A stretch of 62,994 nucleotides of DNA, filler included, from Reclinomonas americana ATCC 50394 (GCA_048213135.1; 11 parts of 11 records of this genome joined end to end with filler, not necessarily neighbours in it); one strand, 5' to 3'. Shown: positions 1 through 62,994, counted from the first letter of the whole stretch. Numbers and translations are program-made. Notes: generated from the sequence alone by a model not told the origin.

Positions 1-2606
1 AGGATGACAGGTAGCAGCTGTAATCACACACCTTCCTGACAGCATTGTTCTGCCAATCTCCAACGTATACCACCTTGTTGGAGGAGTCAACAACAATGCC
101 ATGTGGTTTGTTAAATCTCGCACTCGACCCGGTGCCATTTGCAGTGCCCGAGGATCCATTACCAGCCAGAGTTGACACAGAGCCGGAGGCGGTACTCACA
201 CGGATTGAGTAGTTGTTCAGCTGCAAGCGTGGGGTGTAAGCTCCCTCCCTGAACATGCAATCGGATGACACAACAAACGCAACATCAGCAATGTACAAGT
301 ACCCGGTGATCTGATCAATCGACAGGTCGGTGGGCTGGTTGAACCGAGCAGCAGAGCCGACTCCGTCTGCAAAGTTCCACACAGGCGCAGTACCCAGAAA
401 TGTCGACGTCACACCGGCACTCGTCACTCGTCGAATTGTGTGATTATACGTGTCGCAAATAAATGCAGTGCCGGTCGCATCCAAATCAATGCACTGCCCA
501 AGTGAGATACACATCATGAGCCGCGCAGTGACAGAATGCGTGCACACGTGCAGTGACACACGAACCGTCGATTGGTTGAAACGAGCAGCTGCGCCCGTGC
601 CGTCTGTTGTTCCAGTCATGCCCGCCGTGCCCGCCCACGTCGTCACTGCCGGCGTCACACCAAACGCAGCCGTCGTCGGCGCCCATTCAAATGAGTTGGT
701 CATTGTCGAAGCCGCCACAGAATTGCCCACCAGTGCATTTAGTGTCGCTGACGACGTTGTCACGCTGCTGGCCGCCAGCGTGGCAAGTGATTGGGTGGCT
801 GTGACACACCAATGAGAAAGGAAGAACAAGGCAATAGAAGGAGAGGGGGAGGGGGAGGGGGAGGTAGAGGGAAGAGGAATGAGTGAAGAAGGAAGACAGA
901 GATGGAGAAAGATAGGGAGAGTGAGTTAGAGGGATAGGAAGAAACGGGGAGAACAAGATCGAGGAGAAAGTGAGACGAGGAAATGAAGTAAAACAGAAAT
1001 AAGACGAGCATGACAAGAAATGAAGAGCAAGAAACGAAGATAATGAAGAAAGAAAATGACAGACACAGAGCACACAAGACCATGCAGCACCACGGCGCCT
1101 CACCTGTGGCGATGGTAAACGCCTTGTCGAAGAACAGCGGCGGCGATCCATTGTCCGTCGACCGAATTGTCACCGCCAGCGGGCTGCCCGCCTGTCCCGC
1201 CGCCACAATCACCAACGACTGTCCGCTGATCGAGAACACTCCGCTGTTGGCGCCGCCGACAATCGAGTACGTGAACGACTGTCCCGCATTCGCGTCTGTC
1301 GTCTGCAGCGCACACACGACTTGATTCGCCACCGACGGCGACACATACGTCATCGACGAGCAGCTAATGTCGGTCGGCGCCACATTGGCGGTGGTGGTGA
1401 AGGACACGGTGGCGCCGTTGATGGTGCTGGGTGTGGAGGTGACACCGACGGCGCGGAAGTAGTAGGTCCAGTTGCTCACCAATCCAGTCAATGAGGCGGT
1501 AATGGAAGTGGCGAGGGAGCCAGTGGAGGTGGCGGGGGTGGCCGACACCGATTGCGACGCCAGCGACAGGCGACGGATGGTGTAATTCCTGTAATCAGCG
1601 ACCACCAACGAAGCCGTCGATGCATCGAAGACTAAAAAGTATGGATTGTAGAAGCGTGCTACGGTCGACGCGCTGCCATCAGCGGCGCCAGTGACACCCG
1701 CCGCGCCTGCGACGGTGCTCACTGACGAGTCTGATAGTCGGAGTTGCCGCACGGTGCTATTGTTGGACTGCGCGGAAAAGTCAGTGGCGAGCAGCGAAAC
1801 GAGTCTCTGGATGGAGTGGGTGGAGATCCTCAACATCGGCAACATAGATTACGTTGCTTGCAGTGTCGTACGTCAGGCCAATCGGCGCGTTGAAGCGGGC
1901 AGCCGTTCCTGGTTGCACATCGATCAGCACAAATGCAGACGTTCACATTGGATCCTTGCACGATGATAAACTCACCAGTGGCATCAGTAGATCCGGACGC
2001 GCCGCTCGCTGAACCCGCCACCGTCGTCACCGTCATCGCCACCGTGTCAATGACTCGGATGGAGTTGTTACTGAAATCGACTGCACTCAAGCACAACAGA
2101 ATGCACAGATGAGAATGTATCTCGGTGCTAATGTCTTTCGCACACAGCACTACTCACCGACGTACAACTTGGTTCCGACGAGAAGCACACCGTTGGGACC
2201 ACCGAATCGCGCCGCTCCCGCACACGCTCCATCGGCAGTGCCACTCATGCCCGTAGAGCCACAAAACGTCGTCGCCGCACCGGCATAGGTCACTCGCCGA
2301 ACCGTGTTGTTGAGCCAATCGCCCACATACACCACCTGATTCGTGGCATCCACCGCCACGCCCATTGGCCAATTGAATGAGGCGGCTGCACCCGTGCCAT
2401 TGGCACTCCCCGACGCTCCGTTGCCTGCCAACGTGGTGACCACGGCCGCTGAAGTGATGGCACGTATGGCGTTATTTTTCATCTGCGCAAGACGCACAGA
2501 GAGTCAGAGTCACCAGAATCACGCAGCGATCATGCGTGCCAACACACACTCACATCGGCGACATACATGGTTCCCGTGGTTTGGTCAAAGGTGAGATCGG
2601 ACAGGC

Positions 2607-2697
<91 letters not shown>

Positions 2698-3258
2698 AGA
2701 GANNNNNNNNNNNNNNNNNNNNNNNNNNNNNNNNNNNNNNNNNNNNTTAATTAATTAANNNNNNNNNNNNNNNNNNNNNNNNNNNNNNNNNNNNNNNNNN
2801 NNAAAACATCATGCACACTCGCCAGTGGCCCAGCCAACAATGCACTCGCTCCCACGCCATCCGTCGTTCCCGAGGTGCCCGCCGTGCCCACAAACGTGGA
2901 GACAGTGGCCGAGGAGACACCCAAGGCGGCAGCATAGGGGGACCACTCGAACGAGTTGGCGGTGCCTCCAGCGACGCCGTTGGGATTGACCCAGGCATTG
3001 AGAGTGCCAGTCGAGCCAGTGATGTTGTTGGCGACGGCGGTGGTCACTGTCTGGGCGTCTGCGTAAAGAGAGAAGAGTGTGAGTGTGAGTGCAAAAGAAA
3101 AAACCACAACAGGTGGCCATGGGCGCGCGCGCATTCGCACACACGCGCGCGTCATCGGCAGCGCAACTTGCAGCAGCAGTGAACGAGTGGATGAGAAAAT
3201 GGAGCATGAGCACCACGCTGACGAGCGTGTGCAACACAGCCACACGAGTGCGCGACAT
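1..3258 (-). CDS. Secreted/surface protein with tandem modules of a split FN3-like domain, NHL-repeat beta-propeller and cadherin-like domain (multi-exon, 3' end runs off window, interrupted by gap 2703-2802)
   Basis: Hydrophobic N-terminus (MSRTRVAVLHTLVSVVLMLHFLIHSFTAAA, ATG at 3258; start uncertain). Repeated NHL motifs: GTAGTSGTTDG, ASFNWPMGVAVD..VYVGDWLNNTVRRV, ARFNQPTDLSID..LYIAD|LNNYSIRV. FN3-like LTGLVSNWTYYFRAVG. Cadherin-like NVAPTDI...TTDANAGQSFTYSIVGG...VTIRSTDNGSPPLFFDKAFTI (about 1105-1385). GT-AG introns restore frame. Confidence 0.85.
2612..2702. repeat. (GT)n(GA)n microsatellite at contig end
   Basis: Directly visible dinucleotide runs abutting the gap. Confidence 0.95.
2703..2802. 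other. Artificial scaffold spacer (44N-TTAATTAATTAA-44N); identical spacers at 4472-4571, 6191-6290, 8258-8357, 18118-18217, 23993-24092, 26491-26590, 35698-35797, 52999-53098, 56533-56632
   Basis: Identical 100-nt structure ten times. TTAATTAATTAA places stops in all six frames. Confidence 0.99.
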
Positions 3259-3421
3259 TAAAGAAAAAACGGTTGTAACTCTTTTTTTGGCGCGAAAGAA
3301 AGGTTTTTTTGGACATGTCTCTGGCGTCACGCGATGCAATTGCCGCTCTTCTGAGCGCACTGTTTCGTCGATTTCGAGCAGCAAGCTGTCAACTGAGTGG
3401 TTCGGGGCCTTGGTACAATTC

Positions 3422-3565
3422 ACTTGTTCGAAGTTCCGAGATCGAACACACACATGTGAGGAACCTGCGCATGCTGCTGCCTCAAGATTCGTGTTTGTGT
3501 TCATGTTTTGGATATGGTTGGACTTGATCATCAGCTGTTGCTTGCGGGAGTTTGTTGGTGAATGA
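3422..3565. repeat. Dispersed intergenic repeat, copy A
   Basis: Aligns by eye with 32658-32794 (ACTTGTTCGAAG..CCGAGA...CTGCCTCAAGATT.GTGT.TGTGTT.ATGTTTTGG...TTTGTTGGTGAATGA). Confidence 0.85.
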
Positions 3566-3909
3566 ATCGTTGTTGTTGTTAGTGATAGTTACTGTGTAGT
3601 ATACTGAGGTTTCTGGAAGAGAAGAACGGAGCAGTCACAACCGTAATCCGATTGTATCTGTCCGTTCTTCTCTTGTTTGTATTCACAAAGAGCGAAGAAA
3701 TAATACATCGACGTCGCGATCGCACGCGACGTCGTCTTCTCCTACGCGCTTTTGAGCGGGCGTGTCTCCCCCTCTCGTACACACACGCACAAGGACAGTG
3801 CACGCTGTGCGCGCAATTGCATCGATATCGCTTTCTTTGAGAAACTGGCAGAAGGGGGTTTGCCGTGATTTTGGCGGCAAGCAAATTATCAAACTTGTGA
3901 GAGCGAGAG

Positions 3910-4703
3910 ATGGCTTCCTCCTCGACTGCGCTTGTTCCTGTGTTGGATTCGCAGCGACGACAGCGACGCCGACGCCCTCAAAAAACGCGACGAGAAGAAG
4001 ATGAAGATGATGATTATTATGAGAAGGAGGAAGAGGAGGAGGATGATGCGGATGTGAGGCGACGGAAGCGGTCGGGAGAGGAGGCCGCAAAGACCGATGA
4101 TGATGGATGTTGAGTGGAGAGGGAGAGAGAGAGAGAGGGAGAGGACGAAAGGGAAGAAGGGGAGAGAGAGAGGGTGAGAGAGGAGAGGAGAGGCAAAGGA
4201 GAATGAGTGTGAGACAAGAGGGAGGCAATGTGAGAGAGAATAAGAGAATGATAGGGCGGAGAGCCACACTCACACACTCACTCGCTCACTCACTCACTCA
4301 CTCACTCGTTCACTCACTCACTCACTCACTCACTCACTCGTTCACTCACTCACTCACTCACTCACTCACTCACTCACTCACTCACTCTCTCTCTCTCACT
4401 CTCACTCACTCACTCACTCTCTCTCTCACTCCCTCACTTTCTCACTCTCTCACTCACTCTCTCTCACTCACNNNNNNNNNNNNNNNNNNNNNNNNNNNNN
4501 NNNNNNNNNNNNNNNTTAATTAATTAANNNNNNNNNNNNNNNNNNNNNNNNNNNNNNNNNNNNNNNNNNNNCTCTCTCGTCTCTCTCTCTCTCTCTCTCT
4601 CTTCTTCGTCGTCGTCGTACGTACGTACGTCGTTCGTTCGTTCGTTTCTTTCTTACTTACTTACTTACGTTACGTCGTTCGTCGTCGTGTCGTCGTCGTC
4701 GTC

Positions 4704-4766
<63 letters not shown>

Positions 4767-5290
4767 ACTTGTCCCTGAGGTTTTTTCCTGTCACACAGCA
4801 GGTCACAGCAGCAGGTATCTTTTGCCTCTGTCACCTCCTATCGATCTCACGCTTTGTGCTGTTTCGTACTCCATTCTTCGCCCTCGTACGTTTGCCTCTT
4901 CTGTCTGAGCGCGGCATTGCAGCTCACCCTCTATCATTCTTCTCTCTCTCACTGCAGTGCCTCACCCCGACCGACTGGAGGGCCTGGAAGACCACTTGGA
5001 GGTGCTCGGTGTCACCGACCAGTGCACCCTGGAGCAAGTGCGACAAGCGTACCGCCGGCAAGCCAAGGTTCTCCACCGCTCGCGGTGCCTGTCTTTTTAT
5101 CGTATTCCGCGCTTTTCCTTATCGTCGGTTGCCGTCACAGCGCGTGCATCCCGATCGCAACCAGAGTCCAGATGCGCCGGAAAAGTTCAAGCGGTTGTCT
5201 CTGGCCTACACCAGTTGCGGCACGTGTTTCACTCTTCCGGCATCGTGCACCTTCGTCCCTCCCCTCTGTGCTTCTCTCTTTTTGTCCCTT

Positions 5291-5329
<39 letters not shown>

Positions 5330-6190
5330 TTCTGCTTCTGGGCCTTACCAATACTTTCTCGTCGCTCTCTCTCTCTTTATGTCTTCCTCAGTGTGTGTGT
5401 GTGCGTGTGTTGCGTGTGGCATGCTGTTGTCCACGTTTCGAACCGGTTTCCTCGTTCTTTTCTGCTCGCTGTTGCCTTCCCTCACTCTCTCGTCAACTTC
5501 TAAGCATTGCAAATGTTCTCTCTTTCTCACTCTTTAAGGTTGGCGAAACCATTTTCTTTCTGTTGTCTCTGCACCAGATCTCTCTCACCCTGACATTTTC
5601 CGATCCACAGAGTATCTCACCCTTGCTTAACTATTTTTCCATTCTCCTGACCCTCTCTCTCTCTCCTTTTTCGCTCTTCTCTTCACTGACGCTCTCTTCC
5701 GCAGCCGTGGAACGCGCCCTGCGTGGCGAGGACTTTATCGACATGTCAGGCAAGGGCTTCGAATTCTGGGACGACTTGTTCCGCTCCATGTTCCACAGGT
5801 GCGTCGACTCGCACGTCTGTTTTGTGTCGTGAATCAGTTGTGATCTCCAAGCCTCTCTTGTCGTCTGCTCCATTTTCCCCGCACATTTCAGGTTGCACCT
5901 TCTCGTTGTATTTCCCCCTTCCCCCTTTCCCCCTTTTCCCCCTCACCTTTCCCCTCTTCTCCCCTTTCCCTCTTCAGCGTGGCCTCGGTCCTCGCCGAAC
6001 ACTCCGCCACCACCGCCAAGCGCCGCCGCTCCGGCAAGAGCCAATCGGGCCAGGCACAAGAGGTCGGCGAGCTGTCGTACTTTGAGCGCGCGCAAGTCAT
6101 GGTCATTGAGGACTACAAGCGCGAGGGCCGCCCACTCATCGAATTCGACGCCAACGAGCTGCGCCTGTACTGCCTGCAGCACGGCTTGCC
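3910..6190 (+). CDS. DnaJ/J-domain protein (multi-exon, partial; the first exon 3910-~4105 is tentative and lies across a gap)
   Basis: Spliced J domain from about 4957: DHLEVLGVTDQCTLEQVRQAYRRQAK|RVHPDRNQSPDAPEKFKRLSLAY, with the HPD motif. Further exons at about 5705-5798 and 5978-6190. The upstream charged exon MASSSTALVPVL... may be the N-terminus. Confidence 0.8.
4266..4471. repeat. (CTCA)n tetranucleotide microsatellite
   Basis: Directly visible. Confidence 0.95.
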
Positions 6191-6290
6191 NNNNNNNNNN
6201 NNNNNNNNNNNNNNNNNNNNNNNNNNNNNNNNNNTTAATTAATTAANNNNNNNNNNNNNNNNNNNNNNNNNNNNNNNNNNNNNNNNNNNN

Positions 6291-7686
6291 TAATCCACAA
6301 AGTGAGAAAGATGTGACTTGGAAAAAAGGCACGGAGATGGGTGAAAGAGACAGAACAAGGAGAGAATGTGAAGGAAGTGAAGAAAAACGCTCTGCAATCA
6401 CCCTTGGTCCCCTACTCACCGCCGACTCCTCCGCATAGTCCCCTTCGCCGGCGGTCAGTGACAATTTAACCGTCGGCAGTGGTGATGCCGCATCGCGACC
6501 CGCTGTCGCAGTCATTGCAGCAAAACCGCCAGCCAGAGGCGTCTTGGTGAGAATGGTCACTGCTGCTCCATCGGCAGGTGCCGCCGGTGCCGCCACCATG
6601 CTCGTCAGCGCATGAGTGAATCGCGCGGCAATCGACTGCGCGTGCCCGTCAATGACGGCCGCCTGCGGGAATTCAGACACGATGCGCAGCACGCCACTGG
6701 CGGTGCGCAAGTGCGGCAGGTCAAGAGTGATGGGACGGTAGGTGCCCGGGCGCAGCACAATGGTCGTCGGTAGAACCGGCCAGGCCAAAACATCCTGCAC
6801 ACATTTTCTTGAGTATCACAAGACTCTCTTCAACGTTCTCGCACGCGCGGTGGACCAACCCTCAACCGCAAGATCGGAGCCGAATCGTCGACCAGCACCG
6901 GATCGGCACCGTTCGGCACGTCGGGGAACACGTGGATAATATCGTGTGGATCGACTGGCCGACCGACTGCGGCCTTGGCCGAGGGCACACGACGCGCCAG
7001 CATCTCCGTGGCCAGATCGTCCATCAGGTACACCGGCACCTCTTCGAGATTCATGTCGATCTCAACTCCGAGCTGCTTCAACGCCAGAATCATGGATCGG
7101 AAGCGCTCTAAGACAGGCACAAGAGTGTCAGCGACAGGGGAAGCACAAATGATGAGAGCCATGGCGACGCAACGAGGCTGGCTGGACATGCAACCACGCC
7201 ACAAATCGGTAAAGTCGCGATGCGAGACGGTAGCATGCGAGGCCAATGCCCATGAGCAGAACTCGTCCTTTAGCACACTGAGCCGCGGCATGACCTCGAC
7301 CTTGGCCTGTGCCAAGAAGATGAGCAACAAAGCGTTGTCACCCTTTCTCCCTTCCCTGCTGATCTCCGCACCTGATACTCGGTGGCATACAGCAGGAACG
7401 CACTGGTGATGTTCTGTCGCTCCAAATCGCGCAGCGCCTGTCGCAGCGAGTGCGTACACTCGTCACGATCACCAACGGGGCTCACCGGGAGCACCGTGCT
7501 CGGCGACCGCGTCTTGAACATGGTGCGATCCTCCTCCGGAGCCACATCGCTGACGGCGCCAAAGCAGCGCTCCAGTGCCGCAGTGCTCTCCACGTCCATG
7601 ATGGCATTGTGGGTCGGCGATGCCGAGCGAGCACTCAGGGGGCGCGCAAGCAGCGGCACACCGGAATCCTGTCGAGCGAGGAACAT
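6291..7686 (-). CDS. Hypothetical multi-exon protein, with a motif resembling the N-terminal cap of a right-handed beta-helix
   Basis: Coding-like GC-rich segments flanked by GT/AG. TTIVLRPGTYRPITL...LRIVSEFPQAAVIDG at about 6650-6775. Exon structure and ends unresolved. Confidence 0.45.
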
Positions 7687-8357
7687 GCCAGGAACGCGTG
7701 GTCCACGAACTGTTGCAAGACAGGGTGAGTAATCCTACCGTTATGTCTGACTGTCTCGCTCACTGGATGTTTCTGTTGACTGCAGGTTGTCGTTGGATGC
7801 CTCAATCTCTTTGCTGTCTTTAACCTCGACTCCTCCTTCAAGACTGAGTCCTCCTTTCACCCCTTGTCTATCGTTCTCACAGTCCGTTATTGAGTCTGTC
7901 GTTCTCTCTCCTTCTCCTTCTCTGTCCACGCATTCGTGCACAGCTCGTTTCATTCGTTTTTCTTTCTCTTCCCATGGCCACTCTTTCTCGCCGCTCTCAT
8001 GCTATCTCTGTCTCTCACTCTCCTTCTCACTGTTGCCCTCATTCTTGCTCAGTCTCTCGCTCTCATTCTTCTCTGTTTCCTAACGTATCATTCTCTTTGT
8101 TACCCATCCCATTCTCTCGATCTCCCGCAATCTCGTGCTTTCGCTTTCTGCACAGCTTCATTTCATCGTTCTCTTCCCAGGTTTTCAGTCTCTCGCCCTC
8201 GCCCGCCCTCCTGCATTCGCTCTTCCCTTCTATCGTCGCCCTTCTCCCTCGCTCTTCNNNNNNNNNNNNNNNNNNNNNNNNNNNNNNNNNNNNNNNNNNN
8301 NTTAATTAATTAANNNNNNNNNNNNNNNNNNNNNNNNNNNNNNNNNNNNNNNNNNNN

Positions 8358-11300
8358 CCAACCCACCTGCTGCCACCACTGGCGACAACTCCGCATCACA
8401 CGCGTCCACCATGTCGAACTCATCGTGCACCACCGTCCCGTCGTTGTTGTTGGCGTTTCCAGCCAGGGGCGAGCGCACGGCATGCGGATCCAGACCGGCC
8501 GCAGCCGCCGGATCGTCCACCATGAGATTCGGGGCCACGGCAAAGAAGCGCCCAGGCATACCCACTGCACCACCCGACGGCTTCATCGGCACGGGGTCCG
8601 AACCACCCAAATCGAATGCCGAGGTGGTCGGCTGTGGCATGTACGGTCCGCTGACTTGCAGCGTGCGACCTCGACGCCGAGGCGTGAAAGAAAGACCTTC
8701 TTCAATCGGGCGTGCACCCGGGCGCAAGCCCTGATACCCGCCAGGTCCGAGCGACCACACCTCGCCCTTGTGGATCTCCTCCGGCATGAGGCTCGGTCGA
8801 CGCAGAACCTCCACTTGCATATCGTCGCCCCATGGACGAACGGCCTGTGCGGAATGCAGACGCGAGTGAGTGATGACAGACCCGCTCACTCTTTCTCTCA
8901 CACTCTCACAACTCACCATGTCAAATCCACCCATCCCAGCCCCAGCCTCCGCCACCACAACTGCCGTCGCATTCACACTCGCGACCGTCGGCAGTTGCTC
9001 CAGATTGACCATGACGCTGGCGCGGCGACCGACCATCGGTAGCGGCTATAAGACAGTCAAGATAAGAACCAGTGCCTTTCTTTCTTTCGCCCTCCGACAA
9101 AAACATCACGTACCGCGCCATCAGCAAATATCGAATCACGTCTCATGTGTGCGGCGTTGATGTGAGACGGCCTGCGTCCTGTGAGAGCGGCCACACTGGC
9201 GCGGCGAAGCACCTCGGCGTGCACCGACTCGCGACGCAGCCGCACGGTTGTGTTCCCGTCGGCGTCCACCTCCTCCACATGCATGCGGCTCATGGTGCGG
9301 TGTAAGTCCATAATGGCTCGCGCTGTCTCTCGACCCTCCTTGTGACGTGCCGTGCGCTCAAACTTGCTGCCGGCACCCTCCGCATACAATTCCACAATCA
9401 GGTGCTCCAGCTTTGTGTGGTCGCCCTTTTCGAACACTGTGTCTTCCAGTGGTGAGCGTGGCGTGCGAGAGAACGGTTGGCTGGCCAACAACACGATTGG
9501 TGCCATCATCATGCCTGCGTAAGGGAGTGAGAAGATGAACACACAGGGGAGTGCGTTTGCTGAACGTCACTGACCCGACAACCACCCAATCCACATGTCT
9601 TGCAGCGCGGCGGTCAGTACAGATGCATCAGCTTGCTGCGCGAACACGCAGTTGAGGTAGATGGCACACATGGTGGCCAGCCAGAGAACCTGCGGGAGAT
9701 AAAATAGTCAACAAGAAGCACTTTCCATTCTCTTCTGAAGGTGACAAATTGTCATCTAATGCTCGTCTGCTTTTCCTTTTCTTCCCATCATCCCTGCACC
9801 TCTGTTGTCATTCTTTCCTCATCTCATTTCCACACTTTGCGTTTTCTCTGCGCCACTTTCTTGTTGTTTTATCTACACTGTGCTTCACGTGTCATCTCGC
9901 TTTCTCATTCTTTACTATGTGTGTCGCCGCTCCATCCTCTGTTCTCGTATTCTCTGCATCTCGCTTCTTGTCCCACCTCCATCGCTCTGCACCTCAACCC
10001 CAGGTTCTTCTTTGCCGTCCTCACCTCATTTCTCCACTCTTTCTTTCAACCTCTCTCTCTCCCTCTCTCGTCTCCTTTTCTTCTTCTTGAAACCTTTCCC
10101 CCTTCCCCCTTTCTCTCTTCTTTTCTCTTTCTCTCTCTTTTCACTTCCCCCTTCCCCCTTTTCCCCCTTCGCCCTCACCCCCTCTGCCCTTTCCTCCCTT
10201 CCCCCTTCGCCCTTCCCCCTTCACGCCCTTACCGTCAGCTTCTGGGTGCGCCTGAAATTGCTGGTGGGCATGCCGGTGACGGTGGAGAGCCACGAGTGCT
10301 CGTGACGCAAGCGCTCCGAGGCCTTGGAGGCCAGTTTCACGGCTGCATTGCGCGCCCGCAGCATCACAATAACTTTCTTGACACACTCTGCGCAAAAATA
10401 ATGTCGTGAGCTGGAAACGAACGCATCTCCTTCCCTGCTACCCAACGCACCTCGAAGACGGGCCATGGCTCGCAAGTGTCGCCGCAGAGCCTCACGATCG
10501 TCAATCTCTTCCTCGTCCTCGTCTTCCGCATCGACCTCCTGCTCAGCATCGTCCGCACCATCGGCATCATCCACATCCGACACGCCCGCTGCGCGAAGCT
10601 TCGTCGCCACTGCTCGCCGCTCGACGTCGTCCGACGGCAGCGGAAGGCGAGGAACGCGTTGTACAACACCTGCGAGCAGGGGAAAAGTGATGAATAAGGG
10701 ACAGCAAAGCAGAGATGGAGACAGCATCTTGAACCACGCGCGCAACTTGGTCGCACGCCACTGCCTGCACCCTCTCGATCGAGGTCTGCAAATGCCGCAA
10801 GTTAAGTGAACAGAGTATCCTTGGCCATTCTCGTCATGCAATGCGCACCATTCTCCACGTCGTCATCATCATAGTTGCGCGAGCACAACTCCAACACATC
10901 GGCCGCTCGATCGTCAGTGTCACCCACCGACGACTCCGACGACGAAGCCGAAGAGGAAGAATGCACGTCGCCATCGCCGGCCGCCGCCGCCGTCGCCGCC
11001 GCCGCTGACTTGCCGGCAGGAACCAAACTTGTCCGCGAACCCGACAGAGCAATGGACGAGTTTTCATCGCACGAGTTAATCGAGGAGTGTGCCGATCGAG
11101 TGGCCTTGGTGCGACGAGCGTTCACGAGGCGAGCAGAAGAACTCGACGGTCGTGGCTTGCCATTCTTGCCGCTGGCGTCGGCTGCGGCCGTCACATCGGT
11201 CGGCAGAGGTGCCGAGTCCGTCGGAGCCAGCATGTTCGACAGGCGCGTCACCATCGGCTCCGCTTCGGCGCCCAGGGTGCGACGACGGAAGGCAACTGCT

Positions 11301-14300
11301 GCCACCATGCGACGAGGTGCATCAGTAGGCGGAGTCGGCACCGATGCTCCACTGTCGGTCCTCTGCGTCGTGGCCGACGGCTGCTTGTCTGCGGCAGCCG
11401 TAGATGCAGCACTCATCCGCTTATCCATTCTGTGACACGAAGTTAAAAAAAGTGTGAGCTGCATGCAAGGGGAAAGCTACGCCGCACTCAATGCAGTGCT
11501 GCTACTGTTGCCTGCCTCACTAAATGACGATTCTATATTGCCTCCCTCGTTGTCTGCAACACTGTTTCTCACTTCTTGTTCCAACTCTCTTGGTTCTACA
11601 ATTGTTTCGCGTCGATGTCTCGTCATTCTGTTCTTCGTCACTCATCTCATTCTCCTCGTGGTCGCAATCACGCTATCTCGCTGCTTCAAGCCATCTCTCT
11701 GTAATCTACCTGCTTTGCCGTGGTTCCCTCTTCCTCCTCCTATCCTAACTTTTTCCTTCTGTTCTCTCTTTCACCTTGTGCTCTGTCTTACTCTTCCTGT
11801 TCTCTCCTTCTTTCCTTTCCTCTGGCCTTCCCCTTTCTCCCTTTCCCTCCATCCTTTTCCTTCTCCCTCTTCTTCCTCTTCTCCCCCTCCCCTTCCCCTT
11901 CCCCTTCCTCCCCTTCCCCTTCCCCTTCCCCTTCCCCTTCCCCTTCCCCTTCCCCTTCCCCTTCCCCTTCCCCTACCACTTCCACTTCTCCTTCCCCCTT
12001 GTCCCCTTCTCCACCCTCACCTCAGGAAGTTCCCGGGCATCCCCCTCCCCTTGGCCGATCGTACCCTCGGTCCGGCACCTGTACCATCCTCTGCCACACC
12101 GTGCTCCTGCTGACTCGCTTTGAAGGCCGCCAGCGCCTCGCGGATGCTAAACATGCCGCGGAATTTCGGTAGCCGACGCAGGTGGCCAGTCTTGGGCACA
12201 AAGAACGCCAGCGGCTTCTTCTCGGACTCAGACCCCGTGGCAGAGCTCGACGATGATAGCTCATCGGGATGCTCGCCAACCTCCGGTTCATCCTTGAGTT
12301 GTTTTTGCTGCTGCTGCTGCTGCTGCATGAGCTCGGATGCCTTGAGCATGCGCTCGGCCAGCAGTTTCATCGCCTGCCGACGAAGTAGTCGTTTGTCGCG
12401 CACTCCATCATGCCAGTAGAGAATCGCCCAGCACAAAATGTACACCACATGCACGGCTGAAAACGTGCACGCACAATATAAAGTCAGACACACGCAGCTA
12501 GTGATGAAATCGTGGCAGAACGCTCACCCATGGTGTAGAAGAATGTGCGCGTGCCAATCACTTCAGCGAGCAGGCCAATGTTTGCGGGACTGTGAATCGA
12601 TAAAAGAGCGTCAGTAAAGTAGATGTGTGCACAGAGACGACTTGAGCAACACAAGCCACGCACTTGACAAAGAGGAACTGGACGGTGAAAATGGCTTCGA
12701 CGTCGATACTGAAATCGGTGAGATGATTGCAGCGACACAGCGCTGAAATGACTTGACGTGGCGGAGCGATCTGTCGGCGGTTTTTGAGTGCGATTAAAGG
12801 AAAAACATTGAGAACATAGATTGTGATTGCTCACGAAACCTTCAGAATGGTCTGACAGCCGGTGGAGTTCCACGCATTGTTTGTCGTGTCCCAGTACTTG
12901 CATAGGGAGATGGTCGAAGGGTTGACCACTGTATGGAATCGACTAATGAGAACTACGAGTGAACTGAGTGCTCAACACTCCCACACATTGAGTACCTGGC
13001 CGCGTGGCGTTGGAGGGGAAGCTTGAGTTCATCATCGCCATCGACCCCGTGTCGGCACGCGAGCTAAACATTGAAGCAACGGGTGGCGCGTGGTGTCGCT
13101 CCACAGCCGCACCAATGGCCATCGACTCGACCGTGTAAAACACAGACTTGTCGCCGTCATTGTCCACAAGAGAGTGTGTGAAATACGCCTCGCTGTCAAA
13201 CGACCGCGTGCTGTTGGCCGTGATATTCGGCTTCCGGCACATGTCGTCCATGACGACAAACATGGTCTCCGTGAACACTGGCGGGCCACGCGGACCCTTC
13301 ACGCGATCGCCGCAATTGTGCGAGTACTCCAGCAGTAGATCCTGCGCAGCGGAAGTGGGGGGAGAGTGAGAATCTGAAGCGAAAGCACCAGTGAAAGAGG
13401 GGAAGTTGGTGGTAAAGGGGAGGAGATGGAGATGGTGGAATGGATGACCGCGATCTGTCTCTCTTTCTCTCCCTCTTGGGAATCAGGACCCAAGACATCT
13501 TTGCCCAATCTCTCCTCCCCCCAACGCACCCAGTTCACGCCCGTGAAATTCGCCAACGTCTGCTGAGCAATCTCAAACAGGATTGGCTCCGGCTGTCGCG
13601 ACACCGGCAGCTCGATACCGCCACTGAACAGAGTGAGCGATTGCACTGGTGACGCGAGGTTGGTGGTGGCCGACTGATTCTTGATGGCCGGATTGATGCC
13701 CTGCTTGTAGCGCATGCTGGTGTACGAAATGGCCTGGTCGCCTGTGCTGGTGGCCCACGACGCAGGCACAACAAATTTGGTATCTGCCGACGAGTCCGTC
13801 GTATTGAATGCAGTAATGTTGGCCGAGCCGGCAGCAAACTGTCGGGGGTTTCGGTCAGAGCGATTGCGGCGACGAGCACACGCGCGAGAAAGCAACGCAC
13901 CGACAAGGTCGGCGTCTGTGCCGTCGGCGAAAAGTACGAGGCGTAGGCCTGCAGACTGTCTCCATCATACTGGAACGCATGCTCTTGCGGTGCCTGCGCA
14001 GAATCACATGTGAGCAAACCGAGAAATGAAAAAGGAGAGACAGCGCTTCACAAGGAACATGCTTGCTGCCACTTCTCCTTCCCTCGCGTCCACACATTCA
14101 ACCGCATTAGTTTCATCATTGTTTCTGTGCGTTCTCGCGCATCACCCCCTCTCTTCATCTCATTCTGCATTGTCACTTCATTAATCGCTGTGGCCGATTC
14201 TCTTCCGAATCGCCTCCCTCTGTTACTTCACCTTGTCGCCTCAATCCATCTATTATTCCTCATCTCTCTGCGCTCATACGTTTCATTCGTCTCGAAATGC

Positions 14301-17300
14301 CTCCCTTCCTGACAGTCAGTTTGATTCTCTGTGGTCTCCTGCACTCTTCTCTGTCCTCAGTTATCCTTCTCTATGCTCGAAGTCTCCCTTCTCCACTCAT
14401 TCCTGGCCTTTTTCACTGACACCATGCATCCATGCCTTTCCTCAATCTCCTTCCTCCCCTTTCTCCTTTCCTTGCCTTCCCCCTCTCCCTTCTCCCTTTC
14501 TTTCCCCTCTCCCTTCCCCTTCTCCCTTCCCCTTCTTCCGCACACACCTTGCCCGCCACGCTCAGCTGCGACGTGACATGCACAATATCGGTACCCGTCT
14601 TGGCCACGGCATCAAACGTCGACAGGTCGCTCTTGTCGCGGAAGGTCTCGACTTGCAATCGGTCGACAATCTTGAGCAGTGCCAATACGTCGGCATCCGA
14701 CAGCGAGGTCGCCGACGAAGCAACGGCAGAGCCGGCTGCAATCACATTCTTGCTAATGTCCTTGGTTTCTTGCGACTGCGGCGGCATGAGTGACGTGGAA
14801 CTGCGAGAGCACGCGCGATGAGAACTTGCTTGTTGCGACCGAGAAATCCACTTTCAAACGCAACTCGGCCGCAATGCTCATGGTGGTGAGGAGACTCTTG
14901 GCCACGTCGGGACGCCGAGACAGGTCAATCTGCGATGTCGCCGACACCATCGCGTCGGTGAGTTGTCGAATGCCCTGACGCACGTTGGTGGCTGCAAACA
15001 CAGGAGCGATGGTTGTCAGATCCATGCTTTTGCAAACAGCGGTGCGTGAGTGTGTGTGTACGTGCCACGCCTCACCATCGCTTCCCGTGAGTAAATCCTG
15101 TCGAGTGGACGTATCCTCGATGAGAGACATGGTAAAGTGCACTTGACCGATTTGCGAACTGGCAATGTCCTCACTACTCGTCGCCGACGCCTTGTCGACA
15201 CGCGCAGCTTCCACGGTGAAGAAAGTCTTTGCTGCCACCGTGGCACTCTCGGAGGACGGTCGCACCGCGACCTCTTGCGTGAGATGCACACTGCGCGCAA
15301 GTGTTGTTGATTGGTACCAATGTGCAACAGGTGCATCACAACAGCAAGAATACGCACCTGGAGAGAAGCGAGTCGCGCACAACGACTCCCACAGTGATGT
15401 TGTAGCCACGATTGGGGTCTCCCGCCTCCAGCACAAAGCCGTCCAGCCTCCACGATTGCTTGCTTGAGAGAAGCACTTGCGTGCCGAACGGCGGCGGCCG
15501 AATGTAGTAGAACGAGTACGTAAGCGGCTGGTCCTCGTCAATGAAACCGGCAGCGGTGACATTGAAGCTGGTGGATCGTTCGAGGCCAGACGAAGGCGTG
15601 ATCACCAATTGGCCGAGCGACGGTGGTCCGTTCATCGTGAACGTCACACTTGCCGAGGCTGAGAGGGGAATGACAATAAGCATCAACTATCATTCAGTTC
15701 AGCAGAGGTGTGAACCCACTCACCGAGATCCGACAGCGGCGCCGTCACCGTGACTGTGATAGTGTACAGCTCGCCACCCAGCAGGACGCCGGGTTGGATG
15801 CGCACACTGACTGGCAGGCCCAGTGCGTCGGTAATGTACACCCAGAAACGCGGATCGGACGTGTCAAGCGCCACGCCCACACTCGCTGTGGCGTGAGAGT
15901 ACATGTCAGAGAGTGAGCGGTGGTGGTCGAGAGAGAGAGATGTTAACGCAACATTTCGCACTCCAAGTGTACTTGATGTTGCTGAGCTGGTCTGCAGTGT
16001 AGCCACGCACGGTGGACGACAGCGTCACCGACTGTTGCGGGTCCAATCGTACAACACTGACACTGGAGTCACTGGCAATTACCTGATGATGACACGATCG
16101 AGCATGTCAATAAGGGAGGCGAGAAGTGCTGTCGAGGAAAAGGCAGGATACGAGACGCAACTCTTGCAAGTGAAACGCTATTAGCCGTATTGCGAACTTC
16201 CAACGTAGTCGACGCTGTGGCACTGCGCAGCGCCTTGGTGTACAGCAACGAAAAAGTGTAACTGCGAGAGACACAAAAAGCGCGATAAACAACAGCTCAC
16301 AGGCGCCAGCACACTCATGAAGACACGCAACAAGCCAACGGGCAACTCGCCGGGGACAAAGTCCAATTGTTTCGCTGTGGTCGTGGCAACTTTTGACACT
16401 GGACATGCGGCGCCGGTCGACCCGCTCTGCGATGAGAACGTGCACGACCAACTGAACTGCTCCGTCACATCAACCAAGGCTGCTGATGTCGCGTCGAGGT
16501 CGACGGGGAGAGCGCGCACAGAGATGGGATCCGTGAGAGCCACCGAGCCGCCACCACCAAGAATCTTTAGCTGAAGTGGACGGGCAACTGGAGTCGTACA
16601 ATGCGGAGGAATGTCAGACGGGAACAGTTGTGCGGAGATAACGAGGCGACATGGAGGAGAGCTCACCAACAACGGTCACAGCCCAGCCCGACCCCTGAAT
16701 TGCGGTGTTGGTGACAAAGCCGAGGGTGAGCGACCCACCTGCAAACGGCATTTTTTTCGGTGAGCGTCAAGCCCAGCAACAACAGCGACAAGAAATGTAG
16801 AGTGCTAACCAGACAGGTGCAGAGTGCGATCTGCCTTGGCGACATCACCAATGTTGCCGGACCATTGCCTGGCGACAGTGGAAGTGGACGAACCAGTCGC
16901 GGTCGTGTAGACGCTGACCACGTCGTTCATGGCCTCGGTACTCAACCGTTCCAGATGCAAGACAGCCGAGCAGCCAGTGGGGATTGTGGGCAGCTGCGAT
17001 GCTAATTGTCAACAACCTCATATGAAAGGCAAATTGACATCATTACATGAGCAACATCGAACTCACCTTGACATCCCACTTGCAGTCGCGGCTCTGTGTG
17101 TACTGACTTCCGGTTGGTGTGCCATCGGTCACTGTGACCGTCGTGCCGATGTTGGCCACCGTGACCGTCGTGGTGCCGACGCAAGTGGGTCCAGCACCGA
17201 TCTCTATCACAGGCAGGGGGTACAGTGAGTGTGTGTCTCGTGGCATAACGAGGATGAGACGTCTTGAAACGCACGAAAGGTAACAACAGTGCCAAACGGT

Positions 17301-18217
17301 CCCCATGAACCGCCTTGGGCATTGCGCGAGCGCATCGACAAGTTGTACGAGGTCAGCGGCTTGAGGTTGTCCACGGTCACCGACGTGATGGTCGGGCCGA
17401 TTTGCACCGACTGGCTCGTGGTGGTGCCCGTCGGCAGATACTGCAGCTCCACCAAGTCGATGGCATACGGCGACACCACCGTAATTGTGTCGCGCACAAT
17501 GACAAGGGAGGCGAGCGTCGAGTTGAAAACCGGAGTGACGCTGAGAATTTCCACTGGCGGCGCGATGAACGGCACAGCTGCATTGAAGGTGATTGGTGAG
17601 CGTCAACAGTCTTCGAAGAAAGGAAAGTGTCGTGCAAACAACTCACAAACACTCTGGTCGGCGGACCACGCGCCAGGTCCACTGCCATCGACGTATCGCA
17701 CTCGAATGGTGTACGTCACACCGGTCACCGACATTGGAATAACAATCGGCAGCGTGGCCTGCACCACGATGGTGCCCGTGGTGGACGAGAAGCGCAGGGT
17801 CTTGGGATTGGCAGGCGAGGCGCACTGGAACACCGTGGAACTCGTACAGTATTGTACTTCAATGTACAAGGCCGCCTGCAATGCATTTCATGAGTGAGGA
17901 GCAGTCACGCGCGCGTCAAGTGTCAGCAAACGCACCGAGTTTGAGGCAATCGGAATGCTCAGCTGCGCATTGGGGGGTGTTGTGGCCACGTAGGTGACAG
18001 TGGGCACGTCGGGCGTTACCAGGCCGGAGATCGGGAAATCGAGTGCGGTCGCTGCGGATGCGAGAGATCCACTATCAGTCGTGGAAAACTCACCAACCAC
18101 TGGCAACCGAAGCAGAANNNNNNNNNNNNNNNNNNNNNNNNNNNNNNNNNNNNNNNNNNNNTTAATTAATTAANNNNNNNNNNNNNNNNNNNNNNNNNNN
18201 NNNNNNNNNNNNNNNNN

Positions 18218-18276
<59 letters not shown>

Positions 18277-21200
18277 CGTGCTGAAGAGTGTCAATCGCCA
18301 AAAGGCACCGACCTGAGGAGCTGTGTTGCCGGAAAACAATGCCTGGCCGTACACGAGTGCGCCAGTTGATCCGCTAATGGCAAAGGCACCGCCCTATTGC
18401 CACAACCACGTCAGCCATGTTAACAAAGAGGGGACAAACTTCAACAAATCCTACTCAACTGCTGTGCCGGCTGTGTTCTTCACAAAGCAGCTGTTGGTCA
18501 TGTTGAAAAATGTCCCCGTAGTGGTTGCAGTGGAGTAGCCGGCACCACCGGATTGTATGGCCGTGTTGTTGATCATGCGACAGGTGTCGCACGTCAGCTT
18601 TCCAGCGGAGCCAATCAGGGCAAAAGCACCACCGTTAGTGGCCCGGCTGCTGGATATCTCGGTGGTGCGCATAAGCACGGTGCCCTCGATATATAGCGCT
18701 CCACCAGTTCGAGCGTCGTTATTCGTGAATGAGCTGCTCGTCACCAACGCCGACGCAGCCGGCTCCACGTACACGGGTGACCCGGGTGTCAAAGTGCCAG
18801 TAAGGCGGGAGCCGCGAATGGACAGGCCGGAGGTTGTCAGCGACGAGCTCCCCTTCACCAAGATGATTTGCGACAAGTACGTCTGATTGATGATGGCCAC
18901 CGTGTTCAGTGTAGCTGCCACGCCCGGTCCAACGTACAACATCACATTGGTGTTGTCACTCATGCTCTGCACAGGAGTAGTGAGTGGGCTTGAGAAGGAC
19001 CCCTCTCTCCGTCCAACGCCACGCGTGAGTAAAACGTACCGTTGACGAGATGAGCAGTGTGCTGGACGAAGTGTCGATGATGATGCCCTGCAACGTTCCA
19101 CCCGATGGCGTCGAGTTGAGGGTGAAGAAACAGTTGTTCAGCACCTTGGCTCCGCTACTGGTGTCAAAGTGCACGGCCGCCTTTGTGTTGCTGCTGAACG
19201 TAGCCCCGGTAATGGTCAGCGGCTGTGTGCCAGCATAGTACAGTGCACCGCCGCTGGTAGTGCCGGAGCTGTTGCTGAAATTGGTTCCGTTAATGGAAAG
19301 GACGCGCGCGCCTTGGAAGCTCACTGCGCCGCCATTGCCGGCACTGCAGTTGGTGAAGGAACCAGTCGACAGTGTCAAGGATACTCCAGACACGTAGATT
19401 GCACTGCAAGTGCGCGAGAGCGAATCAGGGTATGAGTAAGAGAAAACGTACGACAAGTATCTGTTGTTTAGGTGCGCAAAAAACAACTAACCCGCCACTG
19501 GTTGACGCCGTGCACCCGGAGAACTGACCGTTGGAGATGGAGATCGAGTGGCCAGCGCCACCGCTCATATAGATGGCGCCACCGGCGCCTGCGGTCGCCT
19601 GCGCGTTGTTCACCACCACGTTTTCGATCGTCACAACGCCGCCGTTTCCAATGTTGAGCATTCCACCCGATGAGCCCTGCACATTGGTGAACTGCGAGTT
19701 GAAAATGCCAATCTGGGAGGGCAAGCAACAAAAGTTAGAGCAAGACTCGCCAATCAGGAACAAGGGACACTGTACAAAACCGTGAGTGCGAACGCTCCAC
19801 CGGAAGCAATGGCCGAAGTCGTGGCGCCATTGAATGTGCAGCCGGAGATAGTGACCGCCGACGACGTCGAGACGGTCACAAAGGTCGCGCAGTTGGAGAA
19901 GCTCAGTTGCGAAAATGTCGTGGCTTCCGCGACAAAGAACGCGTTCTGCGACGAAGGAGAGCACTGGATCTGCGTCGTGGCATTGGTGCCCGCCGCCGGG
20001 TTCGTACGAATGATGAGCGCGGTGGACGGAAGCGTCACCAGCGACGGTAGAATAATGGTAGCCCTGCAGGAGACAGGAGCCACGAGGGTAAGTCAACAGA
20101 AACTTGGATGCGAAGACATACTCATTCTATCCCCCCGAACTCACGTTGGCGAAAGATTAATGGTCCTCCCGGTAGCACTTGTTGCAGCCAATGCGACGGC
20201 TGCACTCAGTTGGTTAAAGGGGAAGCGAGACGTTCCGACGCCTCCAGCGATGTTGGTTGGCGTCACAAATATGGCGCTTCCGGGATTCACGTCGTTTGTG
20301 AACGTGACCGCTCCTATTGATATCAAACAAATAAGTCCACACGGCAATCGTGCAAGGAGCCAGAATGAGCAGCGCACCGGGACATGTGCGGGCATATGTC
20401 AACTCCGTCGTCGTGCACACGTCGCAAAGCCAACCAGATGGCAACTGCGTCGCCGGTGATCCATTCTGCACCGCTGCATTCGAACAGTTGCCGCTGCAAA
20501 TGGACAGCAGACTGCTAATCTGGAAGACAGACTGCGTGTCCATCTTAATAACGGATGAGGCATTCGTGCCAGAGTCCACCAGCGTGCCACCGACGACATA
20601 AAGTGTCGTGCTGCCAACGAGGCGCGCAACACCACCGCCAACACTGGCGCTGCAGTCCTGGATGCACGGAGATATCAATGCGACAGTCGAGTCACTGCTG
20701 GAAATGTACAGTGCGCCGCCCTCGCCGGTGCCCGAAGTTGTAGTGCTGCTGGTCAACGACAAGCCAGTGATCGTTACCATCGCGCCGCCGCTGACAAACA
20801 TGAAGCCGCCAGCGAAGGTCGACGAGTTCTGGGTGCCAGTCAATGAGGAGCCGTTGAGGCGGCCCGACGACACTGAAATGGCTCCGCCGCCATTCTTGCA
20901 AGAGTTGTTGCTGAACGTCGATGCCGACAAGTTGGCGGCGGCCATCGAGGCGACGGAGATGGCGCCATTGTTGGAGTTGTTGGTGAATGACGAATTGATG
21001 ACGCGAGCCTCCGAGCCGTAGCCAGTCACAGCAACGGCCATTGCGTTGGAGCGCATGTCCAACGAGGCTGCATTCAGAATCGCACCATTTGACACTGTGA
21101 TGGCACCGACACCGTCCTGCTGCGACTGATTGTTCTCGAAAGTCTGCGACAATCGATCAGACAATGGCGGCAGCGTATGCGGAGAAAGTGAAAGTCAACG

Positions 21201-23860
21201 CACCAACACAGTGGCGCGAACGGTACAAGATGAAATGCGCAGCGCGGCGCCCTGGTTCTGGATAAAGTACGTCTTGTCGATGACTGGAATGTTGGTGGTC
21301 TGTAGCACATGGCAGAGAAAGCCATTTGAGAAGATCAAATACCAATATAAAGCGTCGAAAAGGAGGGGTGACCGCACCACGCCAATGATCGAGAGCGCGT
21401 CATTGTTGCGACTGAAAATGCACGAGGACACTTGCAGATCGGAGGCACCGTTGGCCACCACGGTTGGCGACGAGGCTTGCGAGAAACTGACCACCACTTG
21501 GCTGAGCGTAAGGGACGCTCCAGTTCCAGCGAAAATGGCTGCATCAAGCAGAGTATGAGCAGAGGGGTGACTTTGGAGGGGGAGGGAGACAGAAAGAATG
21601 AAACGCACCACCGCCCACCGACGCTCCACTTTGGACGAAAAATGACTGCTGGATGGTGACAGAACCTCCGGTCGCGTAGACAGCACTGCAAAAAAGGTGA
21701 GTCGCGAGAACCAGTGGAAGGAAAGTTCATGAATACAACGGGTACGCACCCGCCACTGTAAATCGCGGCATTGCCAATGAACGAGGACGACGATATGGTG
21801 AGGGTGGCGAAGCTGGTGGCGTAGATGGCACTCCCGTTCGCGCCATACAGATTCGAAAATTTCGAATTGGAAATTGAGGCAGAGGACGATCCGCCAGTGA
21901 GTGAAATGCCGACGCCATCGATTGTGGAGATTTGCGACATGGGCGAAAAGTCCGAGTCGGTCACCGTCAGCTGGCCCAGCTGCACCTCCAGTGCGCGCAC
22001 CGCGCCCACCATCAGGCTACAGTTGAGAACGCTGAAGGTGATTGGCGTTACACCAAACTGCTGCAAGGAGAAGCTGCAGCTGCGGAACTGCACACGGCGA
22101 AGGGTCAAGCTCTCCATCACCGTGAAGGTGACGTTGTTGCCGGTGCTGCACTGCACAATAGCGAGGGTGACGGCGTCGGCCGATGAGATCTCCAACGGGG
22201 TGTTGATGGTAATGGACACGTTGACGTTGTGTTGCCCCACACCGGCCGATCCGCCGCCTCCTATCGACGAGTTCAGCAGCAACAGAATCTTGTCGCTGCC
22301 GGTGGTCGCCGCGGCCAGTGCGTCGCTGAGCTGCCCGTGCGGCTTCGAGGCGGTGCCGAGCCCTGTGGATGAGTTCATCGGGGACACGTAGCGCTGCACC
22401 ACGGCATCTGGGGTGGCAAGAAGGAGAGGAAAAAGAAGGCGAAGGAGAGTGGTCAGCAGGCAGTTATAGATGGTGAAGAGGAGGAAGTTTTCGACGCAAC
22501 TGGCGGTGACGACGGCGTTCATCGGTGTCCAGTCCGAGCCGCCGGCAATTGCCACACACAGAATGTACTGCTGCCCTTCGGCGGCGGCCGATGTGTCTGC
22601 CGTGCCGATCACCGACGTGGAGCTGTTGCTGCCAGCGTTTACCGCCACATACGAGGCCATAGTGGTCAGTGAGCAGTTGGTGGTCGCAGTGCCCAGGGCG
22701 AGTTTCATCACGGGAACAGTGGCGGTCGGAAATGAGTTGCCAACGAGCGTCACAGAGGCGGTCGCCGACAGCGGCAGCAAAGCTGTGAAGGTCGAGAGGG
22801 ATGCTGCGCGAGACGAAACTATGGGAGGGAGGCCAACAACAACAATGCCCCCATGAGCTGCACGTACCAACTGTGATATTGACTCCAGTACCCATGGCCA
22901 ACCACGTGCCGGGATTGTCGGGTTGCACACACAGCGTATAGGAGCCGGCGGCCTGCGCATTGAGCTGCAGCGAGACGATCGCCTGAGTGGAAGTCATGCT
23001 GACCGAGTAGGTGTTCAAGAATGTCTGCGGAGAACAGCTGCCCGACGACGACAGCGCAAACTTGATGGTGTTGGGCGTCGTCGTGGGCAAGCTCTGGCCG
23101 GAAATGGTCAACAGCTGCGAGTCGAGCGCCAGCACCGCGGATGGCGAAAACTGCGTGAAATCCAGCGAGAAGACTGCAATCGTCGCTTGATTCGCCTGGT
23201 ACACGGGGCCGGGAGTGGCAGTCGAATCTAGGGACACGCACACATACACCGCGTCGCCAAGGGCGAAACTGGAAAAGTCGGCCGTGGCCAGAATGTGATT
23301 GCTGTTGATGCTGACGCCAGTGGCGGCGTAGCCGCCAGTGCAGCTGCCCGACGTCGTCAGGCGCACACTCGGAGTCGCCGTGGCAGGCACGTTGTTGCCC
23401 AGCAAGTCCAACATGCGCCCGGCGGTTCGCTGCACCGCCAATGGGGAGACGCCCACCATGCCCGCTGTGAAAAAGAAAAAATGAAGGACAGAAAAAGGGT
23501 GGGAGGCAAAGAGCAATGATAAAAAAAGAACCAACCGAGAGTGATCGTGTAGCCAGACATTTGTTTCCAGAGGCGCGGGGCGGGGTTGTTACTCGGCAGC
23601 AGCGACAGGCACACTTGGTAGGCGGCGCCCAGATTAATACTGCCGTCCATGTGATCGAGGGTGATGGTCACGGTGCCGGCGGTGGAGGTTATCGACGACA
23701 CGTTGATCATGTTGCCGCCAGTGGTGTTGCACGGACTGGTGGTGACCAGCGCCGTCACTGGCGTCGGAGAGCCGACGGGGAAATTGGAGCCCCCCACGAT
23801 GATGGTGGCTCCGGCGGTCTTCCAGAGGAAGGCGGGCGAGACCGAAGACACGGAGGCTGA
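8358..23860 (-). CDS. Giant polycystin-1/REJ-like membrane receptor: 4 IPT/Ig-like repeats, two PMP-type beta-helix regions, 2 FN3, CUB, REJ, GAIN/GPS, at least 3 TM (partial at both ends; gap 18118-18217)
   Basis: GGA(I/L)Y and FxxN repeats (18300-22400). FN3 (VTVDNLKPLTSYNLSMRSRNAQG). CUB-like (YTQSRDCKW...LERLSTEAMNDVVSVY...LTLGFVTN). REJ (FSWSC; PPSLGQLVITPSSGLERSTSFNVTAAGFIDEDQPLTYSFYY). GPS (CKYWDTTNNAWNSTGC|...CRCNHLTDFS). TM1 at about 12410-12455. PKD1-type HSWLSTVTGMPTSNFRRTQKLT|VLWLATMCAIYLNCVF. Confidence 0.88.
11888..11973. repeat. (TTCCCC)n hexamer repeat within an intron
   Basis: Directly visible. Confidence 0.9.
12708..12905 (-). other. GPS autoproteolysis motif (split by one intron)
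   Basis: CKYW...W...GC and CRCNHL/TDFS after removing intron GTTTCGT...CCGACAG. Confidence 0.92.
18218..18272. repeat. (TG)n microsatellite at contig end
   Basis: Directly visible. Confidence 0.95.
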
Positions 23861-24765
23861 TGGTATGAGGGGGAAGGGGGGATGAGGGGAGATGAGGGGA
23901 AGGGGAGATGAGGGAAGGGGAAGAAACAGGGGGAAGGTGAAGGGGGAACAAAAAGGGGGAAGGAACAGGGGGAAAGGAAACGGGGGGAAGGTNNNNNNNN
24001 NNNNNNNNNNNNNNNNNNNNNNNNNNNNNNNNNNNNTTAATTAATTAANNNNNNNNNNNNNNNNNNNNNNNNNNNNNNNNNNNNNNNNNNNNCGGTGTGT
24101 GTGTACACAAAACAATCTTGTGTGTTCTTTTTCCTTTTTCTTTTTCCTCTAAGTGTGGGTTGTGTCTCAGCGCATGCGCAGTGTGTGAGTGACTGTGTGT
24201 GTGACTGAGTGTGATGTGGGAGCAACCGCAGTTGTGCGACCAATTTGCTCTCTCTCGTCACAAAAAACGAAAAATTGATTTGGTCTCAACGGTCGAAAAT
24301 TGCGCGCGCGCGCGCTCACTTTCTGCGTTGAGAGCGGAGTGGTGTGAGAGCGCGAGAGTGAGTGCGAGTGTGCTTGTGTGTGTGTGTGAGTCGTGTTGTC
24401 GAGTATGGGAGCCTGTTTCGCGTGGGCGCAATGCGCTGCGCTTCGGATATCGGAAATACGACTTTGAGTTTTGGTTCCCGCCAGCAGCTGAAAACAGAAA
24501 TAGAGGGCCGTGCTCGTGCCGCTTCCCTCTGTGTCAGGCGATGGGGGCCGATGATACGTCGCGCATGTGCGAGTCTCAGGCAAGATTATTCGCAAGAAGA
24601 GTCACAAAAGAGAGATAAATTAATTTTGTCGACGTTCGAGTTGTCCGTATTGAAGTACATCGTCATGCAACAGCACACTGCCCTTCGCGACACTGCAATG
24701 ATACAGACGTACATGGCACATGAGAGCGCTGACCGGCGGAGCCTTCAGGATAACCGTTTTTGAAT

Positions 24766-24905
24766 GCAGTTCTCGACTTGTTCGAAGCTCTGTGGGGAGC
24801 GAATTCGAACGCACACACACGCGAGAAAGCCGACCGCTGCGTTCAAACCCTTCGAGACAGATGGTTGTGTTGCAGTGTTGGATTTTCTCGCACTGGCCAT
24901 CAAGA
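24766..24905. repeat. Dispersed intergenic repeat, copy C (more diverged)
   Basis: GCAGTTCTCGACTTGTTCGAAGCTC matches copy B GCAGTTTTCGACTTGTTCGAAGCTC at 24 of 25 nt, followed by GAGCGA.TTCGAAC.CAC. Confidence 0.7.
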
Positions 24906-25742
24906 CTGGGAAAGAGGAGTGGGTACAGCTCTCCGCAGATGACGATTGTACATGTCTCGTCTCCGGATCCATGATAGTTCGCTTCTGTTGGCTTCCTCTC
25001 CTCAGAGAGCAAGGTACACTGGTCGGCACTCTACATTGTTGTTGAGATGAGGAGAGCTGTCTGTTTGCTGGTGATCAAGAAAAACGAACTTTATGTTGTC
25101 CTGCACATCTTTTGCAGCTGCAGGTCGGGTCAATAGCGCGTTTTCAAAGCAAGAAAGGAAGATGCATATACGAAGAACACGCTCCATGCCTCACCTGCGC
25201 ACAGCACTCGCCGATCGACAACAAAGACCTTCGTTGGTGCAGGACACCAACAACGTCGAGCACATTCACAACACGCACACGCGCACACAATGCACACTTT
25301 GATGCATGCACACACACACACACCACTCTCGCCTCTCTCCTTCTCTGTCTCTTTGTGACACCCATGCACCGTCGTGACATCTCGGACCTCCGGAAAAACC
25401 CCACTCGAAAACATGCGCAATCCTTTACTCCGTTTCACTCACGACGAGAGAGCGAGCTTAGCGAGAGAGAGACTTGCACGAAAAGAGACCTCTCTCTGTG
25501 AGTGAGTAAGAGCACACAAGCACGCATCTCTCTCTGTGTGTGTGAGGAGGAGCATCGAATCGCGTGCGAACGCACAACACGGAAGGTGAGTGTGCATAAA
25601 TGTCGGCGTTGGCCGATCCTCGTCGCGTGAGATTCTTCGTTGTGCGCGCGATGAGTTGTTCCCCGCTCTCTCAGTGTGTGTCTCACGTGCTCACTCTGTG
25701 TTTATGTGTGTGCGCGCGCGCAGTGAGTGAGAGAGAGAGAAC

Positions 25743-28262
25743 ATGGGCGACGACGACGCCATGGTGGGTGGCAAGCGCAAGTTTCGCTTCTCGCATAAGC
25801 AGGTGAGTGTGTGTGTGTATGTTCAGTGTCTATGTGCACACACAGTGTGTGGGGGGAGAGAGTGTGTGTGTGTTACAAACGAGGTCGAGACAAGCTCCTC
25901 AGGACTCCTGTTTCGCATATTCGTTTTGTGTCTTCTCTTCCAATCGCACGCGTGAGACACACATAGAGAGGCACACGTCACTGCACACATGCTCGCTCTC
26001 CATTTGCCTCGTCTCTCTCTTTGTGTGTGTGCTTTGATGATGATCGGACATCTCGCACTTTACTCACGCACACACACACACACGCGCAGGCGGCTGTGCT
26101 TGACGCGTACTTTGCAATCTACATGTACCCGGAGGACGACGAGAAGCAGCAGCTGGCGGCGCTGCTGGAAGTGGAAGCGAACAAGGTGTGGTTTTTCTCT
26201 CGTCACATGCGTCAAAAACGCGACAGAAACCTTACACAATTGATGTGCAGATCAGCACGTGGTTTCATAACCGCCGCAGTAAGGTGTTTCGTGAGAACCG
26301 CCAGCGTGGGCAACGGTACTCGAATGCCTCGGTGCGACTGCTGGCCGGCATCAAGGAGGAAGTGAAGAAGGAGAGTGCGGCGGTGCCGAATGCTCCGCAG
26401 ATTGCACTGGAGGCGGCGCAAAGGGTGCGTGGGGCGTGCTCCTCCTCCTCCTCCTCCTCCTCCTCTCCACGGCTCAAGTGTCTTACTCCTNNNNNNNNNN
26501 NNNNNNNNNNNNNNNNNNNNNNNNNNNNNNNNNNTTAATTAATTAANNNNNNNNNNNNNNNNNNNNNNNNNNNNNNNNNNNNNNNNNNNNTCTGCGTGCC
26601 GCCGCCACCGCCAACGCCGCCGCCGCCGTCTCTGGTGATGCAGCCAAGAAGGCGACTAGCGAGTCACTGCCGCCGTTGCCTGCGCTGCCTGCACTGCCGC
26701 CGTTGCCGCCACTGGTCATTCCCAGCGGCTCTTCTCCACTGTCGTCTGCATCATCATCGTCATCGTCGTCATCGTCATCTCCGCCGGCACCGGGGGCGGC
26801 CACCGCGTGCGACGCCTCACCACCGTCCGGCTCTTCGATCTGCGCACTGACTCTGTCGGTGCCGTCGGCGGCGCTGTCGTCGTCGAGCGAGCACGTGCGG
26901 CAGGTGGGCTCTGTGATTGTGCAGCTGTCGCCGACCGGGCGCAAGCGCAGCGAGCCGTCGTTCCTGCAGTTGCAACTGCAGCGAGCCATGGCGGAGCGCA
27001 AGCGTCTCGAGTTGGAGCAGCAGCAGCATCAGCAGCAGCGACAGGCCCTCGGTGGCGACGATGCCTCCTCCCCAACTCCTTCAGCAGGAGGAGCAGCACC
27101 ACCACCACCGCCGCCGCCTCCTCCTCCACCTCTGGCGACGCCACTGGTGAGTGGCAGCCCGGCTGGCAAGTCGAAGCGGGCCTCCAGCACCGAGAGTGCC
27201 GATCGCGACGCACACACAATCGAGAGACCAAGGAGACGACGAGCGGCGAAGCGACTGGCCAGTATGATGTTGATGGACGGCGACGGCGACGACGACTGCG
27301 ACGACTGTGACGATGCCAACATGGACGTCGACAGCCGAGCCCTGGTCATGGCCATGGCGGCCGACGATGCCGAGTCGGCAGCCGCCGACGATGACCACGC
27401 CGACGACTGCGACTACGTGGGTGAGACGTCACCGAAAAAGCGCGCTCGCCGTGCATCTTCGGCCGGCACCGCTGCGGCTGCCGCTGCCGCCGCTGCCTCT
27501 GGCAAGAGCAAGAAGCGCGGCAAGGGTCGCACTGCCACTGCCGCCGCCACCACGACCACGGCCGCGTCGCGATCACGCAACCGACGAGCCAAGTTTCGTG
27601 ACCTTTTGTGCGCGCGTGTTTCCACGACCGTTTTTTTCTTTCTTCTTACTCACTCCCGCCCTGCGCAACACAGGAGATCGCCCGGCACCGACAACACCAC
27701 CTCCACGGCTCCGTCACTGAACGACATGGAGGTGGCACATTTGCTGGCCGGTGGCCTCGGAACTTCGTCGTCCGCCTCGGGTGGCGATAGTGCGGCGACC
27801 AATAGTCCCAACACAGTCGGCATGCCATCGGAGCGCGTACACAAGGTGCGTGGGGATTTTCACACAAAAAACGGGATGGGGAGGAGGGGGTTGTGGAGAT
27901 GTTGGTGGCCATGTCGGCGTGTGAACTCACGGATATTATCGCAGGTGGAGCATTCGTACTCGGCCACCAACTTGCCGCCGCTGCACCTCGCCGAGTCGTC
28001 CAACTCGCCTTCGGCGTCGCCACCACTGATGCTCGCCAAGAGCTGTGCCGGCAACAGCAGCGGCAGCAGCAGTGCCGGTTCGTCGTCGCCGCACTGTGTC
28101 CTGTTTTCGGCGGCGCTTCATCACGCTGGCATGATGTTGCCACTTGGGGAGCACGGCGACCTGGCGACAGCAGTCTCCAAGGCACCCGTGGCAAAGAAGA
28201 GCATCCACGACGTGGATGCACACTTGCTGGCGGCGGCGGCGGCTACCTTTGGCCGCGCATAA
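25743..28262 (+). CDS. Non-TALE homeodomain transcription factor with long low-complexity C-terminus (gap 26491-26590)
   Basis: Exons 25743-25802, 26090-26185 and 26251-26424 splice in frame to KRKFRFSHKQ|AAVLDAYFAIYMYPEDDEKQQLAALLEVEANK|ISTWFHNRRSK, giving canonical F8, Q12, L16, F20, Y25-P26, W48-F49-x-N51-R52-R53. The Ser/Pro/Ala/Gln-rich continuation ends at TAA 28262; its linkage across the gap is inferred. Confidence 0.9.
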
Positions 28263-28588
28263 TTATTTTTTTGTTTAACTGTGTTATTGTTTGCGATCTC
28301 TCTTCTCTCTCTCTCTCTTCTCGTTGTTCGGCGCTATTGTATTCACGCGCATTCCCGTGGTGTGTATGTGTTTCGTGGTCGAGGTGGCTCACCACTGGCA
28401 CCCGTCGCGCTGTGGTGTTTCGTCGTTGTTGACAACATTTTTCCTGTTTTTTTCCCCTCTCTGTGTCTGTGTATGAGTGATGGTGGTGGTGGTGGTTTAT
28501 CGGTGTCGAGTAGCCAAGTAAACAAACTCGTCTGTTGCAAGTACACTGGATTTTCTTTTTCCCTTCTTGAGGGGCGGTGACCATGATG

Positions 28589-31290
28589 TCACACATTGTC
28601 GTCGCCCCGGCGCACAGTCTCCTCCTCCTCCTCCGCTTCTACCTCCTCGTCAGCATCGTGTCCCTCTGAGCTTACCAGGGACGAGTGCTCCGAGGGCTGC
28701 GTCATGCTGGAGGTGGCGCCGGCGCCGGCGACATGGCCCTCCAATGGAGCGCCCGCCTCCTCCACCTCCTCCTCGCGCATAATCACGGCCACCTCCTGAT
28801 GCATGGCAAGAATAAAAAAAAAAGGGGGTGAGTGCCGCCAGTGGAGCGAGGGAAGACGCACACACACGCACCTTGTACGCACGACCACCGATATCCACGT
28901 TGCCCTGCAAGCAGACAGAACGCAGACAAGTCAGGAAATAGACGAATAAAAAAGAAAGAGGTGCTGGCAAGGGCCTGGAGAGACAGAAGAGAGCAGTGAT
29001 GATAAATGGCAGGAGTGCAACAGTGTCGCCGTGGAGTCGAATAGCCAGAGGCTGGTGGTGGCAGCGAGAGAGGATTCGAAGAAATACAGGACTGACATGC
29101 ATATGTGTCGATAAAATGAAACTCACCTTCCGGTGCAACTCGATGCTGGAGAGGAGGATCAGCACGCCCCAGATGCCACCCCAGACCCTGTGCAGCAGAC
29201 CGGCAGTGAGCAGAGGCAGCGGCGGCGCGCGAAGACACGGGGGAGAGACATTGCAAAGGTGAACGCACCAGCCCACAAAGATGGACACGAGGAACAACTG
29301 GAAGAGCCAGACGACCAGCTGGACCCTGTAGATGGCGGATGTGGAGGTGGGTGTGGGGGAGGAGGAGGAGGACGAGGAGAAGGAGGAGAAGAAGTGAGTG
29401 TACGTCAGTGATGACAGAGAGGGAAAGAGAGAGACTGAGAACAATGAGAGAGATGCAGACGAGGCTTTTCGAACCGGTCGCGAAAGCACGAAGCGCGCAC
29501 GCGCGACGAATAGTCATCAAAAGGGAAAGGAAAAGAGGTCAAGTCGCGCGGCGAAGCACACACACGCAGAGCATAGCGCAGCACGTAGGTGGAGGAGAGA
29601 GAGAGAGTGGTGGCGCGTGAAGCAGATGCTGCTGTTCACGAAGAATACGCAATGACCAAGTATGTCCATCTCGAATACAGATTACTCGCCAAAAGCAGTG
29701 GCGAACAAGCAGTGTGGGTGGGAAAAGCGACAACGCGAGTGGCATGTTCCCGTGGAAACGACAAAGACAGACATGCACTTTGCTGACGCACACACAGTGG
29801 AAGCATGAGAGTGCGACAGCGAGAGAGAGAAAGCGTGCACAAACAACCAGACGACGAAATACTGTGTGATTGGTCGTCCCGTTTTCCCGCACGGTGCAGC
29901 AAGGTGCGTGGGCGGCCATTTCCCATCTCTCCCCATCTCCACTCACCAAAACACCTGCGCGTGCAAGAAGAGAAGGGATGTGAGCTCGAGTACGCACACG
30001 CAGCACGCAAACACACGAGAAGCACGCGCCTCGCAGCCGACCACGACACTCGCCGTCTGCCGCCCGTCCAGATTCCTTTGCGGACAGCAACATTCCTGCC
30101 ACACACGCACACACACACATGCACAAGAGTGAGCAGGCAGAGAGACACAGGCAATGGTGCGTGCAGTGGAGCACAGCGAGACCTGCATGCCCGCCACGAA
30201 AGCTGCCAAGAGTGTCCCGACCGAAAACGGCAGGAGATTCAACACGAATATGGGTATCTGAAATGCGCGAAACAACGTGAGAAGGAAGACTTGGTGAGGC
30301 CCGCTGCACGCACACACACGAAGGGCAAGAGGCCGGCACTCACCGCCCACCACAGTCGCAGCCGTGGAACAGCAACTGTTCGAAAAAACGGTGTGGTGAG
30401 GCGTCATGTTCGAAAATTGGTGGTGGAGCATGGCTATCACGCACCTCGTAGCCTCTCAAAGTAGCCCGGCGGCCTCGCCATGCGTCGAATGATACGCACC
30501 GAGCCAAAGGTAGCCACTGATTCTTCGTCCTCGTCGGCGTCGGCGTCAGCGTTGGCGGCCTCGTCGGCTTTGTCAATTTTGGCGCCATGACCGCCACTGC
30601 CTCGTGTTGTCGCCACCACCGGCAGCTGCACGTTCGTCTCGCCACAAGGGCGACCCTCAGGAGCAGCAGTGGCCGCGGGAGCAGTGGCGGCCGAGGCGGT
30701 GGTGGATGGGGCACGCGGCCTCTCCAACAGCACCGTGAGCGGTTGGCCGTATGGCGAGTACCTGCGACATGACATCAATGGAGTTGACACAACCAATCAT
30801 CTGATTTTGTGCTGATTACGCAACACTCCATTGTCGTCCACCAAGGCACCCGGCATGCTCCGCGGAGACTGCGGCGGGGAAGGAGGAGAGTTAGTGAGCG
30901 CGTGGCAACAGAGAAATTAGGCGAAAGAGCAGTACTCTTCCGCACCCGCCGTGGTGGCACCGCTGGTGCTGCTGCGGCGGTGGCGGCGACGGCGACTGTG
31001 TCTGTGGGCGGTAGTAGTGGCGACTGCTGCGGTGGCGTCCGCGGCGGCGTCTCCACGACAATCTCCAAGTGCTCGACATCGAACTTTCGAACATCATCGT
31101 CGTCGACCTCCTCCGCGACAGGTGGTGCCGGTGCCGCCGCCGCCGCCATGTGAGCGCAGACGGCGCGCATCATCTCCGAGTCAAAGGCACTGGCATCGAT
31201 GTGGGCCACCACGGAGGAGCAGGCGGGCTGTTTGTTGCTGGTGGGAGCTGCATAGGTGGAGGAATGTACTACTCCAGCAGCGATACTCAT
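28589..31290 (-). CDS. Hypothetical multi-exon membrane protein (could be two genes)
   Basis: ATG at 31290 (MSIAAGVVH...), low-complexity N-terminus, hydrophobic exons (QVFLLTLFRAFQIPIFVLNLLPFSVGTLLAAFVAG; VQLVVWLFQLFLVSIFVGW; VWGGIWGVLILLSSIE) and an acidic tail ending at TGA 28589. No family recognised. Confidence 0.5.
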
Positions 31291-32657
31291 GATGATGATG
31301 ATGATGATGATATCGCGATCGTCACTGTTACAGAGTGCGTGTGTGAGAGAGAAGGCGACTGTGTGTGGGTGTGCGTGCTCTCGCAGGTGATCAAGGAAGT
31401 GAGAAATGACGGTGACACGCAATTGCCAAAGAGCAGCAGTGCGAGAGGGGCTCGTGGGAGTGACAGTGAGTTGTGTGCGCGAAAGGAAGAATCGCGGTGC
31501 GTGTGCATGAGGTCGCCGGAGTGTAGTACGTGCGTGTGTGTGTGTCGGTGCATGAGACTCACCCGATGCAACGCACTCGCGCTCGTGACACGACGCGACA
31601 GAGAGTGATCGATAATGGGGGGAATTTCGACGCGAAAGGCGAGTGTTTTTCGATGAAAGCGCATGGGGGAGGAAGAGGTGAGGGAGGAAGAGGGAGGGTG
31701 AGGGGGGAGTGGGAGGAGACGAGCGGTGGCGAGTATGCATGAGAGTGAGAGCGGAGCGAGAGAGAAGAGGAGAGAGCAATGGGAGCGACATTGCCAATTT
31801 TTGCGATACAGCGCGCGTGGGTTGTTGTGTGAGTGGGTTGCTGTTTTGTTTTTCGTGACATTGGTGGCGATGATGTGGCGATGAGTGGGAAGTGACGGAG
31901 GGGGCACGGTGGATGGCTGGGTGAGTATGCGCAATGACGACGGAATGCCCGATTTGGAGGGCGCGCGAGAATTTTATGGATACAGCACATATGCATTGTG
32001 TGGTTCGCAATATTGAGAGTGTGAGAGCGATGGGAGGAGAGGGTGGAAGGGGTGGAGGGAGGAAGTGGAGGGAGGGGGGATAATACTTGACAGCGCCAGC
32101 CAACGTCGACATCCGCGAACGTCTTTGAATTTGAAGGAGTGATTGAGAGTTGTCGATGTCACGTGTTTTCCGAATCCGCGCGCGGTTGCTGTCTGTTTTC
32201 ATCTTGGTTGATCATGGCCCCCAAGTACACCTATGTGTATGCGACGTAACCGAAGAATGTGGCATCGATTTTCAGCCACAGCATGGAAGCAAAAAGATGA
32301 TCGCGACGAGACATTCCGCCTGTGGCCGTCGCACACGTTCAGCGCGCTGCAGGTGCCGCCGGTGCATTTCCTTGATGCTCGATACAACCATCGCCGTGCA
32401 GCTAGTGCGAGTCGGTGGGGAGGCCGGCAGAGGTGGCGAAGGCGCCGGCGGTGACTCTTGACCGATCGAGACACTGGCGCATCGCGCCAACACGGTGTCG
32501 TCAACTCTGTCTTCACGGACCCGGACCCGGCTTTGTTTGTTGGCCTTTCCCCGAATTCGATGTGCCGTGTACGATCGCAGAAAACGCTATGCGTCTTATG
32601 CAAGTGCGTCAAATCCACTGGTCAACCACGCTTATGCGGTGAAGATCGCAGTTTTCG

Positions 32658-32794
32658 ACTTGTTCGAAGCTCCGAGAGCGACTTCGAACACACAAGGAAC
32701 CCGCTTCTGCCTCAAGATTGGTGTCTGTGTTGATGTTTTGGGTACGGTTGAACTTGGTCATCAAGATAGCTGTTGCTTGTTTGTTGGTGAATGA
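32658..32794. repeat. Dispersed intergenic repeat, copy B
   Basis: Homologous to 3422-3565 and 24766-24905. Contains the inverted repeat TGTTCGAAG...CTTCGAACA. Confidence 0.85.
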
Positions 32795-33368
32795 TGCTTG
32801 GTTCCGATCCGCGCCTGTTCGAATTCGCAGCTCCGATGTCGATGGAAAGTAACACTTGCGCCACGAAATCCTTTTAAGGCCAACTCGCGTTTGATTGGCT
32901 TTGCCTCCTGAAAGGGAAGATGACTGTTGAAGAAGTAATTATGTGTTTGTATATTGTTGGTGTACCAAGGTCATTGTCGGCAAGGGATTTGTGGGCGTTT
33001 ATCGCATTATTGGAAAGTGGTGAATGAAGTGTTTTGTTTGACCGCGTGCACGCTTTATGTTGCCGAAGTCACCGTGGCTGGTGTGCGAGAAGGTGCTTGT
33101 GCAGGTGCTTGGATATGGTCTGCTCTGCAGCCGCGGCCGCAGACGATTCAAGCCCGACCAATTTTGGACGTGCACGCAGGTTGTCCTCCTCGTCCTTTTT
33201 CCCATGACCCCTCGACCACGTGCACCAGTGCGATGCACCACGCCGACTCCAGAAGGCCAGTGCTGTTGGCGATAAGCGAGCTGGCTCACAAACGTCGAGC
33301 AAATACACGACAACCAATGCATGTCCAGCATTTTTCACTTGTCCTCTCATCCTTATCTCAATCATATC

Positions 33369-33798
33369 ATGTCAAGCGAGCAGCACCAGGCCACCGACGA
33401 AGTACAGCTGCTCCGCGCACGCATTCTCACATGCCGTCCGGAGCTTCGCGCGCCTTCTTCCTCCTCTTCTGCCTCCACGCGCACTAGTGCCATGCACCAC
33501 GCCGACTCCAGCGCGGCACTGGAGGCCAGCGATGGTGGCGAGAGTGAGCTTGTGTACTATGAGGATGGTGTGGTGGGTGTGTCGAGGAGTGGGGTGATTA
33601 CGCGAGTGGAACGCTATGATGATGAGAGACATGGCGCGCTGGTGACGGAGAACTTGCTGCCAAAGTTGAGTGTCTGTGTGTGAGGGAGGGAGGGATGTGA
33701 GAGAGAGAAGAGAGAAGAGAGAAGAGAGAGAGGATGATATGTGAGCACTTTTTGTCATGCATTTTGCTCACTCACACTCTCTCACCTCACTCATTCAC

Positions 33799-33836
<38 letters not shown>

Positions 33837-35035
33837 TCTCTCTCTCACTCACTCACTCACTCTCTCACACACACTTTCTCACACGTTCTCACACTTCGAC
33901 ACTTTCACACACTTTCACACACTTCACACACTTTCACACACTTTCACACACTTTCACACACTTTTACACACTCTTACACACTCTTACACACTTTCACACA
34001 CTCTTGCACACTTTCTCTCACTTTTACACTCACTCGCTCACTCACTCACACACACACACACACTCACTCACTCACTCACTTTTCACACTTTTTCACACAT
34101 TTTCACACTTTCACACACGTGCAGACTTAGTTGTTGCCTTAGACATCGCCTTTACACACTTTCTCACTCTCACACCGTCGACATTGTGAGCGAGATTCCG
34201 AAATTCTCCCCACTTCTCACTCTTTCCCTCCCCCACTCAGCTTCCTGCTGCCCTCGTTCATCGACTGCCACGTGCATTTCCCGCAAATTCGAATCGGCGG
34301 CGCTGCCTCGGGACCTCGTTGCGCTCACTCGCACTCTTCCTTGGCCACTCTCTCCCTCTCCATCTGCTCACCTCGTCCGACTCCAGTGCTCGACTGGTTG
34401 AAATACTCTACCTTCCCGGAAGAATCACTGTACCGCGACCCTGCGCACGCCTCGGAGATGGCGCGTGCATTTGTCGCCTCGCTGGTGGGCGCCGGCACCA
34501 CGCTGGCCATGGTGTACGGCTCGGTGCATGCCGGCTCCTCGCATGCGCTGTTTGAGGAGTGCGCGCGTGTCGGCATGCGTGTCATTGGCGGACCGGTGCT
34601 GATGGATCGTGCGTGCCCCGAGGACCTGATTGTGCACAAGGAGGAGGCGCTGGCTGGTCTACAGGGGCTGCTGCACAAGTGGCACGGTCACAATCACAAT
34701 CGCATCCAGCTGGCGGTGATTCCGCGTTTCGCGCTCTCCTGCACCAGCGACCTCATGTCGGCGGCCGCGGACTTTGCGCGTGAGCACGATCTGTGGGTCA
34801 CCACGCACCTGGGCGAGAACCCCGACGAAGTCGACATTGCCAAGAACTCGTTCGACGCCGAGGACTACTTGCAGGTGTACGAGCGCGCCGGCATGGTGCA
34901 CAAGAAGAGTGTGTACGCGCATTGCTGTTACCTGACGGACTCGGAGTGGGATCGCTTCGAGGCCAGTGGCGCGGCTGTGGCGCACTGCCCCGACTCGAAT
35001 GTGTTCCTCGGCAGTGGGGCCTTTGATTTGCATAA
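33369..35035 (+). CDS. guaD: Guanine deaminase (amidohydrolase superfamily); C-terminal exons missing before or within gap 35698
   Basis: YYEDGVVGV; LLLPSFIDCHVHFPQ; LDWLKYSTFPEE; GTTLAMVYGSVH; LMDRACP; KWHG..IPRFALSC; THLGENPDE; DYLQVYE; AHCPDSNVFLGSG. Confidence 0.92.
33765..34118. repeat. Intronic CA/CT-rich minisatellite, (CTTTCACACA)n core
   Basis: Directly visible 10-mer tandem units flanked by (CTCA)n and (CT)n. Confidence 0.9.
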
Positions 35036-35160
35036 CGTGAGTGGGCGGGCGAAAGGAGGGAAAGGGAGGATGGTGAAAGGGGCAGAATTGCGTCGTGAGG
35101 ATGGATGAGGGGTGCTCGTCTTACTTGTTTGTTTTTGCTTTGTATGCGCATTGCCTTCCT

Positions 35161-35465
35161 GTGCTGTCCCCATCTTCCCCCCTCTTCTCTCGCCTGGAGT
35201 ACGGGTTCCATTTCTCGCATGTCTCTGTTTCTCCGTCCATTATTTCTTTTCACCAAGTGGAGAGGGATTGAGAATGGATGGAGTAATCTTCTCTGTTTGC
35301 GCTTTATGTATGTGCATTGCCGTCGTATGCTGTCCCCATCTTTCCCTCTCCTCTCTCGCCTGGTGTGGTGGTTGGGGGTCGTATGTCTCTGTATCTCCGT
35401 CCATTCCTCTTTTCACCAATTGAAGAGGGATTGAGAATGGGTTGAGAAATCTTCTCTCCTTGGCT
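35161..35465. repeat. Degenerate tandem duplication (about 165-nt period) in guaD intron
   Basis: TGCTGTCCCCATCTT...CTCGCCTGG...CTCCGTCCATT...TTTTCACCAA...GAGGGATTGAGAATGG occurs at about 35162 and about 35328. Confidence 0.85.
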
Positions 35466-35911
35466 GTTTGTCTGTTCCTCTCCTCTCTTGCCTGGGGCAT
35501 GAGCACCTGCTTGTCATTGCTTTTGCATTCGTGATCAGTAGTGATCATGCACAACCGGCGAGTGTTTGCGAGTGGCAAGTCTCAGTGTGATTGTACTCAA
35601 AGGGTCTTTTTTTCTGTTGTTTCCTCCCATCCCTCTTTCTTCCTCTCCTCCTTCACACGCGTGAGAAGCAGGGGAGAGAGAGAGAGGAAAAGCCAAANNN
35701 NNNNNNNNNNNNNNNNNNNNNNNNNNNNNNNNNNNNNNNNNTTAATTAATTAANNNNNNNNNNNNNNNNNNNNNNNNNNNNNNNNNNNNNNNNNNNNACG
35801 TTGGAGTGTCGTGAACCCCCGAACGTAAATCAGCATTGTGCAAGGATGCAACACCACCCGCTGCGATCTTCATTCAAATCTGTTTCTCACCATGATGAAG
35901 TGCAACACGCG

Positions 35912-36135
35912 TTACTTCGCAGGCGGGGCCATGTCGGCGTCTCGCGCCCACGGATAGCGTGCTGATTACTCACAGCAGTGAACACGCAGACAATGAGTTT
36001 GGTGGCACACGGCTTACCTCGACGCCCGTTCTCCACCTCGAGCTCGCTCTTCGTCATGTACCGATGACTGCGCACGAGCCGGAGGGCCATGGCCACGGCG
36101 CTGTCAATCAGAGCGTCCAGAAGTTCCATGGGCAT
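35912..36135 (-). CDS. Putative small (55 aa) two-exon protein
   Basis: MPMELLDALIDSAVAMALRLVRSHRYMTKSELEVENGRR, a 56-nt GTAAG...CAG intron (35962-36017), then ARYPWARDADMAPPAK-stop. Confidence 0.35.
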
Positions 36136-36254
36136 GGCGGCAGTCAAAATGTGTTGTGGGTTGCTGTGGCTCGATCGTATAGTATACGATAACGCGACTA
36201 AAAGGCGGGAAGCGAACCATACGCTCGTGAAATCATTATTCTTGCATACGCGCG

Positions 36255-38391
36255 ATGTGGCCGCGACTGTGCCAGCGCACAGTTGGCGGAGTGGCGCCAT
36301 GGAGCATGACCTCTTATCGCCTGTTTAGTGCTGCATCAGCGGCGAGAAGTGGTGAGGAGGAAAGGGAAAAGATGAAGAGCAATGATGCACAGCGTGCTCA
36401 TCCCTGTGCCTGTTGTGCGCAGTGCCACTGGTCGTTCGTGCAGCCGCCGAGCACGGCTCTCGCACTGCCGTTGTCCAGGGCAGCGTCAGGTGCAGAGAAG
36501 AAGCACACACATGCGATTGTATGCTGTCTCACTCTCCTCCCCAGTCACACATACGCGCAGCTGCATCGCGATAGCGCACAGATGGCACACTGGCTGAGCG
36601 AGCAAGTCGGTCGTTCCGTGTCACTGTTGCGTGTGGTCTACATCCGTTTGCTCTGATCGTCGATAATGACTTGTGCAAGCAGACGTGGCGAGCGCATCAG
36701 CTTCCTCTTTCATCCCTCGTACGAGTTCTGTGTGACGATGCTGGCTGTGTGGCACCTGGGTGCCGTGGCCGTACCGCTCTGTTGCGACCAGCAATGAGAC
36801 TTGTCTGTCGCGAGGGATGCATTGTTCCGACTCGTGGCAACCCGCGCAGGCACGGTGCATCCGACTGAGGAGCTGCAGTATGTGATTGACAACTCGAGGT
36901 CGCGCCTAGTCGTGGCCGCCCCCTCGTTCCGATCGGTGCTCGAGCCTGTCGAGAAGCAGCGTGAAGGCCATGTCAAGTTTGTGTATCCTGGCGAGCTGCA
37001 GCAGCAGCAACAGGCACCGGATGCAGTGGCGGTCTCGCAGGACGACCCGGCGCTCATCATCTACACCAGTGGAACCACCGGTCGTCCAAAGGGTGTGGTT
37101 CTGCATCACGGCGCCATGGAGAGCCAGGTGCAAGTGCTGCTAAAGGCGTGGGGCTGGTCCAAGGACGATCGCATCCTCAATCCGCTTCCGCTGCACCACG
37201 TGCACGGTCTGATCAACGCCACCCTGTGCCCGCTGGCCATGGGTGCCACGTGTGAGTTTGTGGAGGCCAAGTTTGACGCGCTTGCCGTGTGGCGACGCTT
37301 CGCGTCGGACGAAATCACCGTCTTCATGGCGGTTCCCACCATTTACGGTTCGGCTTGTGATCTTGTTTGTGATGCAGCAACCACCACTGCCACTGACAGC
37401 TGCTCCCACCACAGTCAAGCTGATGCAGTCGTTCGAGGCCCTCACGGACAATGCTGAAAAGGAGCGACTGCGACACGGTGCCGAGCGACTGCGGTTGATG
37501 GTGTGCGGATCGGCGGCACTGCCGGGTTAGCTGTTTTTCTTGGTCTTGTCGTGTTGTTTCATCCTCTCGCACTCATTCGGTTTGTTTTTGCACCAGTCCC
37601 GATTCTGGAGCGGTGGCGCTCCATGACGGGTCACACGCTGTTGGAGCGGTACGGCATGACCGAGATTGGCATGGCGCTGTCGAATCCGCTGCACGGCGAG
37701 CGAGTGCCAGTTTCGTGCTTTTGAGTGACTCGACGCGCACACACTCCCCTCGCTCACAAGGATGATTTTTTGCCTTTCTTAGGGTTCAGTGGGCACACCA
37801 CTGCCCGGTGTCGAATGCCGCATCATTCCCTCGTCTCCCGACGACCCCAACGTCGGCGAGCTGTGGGTCCGGGGACCCTCGGTGTTCCGCGAGTACTTTG
37901 AGTTGCCCAAGGCGACTGTAGAGAGTTTTGAAGACGGCTACTTCAAGACCGGCGACATTGTCGGTTCGTCTCTCCTTTCCCCTCCGTCTCTCGGTTGCAT
38001 CGGTGTACTCATCACACCTTGCATGGCAGAGCGCAACCCGATGAGTGGTACGTACCAGATCCTCGGTCGCGCGAGTGTCGACATTATCAAGTCGGGCGGC
38101 TTCAAGATCTCGGCTCTCGACATTGAGCGCGTCATCCTCGAGCACCCTGCTGTACTCGAGTGCGCCGTGCTCGGTCGACCCAGCGAGGAATGGGGTGAAA
38201 AGGTCGCCGCGGTGGTGGCCATGCGACCCGGTGCCACACCCTTGCGACTGGCCGACATTCGCTCGTTCTGCAAGGACAAGCTGGCACCCTACAAGATTCC
38301 TTCGGTGCTAAAGGTGGTCGACGCCATTCCGCGCAACGCCATGGGCAAGATCAACAAGAAGCAGCTAGCCAAAGACCTCTTCCCCGCGTGA
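36255..38391 (+). CDS. ACSF3: Malonyl-CoA synthetase, ACSF3/MatB type (AMP-binding family), probably mitochondrial
   Basis: [93 protein letters not shown]. The N-terminus is Arg/Ser-rich without acidic residues. Start is tentative. Confidence 0.93.
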
Positions 38392-38410
38392 TTGCAGTGA
38401 AGCGATTTTT

Positions 38411-39600
38411 TTACGTGTACAAGTGAGCACGTTGTGTTGCGCCGTGTTGCTTCGACGTGAGCGCGGAGTAGATGTGTGAGAGATCTGCGTGCGCATCAAG
38501 GATGAGGCACGTCGCATTGTGTGTACTGATGAGCAAGGCAACATACTCACCGTCTTTTGTCAGTGACAGCGCCTGCCACAGGGGAGCGTACGCCATCACT
38601 GTCTCCACTTCCACCAGCAGCTGGTTGCCGTACGAAATCAGCACGGCGCAGGCATGTCCATGCACCACACTCTGCACGCATGCATTCAGCAACACGCTCA
38701 TCCGCGCACACACTGCGACTCGCGGCAGACGCAACTTGTTGCATGACGCCAGCTGCCACGCCGTCCACAAAATTGGGAATGGGCAGCGTCGTGACATCGC
38801 GCAACCCGTACCGTGGAGTAGCCTGTGGAGAAAGGTGCCAGTCAGTACACAATGTCTTCGATAGTGTCACGATGCGCGCCACTCACCGTCTGTCGCTGGT
38901 TCTGCAACACGCGCAACAACGGCGGTGTCATGTCCATGTACTGATCGCTGAAGAATCGCGCACTCTCCTCCGCAGCCAGCACAAACAAACTGCAAAGCCT
39001 CGCCCCCATGAACACACACACACATCATCATCATTATCATCAAACGCAATCGCAACCTCGTACGCTCGGGATCCACAGCACCCGCAATGGCCGCCGACAC
39101 GCTGTAGGCCCACTGATTGTCGACCTTCTTCTCGAACACCAGCAGACTCACAGAATAGCCGCCGGCTGTGCGCACCACAAAGAACGACGCCACCTTGCCG
39201 ACACCGCCCTGCACTACACGCATGAGCAGCGCGCTCCCTCGCGAGAGATGCTGCAGCACACGGCACACGCAACAGGAATCAACAAGTGCGCCGCAGCCGC
39301 CTCCTCGCCACTCAAGAACCCGCGAGCAGCAATGGATCCGGCGCCATACAGCGCCACCACACATGCCACGCTCTGTCGCACATCGTCTTGCGCCACCCAC
39401 TGCGCACACACAGTCACCGACTTGTCTCTCTCTCTCAGTTGTCTCTGTGAGCAATCTCTGCGCACCTCAATCTCGGCTTCTCCCTCCGGCAACGGCTCGA
39501 GCATGTCGTCGACTTCATCGTAGGCTGCGCCAGAGCGGCTGTACGTGTCGGGCTGCAACTCAAACAAGGCGGGATCCTGCACAGGCACACCATGCAAATT
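38411..39600 (-). CDS. PSMG1: Proteasome assembly chaperone 1 (PAC1); start not resolved
   Basis: LPIPNFVDGVAAGVMQQ resembles the PAC1 L-x-x-PN-x-V-x-x-x-x-AA motif. Also ETVMAYAPL, a C-terminal HbYX tail HLYT-stop (TAA 38411-38413), and an N-terminal SR followed by an acidic stretch. Confidence 0.75.
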
Positions 39601-40042
39601 TGAACATTCTTCACAGAGGAGGAAGAAGAATGAGAGTGCTTGTGCATTGCCGCTTTTGTTGGCGTCACATAGAGCGATGTGATGCATGCACGCGAGAGTG
39701 TGTGTGTGAGAAAGAGAAAGAAAGGTGCGACATGCTCTTCCTCCGACAAAACACTTGGTTTTTTTCCGCTGATTCTCTCCTCTTCCCCCACAAGCACACG
39801 TTGCTCACCATTTGCGAGAGATGTGTTCTGGCTCTGGCCCAACAAAGACAACGACGGAGATGACTGGAAGAGACTTGTCGCGCGGGACAGACAACATGCA
39901 TTGGTGTGACGACGTTTTCACGTTCTTGTTGGGCACGGCATGGCGGCGTGTGAAGAAGGGGGATAAGACGAGAGGGAGTGGGCTGGGGAAACAAAGAAGA
40001 AAACGAGAAAGAGAAAGGCAAGTCGGGTTCTTGTCAGCGACG

Positions 40043-40949
40043 TCACTGAATGTCGACGCGGCGCGTGTCGACGCCGCGCGTTGTCTCCAGCTTGGGAATG
40101 TCGACCTGCATCACCAAAAGAGTACGTTTTTGAGTGTGCGGATAAGCGGCTGCAGTCTTTCTCCATCGCACCCACCTTCAGCACGCCATTGTCGAATCTC
40201 GCCGTCACCTCGTCCGTGTTCGCGTTCTCCGGCAGGCGGAACGAGCGGAGGAAACTGTACGTGCGCCCATTAGCAGGAGAGGATGGTGAATTAGAATACG
40301 AGGTGGCGGGGACGCAACGTTCCCCACGAGCGCTCCACTCGGTGCCACTGCTCCGTGTCGTCGCGTCGCTCCTTGCGAGTCTCGCCGGTGATGGTCAGCA
40401 CGTCGTTGTCCACCTCGACCTGCACAGCCACCCGTGTGAGTCAAGCTAACCACTGATCACACGCCGATCGAACTGAGCGAACTGACCTTGATCTGATCGC
40501 GGTCGACGCCGGGGATCTCGGCCTCAATGTGCAGATTCTGGCTCGTCTCGCTCAGATCGCAGCGCGGGTGCCACTTGGTGAGTCCGAGGCCACCAACGCC
40601 ACCAAAACCGGTGCGCGACAGCTGTCCTTGCTGCTGTTGGCCCTGCACGCCCTGTACGCCCTGCACGTCGATCTTGCCGACGCCAGAGGTGCCCTCGTTG
40701 ACGCCCGTGCCGCCGACCGTGCCCTGCACGCCTTGCGTGCCCGTGGTGCCCATGATCGACGGCTGATTGAAACCCACGCCGCGGGAGCCCCACGCATTCA
40801 TGGCCAGCAGCTGATCCATCTCACGCTGCATGCGGGCCAGCTCCTACTCACGTGCGAAAGGTCAGAAAACGAAACAGGAACCCGTTTCCACATAACGCAA
40901 ACTTAACACACGCACGCACCTGATACGGGTCCAAGGTGAAGAAGCTCAT
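40043..40949 (-). CDS. HSP20: Small heat-shock protein (Hsp20/alpha-crystallin domain), 5 exons
   Basis: MSFFTLDPYQ|ELARMQREMDQL...WHPRCDLSET..LHIEAEIPGVDRDQIK|VEVDNDVLTITGE..WHRVERSWGT|FLRSFRLPENANTDEVTARFDNGVLK|VDIPK...VDIQ-stop. Confidence 0.96.
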
Positions 40950-41363
40950 GGTGATGCTGGAATGAGGAGGTTGCAAACGCTCGCCGAGTAGGGGAAAAAA
41001 CTGTGTGAGGTGTTATTCTGTCGTCTCAGCTCCACCGATATCACACAATTCACCCGTCGGACAAGACGCGCGGATCGAGTGCCGCCACCAGACAAGTGTC
41101 GCCTGCGTGTGCGTGAGTGCTGTCACGAAGCCATTTCCGCCTGCCATATCTCATCCCCACAACCATGCATCTTGCGTCGCATCCACAGCAGCGAGAGGCG
41201 AAGGCGACTGATTGAGGCGAAACATAAAACGCAAAACACTGCTGCAAGGAGAATCTCAGTGCGCAGAAACTGATTCCGCGACGAATAATTCTCCGCCACG
41301 GGGAGTGGACGACGACACCGCACAAAACGCGAATGAATAAGTTAGCTCCTCCATTCCACACAC

Positions 41364-44300
41364 TCACAACAAATCGAATCTATCTAGCTGCTCCGCACAG
41401 CTGTGAACAATATCGTCCCATTCCATGCCTTGAGCAATCTGTTGTGGGCGTGTGTACGTGCATGAGATCCGCGACTGCCACGAGGAACAATCGAAGGCAC
41501 AATCGCCGCACAAACCTGTAACCGCGTGGTCAAGTCCGGGCACTCCATGGTGAACTGGCGGAAAGCATGCATTTGCTCCAACGTCAGCGCCCTCTGATTG
41601 CCGACCGCACGTGCCCTTTCGAACACGCCCCTGCACAGCGGGGAAAACAAAAGTAGCACGTGTTCAGAACGGAATGAAGAAGTGAGGGGAGTGAACGGGG
41701 AAGGCTAGCCGCAACTTGAACACCATCGGCGTGCACAACATGTTGCTCCGGAATTCGTGGAAGAACGAGATACGAGCGCCCATCACCACATGTGCATGCA
41801 GCGCCAACACCCAGTCGTGCTCGGTCAGATCGTAATACGCAGCAATCAGCCGCAAGTCACTAAAGTCAGCGTGACGGCACATCAGGGTACGAGCGCCCTC
41901 CTTGGTCAGTGCTGCATGTGTGACGGTCACAGTCAGCTCCACGCGACAAACTCCCGAAAGGAGAGAACCAAGGTTGAATTACCGAGGACTTGCACGGGCT
42001 TCAGGCGGTACTGCAAGTCGACAAGCGAACGCAAGCAGGAGGTGCGTGCCGTGAACTCGTAGCACTCCGCCTGTTCGAACGCACCGCTGGCAGTCTGCAG
42101 CTGATCTCCAATGGTCTCCAGCTCGTGCGCCACGTGTGGTTTGTCGAGGCCCTTCTCCACCAGTCGCTGAATGCGTGCCTCCGCCATGTCACGCATCTTC
42201 TCGCCCAGCGCGCGGAACATTTGGAAGCGCAGGTAAATCATTGTCAGCTTCTCGTCGTCGGCCGGGTAATGGTCTTGCACGTAGGTGGCGAGCGCCAGTC
42301 GCAGCTCGTCCTGCTGGTCGCTGTACGGCGGATCGCACAACTCGTGTCAGTTCACGCGCAATTGCATAACAAACCAACACGGAGAGTACTCTCGTACCGA
42401 TTCAGATTGGTGTTCTTGCGCAGCACCAGCTCGAACTGGTCGTGCTCCAGCAGAATCTCGAACAAAAACTGCAGCCGGTGATACTGCCGAATGGAGGTCA
42501 ACAGTCGCACCAGCGGCGCAAACACACCCCGCGCGGCGAATTCCGGTGCCCGACGCTCCATCAGCGCAAATACCGACTCAGCACCCTCCAACTGGAACGT
42601 CATGTCGAAGCAAATGTAGGCCAGCACCAACAATTCGCCCTGACACGCCGGCGGCATGCTGTCGGAGGTGGCCTCTTGCACTCTCTTCAACACCTCCCAG
42701 CCAAGCTGCACAAAGAACGAACAACATGGATCGGTGTCGCGATTTTTTTGTGTCGGCAAGGCCGTGTGGGGGAGCCACACACCTTTTCCTGATCGTCACA
42801 AATCTGCGCAAACACGACAAACTCCTTGCGATTCCACAGGAACGGATCCGAGGGGATCTCACGGGGCTTGATACGTCCCGGCAGGGGCGACTCCACAGGA
42901 GGGCCCTACACACGGCGCAGCAGTCGGCAGCTGCTCTAAAAAACTCACAGCGCGCACACACACACACACAAACACACGCAACGCTGGACGATGGACTCGG
43001 AGACAGATACGAGCTCTGTACGGTGGCCGAGTACAGACTCCACAGCTCGCTCGAGAACTCTGCAGCAGCAGCACGGTCAAGCGCCAGCCAGACTGCGGCA
43101 AAATACAGCGCAAAACAAGCTCACCAGCAAAGTAGTCGCGGACCATCATTGCCGGCTGCGCCAGCACCAACTCGGGCGATGTGCTGGCCAAACGCTGCAG
43201 CTCCTTCTCGGCCTTGTCGTGACAGTCCTTGACCCACTCCTCGTAGTAATCGCACATTTCGCGAATGACTTCGCTCATGTTCATGCGGTGCACGCCCACG
43301 TACTTGTGGCACAGGCGGTACGAATTCAGACCCGTCTTGAGCAGCGTGCGGAACACCTGTGTGCACGCCTGTGTGTGAGCAACGACAACAAAAGAAGAAG
43401 GCGACGATGACGCCCACGTGACACACATCAAACGGCACTCTCCGCTCCATGTGTGAACTCGACGTGCGCAGCAGCCGCGCGACAATGTACTGAATGATGG
43501 CGCGCGTACAGTACTCGGTGGCGGCGGTGCCGTACAGGCTGCACACACACACAAGACACGCAGGTGAGCCACAACGAGCACTGTCAACATTGCGGTTCCA
43601 CGCATCACACACACCGTGACACTCGCTGCAGCAAGAGGAACGAACTCTCCGCCGACAGCAGCGACACATCGTTTCCGAAACCAATCTGCTCATCCACACG
43701 CGAACGCACATCGGTCGACAGGTTCAGCCACCACTCCGAGCATTGCTCATTCTGAGCGAGGCGCATGTGACAGGTGAGACGCAGACCACGACAAACTTCG
43801 GGTGTGTATCACGTACCTCCAACACATCCTTGGCGGCGAGCGCAATCTGCAGCGATGGAGGCGACACGTCGAGGGTGGTGCAAATGGCGAGCGCTTTCTC
43901 CACCAATCCCTCGCGCAGCATAAAGTCCAAACACTGATTCACACATCTGCACAAACGAGAATCAAGGAGAGAGAGAGAGCGTGAGGTTCCGGTGAATGCG
44001 ACAATGGGAAGCACCGTCCTACTTGCTCTCTCACCTCTTCACGGACGGAATCTTGATCAGTCCGGTTACATCAGCACCCTCCTCGAGAATTGCATTGATG
44101 GGGAATGGGTCATCGTGTTTCTCTGCAGCGGCGTACGCACGTGAGAACTCTGGTGCTACACTGCCACGGACAGTGGAAAACGCACCGCGTGGGTACCGCA
44201 GCTCCAGTTCGCGAATCACCGACAGCAAATCACATGCAACGCCGACACGCGTGACCGTGTCCGGCGAGATGTTGCCGCTGCAGGCGCAGTGAGTGGCGAT

Positions 44301-47300
44301 CAACGAGAGCAAACTGGAAGATATTGCAAGAACCTTTCGTCGCGCTCCACCCACGATCGGCAGAATCCGAGAAGCGCTGCCGAGTCGTCCACCGCAACAA
44401 ACGGGAACGACAGGGCGCACGAGCGGAAAAAGGCACCAGCATTGTGCGGCTGTACTTGATTCTCCTCGAGAAGTCGCTGGCATCGTCGCCACAGTTCACC
44501 ACGACGTTTGATCTTGACCTCGAGCACCATGGTATCGGACTGGTGCACGCGACAGAGATTAGAAAGATGAGCGCGCGACAGAACAAGCGTGTGCCAACCG
44601 CAACTTCCTGATGCCGCTCCACGAGAGCTCCCGTGTGGGCAAGCACCACTCGATCACACGGTCGCGAGGCAAACACGCAAAACTCCTTGCCCTCATCGTA
44701 GCAGCCGGCCTGCACCAGTTCGTCTTCCACGAGTGCACAAAAGTGCTCCGAAGCTGCGGGCACATCGAATCAGCAAATCAACTCACGCCTTCCAGTTCCC
44801 AGACCACACTCACCTTCGTGCGCGGGCATGTTGCTGGGGAACAGTTTGTCCAAGTGGGATCGCAGACTGCAATGCAGCAACAAACGCGGTCAGAGCAGCA
44901 CATCGCAAACACTGCTGGGAACGTCTCACGCACACTTCCACATCGAAAATGTTGACGACGCGAGTCGCCAAGAAACAAGACACTGCGTGGCCAAACAGAG
45001 GCAAACGCGGATCGATCATCGCGACACCAGATCGCACGCTTGCGTCGCTGCAGAAGAGGCCAGTCAATTTCTACCAGCATGCACTCAACAATGCCACTGC
45101 AGCAAAAACCTTGACGGAGTTCGTGCAGACCGTGAGCGCGACTGCAACAGACGCAAAAGTGCCATGCACTGATATGCGTTCACAAACACGCGCTGCAGCA
45201 GCAGCAGAATGCATCGGTTGATCAGCGCAGCAGTCCAGCGCACAGTTCCGATGACATGCGTCGTTTCCCTGAGGCACCCCACCTGGTGAGTGAGCTGAAT
45301 GGACTCTGAAAAAGGAGAGAACTATTGCAACGAACCCGCTGGCAAACTGCTTGAACCGCTGCTCAAACACGGCAAAACGCGCACCGAGGTGATCCTCCGC
45401 ACGGTACACAATCAAGTGCACGAGCAACTCCGCAAACGCCGCGAGCGGATGTCGTGGATCGAATACACCAAACACTTCTACCAGCATCTGTGCTCCGTGT
45501 GGTCTGCACAGTGCACGCAACACCTCGCGGAACAGTTGCTGGTGCCCGTCGTCGCTGCGAGCGAGCAACAGCAGAGATACGTGAGGAAACCAAGCACGAG
45601 AGACGAGGCGCAGGAGGACAACAGCAACAACACCCGCACATGAATTCAACCGTGCCCTCGTCAGCCTCCATCCACTGGTCGTCAAACGAGGGTGCAGCCG
45701 CGACGGCAACCTCAGTATCACTGCCGGGCGACATGAGCATGTCTTCATCGATGCTGGATCGCTGCGGTGCAAATGCCAACAGCGCGCGGAGGTATGCAAC
45801 GGCGCACACAGCTGACGGCGCGTTGTATGGCGGTGAACTGGCCAAGACGGCAAACACAGGCCGTCGCAGCGTCACCGCACGTTCCAACAAATGCTGGGTG
45901 AAGGGCGACACTGAGGACACAACGAAACGCATTCACAAAGAAAACATGGACGACGCACCGACTGCAACTCGTCGGGTGGTGTGGTGCTGTTGTCAAGCGT
46001 AAACATGGTTTGCACAGAAGGATCGAGTTTCAACGGATGCATCACCAATCCTGGTGAGATCACGATCTTCATGAGACAAGAGCAATGGAGGGAGAAGGAA
46101 AAGTCTGGAACACGCACCTCGCTTCTCGCAATACCGACGCAGGAAGAAGCCGAGACGCTCGCGCACACTGGCACTGGGAAACACGGTGGCCAGTCGCTTC
46201 AACTGCGAAACAATTGATGTCAACACCTGCACCTTGGTTGTCTGCATCACAGCACTCTGTCGCACAGACACACCTCTTCACAGTCGAGTTGCTGGAGGTC
46301 GGCGCGCACAAGGAACTCGGCCAGAGCATCGTTTTCTGCCAGTCGGTGCATCTCCAGCGTCTGCAACTTGATGCCATGCAGAGCTGCGATTTCTCCCACC
46401 ACATCGTGCCATTCGATCCCGTCTGCCACTTCCACTCGCTGGCGGCCTTGCCCTGGCGAACACAAACAATGATGGAGTGAGATTGCATTCATCAACCAGT
46501 CACTACTTTTTCCATTTGCACGAACCGCCACCCATGCGGATGCTGCTCACGCGCCGAGCGTGCACCACGATGTGCATGATCGCCGCCTTGAGGACGGAGA
46601 GATCATTTGGCTGCCACTTGCTCCACGCATCACCGCCGTCGGCATCATCGACTCCCAGCGAGTACGGCAAGGCACCAAAGATGCGCAACGCGCCTGCCAC
46701 GTCCAGTTGCGCCACCTGGAGTAGCTCGCGCATCTCTTCCGACGCACTCTCCAGCGCCAGCGGAGCAAGTCGTGGTTTGTCTGCGTGTGTGGTGGAGACA
46801 GCAAGCTCCTCAGTGCGTTGTTGCGCCACACCACACGCTTGTTCGTGCACTCACCATCGCGTCCAAGTGTCATTTGCAGTTCGAGTCCGTCGACATCAAA
46901 GTCAGAGGGCCCGCCTGCCAGGATGCGGGCCACACCCAACGCCGCAATGGCGTGTGCACGGAGGCAGCGACTGGAGCAACCGACCAAATCGAGGAAAACT
47001 GTGCCAGCAGCGCACACCGAGCGAGTGTCCTGCAACGCAAGTCTTGTGAGAACAGCGTACCACCATCACCATTGGCGTGATAGCAGCGCACCAAAGTACT
47101 CATCGGGTAAATCGGTTCACCGACTGCACCACCGGCGGCGTCACGTTGCACAAAGGCCAGCACCAGATCTCTGACGCGCGCACCCACCGCCGCTTGCTCC
47201 TCCGGTGTGAGCGAGACTTGTTGCGTGCTCAGAGTTGAGCGCCGCTCGTGCTCCACGTACCAGCGGAAGGCCTCAAGTACTCGACCTGAGGGTGGCGAGC

Positions 47301-50206
47301 GTAAGCTAGCGACGGCCGGCAGACAGGAGAGGCTCTCGTGCCACGCTCACCTTGTGACAAAAAGTACTCGGTGCTGAGGTCGTCGGTGGACCCAAATCCC
47401 CCAGCATGCATGCTCTCCAGCATGCCCTGCAGCTGCGCACTCGAAAAGGTGGCATATGGGGCCAGCAACTTGCGTGCCGTGGTCGATGCCGACAGGACAG
47501 GATCGTCGTAGGCTGCGAGATGAAGACACACATTCGCGTTGAGAGTCGACGACGGTACGTAGCACACCGTGCAAGCACGCAACGGTGACTGGTTTCCGTC
47601 TCGCACATGTGCAACATGTCGGCCACACGCTCCATGCCATGCTTCTGCAGCAACGCCAGCAGTGTCATGTCACCGACTGCCGTGCCGAGATCGCTGACGA
47701 GATTTACATACACGTGTCAGTGCCGATTCGCACTCACAATGCCACTGGAACCGCAACACTCACCGGTCGCTGGCATCCACCGACATTGCCGCCGACGACG
47801 CACCACGGCCGCCGACAGCAGACTCGCACAATACTCGGCGCATTCGTGGCGACGCTGCCAGGATCGAGTGGAGCGCGAGGTCGGCTGCTCCCGTGAACGG
47901 ATCAATCACTGCATTACACGGTGTCAATGCATGTGACGGTAGGCGTTCAGCAGCGAGATGCAACCTTCACTGGCGACCGGTGCGTACAGCAGAGTACCAA
48001 TGGCCGCCATGAAGTTGCCGTCCACCAACAGCGACGTAAGTGTGACTTGACCGCGACTCTGCTCGGCAAACATGAATGTGTGTGGGAGAAAGAGAGGGAG
48101 AGAGAGAGGAATTGTGGCAGGTAAGCTTACCGAAAACACGGCCTCGGCATTGGCCTTGGCCAGTGCAAACTCGTCTCCTTGTGCCACCGCCAATACCACC
48201 GAAATCCACGGAGCGTCCGCATCACCAAGCGAAGCCGCCTGCTCCAAGATTAAGAACAGAGCGCGTCAGCAGTCAGCAGTCGGGTGGACAACTGACAGAC
48301 GATGCACCGGCTGTGAATGCTCACCGTATACACACGCTCCAATTGGTACGCTCGGACGTAGTGGTAGAAGCACAGGGGAGCCGCTCGCTTCGCACAGAAA
48401 CGCAAAAAGTAGTCGTGGAACTCAGAGGCAGCGCCGACCGGGACCACACGATGCAGGCGCTCCACGCTCTGTTGGCCGACACGAATTGCGTATGGTGCGA
48501 ACTGCACAGCGCCGGCAAGTCCACCGTACAATGCACGCTGCGGCTCAGCACCTGCCACACGCACGGTGTCAGCCGAGTAAGAAGACAAATATCAATGAGC
48601 GCACAGTCCGACTGGTCAACACAACTCGAGTCCGCAGGAGCAGCAGCAGTAGCGATGCGCTCCAGCTCTGCGGTTGCCATGGCCAACTCGCCGTCGCCAC
48701 GCAGCGGGAAGAGCACATGCGCACGCGCAAGGCGGGTGCGCAGTCGATCGTAATCGTCACGTTCCGCGGGCACGAAGAACCCAAGTTGCGCCAGACAGCT
48801 GAGGAACACCTCGCGAATGTATGGCTATAGAGCGGATGAGGGCGCACGCCGAGATGCAAACTCAAACACACACACGCGCATTCGTACCGTAATGTATTCT
48901 TTGGCGGCTTCAGTGGCGGCAAATTGCACAACTTGCTCCTCGTCCACCATCTCCAACTCCGACAGGCACTGCAGCGAGTGCAGAAGCGATTTTTCGTTCT
49001 GCCTCTCGAGACAGTACCGCATGTGCAACATTACATCCTCCACGGTCTGCATCACACTCTCAGCAGTGAAAAATGGGACAACCAGGAATAGAGGGCGCGC
49101 CACTTTCGAATACCGTCAGCGTCGGAGCCTTGACGCGATCAAACACCACTCGGAGGCGCGTTTCACGCGACCATGTTGCCAGCATGTCCAGCGAGAATGC
49201 CATGTAGTGCCGACTCTGTACCTCAAAGTCGTCATCCAACTCCTCGTCCCCTTCTCCGCCTTGCACCTGCGTCGCACATTGGGTTCAACAAAGAGCGACA
49301 CGATTCGACACAGCAGGCCACGTGATTGGCGCACCAGTGTGGCGTCGTCCGCCACCGTCATGATGGCTCCGTGATCGTCGACATCGCCGCATGGTACCGA
49401 AGTAGAAAAGTTGGCGAGACGCGCACGAGTTGCAGTGCCCTCCCTAGTCTCCGCCATCACTGTGCGATACGACGCGCAGAAGGCCGAGGACGGGTACAGT
49501 TCCTCCAACTGGCGTGCATAAGCTGCGTGGTCGTTGTGGTGGGAGGCGGTGAGATGAGGGGGAAAAAGAGGGAAGAAGGCCACCCACTCACCAATTAACT
49601 CGAGCTCCTCCGCCGTGAACATGGATCGCGGCAGATACTCAATGACACTACTGCGCAGCATGCGATCCACTGTGGTGAACGCAATCTCCTTCAGCACCAC
49701 AGGCGGATCCTCGCCCATGCGATGCAGATAGAGGCAGGCAGTGTCCATCTGCACTCGAGAGAGAGTCAGTTTGATGAACTTTCCCCAACACCGACAACAC
49801 AGATCTCGTGCGCGCACCTCTCCGAGCTCCAGCTGGAGGTACACGATGCGCAGGGCATGCAACTGGAATTCCTGCACGAAGCTGGCATACGCAGCTAGAA
49901 ATGCAACAGCGGTCGAACGGTGAGCACAGCTCTTGTCATACCAACTCTGCGCTGGCTGCACGCATATGCTTGCGTACTCACCAGGTGTGCGCGCCTCTGC
50001 ATCGTCTGACGAGTTGGCAAACTGGCGGAAGTGCAGGTAGGCAACGGCGCTCGACACGAGGCCCTTGGAGAGCGCCGATGAGACCACTTCCTCCAGTTCC
50101 ATTCGCGACCACTGCTGGAAGAGATTGCCGGAGAATGCAGACTCGATGCGCTGCACCATTTGCGGGGTTCCTTGTGCGCACGTGCAGTCAGCAGCCGACC
50201 GTTGTC

Positions 50207-50248
<42 letters not shown>

Positions 50249-52268
50249 AACAAACAAACAAGCACGCCACGACTCACCACGCTGATGGATGCGAGACAGG
50301 CTGCTGCTGTCAGCCTCGTTTGTGGGCGACATCAGATCGCGCACGGCCACACGCAGCCCGCTGCCGCTTCCGCTGCCACTCCCAGTGCGGTCATCGGTAC
50401 CCACAGACGAATGCTGCGAGTCGACATCAGAGTGGCCTCCACCGACCTGCGCTCGCATCGAGTTGAGCAGACACAAAACAAGGAGGAAATCCGAATAACA
50501 TGCACACTCACCGAGCCATCAGAAGACTCATTTACGGCATCGCCGGCCTCAGGGCGGCGACGAGTGCCACGTCGACCATTCAGACGCTTGCGGAACTTGG
50601 CGCACATCTCGGTAATGGCAGCCAGGCGAGCTTGTAGGGCTTGTCGGCGCGCCTCGCCATCACTTGCCGACTGCGCGAATAAAACACGCATTGAGCAACT
50701 GGCAGTCACGCACTCTTTTTCCGAGTGGTACGCACCGCTGAATCGGCGAGCAAGGCACTGAGCTCCAGGCTCACATCCTCAATCACCTTGGCGGCATGAC
50801 GCAAGGCTGCGCACATACACGCACGAAAAATTCAGATGACCATACGAGAAAATGATTAAAAAGGGTTCAGCGAGTCACACCGGTGAAGAGGAGGCTGAAG
50901 AAAAAGTCGGATTCCTCGGTTGATGGCATAAACTCCGCCACATGCTTGTGCACAGCCAGGAGTGCGTCGGCCAGCTGCGGTCGAGGAATGGCATCGAGCG
51001 TCTTCCGCACCACGTCAATCTCACGATTCCTGCACACACCAAACCCCACTCCATGAGTACATCACCTCTCCTCAATCGAACACCGGCGCTCACCTGAGGC
51101 CCAGTGTCAGCGCATGGACGTGAATCGAGCCTTGCTCCCAAGCGTTGAGCTCAGAGAGACGCTCGGCCGCCAGACTGCCCTCGAAAATGATCAAGTTGTT
51201 CACCAGCTGCTGCGGTGCTTGTTGCACGACACACGTGAAGAGTCCCTCCTCGTTCACGTAGTATAGTCCATTGCGATCGAACGGCACCACCAGCGTCTTG
51301 CGCACACCCGGCGCCACCGGCAGCACTCGAACCTGCGCGGCGTGTGTGTGTGAGTGAAACTGAGAACTGCCTATCCGCCAACAACACGCTGTGCACGCAA
51401 CGTCCCCGCTCGCGGCGACATTGAGGCAGCCGAACTCTTCGGCCGCCGCAGCCACCAATAGCGACGGGAGCAAGACGACACGCGGCGACAGCGACGCCAC
51501 CAGTGCACCTCGTTGTACGTGCAACGACCACGGGGTGACCAGTGCAAACTGAGCGCGTAATGTGTGAGGCACACGCATTCGCGAGGAAATTGAGACAATC
51601 ATGACTGCGTACCGAAGACGACTGCACTTTGTGCGGATCACGCATCCAGTACGACGCGGCACGCACTGCGCTGGCGTGCGCTCCTCGTGACGGCGCAATG
51701 CTGGCCCGTCCAACCAGCGCGGAAATACGCCGCTCGGCCGGTGCTCCGCCCGCCGACTTGATGGATGCGGTCAGCTCCGAACGCGGAGTCACCATATGCA
51801 GCCAGCGTTCCACCGGTTCCGAGACAGTGTGTCGTCGACGCTGCATCACTGCACGACGTGAAGCCAAAGAACATGCAGTGTGGTCAGCGAGTGCGCACTG
51901 AACAGTGATGCCCGCCACATCCACGCAACGACTGTGGCCGTCCTCCAACAGCGCACTGCGCGTGTCTTGCACCGCACGCAACACCGCCAGCGTCTCTGGG
52001 CGACTGTCGGCATCGCTCTCATCCCGCGACTCATCGCCGTCATCATCGTCGCCGTCGTCGTCCTCCTCATCGTCGCCATCCTCCTCATCTCCGTCCCCAT
52101 CGTCATCGTCGCCGTCGTGCGCACCTGCCCGGGTTGGCACGAAGGGTCAGCAAATCGCACAGGGAAGTGTGCTTCTATACAGAGAGAGAGAGATGTCCCA
52201 CCAGCTCCTGCCGCAGCAGAAGAACCAGAGCCGCCCGCCCCACCAGCAGATGCTCCTCCGCTTCCGCG

Positions 52269-52302
<34 letters not shown>

Positions 52303-52998
52303 GCGGCTGCTCCCCCTCGACTACGCCGTAGAGTCCACCCTCGCGAGGCCAGCGCGGCAAAGTACACGTCCAAATCGATCAAAACCGACTCGCCCGTCGC
52401 CGAGCACACCACCGACAGCATGGCCATGTCGGAACTGGCCAGAAGACGATCAAACACAGGCGCGGCAGTGGCACGCTCCGAGTCGTCCAACCACGGAAGA
52501 ATCCGCACCGCAAAGTGGAAGCTATCAAAGTTCCACACTCCTGCCACACTTGTGCGTGAGCAAACCTTGCCCTGATTGGCAAACGACGAAGAAACAAATG
52601 CACACGCACCGATTTCGCCCTCGGTGGTGAGTACAAAGAGAAACTTGCGAATGGCCACGGCATCGACGACCGCAAAGTCTGCTCGCCGCATGCCCGCCGC
52701 CTGTACCGCCACCGACTTGGCCGCCACAGAAGCAGCCGCTGCAACATTCGCCGCCGCAGCACCACCTGCTGTCGTCGGAGCACCAGCAGCAGCAGCAATC
52801 GCAGCAGGGGCGGCCACCAGCGGCGACTCCAGCTCAAACGATCCCAGAATGGAGAGACTGCAGTGGTCCACCAACAGCACCAACACCGAGCGCGCCAGCA
52901 CCAGCAGAATCGATCCGGCAGAGTCGACCACCGCCAGCGGAGCACGTGCTACACACCAAAGCAAGTGAGCCTCATCGACCGACCTCCTGGCACACACA
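41364..52998 (-). CDS. SPG11: Spatacsin (AP-5 associated), many exons, 5' end lost at gap 52999
   Basis: The C-terminal region matches spatacsin: ELLVLAYICF..EG...LVRLLTSIRQYHRLQFLFEILLEHDQFELVLRK, LRLALATYVQDHYPADDEKLTMIYLRFQMFRALGE, LIAAYYDL..DWVLAL. Also AERLSELNAW...HALTLGL. Stop TGA at 41364. Confidence 0.88.
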
Positions 52999-53098
52999 NN
53001 NNNNNNNNNNNNNNNNNNNNNNNNNNNNNNNNNNNNNNNNNNTTAATTAATTAANNNNNNNNNNNNNNNNNNNNNNNNNNNNNNNNNNNNNNNNNNNN

Positions 53099-56000
53099 AC
53101 GCAGGGCGTGAGGAAGAATAGAAAGCAAGGCGCGTCAATAACCACACACACACACACGCACCTCTGCCAGGATTTCCATCTTGCGCTCCAGCGTCGGCAA
53201 CCACCTCTGCATGAGATGCACATTCTGCAGCAGCACCCAGCCACCGTCACGAGCGCATCGATCCATGGCCTGCGCCGGTGTGTGAGATTCATGCAACAAT
53301 GACTGATTCGTCTCACGCAAACGCAACAGCATTGGCGATATCCTCTTGACCTTGTCCCATGGACACATTGACGAACTTGCGGTTCTCCTCCATGAAGCCC
53401 ATCTTGCGACCGAGCGCCTCAATATCCTTGACAGGATCGGCACCAGGGAACAAGATGAAGAAGAGCGGCGTGCCGGGACCACTCTCAAAGAAGGTGGCCT
53501 CGAGTGAGAACGGCACCTATGCGTTTGTGTGATGATGATGAGCTGACACGCACACACAACAAAGGAGGAAACATTACAACGAACCTGTTCGGCAAATTCA
53601 TCGCCGAGGTTCTCCGCCGCGAACAAGCGAGTGGCCGCTGTGACACGGTCGGGCCGCAGCGCACGCAAAATCAACAGTCGTTGGAATGATGCGGCATTCT
53701 TCCACTCGCCCGGCATCTTCTCGATTTCGGGTTGATCGGACTCGGCCCACTCCTTCCAGCGCTTGGCAGCACCCTCAATGTCGTCTGGCAACTTGGCGAA
53801 TGCTTCCAATTGCTGTTGGATTTTCCCCCCACGGCCGACAACCATTTAGCACGTGTATGCAAGACAAACCACGTCAAGATGCGTCACACAAATAAATCAA
53901 ACCTTCAGGGCCTGCAGGCCGAACCAACCAGTGTCGGGCAGCCACTCTTGCAGTGGATTCGCCGACCCGGTATCGATCTTGCTGCCACGAGTGAGGTACT
54001 CCAGCTCGTCGACGCGGATCCTTCTCTCTTGCACCAGGATGAGGAAGCAGAGTTGCGCGGTGAAGATGAGCTTGTGCTTCTCGAAGAGACCACGGCGGGC
54101 GTAGTTGAACACCGAGAAGGTGATGGACTTGAGCAGGTTGAGCATGCGCTCCTTGAGCACGTCGTGCGGCGTGGCTTGGTCGATAGCACGCGAGAAGACC
54201 ACTTCGAAGGCGCCGAGTGAGAACTGGTACATGCTCTCGATGCGGTTGAGCGAGTCGAGCAGGAAGTACAGCAGCGAGCCACGAGCAGCCACAGGTCTAC
54301 GTGCACAGAACACCGCGTGGTGGTGAGTCAACAATACGCAGGAGAACGAAGGAGCACCTCATTCGTGACGCACCGGTACTCTTCACGAGCGCGATTAATG
54401 TTGACCTCGGTGACCTTGGCGATTTCGACCTTTTCGGCAATATCGAGTGCCGTGACCTTCGTCTGCTCCAAATTCTCAATGAGCTCCACGTCTTCGAGAA
54501 TGTCGCCCTCGGCGTTCGACAGCCTGCGCGCGTCGAGTGTCATGAGTGAGCGGAAAGAAAGATGGAGTTTGACAAAAGAGGGGAACGAGGCACGCACTTG
54601 TTGAGCACGTTCTCCTCGAGCTGCTTGAGGCGAATCTTGAACTCGTTCTGCTGCTCAATGAGCGCCGCCTTTTGCTGCTCGAGATCCGGACGCTCCTTGC
54701 GCACGACAAGCGCCAGCAGCTGCTCCTCCAGACCGCTTTCCGTGACCATGAAGTTGATGATGGTGCACTCGGCTTGCAGCTCGGGCTGGTAATGCGGATT
54801 GCTGAGCTTGGTGTGCAGGAACAGGCGGAACTTCTTGTGGTAGTAGACTTCCTTCTCGCCCAGCGTCACATAATTGTCGTGACCACGCTTGACCGTGCGA
54901 CGGCCGACCACTGGCGCCAGAATGGCGTCGACAGTCTCGCCAATGTTCTCAATCAGCACCGGGTCGCCATTCTCAATGGCACGCTCCAGCACGTCCAACA
55001 TGGTCTTCTGACCGAGACGGATGACCTGCGCAGAGAGAAATCCACATCGTCAGTCTCAGTCTGCAACTACACCCGATACGAGTGGCGACATCACCTTCAA
55101 GTTGTTGCGCTCCTCGCGTGTCTTGATCCACGTGATGCCCTGCAGCTGCGGATCAATGATCAGCGGCCAGCGGAGGCAATTGGTCATGATGGTGCCGTTC
55201 TCGGTGGAGACACGATCGGCGGGCAGTTTCTGCGCGATGCACACATAACACATACGTCAACACAAAAACACAGCACATCCCACGCGCTCTTGTACGCTCA
55301 CTCACGCACCTCATTGCTCCACCCGGCAATGGTGGCGTCGTCGACAAGCATGGCGATCGGGTCCTTGTTCTCACCCATGGGGATTTGCAACTCGTCGAGC
55401 TTCGGCACCCAGCGCTCTTGCACGAGGAACTTGCGCAGACGCATGTTGAACGGACCAATGTACGACAGGAAGGCGGCGGACAGCAACACGTCGCCGACGA
55501 GCAGGTTGAGCCGGAGGCGCAGGGCATTCACGCCCTCCTTCCAGCGCACCTTCTCAGAGGCGAGAGCGCGCACCAAACGCTGCGCGAGGTTCAATTTCTG
55601 CACAGGCACCAACCAGTCAGTCTTGATTACTCCAACTCGTTGTCGAGAAGAGAGATGCATACCCTGCTCGTGGCCTCGGCCTCCATGACGACACGAATCT
55701 TCTCATTGTTGGCCTCCTCGAACTGGGCACGCAGGTGGGCCAGCTTCTCCTCGAGGGCACGCAGCTTGCGACGCAGAGCGTCCATCTTTGCGTTGGCCTC
55801 TTCGAGACGGCGACTGGCCTCGGCCAAGGCAACACGCTTCGGCTCGACTTCGCAGTGAATGCGGTAGTAGCCACAGATGTTGATGACCCACTCGCAAATA
55901 CCTGGGCGACATACACACACACACAGACGTGTAAGAGCGTAAGCACACGAGGCACACAAACGCACATGCACAGTGGGGAAAAAAGTAAAGAGACGCACCG

Positions 56001-59000
56001 GCAGCGGCAGCCGACTTGCTCTTGATGACCTCGCCAGTGAAACCCGGGTCCTGCAAGTACGGGTCCAGCACCTTCAGATGCGTCTCGGGGATGAAGGTCT
56101 TGTCGAAGGTCTGCAACAGACGCAAGAAGGCGTCGACGTTGCCCATGAACTTTTGCGCGGCTCCCCAGCTGCGATCCTTCATGACAGCCTTCGGTGGCGA
56201 CAGCAACACCAGCACAGCCGCCATGACACCCTTGACCTCGGCAGGCGGGTTGTTGAAGGCCTTCATTTCGGACAGGTTGTTCTTGTTCAGCGTGTTCAGC
56301 GCAGCCTCGGCAGCACGCACTGTAGATGTGTTAGCAATCATCTCTTTCCGTATGTGCAACCAAAATGAAGTGCAGCTCACCAGCGGGCTCGGCGCGCTTC
56401 AGCTCCTCATCGGCTTCCGCTTGCACTTGTCCGACTTCGCGCTGAATGGCCTCGGCCTTGCGTGCCTCCTCCTGGGCACTGTTCGCGACACACACACGGA
56501 TGAGCACACACGCGCATCAAGTAGCCACCACCNNNNNNNNNNNNNNNNNNNNNNNNNNNNNNNNNNNNNNNNNNNNTTAATTAATTAANNNNNNNNNNNN
56601 NNNNNNNNNNNNNNNNNNNNNNNNNNNNNNNNACTGCGCGAGGGGAAAAGGGGAATACACACATTCAGCACGCGGCAAGCGCAGCTGTTTTGCAGCAGGT
56701 GATGGGGCGACAAAACCTCAAAAGATCCTTGTTGAGCATGTACAGCGTGATGAACTTCTTGGCCAGACGACGGGCGTCGAGGAAGCCTTCGGCCATTAGC
56801 ATATTTTCGCAAATCAGCTCCAGATCGGGGACGACGACCTATCCGCGCACACACGCCATTCCGTCAGCCACACACCAAACTGATAAAGCGCAGCCAGCAC
56901 AACGCAACAGTCACAGGACGGAAGAGTGCCTTCAGCGACTCGGGCAACTCGGTACGACCAAGGTAACCGGGGTTCATGGTGATGAACGCGCCGACCGTGG
57001 AATCGAGAGCCACCTCCTCACCAGGGAACTGGAAGGTGGTGCGGCCTTCACGAATGGCATCGAGAATGGACTTGAACTGGGTGGACACGACAGACAGCAC
57101 CTGTGCGAAAAGAAACAAACACAGTGTCAGTGCAAGGGGAAGAAGTGATACTGCTGGAGGCGATTGCAACGCAACTTCGACGGAGATGCGGTTGAACTCA
57201 TCGAAGCAGCCCCACGAGCCGGACGAGGCCAGACCCTTGAAGATATCGCCGAGCGAGCGGTAGTCCATTTGATCGGAGCAGTTGAAGACGTACACAGGCT
57301 TGCCGAGCTGACTGGCCAGATCCTTGGTGGTCTCCGTCTTGCCGGTACCGGCGGGGCCGGCGGGCGCACCGCCCATGATCAAGTGGAGACTCTGCGTCAA
57401 CGTAATGTCTGCGAGAGGAGGAGTCAACAAGCAAGTGGCAGAAGGCAGCAGCCGCAGCAACACAACACGCAACAGATACGATCTGTCAGAGGCGTAATGA
57501 CGAGACGCGGGCCGTTGCCGAGGTACTCGTAGCCGTACACAAAGTGCGCATCGCAAATGTTGATGTGGCAGTGACCGTCCTTGTCGTCCCAGCGGTTGCG
57601 CAGCTGACTCTGCCAGCCAAAGGCCTGCGCACTCTCGACCTTGTCGCGGATAATGTTTTGAATCACATCACGCGAGTGCACATCGATGGTGACGAGAGAC
57701 ATGATCTTCTGACGATCGCCCCTTGACAGTTCGCCTTGGACCATCTGCAAGGGAGAGATAGAAGTTGAGGACAACAACAACAACAACAACTGCCGTGAGG
57801 ATAACAAAGGGTGACGCAACGCGAATAATGTTGTTCAGCTGCTCGATCTGCTTCTTGTTGTAGTCCTTGAGGGCGTTCTCGTTGCCTTCGTCAATGGCCT
57901 CGTAGGCCATGACCACTTCGGTGGCCCAGTAAATCTGCGACACGACCAGCACGACCTGAGCGGGGAACTTGAACAGCCACTCCTCGCGCTGCGTCTCCTC
58001 GTAGGCCACCACAGCGTCGGCGATCTTGGCACGCACAGCCTCTTGCATGGTGTACGTCAGCTTGTTGAGCCAGTTCTCGACCTGGCCCTGGCACACCATG
58101 GACTCGGCGAACTCGACAAACTCGCCCTCCTTTGAGTACATGCCAGTGGCCGTCTTGGACTTGTTGCCCTGCGCGTCCTCCTCGAAGTGCAGCGTGGCCA
58201 TGGCCTGGTACAGCTTGGGGATCTGCTTCATGACGGCGTGCGGCGACTGGCCGCCGACAGAGAGCACGTCGAGCAAATCGGGCACACTCATAAAGTAGAA
58301 GCGCGGATATGCTGCAGCACAAGAGCCGGTCAGTACTCTCGCTATCACAGTGAAACATCATCACGCCACTCACTCACCCTTCTTCTTCGTCTCCAGGTAC
58401 TCGTCGAGACGCTTCTCGCACTTGCTGAGGCCGACCTTGAGCTCGCTGAGCTTGTCCTCGAGACCAGGCTTGACGCAGGCCTCGATCACATGCGGCGTCT
58501 GTGAAATGCACACGCACGTGAGATCACGGATGGCAAGGTGATAGGAACACTACGCTAGACACACGCACCTTTTCAACGTCGTACAGCAACACCTTGAGGT
58601 CTTCATCGATACCATCGAAGCGGTGAGACTCCTCCGGCAGCTGCGCACGGATATCCTCGGAGCCAATAAAGATGTTTTCCAGGTAGGCCCACGTGCGTTG
58701 CACGTCGAGGAACACGTTGAGCACAGTGTCGACAGTGCCGAGCTTCTTGATCCACGCCTCCACTTCTTCGGCAAAGATGCCGATGAACTTGGACGTGCTC
58801 ATTGCCTGCACCACCATCTGATCCTGCTCGAGCGTCTCGACCACTTCTTCCGTCACCTGTGGTTAACGCGTGCAAGTCAGCGACTGCGGAAGCACACAGG
58901 GCAGAGCACAAGCAGCGACGCACCTTGATGAGCGGAATGTCCGTGTCCTTGTGCTTCGTGTACTCCAGGTGCATGTCCTTCCAGTGAGCGTCCAGCTCCT

Positions 59001-62000
59001 TCAGCGACTTCTCCATCGAGTTCTCCTTGTTCGACTGCTCCACAATCGTCTCCACGTCGGCGACAAAACTGCGCAACAATACAAAGAGAAAATATTCAGC
59101 CTCATTCTCCTTTGCACGCGAGACAGACGCGCCCGCCCCCCCGCTCGGACTTGACAGAGAAAAGAACAAAAGAATCTCGGACGCTGCTAGTGGCGGCGAG
59201 CGAGTGAGGCTTGCCGCACCGTCGCCAAAACATTGCGTCCTTCAAAAGTCACCGCCACCACCACCACGATCCCACAAATACACAACACGGCAGGCGACTC
59301 ACCGATGCAGCTCGAGCTTCATGAGATCCTGCAGACGGAAGTCCTTGGAGAGCGTGAACTGCACGCCCGTGGTCGTCATGAGTGCGTTCCAGTGACGCGG
59401 ACGCATGGCGGGGCTGCGAAGCAGTGTGATCAGCGGCAGCGACACTTGGAAGTTGCGGACCGAGTCCTCGAGGCCGACAAAGACGTTCCAGGAGCGCACG
59501 CGCTTGTCCAGCTGGCGAATTTCCTTGGTCAGCTTCTTGCTCTCCGAGTCAATATAGTCGGTGTTGACATCCAGGAAAGGAATCTTCTCCCAGTCGCCCA
59601 GCTGGTACTGCACGAGGCCGACCACATCCCATACCTGCTTGAGCAGGCGGAGATCCGAGCGGCACTCCTGTGAAGTTGAAGCAAAAAATCAGAAATAGAA
59701 GAGAGAAAGTAACGAATGTGGCGTCGACGCAACTGTCAGCGGGTACGCGTTGTACGGCATGAGCTCGAACAGATCCTGCTTCTCGAGGAGCACCTTGTGC
59801 TCGCCCTCCAGCGACTTCACTTCGACGTTGAGCACGTCGAGAGCGCGGTACGCCTCCTCCGGCGGCGTCTCATAATTCATCGGAGCGCGCGCCAAGAATG
59901 TCTGGCGGTACTTGTCGAGCTGTGTGCGCAGAGGCGAAGAGCAGTGAGAGCCCGGGCGCACGAGAAGAGGAGCGATGCCAGACACACAAACCTTCTTGCT
60001 GAACTCATCCTCCAAGCGCTGAATCAGAGCCATCTGCTGGCTCTGCAGCGGCGACAGAGTCTCCTTGGCCTGGAACACCAGCTTGGCCAGCTGACCCCAC
60101 TTTTCGGGGGCGGCGTCGAGGTCCTGCAGCGTCTGGTCGCTCACAGTGCGACCAAACTTGCGCAGCAGCACCGTGGTCTGCTTCAGCGGCTCGAACATGC
60201 CCTCGGTGCTCTGCTGGCGCTTGCGGTAGTGCGACAAGTGCTGCATGGCCGCCACGAGTGCGTGGTAGTCACCTGCACACAAACAAGCACACACAAGACA
60301 ATGAGACGGACAATCAATGAAGGGGAAAGAATGACTGATGTAAACGGACCGCCTTCCACGGGATTGCGCAATCCAGCCGTGGTGTCTCGGCAGAACTGGT
60401 CGAGAGAGCGCAGCTTCTCCGCCACGTCCTTCTCGAGGTGCTCCAGGAACATGTAGCGCCAGTGCTGGGCCTCAACCGACAGCGCCTCACGCGCTGGTGT
60501 CAAGTCGACCGACACCCAGCCGTACGAGACATTGCGCGGGAGCGCCTTGACCTCCTCGATCACGGCGCCGTAGCGCATAATCGCCTGATCAAAGTCATCC
60601 AGTACCGGGGCTACATACGCACAAACACACACACAAACACAACCGTCAGCCGCCAAGATGGAAACCGGTGCTGTGTATCGCAGAGACGCAACGCTCGTAC
60701 TGCGGTGGTCCCTCGATCTCCTCGGTGCCCGGCTTGATGCGGCCAGTGATTTCACCAGAGAGGAACCGCTGCAGATACTGCTCGCGATCTCGCTTGTACA
60801 AGTTGTCAAACTTGGAGAAGCGCGCGCGGAACTCCTCGCACTTGACCACGGTCTCGTCGAGCAGCTCCAGCACTTCCTTGCGCTGGCGCGTCAGAGACTC
60901 GTCGGCGGCAATCTCCTCCACGTAGTCTGCGAAAAACACACGTGAGACACTCGATAAGTCAACCTCTCGCTCCTTGCGCTCCACTCACCCTCACGCGGGT
61001 TGTCCAGGCGGTTGACAAAGGCGGCCAGCTTGTACGCCGTGTCGACCCAGCCGGTGACGCGGTCTTGCAGTGAGCCAGGGCCACCGCGGATGGACGGCGA
61101 GTACCGCATGTCGTTGCCGAGGAGTTGGAGGGTGAGAGAGGTGAGTGGGCGAGCCTTGCGCTTGGCCAGCTCAGCCTCGCTCTTGCGCACGACCACCATG
61201 TTCTTGATGAGGAAGTCGAGCGCCGAGTTGATGGCGGCGTGCACGCCGATCGACACAATCTGGTTGACGTAGTCGACGTATGCGCGCCAATGCTCGCTGG
61301 AGCGGCTCGCCTCGAGCTTCTGGCACGACATGGACATGAGCTTGTGAATCTTGTGGCCCTGGTCAACTGCGGAAGGGTCAGCACCGGGTGACAGCATACA
61401 CGAAAAAAAGAAAGCAGCACAAACCAATGTCGTTGGTGTCGGTGATTTCCGGCGTGCTCTTTTGGCGCCAGCGCGAGAACACTTGCTGGGAGAGCGGAAT
61501 GCTCGACGATGCAGCACCGCTGTCGTCCTCCTCGGCGCGTGCCGGGCGCCAGAATGTCACCACACCGACCAAACGACCCTGCAGCAGACCAACACTGTCA
61601 GCTCGCCAACATTACTTTACAAATCTCGGTGAATGTCCCGCACACGCACCTTGCCGCCGGTCTGAGCCGCACCCTCGGTTGATGCCGCAGCATCGCTGCG
61701 AGAGTCACCCGAGCGAGTGATGACCTTGGTGAGATCGAGCCAGCCCGTGAGAATCTTCTCAATGCTCTTGACGTTGCCCTTGATGAAGTTGAGGCGGCCG
61801 TACAGATCCTTCACGACGTCACGCGACTGCTCAATGAACGGCAGGATGCCTTCGTCGTGCCACGTCAGGCGCACAATGCCGTCCTCCATCACACGGTTGA
61901 TGGAATCCAGGCGCTGTTGCACCAGCGGGCGCTCCACCTCCAGCATCGTGCGCATAATGGTGTTGTACTGCACGTGAAGGGAGAGGAGATTAGGGGAAGC

Positions 62001-62994
62001 GGGGGGAGGTGCAAAGAAACTGGGGGAAAAGACACCAACCTGGCCGACAACCAGCTGCAGGTTGCTAATGTACACGCGGTACATGTCCTTGTCCTGGTAG
62101 ATCTTGCTGGCCGTGTCGGGCACTTTCATGTCCAGCACAGCGAGGTACTTGACCTCTTGCATGCACGACGACAAGGCCTGGTCAAAGTTGACCGCCAGCA
62201 CGACGCCGTTCCTGCAGCAGCAGCATGAGCGGGGAGAAGAGGAGAGAGAGAGAGAGAGAGCAAGCACACGACGAGACTCTCACCGCTTCAGCAGATTCTC
62301 GTTCAGCTTGTCCAGTGAGACCTGGTCGACCTCGGAAGACCACGCCTCGAACACGTCGGCGACGAATTGGTTGAGCACGCGCACCAGCTGCTGGTACTTG
62401 TCCATGACCTCCACTCCCTCCTCCGACTCGAGGAGATCAGCGCGCAGCACCTTGAACTTCTCCATCGGGTAGGAGATGCGGTCCATCAGACCCTTGCTCC
62501 ACGACAGTGTGCCAGCCACACGCGGCAAGTTGTTCAGCACTGGTGGGTTGTCCTTGTGCTCCGTGACGTACGTGGTGACCTCGTCCAAGTCGGCATTGTA
62601 CATGGACAACAGGTCGACGTAGCGATTCTGCAGCTCCAGTCGCACGGCCTCACGAGTGCCCTGCGCCTCGAACGTCTCCAGCACCTTGAAGGCGGCCACG
62701 GGAGTTGAAATGTCCTCGAAAGCCTTGGCAATGACGTAGCTGCACAGAACAGAATGGATGAGCACCCAACGGGCGCATCCCTCCTTCACCCAACATGCTC
62801 ACACACTCACCACAACCGGCGGTCAAAGTCCTTGGTCTTCGAGCAGTACAACAAAAAGTCGTTTTCGAATTGCACAGCGTCCAGATCGAACAGCTCGTAG
62901 TCGGCATCCTCAAACTTCTTGTACAGGTCGAGGAACTCATTGTACACGGCCTCGATCATGCGGCGCAGGCGATCGCCACGGCCACCGCCCGTTT
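53099..62994 (-). CDS. Axonemal dynein heavy chain, outer-arm beta-like (DNAH9/11/17, ODA4 type); partial at both ends, AAA2-AAA4 lost in gap 56533-56632
   Basis: Tail and linker exons ([31 protein letters not shown]). AAA1 [19 protein letters not shown]...[10 protein letters not shown]...[18 protein letters not shown]...[24 protein letters not shown]. Stalk and MTBD ([15 protein letters not shown]). AAA5 ([22 protein letters not shown]). AAA6 ([29 protein letters not shown]). Confidence 0.97.

Follow-up and report, generated by a model that had tools for sequence, protein, structure and literature searches.

Introns of the window

The window, a stretch of 62,994 nucleotides of Reclinomonas americana DNA, harbours 28 GTTGCGT words, 25 on the minus and three on the plus strand, where Markov models of order 1-4 predict 11.5-15.6. 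Twenty-three of the 28 were predicted as donors, none of them after a G, by a window gene model that was itself trained on this donor class. A sequence-only reading of the window had pointed to 13 such sites, given as plus-strand ACGCAAC; every one is present, always with A, C or T before the GTTGCGT, and ten of the predicted donors are absent from that list. Its statement that most donors are GTGCGT, GTGAGT or GTTCGT is not borne out, since together these make up 58 of 172 window donors and GTTCGT just six.

Class introns on the minus strand interrupt dynein coding sequence. Residue-exact contiguity with homologs is found at junctions 53321 (intron 53270..53327, T/GTTGCGT; axonemal dynein heavy chain, DNAH9 3944/3945), 56902 (56839..56908, T/GTTGCGT; PDB 6zyw_A 1527/1528) and 57169 (57101..57175, A/GTTGCGT; ISVE/VLSVV, DNAH17 1908/1909). 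At 57467 (57409..57473, T/GTTGCGT; DRIY ITL), 57814 (57745..57820, C/GTTGCGT) and 59727 (59668..59733, A/GTTGCGT) the cut at the GT is the best of all splices tried against dynein homologs, with scores of 277 versus 273 for a GC donor three bases on and 267 for the next GT, 198 versus 181 for the next GT, and 100 versus 99 for a non-GT donor, respectively; the margins over non-GT alternatives are small (1-4 points). A gene model blind to donors placed the cut of 57467 at a GT six bases upstream, so that one dynein class donor was misplaced. In an Hsp20 gene (40255..40318, minus strand, C/GTTGCGT) the Pfam HSP20 profile is contiguous across junction 40312: residues 1-31 of 33 in the upstream exon correspond to profile positions 25-53 and the downstream exon begins at position 57, with a split codon between them. 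The claim that conserved residues fix the cut at the GT thus stands for these seven of the 13 sites. For 60686 (60611..60692, minus strand, C/GTTGCGT; dynein), which is frame-consistent, homology did not settle the cut.

The remaining sites of the list are predicted from frame and gene model; these are the minus-strand donors 277 (221..283, after T), 22494 (22408..22500, A), 38729 (38672..38735, A), 42976 (42906..42982, C) and 47577 (47513..47583, C). GTTGCGT introns predicted beyond the list are 7108..7173 (C), 14801..14864 (A), 15886..15952 (T), 16083..16161 (A), 16262..16331 (T), 30762..30824 (T), 39209..39273 (T), 51333..51401 (C) and 51849..51929 (C) on the minus strand and 36626..36682 (T) on the plus strand. 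Among related donors the reading had named 12838, 27593, 37710 and 41715, all of which are predicted donors: G/GTTTCGT (12771..12839, minus), which indeed follows G, A/GTTTCGT (27593..27673 and 37710..37782, both plus) and A/GTTGCGG (41631..41715, minus). Further predicted relatives are A/GTTGCGC (10670..10746, minus), C/GTTGCGC (34318..34386, plus), T/GTTGCGA (36781..36849, plus), A/GTTGCGG (44540..44604, minus) and G/GTTGCGA (38990..39056, minus), the last a class member after G. The gene of intron 221..283 contains repeats, which we take to be NHL-like; at the equivalent place in other repeats stand GTGAGT (donor 2553) and GTTGAGG (donor 1834), the latter starting the predicted intron 1768..1834 (minus, T/GTTGAGG), a shifted-class donor with A at +5.

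Size and exon-end preference of the class

A gene model blind to donor choice and permitting GT-AG introns only was run on 809 kb of the genome; its own calls comprise 519 unambiguous introns. GTTGCG donors start 102 of these, where an independent position-weight matrix predicts 5.6, and number 247 in the wider set from the same 809 kb. About one in five introns of R. americana starts with GTTGCG in place of the usual signal, so that the class is as substantial as had been suggested and its frequency does not match the matrix. The base at -1 is G in 7 of 102 unambiguous and 19 of 247 donors of the full set; "never after exonic G" is therefore true of the listed and the predicted GTTGCGT donors of the window, but genome-wide the class follows exonic G rarely rather than never. 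The suggested association with the -1 base is strong: the class is used at 117 of 202 exon ends without G versus 13 of 317 with G (p 4e-45; 519 unambiguous introns), and exons ending in A, C or T mostly use it.

Class introns match canonical ones in length, branch point and acceptor (176 versus 266 introns). A CTSAY-like branch word is found in 136 of 176 and 212 of 266, respectively, 20 and 19 bases from the end, and branch points and acceptors of GTTGCG introns are U2-type. Homology-fixed class junctions have the GT...AG ends of major introns, but the donors carry C at +5 and G at +6 instead of the G at +5 that pairs with U1 C4 and a C of U6. U12-type introns avoid phase 0. The class does not (phases 0/1/2 are 44/40/35), it has the U12-type branch word CCTTRAC in one of 176 introns, and its G+6 departs from the U12-type 5' site RTATCCTT, the U11 arm of this genome being canonical (AAAAAGG).

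In CCT7 two class junctions are residue-exact, scoring 820 versus 746 and 513 versus 469 for the alternatives. Both donor classes occur in 71 of 86 genes with at least six introns and on the contigs of both U1 genes described below, and a mixture of two species was therefore rejected. Between alleles the donor differs in 2 of 15 pairs of class introns and in 9 of 32 pairs of canonical ones, without a class switch, in a sample too small for use. Extrapolated from 247 donors in 809 kb the class would comprise in the order of ten thousand introns, and the genome would be mis-annotated by standard gene finders.

Two U1 genes

Two types of U1 are encoded in the genome. The canonical U1, AUACUUACCUG, lies on contig C343, and a variant, AUACGUAACUU, lies on contigs C429 and C479, which represent two alleles. 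Instead of the canonical arm ACUUAC and C8 the variant carries U5G, C8A and G11U. It aligns over its full length to positions 1-166 of the Rfam U1 model (RF00003) with 64 bits (E 6e-14), the canonical U1 reaching 63.7, both under the cut-off of 69.5; the cloverleaf, loop I and loop II motifs, Sm site and stem-loop 4 (GAUCAAGCAG, CAAUGCAC, AAUUUUUU) are present. Its RNA sequence is identical between the two alleles though their flanks differ, and the promoter word CCCACAA stands at -66, in common with six other snRNA loci. This word, picked after inspection, is found at -62 to -72 in seven of nine unmasked snRNA loci against a background of about 0.002 per 30 bases. The variant gene looks functional, and it is probably expressed and used. 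By eye, the sequence on its 3' side is similar to that behind canonical U1 and U12.

A third U1 type was not found by Rfam search, DNA searches, the stem-loop 4 word or a pattern blind to the arm, which has three matches in the genome and none in controls. There is one U1-70K gene, in two alleles; U1C was not found in the genome search, its domain probably being split by introns. A metagenome pattern scan for relatives with a C8A arm gave 57 stretches, none U1-like on reading, and an Rfam search of 18 of them gave no U1.

Computed pairing of donors with the U1 arms

In computed pairing GTTGCG donors reach on average -9.3 kcal/mol with the variant arm versus -1.3 with the canonical arm, and the variant arm is better for 102 of 102; for GTGAG donors the canonical arm is better in 79 of 79. 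U5G plus C8A is joint best among the 495 possible two-change arms, and the real variant arm ranks 23 of 4455 three-change arms. In the register shifted by +1, C9 of the variant lies opposite G+1, which agrees with the proposal that the intron's first G stands in for the missing exonic one.

The tolerance profile of GTTGCGT mirrors that of G/GTGCGT displaced by one base. Among one-mismatch neighbours C+5 of the class is altered in 8 of 81 versus 57 of 96 for C+4 of canonical donors (p 4e-12), and is thus far more fixed. After +3 the least tolerant position is G+6, with 8 mismatches versus 23 at +5 in the full set (p 0.011) and 2 versus 8, not significant (p 0.11), in the unambiguous set alone; it mirrors G+5 of canonical donors. 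U+7 follows in 91 of 127 donors after purines and 105 of 120 after pyrimidines (p 0.003), a compensation between exon and intron. The tolerance patterns suggest that U6, too, reads the site one base out.

Two observations count against a reading by the variant arm. A at +4, the Watson-Crick partner of its U6, is found in 0 of 89 donors, whereas canonical ones have A+3 in 7 of 58 (p 0.001), a near-absence that the model of two U1 RNAs does not predict, and G at -1, which could wobble with U10, stands in 19 of 247 donors where about 80 would be expected.

U6, U6atac and other snRNAs

The sequence-only reading had offered a shifted U1 register or a variant U1 or U6 as explanation. The variant U1 is there; an Rfam search and two exact 12-base words taken from separate regions of U6 revealed no variant U6 but, each time, the same three copies with the canonical box ACAGAGA. 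U2 exists in two types and U4 in one. An ordinary minor system is present separately, with U11, U12 and ATATCCTT introns; U12-type branch points show no enrichment across the genome (130 versus 288 control matches). U4atac and U5 were not found in the search of an assembly that is fragmented with masked stretches; the Rfam searches scored the best 40-50 candidates.

A single U6atac type was found, with the box ACCGA, which has mismatches at +6 and +7 to the ATATCCTT minor introns of this genome; two matches for a canonical-box U6atac were discarded as purine-rich chance matches. According to PMC2396436, the CCGA box is the "CC variant" known from cnidarians, Acanthamoeba, Physarum, Physcomitrella and oomycetes. 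It is therefore no sign of co-evolution with the GTTGCG class, an idea that we dropped. We discounted a run of 10 complementary bases in U2b and the U6atac 5' end (shuffle p 0.0012), since U6 with U12 has one of equal length (2 of 36 pairs).

A probable division of the major-type introns between two U1 RNAs

Because the recognition arm of the variant matches exactly the GTTGCG starts, the introns appear to be shared between two U1 RNAs. We consider it probable, on the grounds of sequence and computed pairing, that variant and canonical U1 share out the major-type introns, with an ordinary U6 reading the site one base out. The canonical U1 would read G/GTRAG-like donors, aided by the exonic G, and the variant would read H/GTTGCGT one base out of register, with C9-G+1, A8-U+2, A7-U+3, a wobble U6-G+4, G5-C+5, C4-G+6 and A3-U+7 as pairs and U10 opposite the last exon base. 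Such a duplex would be wholly intronic, so that an exonic G is not needed. U2 would then recognise a branch point of the usual kind, and the unaltered U6 box would pair G+6 and U+7 instead of G+5 and U+6, one extra base being looped out ahead of the cut. From the tolerance profile only, we infer that U2/U6 catalyse the class. Where the available text of PMC11162779 treats the cut, it lies always five bases upstream of the G+5 pair, with one -1 exception reported, and a +1 register of U6 is without demonstrated precedent in the accessible parts of the literature examined. The interpretation of the sequence-only reading is, overall, supported at the level of sequence.

The catalytic step could also be assigned to a hybrid spliceosome, in which variant U1 and U2 pick the intron and a U4atac/U6atac.U5 particle catalyses. 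Here the CCGA box would pair C+5, G+6 and, in GTTTCG, U+4 in the normal, unshifted register, so that no base need be looped out. There is only the one U6atac type, with its mismatches to ATATCCTT introns, its helix I strand is able to pair with either U2, C+5 is a hallmark of minor introns, and T is the sole common substitute at +4, A being absent. We nevertheless hold this to be unlikely, as the box is known from other organisms, G+7, the would-be partner of C13, occurs in just 3 of 102 donors, less often than any other base there, mismatches are tolerated less at +6 than at +5, U12 of the genome also pairs with U6atac (partly by eye) and the search returned no U4atac. If it were true, the CC variant of U6atac, unexplained so far, would gain a matching substrate, and this third spliceosome would, against the rule, mix catalytic RNAs of the major and minor systems. 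A quite low probability goes to an unfound second U6 (or U5 or Prp8) paralog that sets a longer cut distance behind the variant U1. The two types each of U1 and U2, the state of the assembly, the limited number of Rfam candidates and the missing U5 speak for it; the U6 searches agreeing on three canonical-box copies, the one U4 type and the one U1-70K gene speak against it.

That these donors are served by canonical U1 in a shifted or bulged register, as at human atypical sites, the variant being a pseudogene or incidental, has a very slim chance. Use of such a register by human U1 is well established (PMC4856993), most variant U1 genes of humans are barely expressed, with few of them supporting splicing (PMC10870369), and GTTGAG donors (9 of 519) could be covered in this way. 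But the canonical arm pairs weakly with GTTGCG and predicts A at +5, yet GTTGAG:GTTGCG is 9:102 versus 79:79 for GTGAG:GTGCG (p 7e-14), and the variant gene has its promoter word, intact stems and identical alleles; of the shifted-register proposal, then, the pairing of the variant arm is upheld and that of canonical U1 disfavoured. Hardly any probability remains for mis-called junctions with a GC cut three bases later, Physarum-like transformed U12 introns or an introner family, although the GC donor at 57467 scores close to the GT and minor snRNAs exist in the genome. The residue-exact junctions of dynein and CCT7 oppose a mis-call, and branch word, phases and U11 arm oppose U12 introns; the interiors of class introns resemble one another no more than those of canonical introns do (mean 12.5 versus 12.4; 4000 random pairs each from 219 class and 338 canonical introns).

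No report of the donor class or the variant U1 was found in the literature outside subscription papers; similar U1 or U6atac sequences may be given in the supplements to PMC2396436 and to the preprint by Roy and Bowser. If the division of introns between two U1 RNAs is true, it would provide a natural example of a major spliceosome in which each donor class has a U1 paralog to itself, with the normally invariant C8 lost and the register shifted at about a fifth of introns. Two questions become testable with it: do U1 variants serve separate sets of introns, and by what measure is the cut placed with a conserved G at +6 and U6 unchanged?

Comparison with known systems

Roca and Krainer reportedly described in 2009 a shifted (+1) U1 register at human atypical 5' splice sites. 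Such shifted as well as bulged registers are treated in PMC4856993 and PMC11162779. As at the human shifted sites, the donor here looks like the consensus with one base inserted after GT, as the tolerance profile indicates, and U1 would pair one base downstream. In humans, as far as the available text goes, canonical U1 does this and non-canonical registers of any kind concern about 1.5% of sites (PMC11162779), whereas here about 20% of introns and a putatively dedicated U1 are involved, C8A removes a mismatch, and a reading by canonical U1 is computationally disfavoured.

A U1 arm altered to complement an atypical donor is also known from the co-evolved U1 of Entamoeba (arm AACAAAC, GUUUGU donors) and Mastigamoeba balamuthi (ACGUAC, GUGCGC donors; bioRxiv 10.1101/2022.06.08.495308), the latter sharing the G at arm position 5. 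These are, in the accessible part of that source, single U1 candidates in normal register with C8 and G+5 kept, unlike the variant described here, which stands beside a canonical U1, no longer has C8 and would read a shifted class. Two U1 arm types in one genome are found in Physarum polycephalum (standard and ACAUAC; same preprint) and the diplonemid S. specki (standard and C-rich arm; PMC12621601). Physarum differs in that the change concerns the +4 partner in normal register; in S. specki, by the available text, the two arms pair about equally well with the consensus, and the variant is not linked to a donor class of its own. With the minor spliceosome, including the expanded Physarum system (bioRxiv 10.1101/2020.10.12.336362, as far as accessible), the R. 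americana introns have in common a second class that lies among major introns within single genes, apparently has a separate RNA for 5' recognition and carries C at +5; unlike there, the second RNA is U1-derived, the 3' ends are U2-type and an ordinary minor system exists alongside.

GTTGCGT donors in the window

The window holds 28 copies of the word GTTGCGT, 25 on its minus and three on its plus strand, as against the 11.5-15.6 expected from Markov models of order 1-4. All 13 sites listed in an earlier, sequence-only reading are present, each preceded by A, C or T, but that list overlooked ten further predicted GTTGCGT donors, 23 of the 28 words being predicted donors under a class-aware donor score. 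This score places 37 of the 172 predicted window introns, two of them preceded by G, in the shifted class, whose donors (GTTGCGT and relatives such as GTTGCG and GTTTCG) look like the consensus displaced by one base after GT.

The claim that proteins fix the cleavage at the GT holds for seven of the 13 junctions (eight sites were compared with proteins), while 60686 gave no decision. For three dynein junctions the cut at the GT scored highest among all splices tried against dynein homologs, with a lead over non-GT starts of just 1-4 points. Junction 57169 is set by DNAH17 1908|1909, 56902 by 6zyw_A 1527|1528 and 53321 by DNAH9 3944|3945, and the Pfam profile runs contiguously over the junction in the Hsp20 gene. 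Outside the window two of the three GTTGCGT junctions of CCT7 are protein-fixed; the third sits in a variable tail, undecided by homology. Long coding stretches of the dynein gene are missing at two window gaps, and gaps such as 2703-2802 and 56533-56632 carry a TTAATTAATTAA spacer within the N runs. In one gene, three repeats (221-283, 1768-1834, donor at 2553) have an intron at the identical codon with three donor types.

Genome-wide scale of the class

The GTTGCG donor class is real and large. A gene model with equal donor score for every GT, seeded with dynein exons, was run over 809 kb (131 sequences) comprising the window and further pieces of the genome, with loci on two bacterial-looking contigs, C1 and C2, left aside. 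These two (stretches L180-L192 and L228-L235) are megabase contigs of lower GC and bacterial appearance; many loci are present as both alleles in the assembly. Requiring flanking exons of at least 40 bases on both sides, a coding length of at least 450 and no N gave 1635 introns, and 1433 after removal of 202 duplicates. The 519 introns with no second in-frame GT within 21 bases form the unambiguous set, in which model errors leave 80 donors outside every class; the donor at 57467 was placed wrongly.

GTTGCG starts 102 of these 519 introns, compared with 5.6 predicted by an independent position-weight matrix, a comparison that the sequence-only reading had proposed together with that of the last exon base (-1). 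G stands at -1 in 7 of 102 GTTGCG donors, but in 60 of 79 GTGCG and 67 of 79 GTGAG donors; because those seven do follow G, the description "never preceded by exonic G" is too strong and "rarely" fits. Exons whose last base is A, C or T take the shifted class in 117 of 202 cases, those with a final G in 13 of 317.

Class and canonical introns agree in branch word, branch distance and acceptor, with median lengths of 67 and 66, respectively. Class introns have phases 0/1/2 of 44/40/35, CCTTRAC is present in one out of 176, and no mutual similarity was seen among their interiors. Among genes with at least six introns, 71 of 86 hold both donor classes, and clustering was not significant (p 0.16).

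A variant U1 gene

An Rfam search locates U1 on three contigs, C343, C429 and C479, and an arm-blind pattern search for further U1 recovered only these loci. The U1 of C343 has the canonical arm (the 5' end pairing with the donor); that of C429 and C479, two alleles of about 95-97% identity with the same U1 RNA, carries AUACGUAACUU. The arms differ at positions 5, 8 and 11 (U5G, C8A, G11U), and since helix H, as read from alignments, begins at base 12 in both types, the differences represent substitution and not insertion. The variant retains loop I, loop II, the Sm site and stem-loop 4. CCCACAA lies at -66 of its gene, and at -62 to -72 also of U2a, U4, U11, both U6 loci (one CCCATAA) and U6atac; the exact word is absent at that distance from U2b and U12, and the region upstream of the canonical U1 is masked.

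Loop I reads GUUCA in the canonical-arm U1 (L003:1501-1673, minus strand), against GAUCA in both the variant and the Rfam consensus; this canonical-arm gene also has a longer stem-loop 2 and a masked stretch 12 bases away. A 166-base intergenic piece of the window (32613-32772) shows 90% identity to C343:1577-1742; words resembling it by eye lie near 3430 and 24790, and it is possibly a short repeat element.

Recognition and catalysis of the shifted class

Reverse-complementing AA|GUUACGUAU gives the variant arm, which has the better computed pairing at 102/102 GTTGCG and 16/17 GTTTCG donors; the canonical arm does better at 79/79 GTGAG donors, and GTGCG donors pair about equally with both. 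For class donors U5G plus C8A is joint best among 495 two-change arms. The last exon base and U+7 trade off in class donors (p 0.003), which fits U10 opposite -1. Both donor classes are present on the contigs of each U1 gene. Of the options raised from the sequence alone, a canonical U1 in shifted register is disfavoured because C exceeds A at +5 of the class by 102:9, compared with 79:79 at +4 of canonical donors. The variant-U1 option gained a matching gene, and summed over all readings that use it, this variant U1 very likely reads the class. The variant-U6 option was not borne out, as all three U6 copies found have a canonical ACAGAGA box.

The U6 C pairs with G+5, setting the cut five bases upstream (PMC11162779). 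Because the near-invariant G of class donors is +6, and +7 varies as canonical +6 does, we infer that U6 would pair with them in a shifted register, with one base looped out. One-mismatch neighbours at +6 and +5 number 2 against 8 among the unambiguous introns (p 0.11) and 8 against 23 across the full set (p 0.011). The near lack of A at +4 (0/89) counts against such a register. Alternatively, the U6atac particle might catalyse class introns chosen by the variant U1 and U2, since its box could pair C+5 and G+6 unshifted, plus T+4; however, the box of this genome is the known CC variant, described but left unexplained in PMC2396436, and G+7 is rare in class donors, so we keep this only as an unlikely rival to the shifted U6 register. 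Stretches L061 and L068 share 19 bases with the 3' part of U6, on the strand opposite a likely intron; other U6 features are absent, and the match is probably due to chance.

Minor introns, lineage and known systems

Minor spliceosome RNAs and ordinary minor introns occur in this genome: U11 (L178/L179), U6atac (L172/L173) and a weak U12 (L176/L177; 26 bits, cut-off 53). Among 87 donor-plus-branch pattern matches 14 are of minor type and begin ATATCCTT (eight loci once alleles are paired); all 14 start with AT, none of the 87 with GTATCC, and one AT-AC intron was read end to end at L208. Two divergent U2 paralogs (L020:1501-1699 and L021/L022:1501-1717) both have the standard branch-binding GUAGUA.

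A CCT7 exon has 78% identity to Seculamonas ecuadoriensis, other named matches reaching at most 72%, and a 32-row tree, drawn from the 120 matches listed and containing few named excavates, groups the spliced protein with that species (support 99/91). The genome is probably that of a jakobid. Its minor introns contrast with the Discoba sampled in PMC10639083 and the Excavata of PMC11347168, in which these studies found none.

Our literature search found no report of a C8-lacking U1 paralog matching a large shifted donor class; further comparison literature comprises PMC8329584, PMC10158995, PMC1201135, PMC2834692, PMC10870369 and bioRxiv 10.1101/2020.10.12.336362. U1 arms are known to have co-evolved in Entamoeba and in Mastigamoeba, and Physarum carries two arm types (bioRxiv 10.1101/2022.06.08.495308), as does a diplonemid (PMC12621601). 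Human shifted registers use the canonical U1 (PMC4856993; Roca and Krainer 2009 as cited elsewhere), whereas here it is a variant U1 that matches the shifted class.
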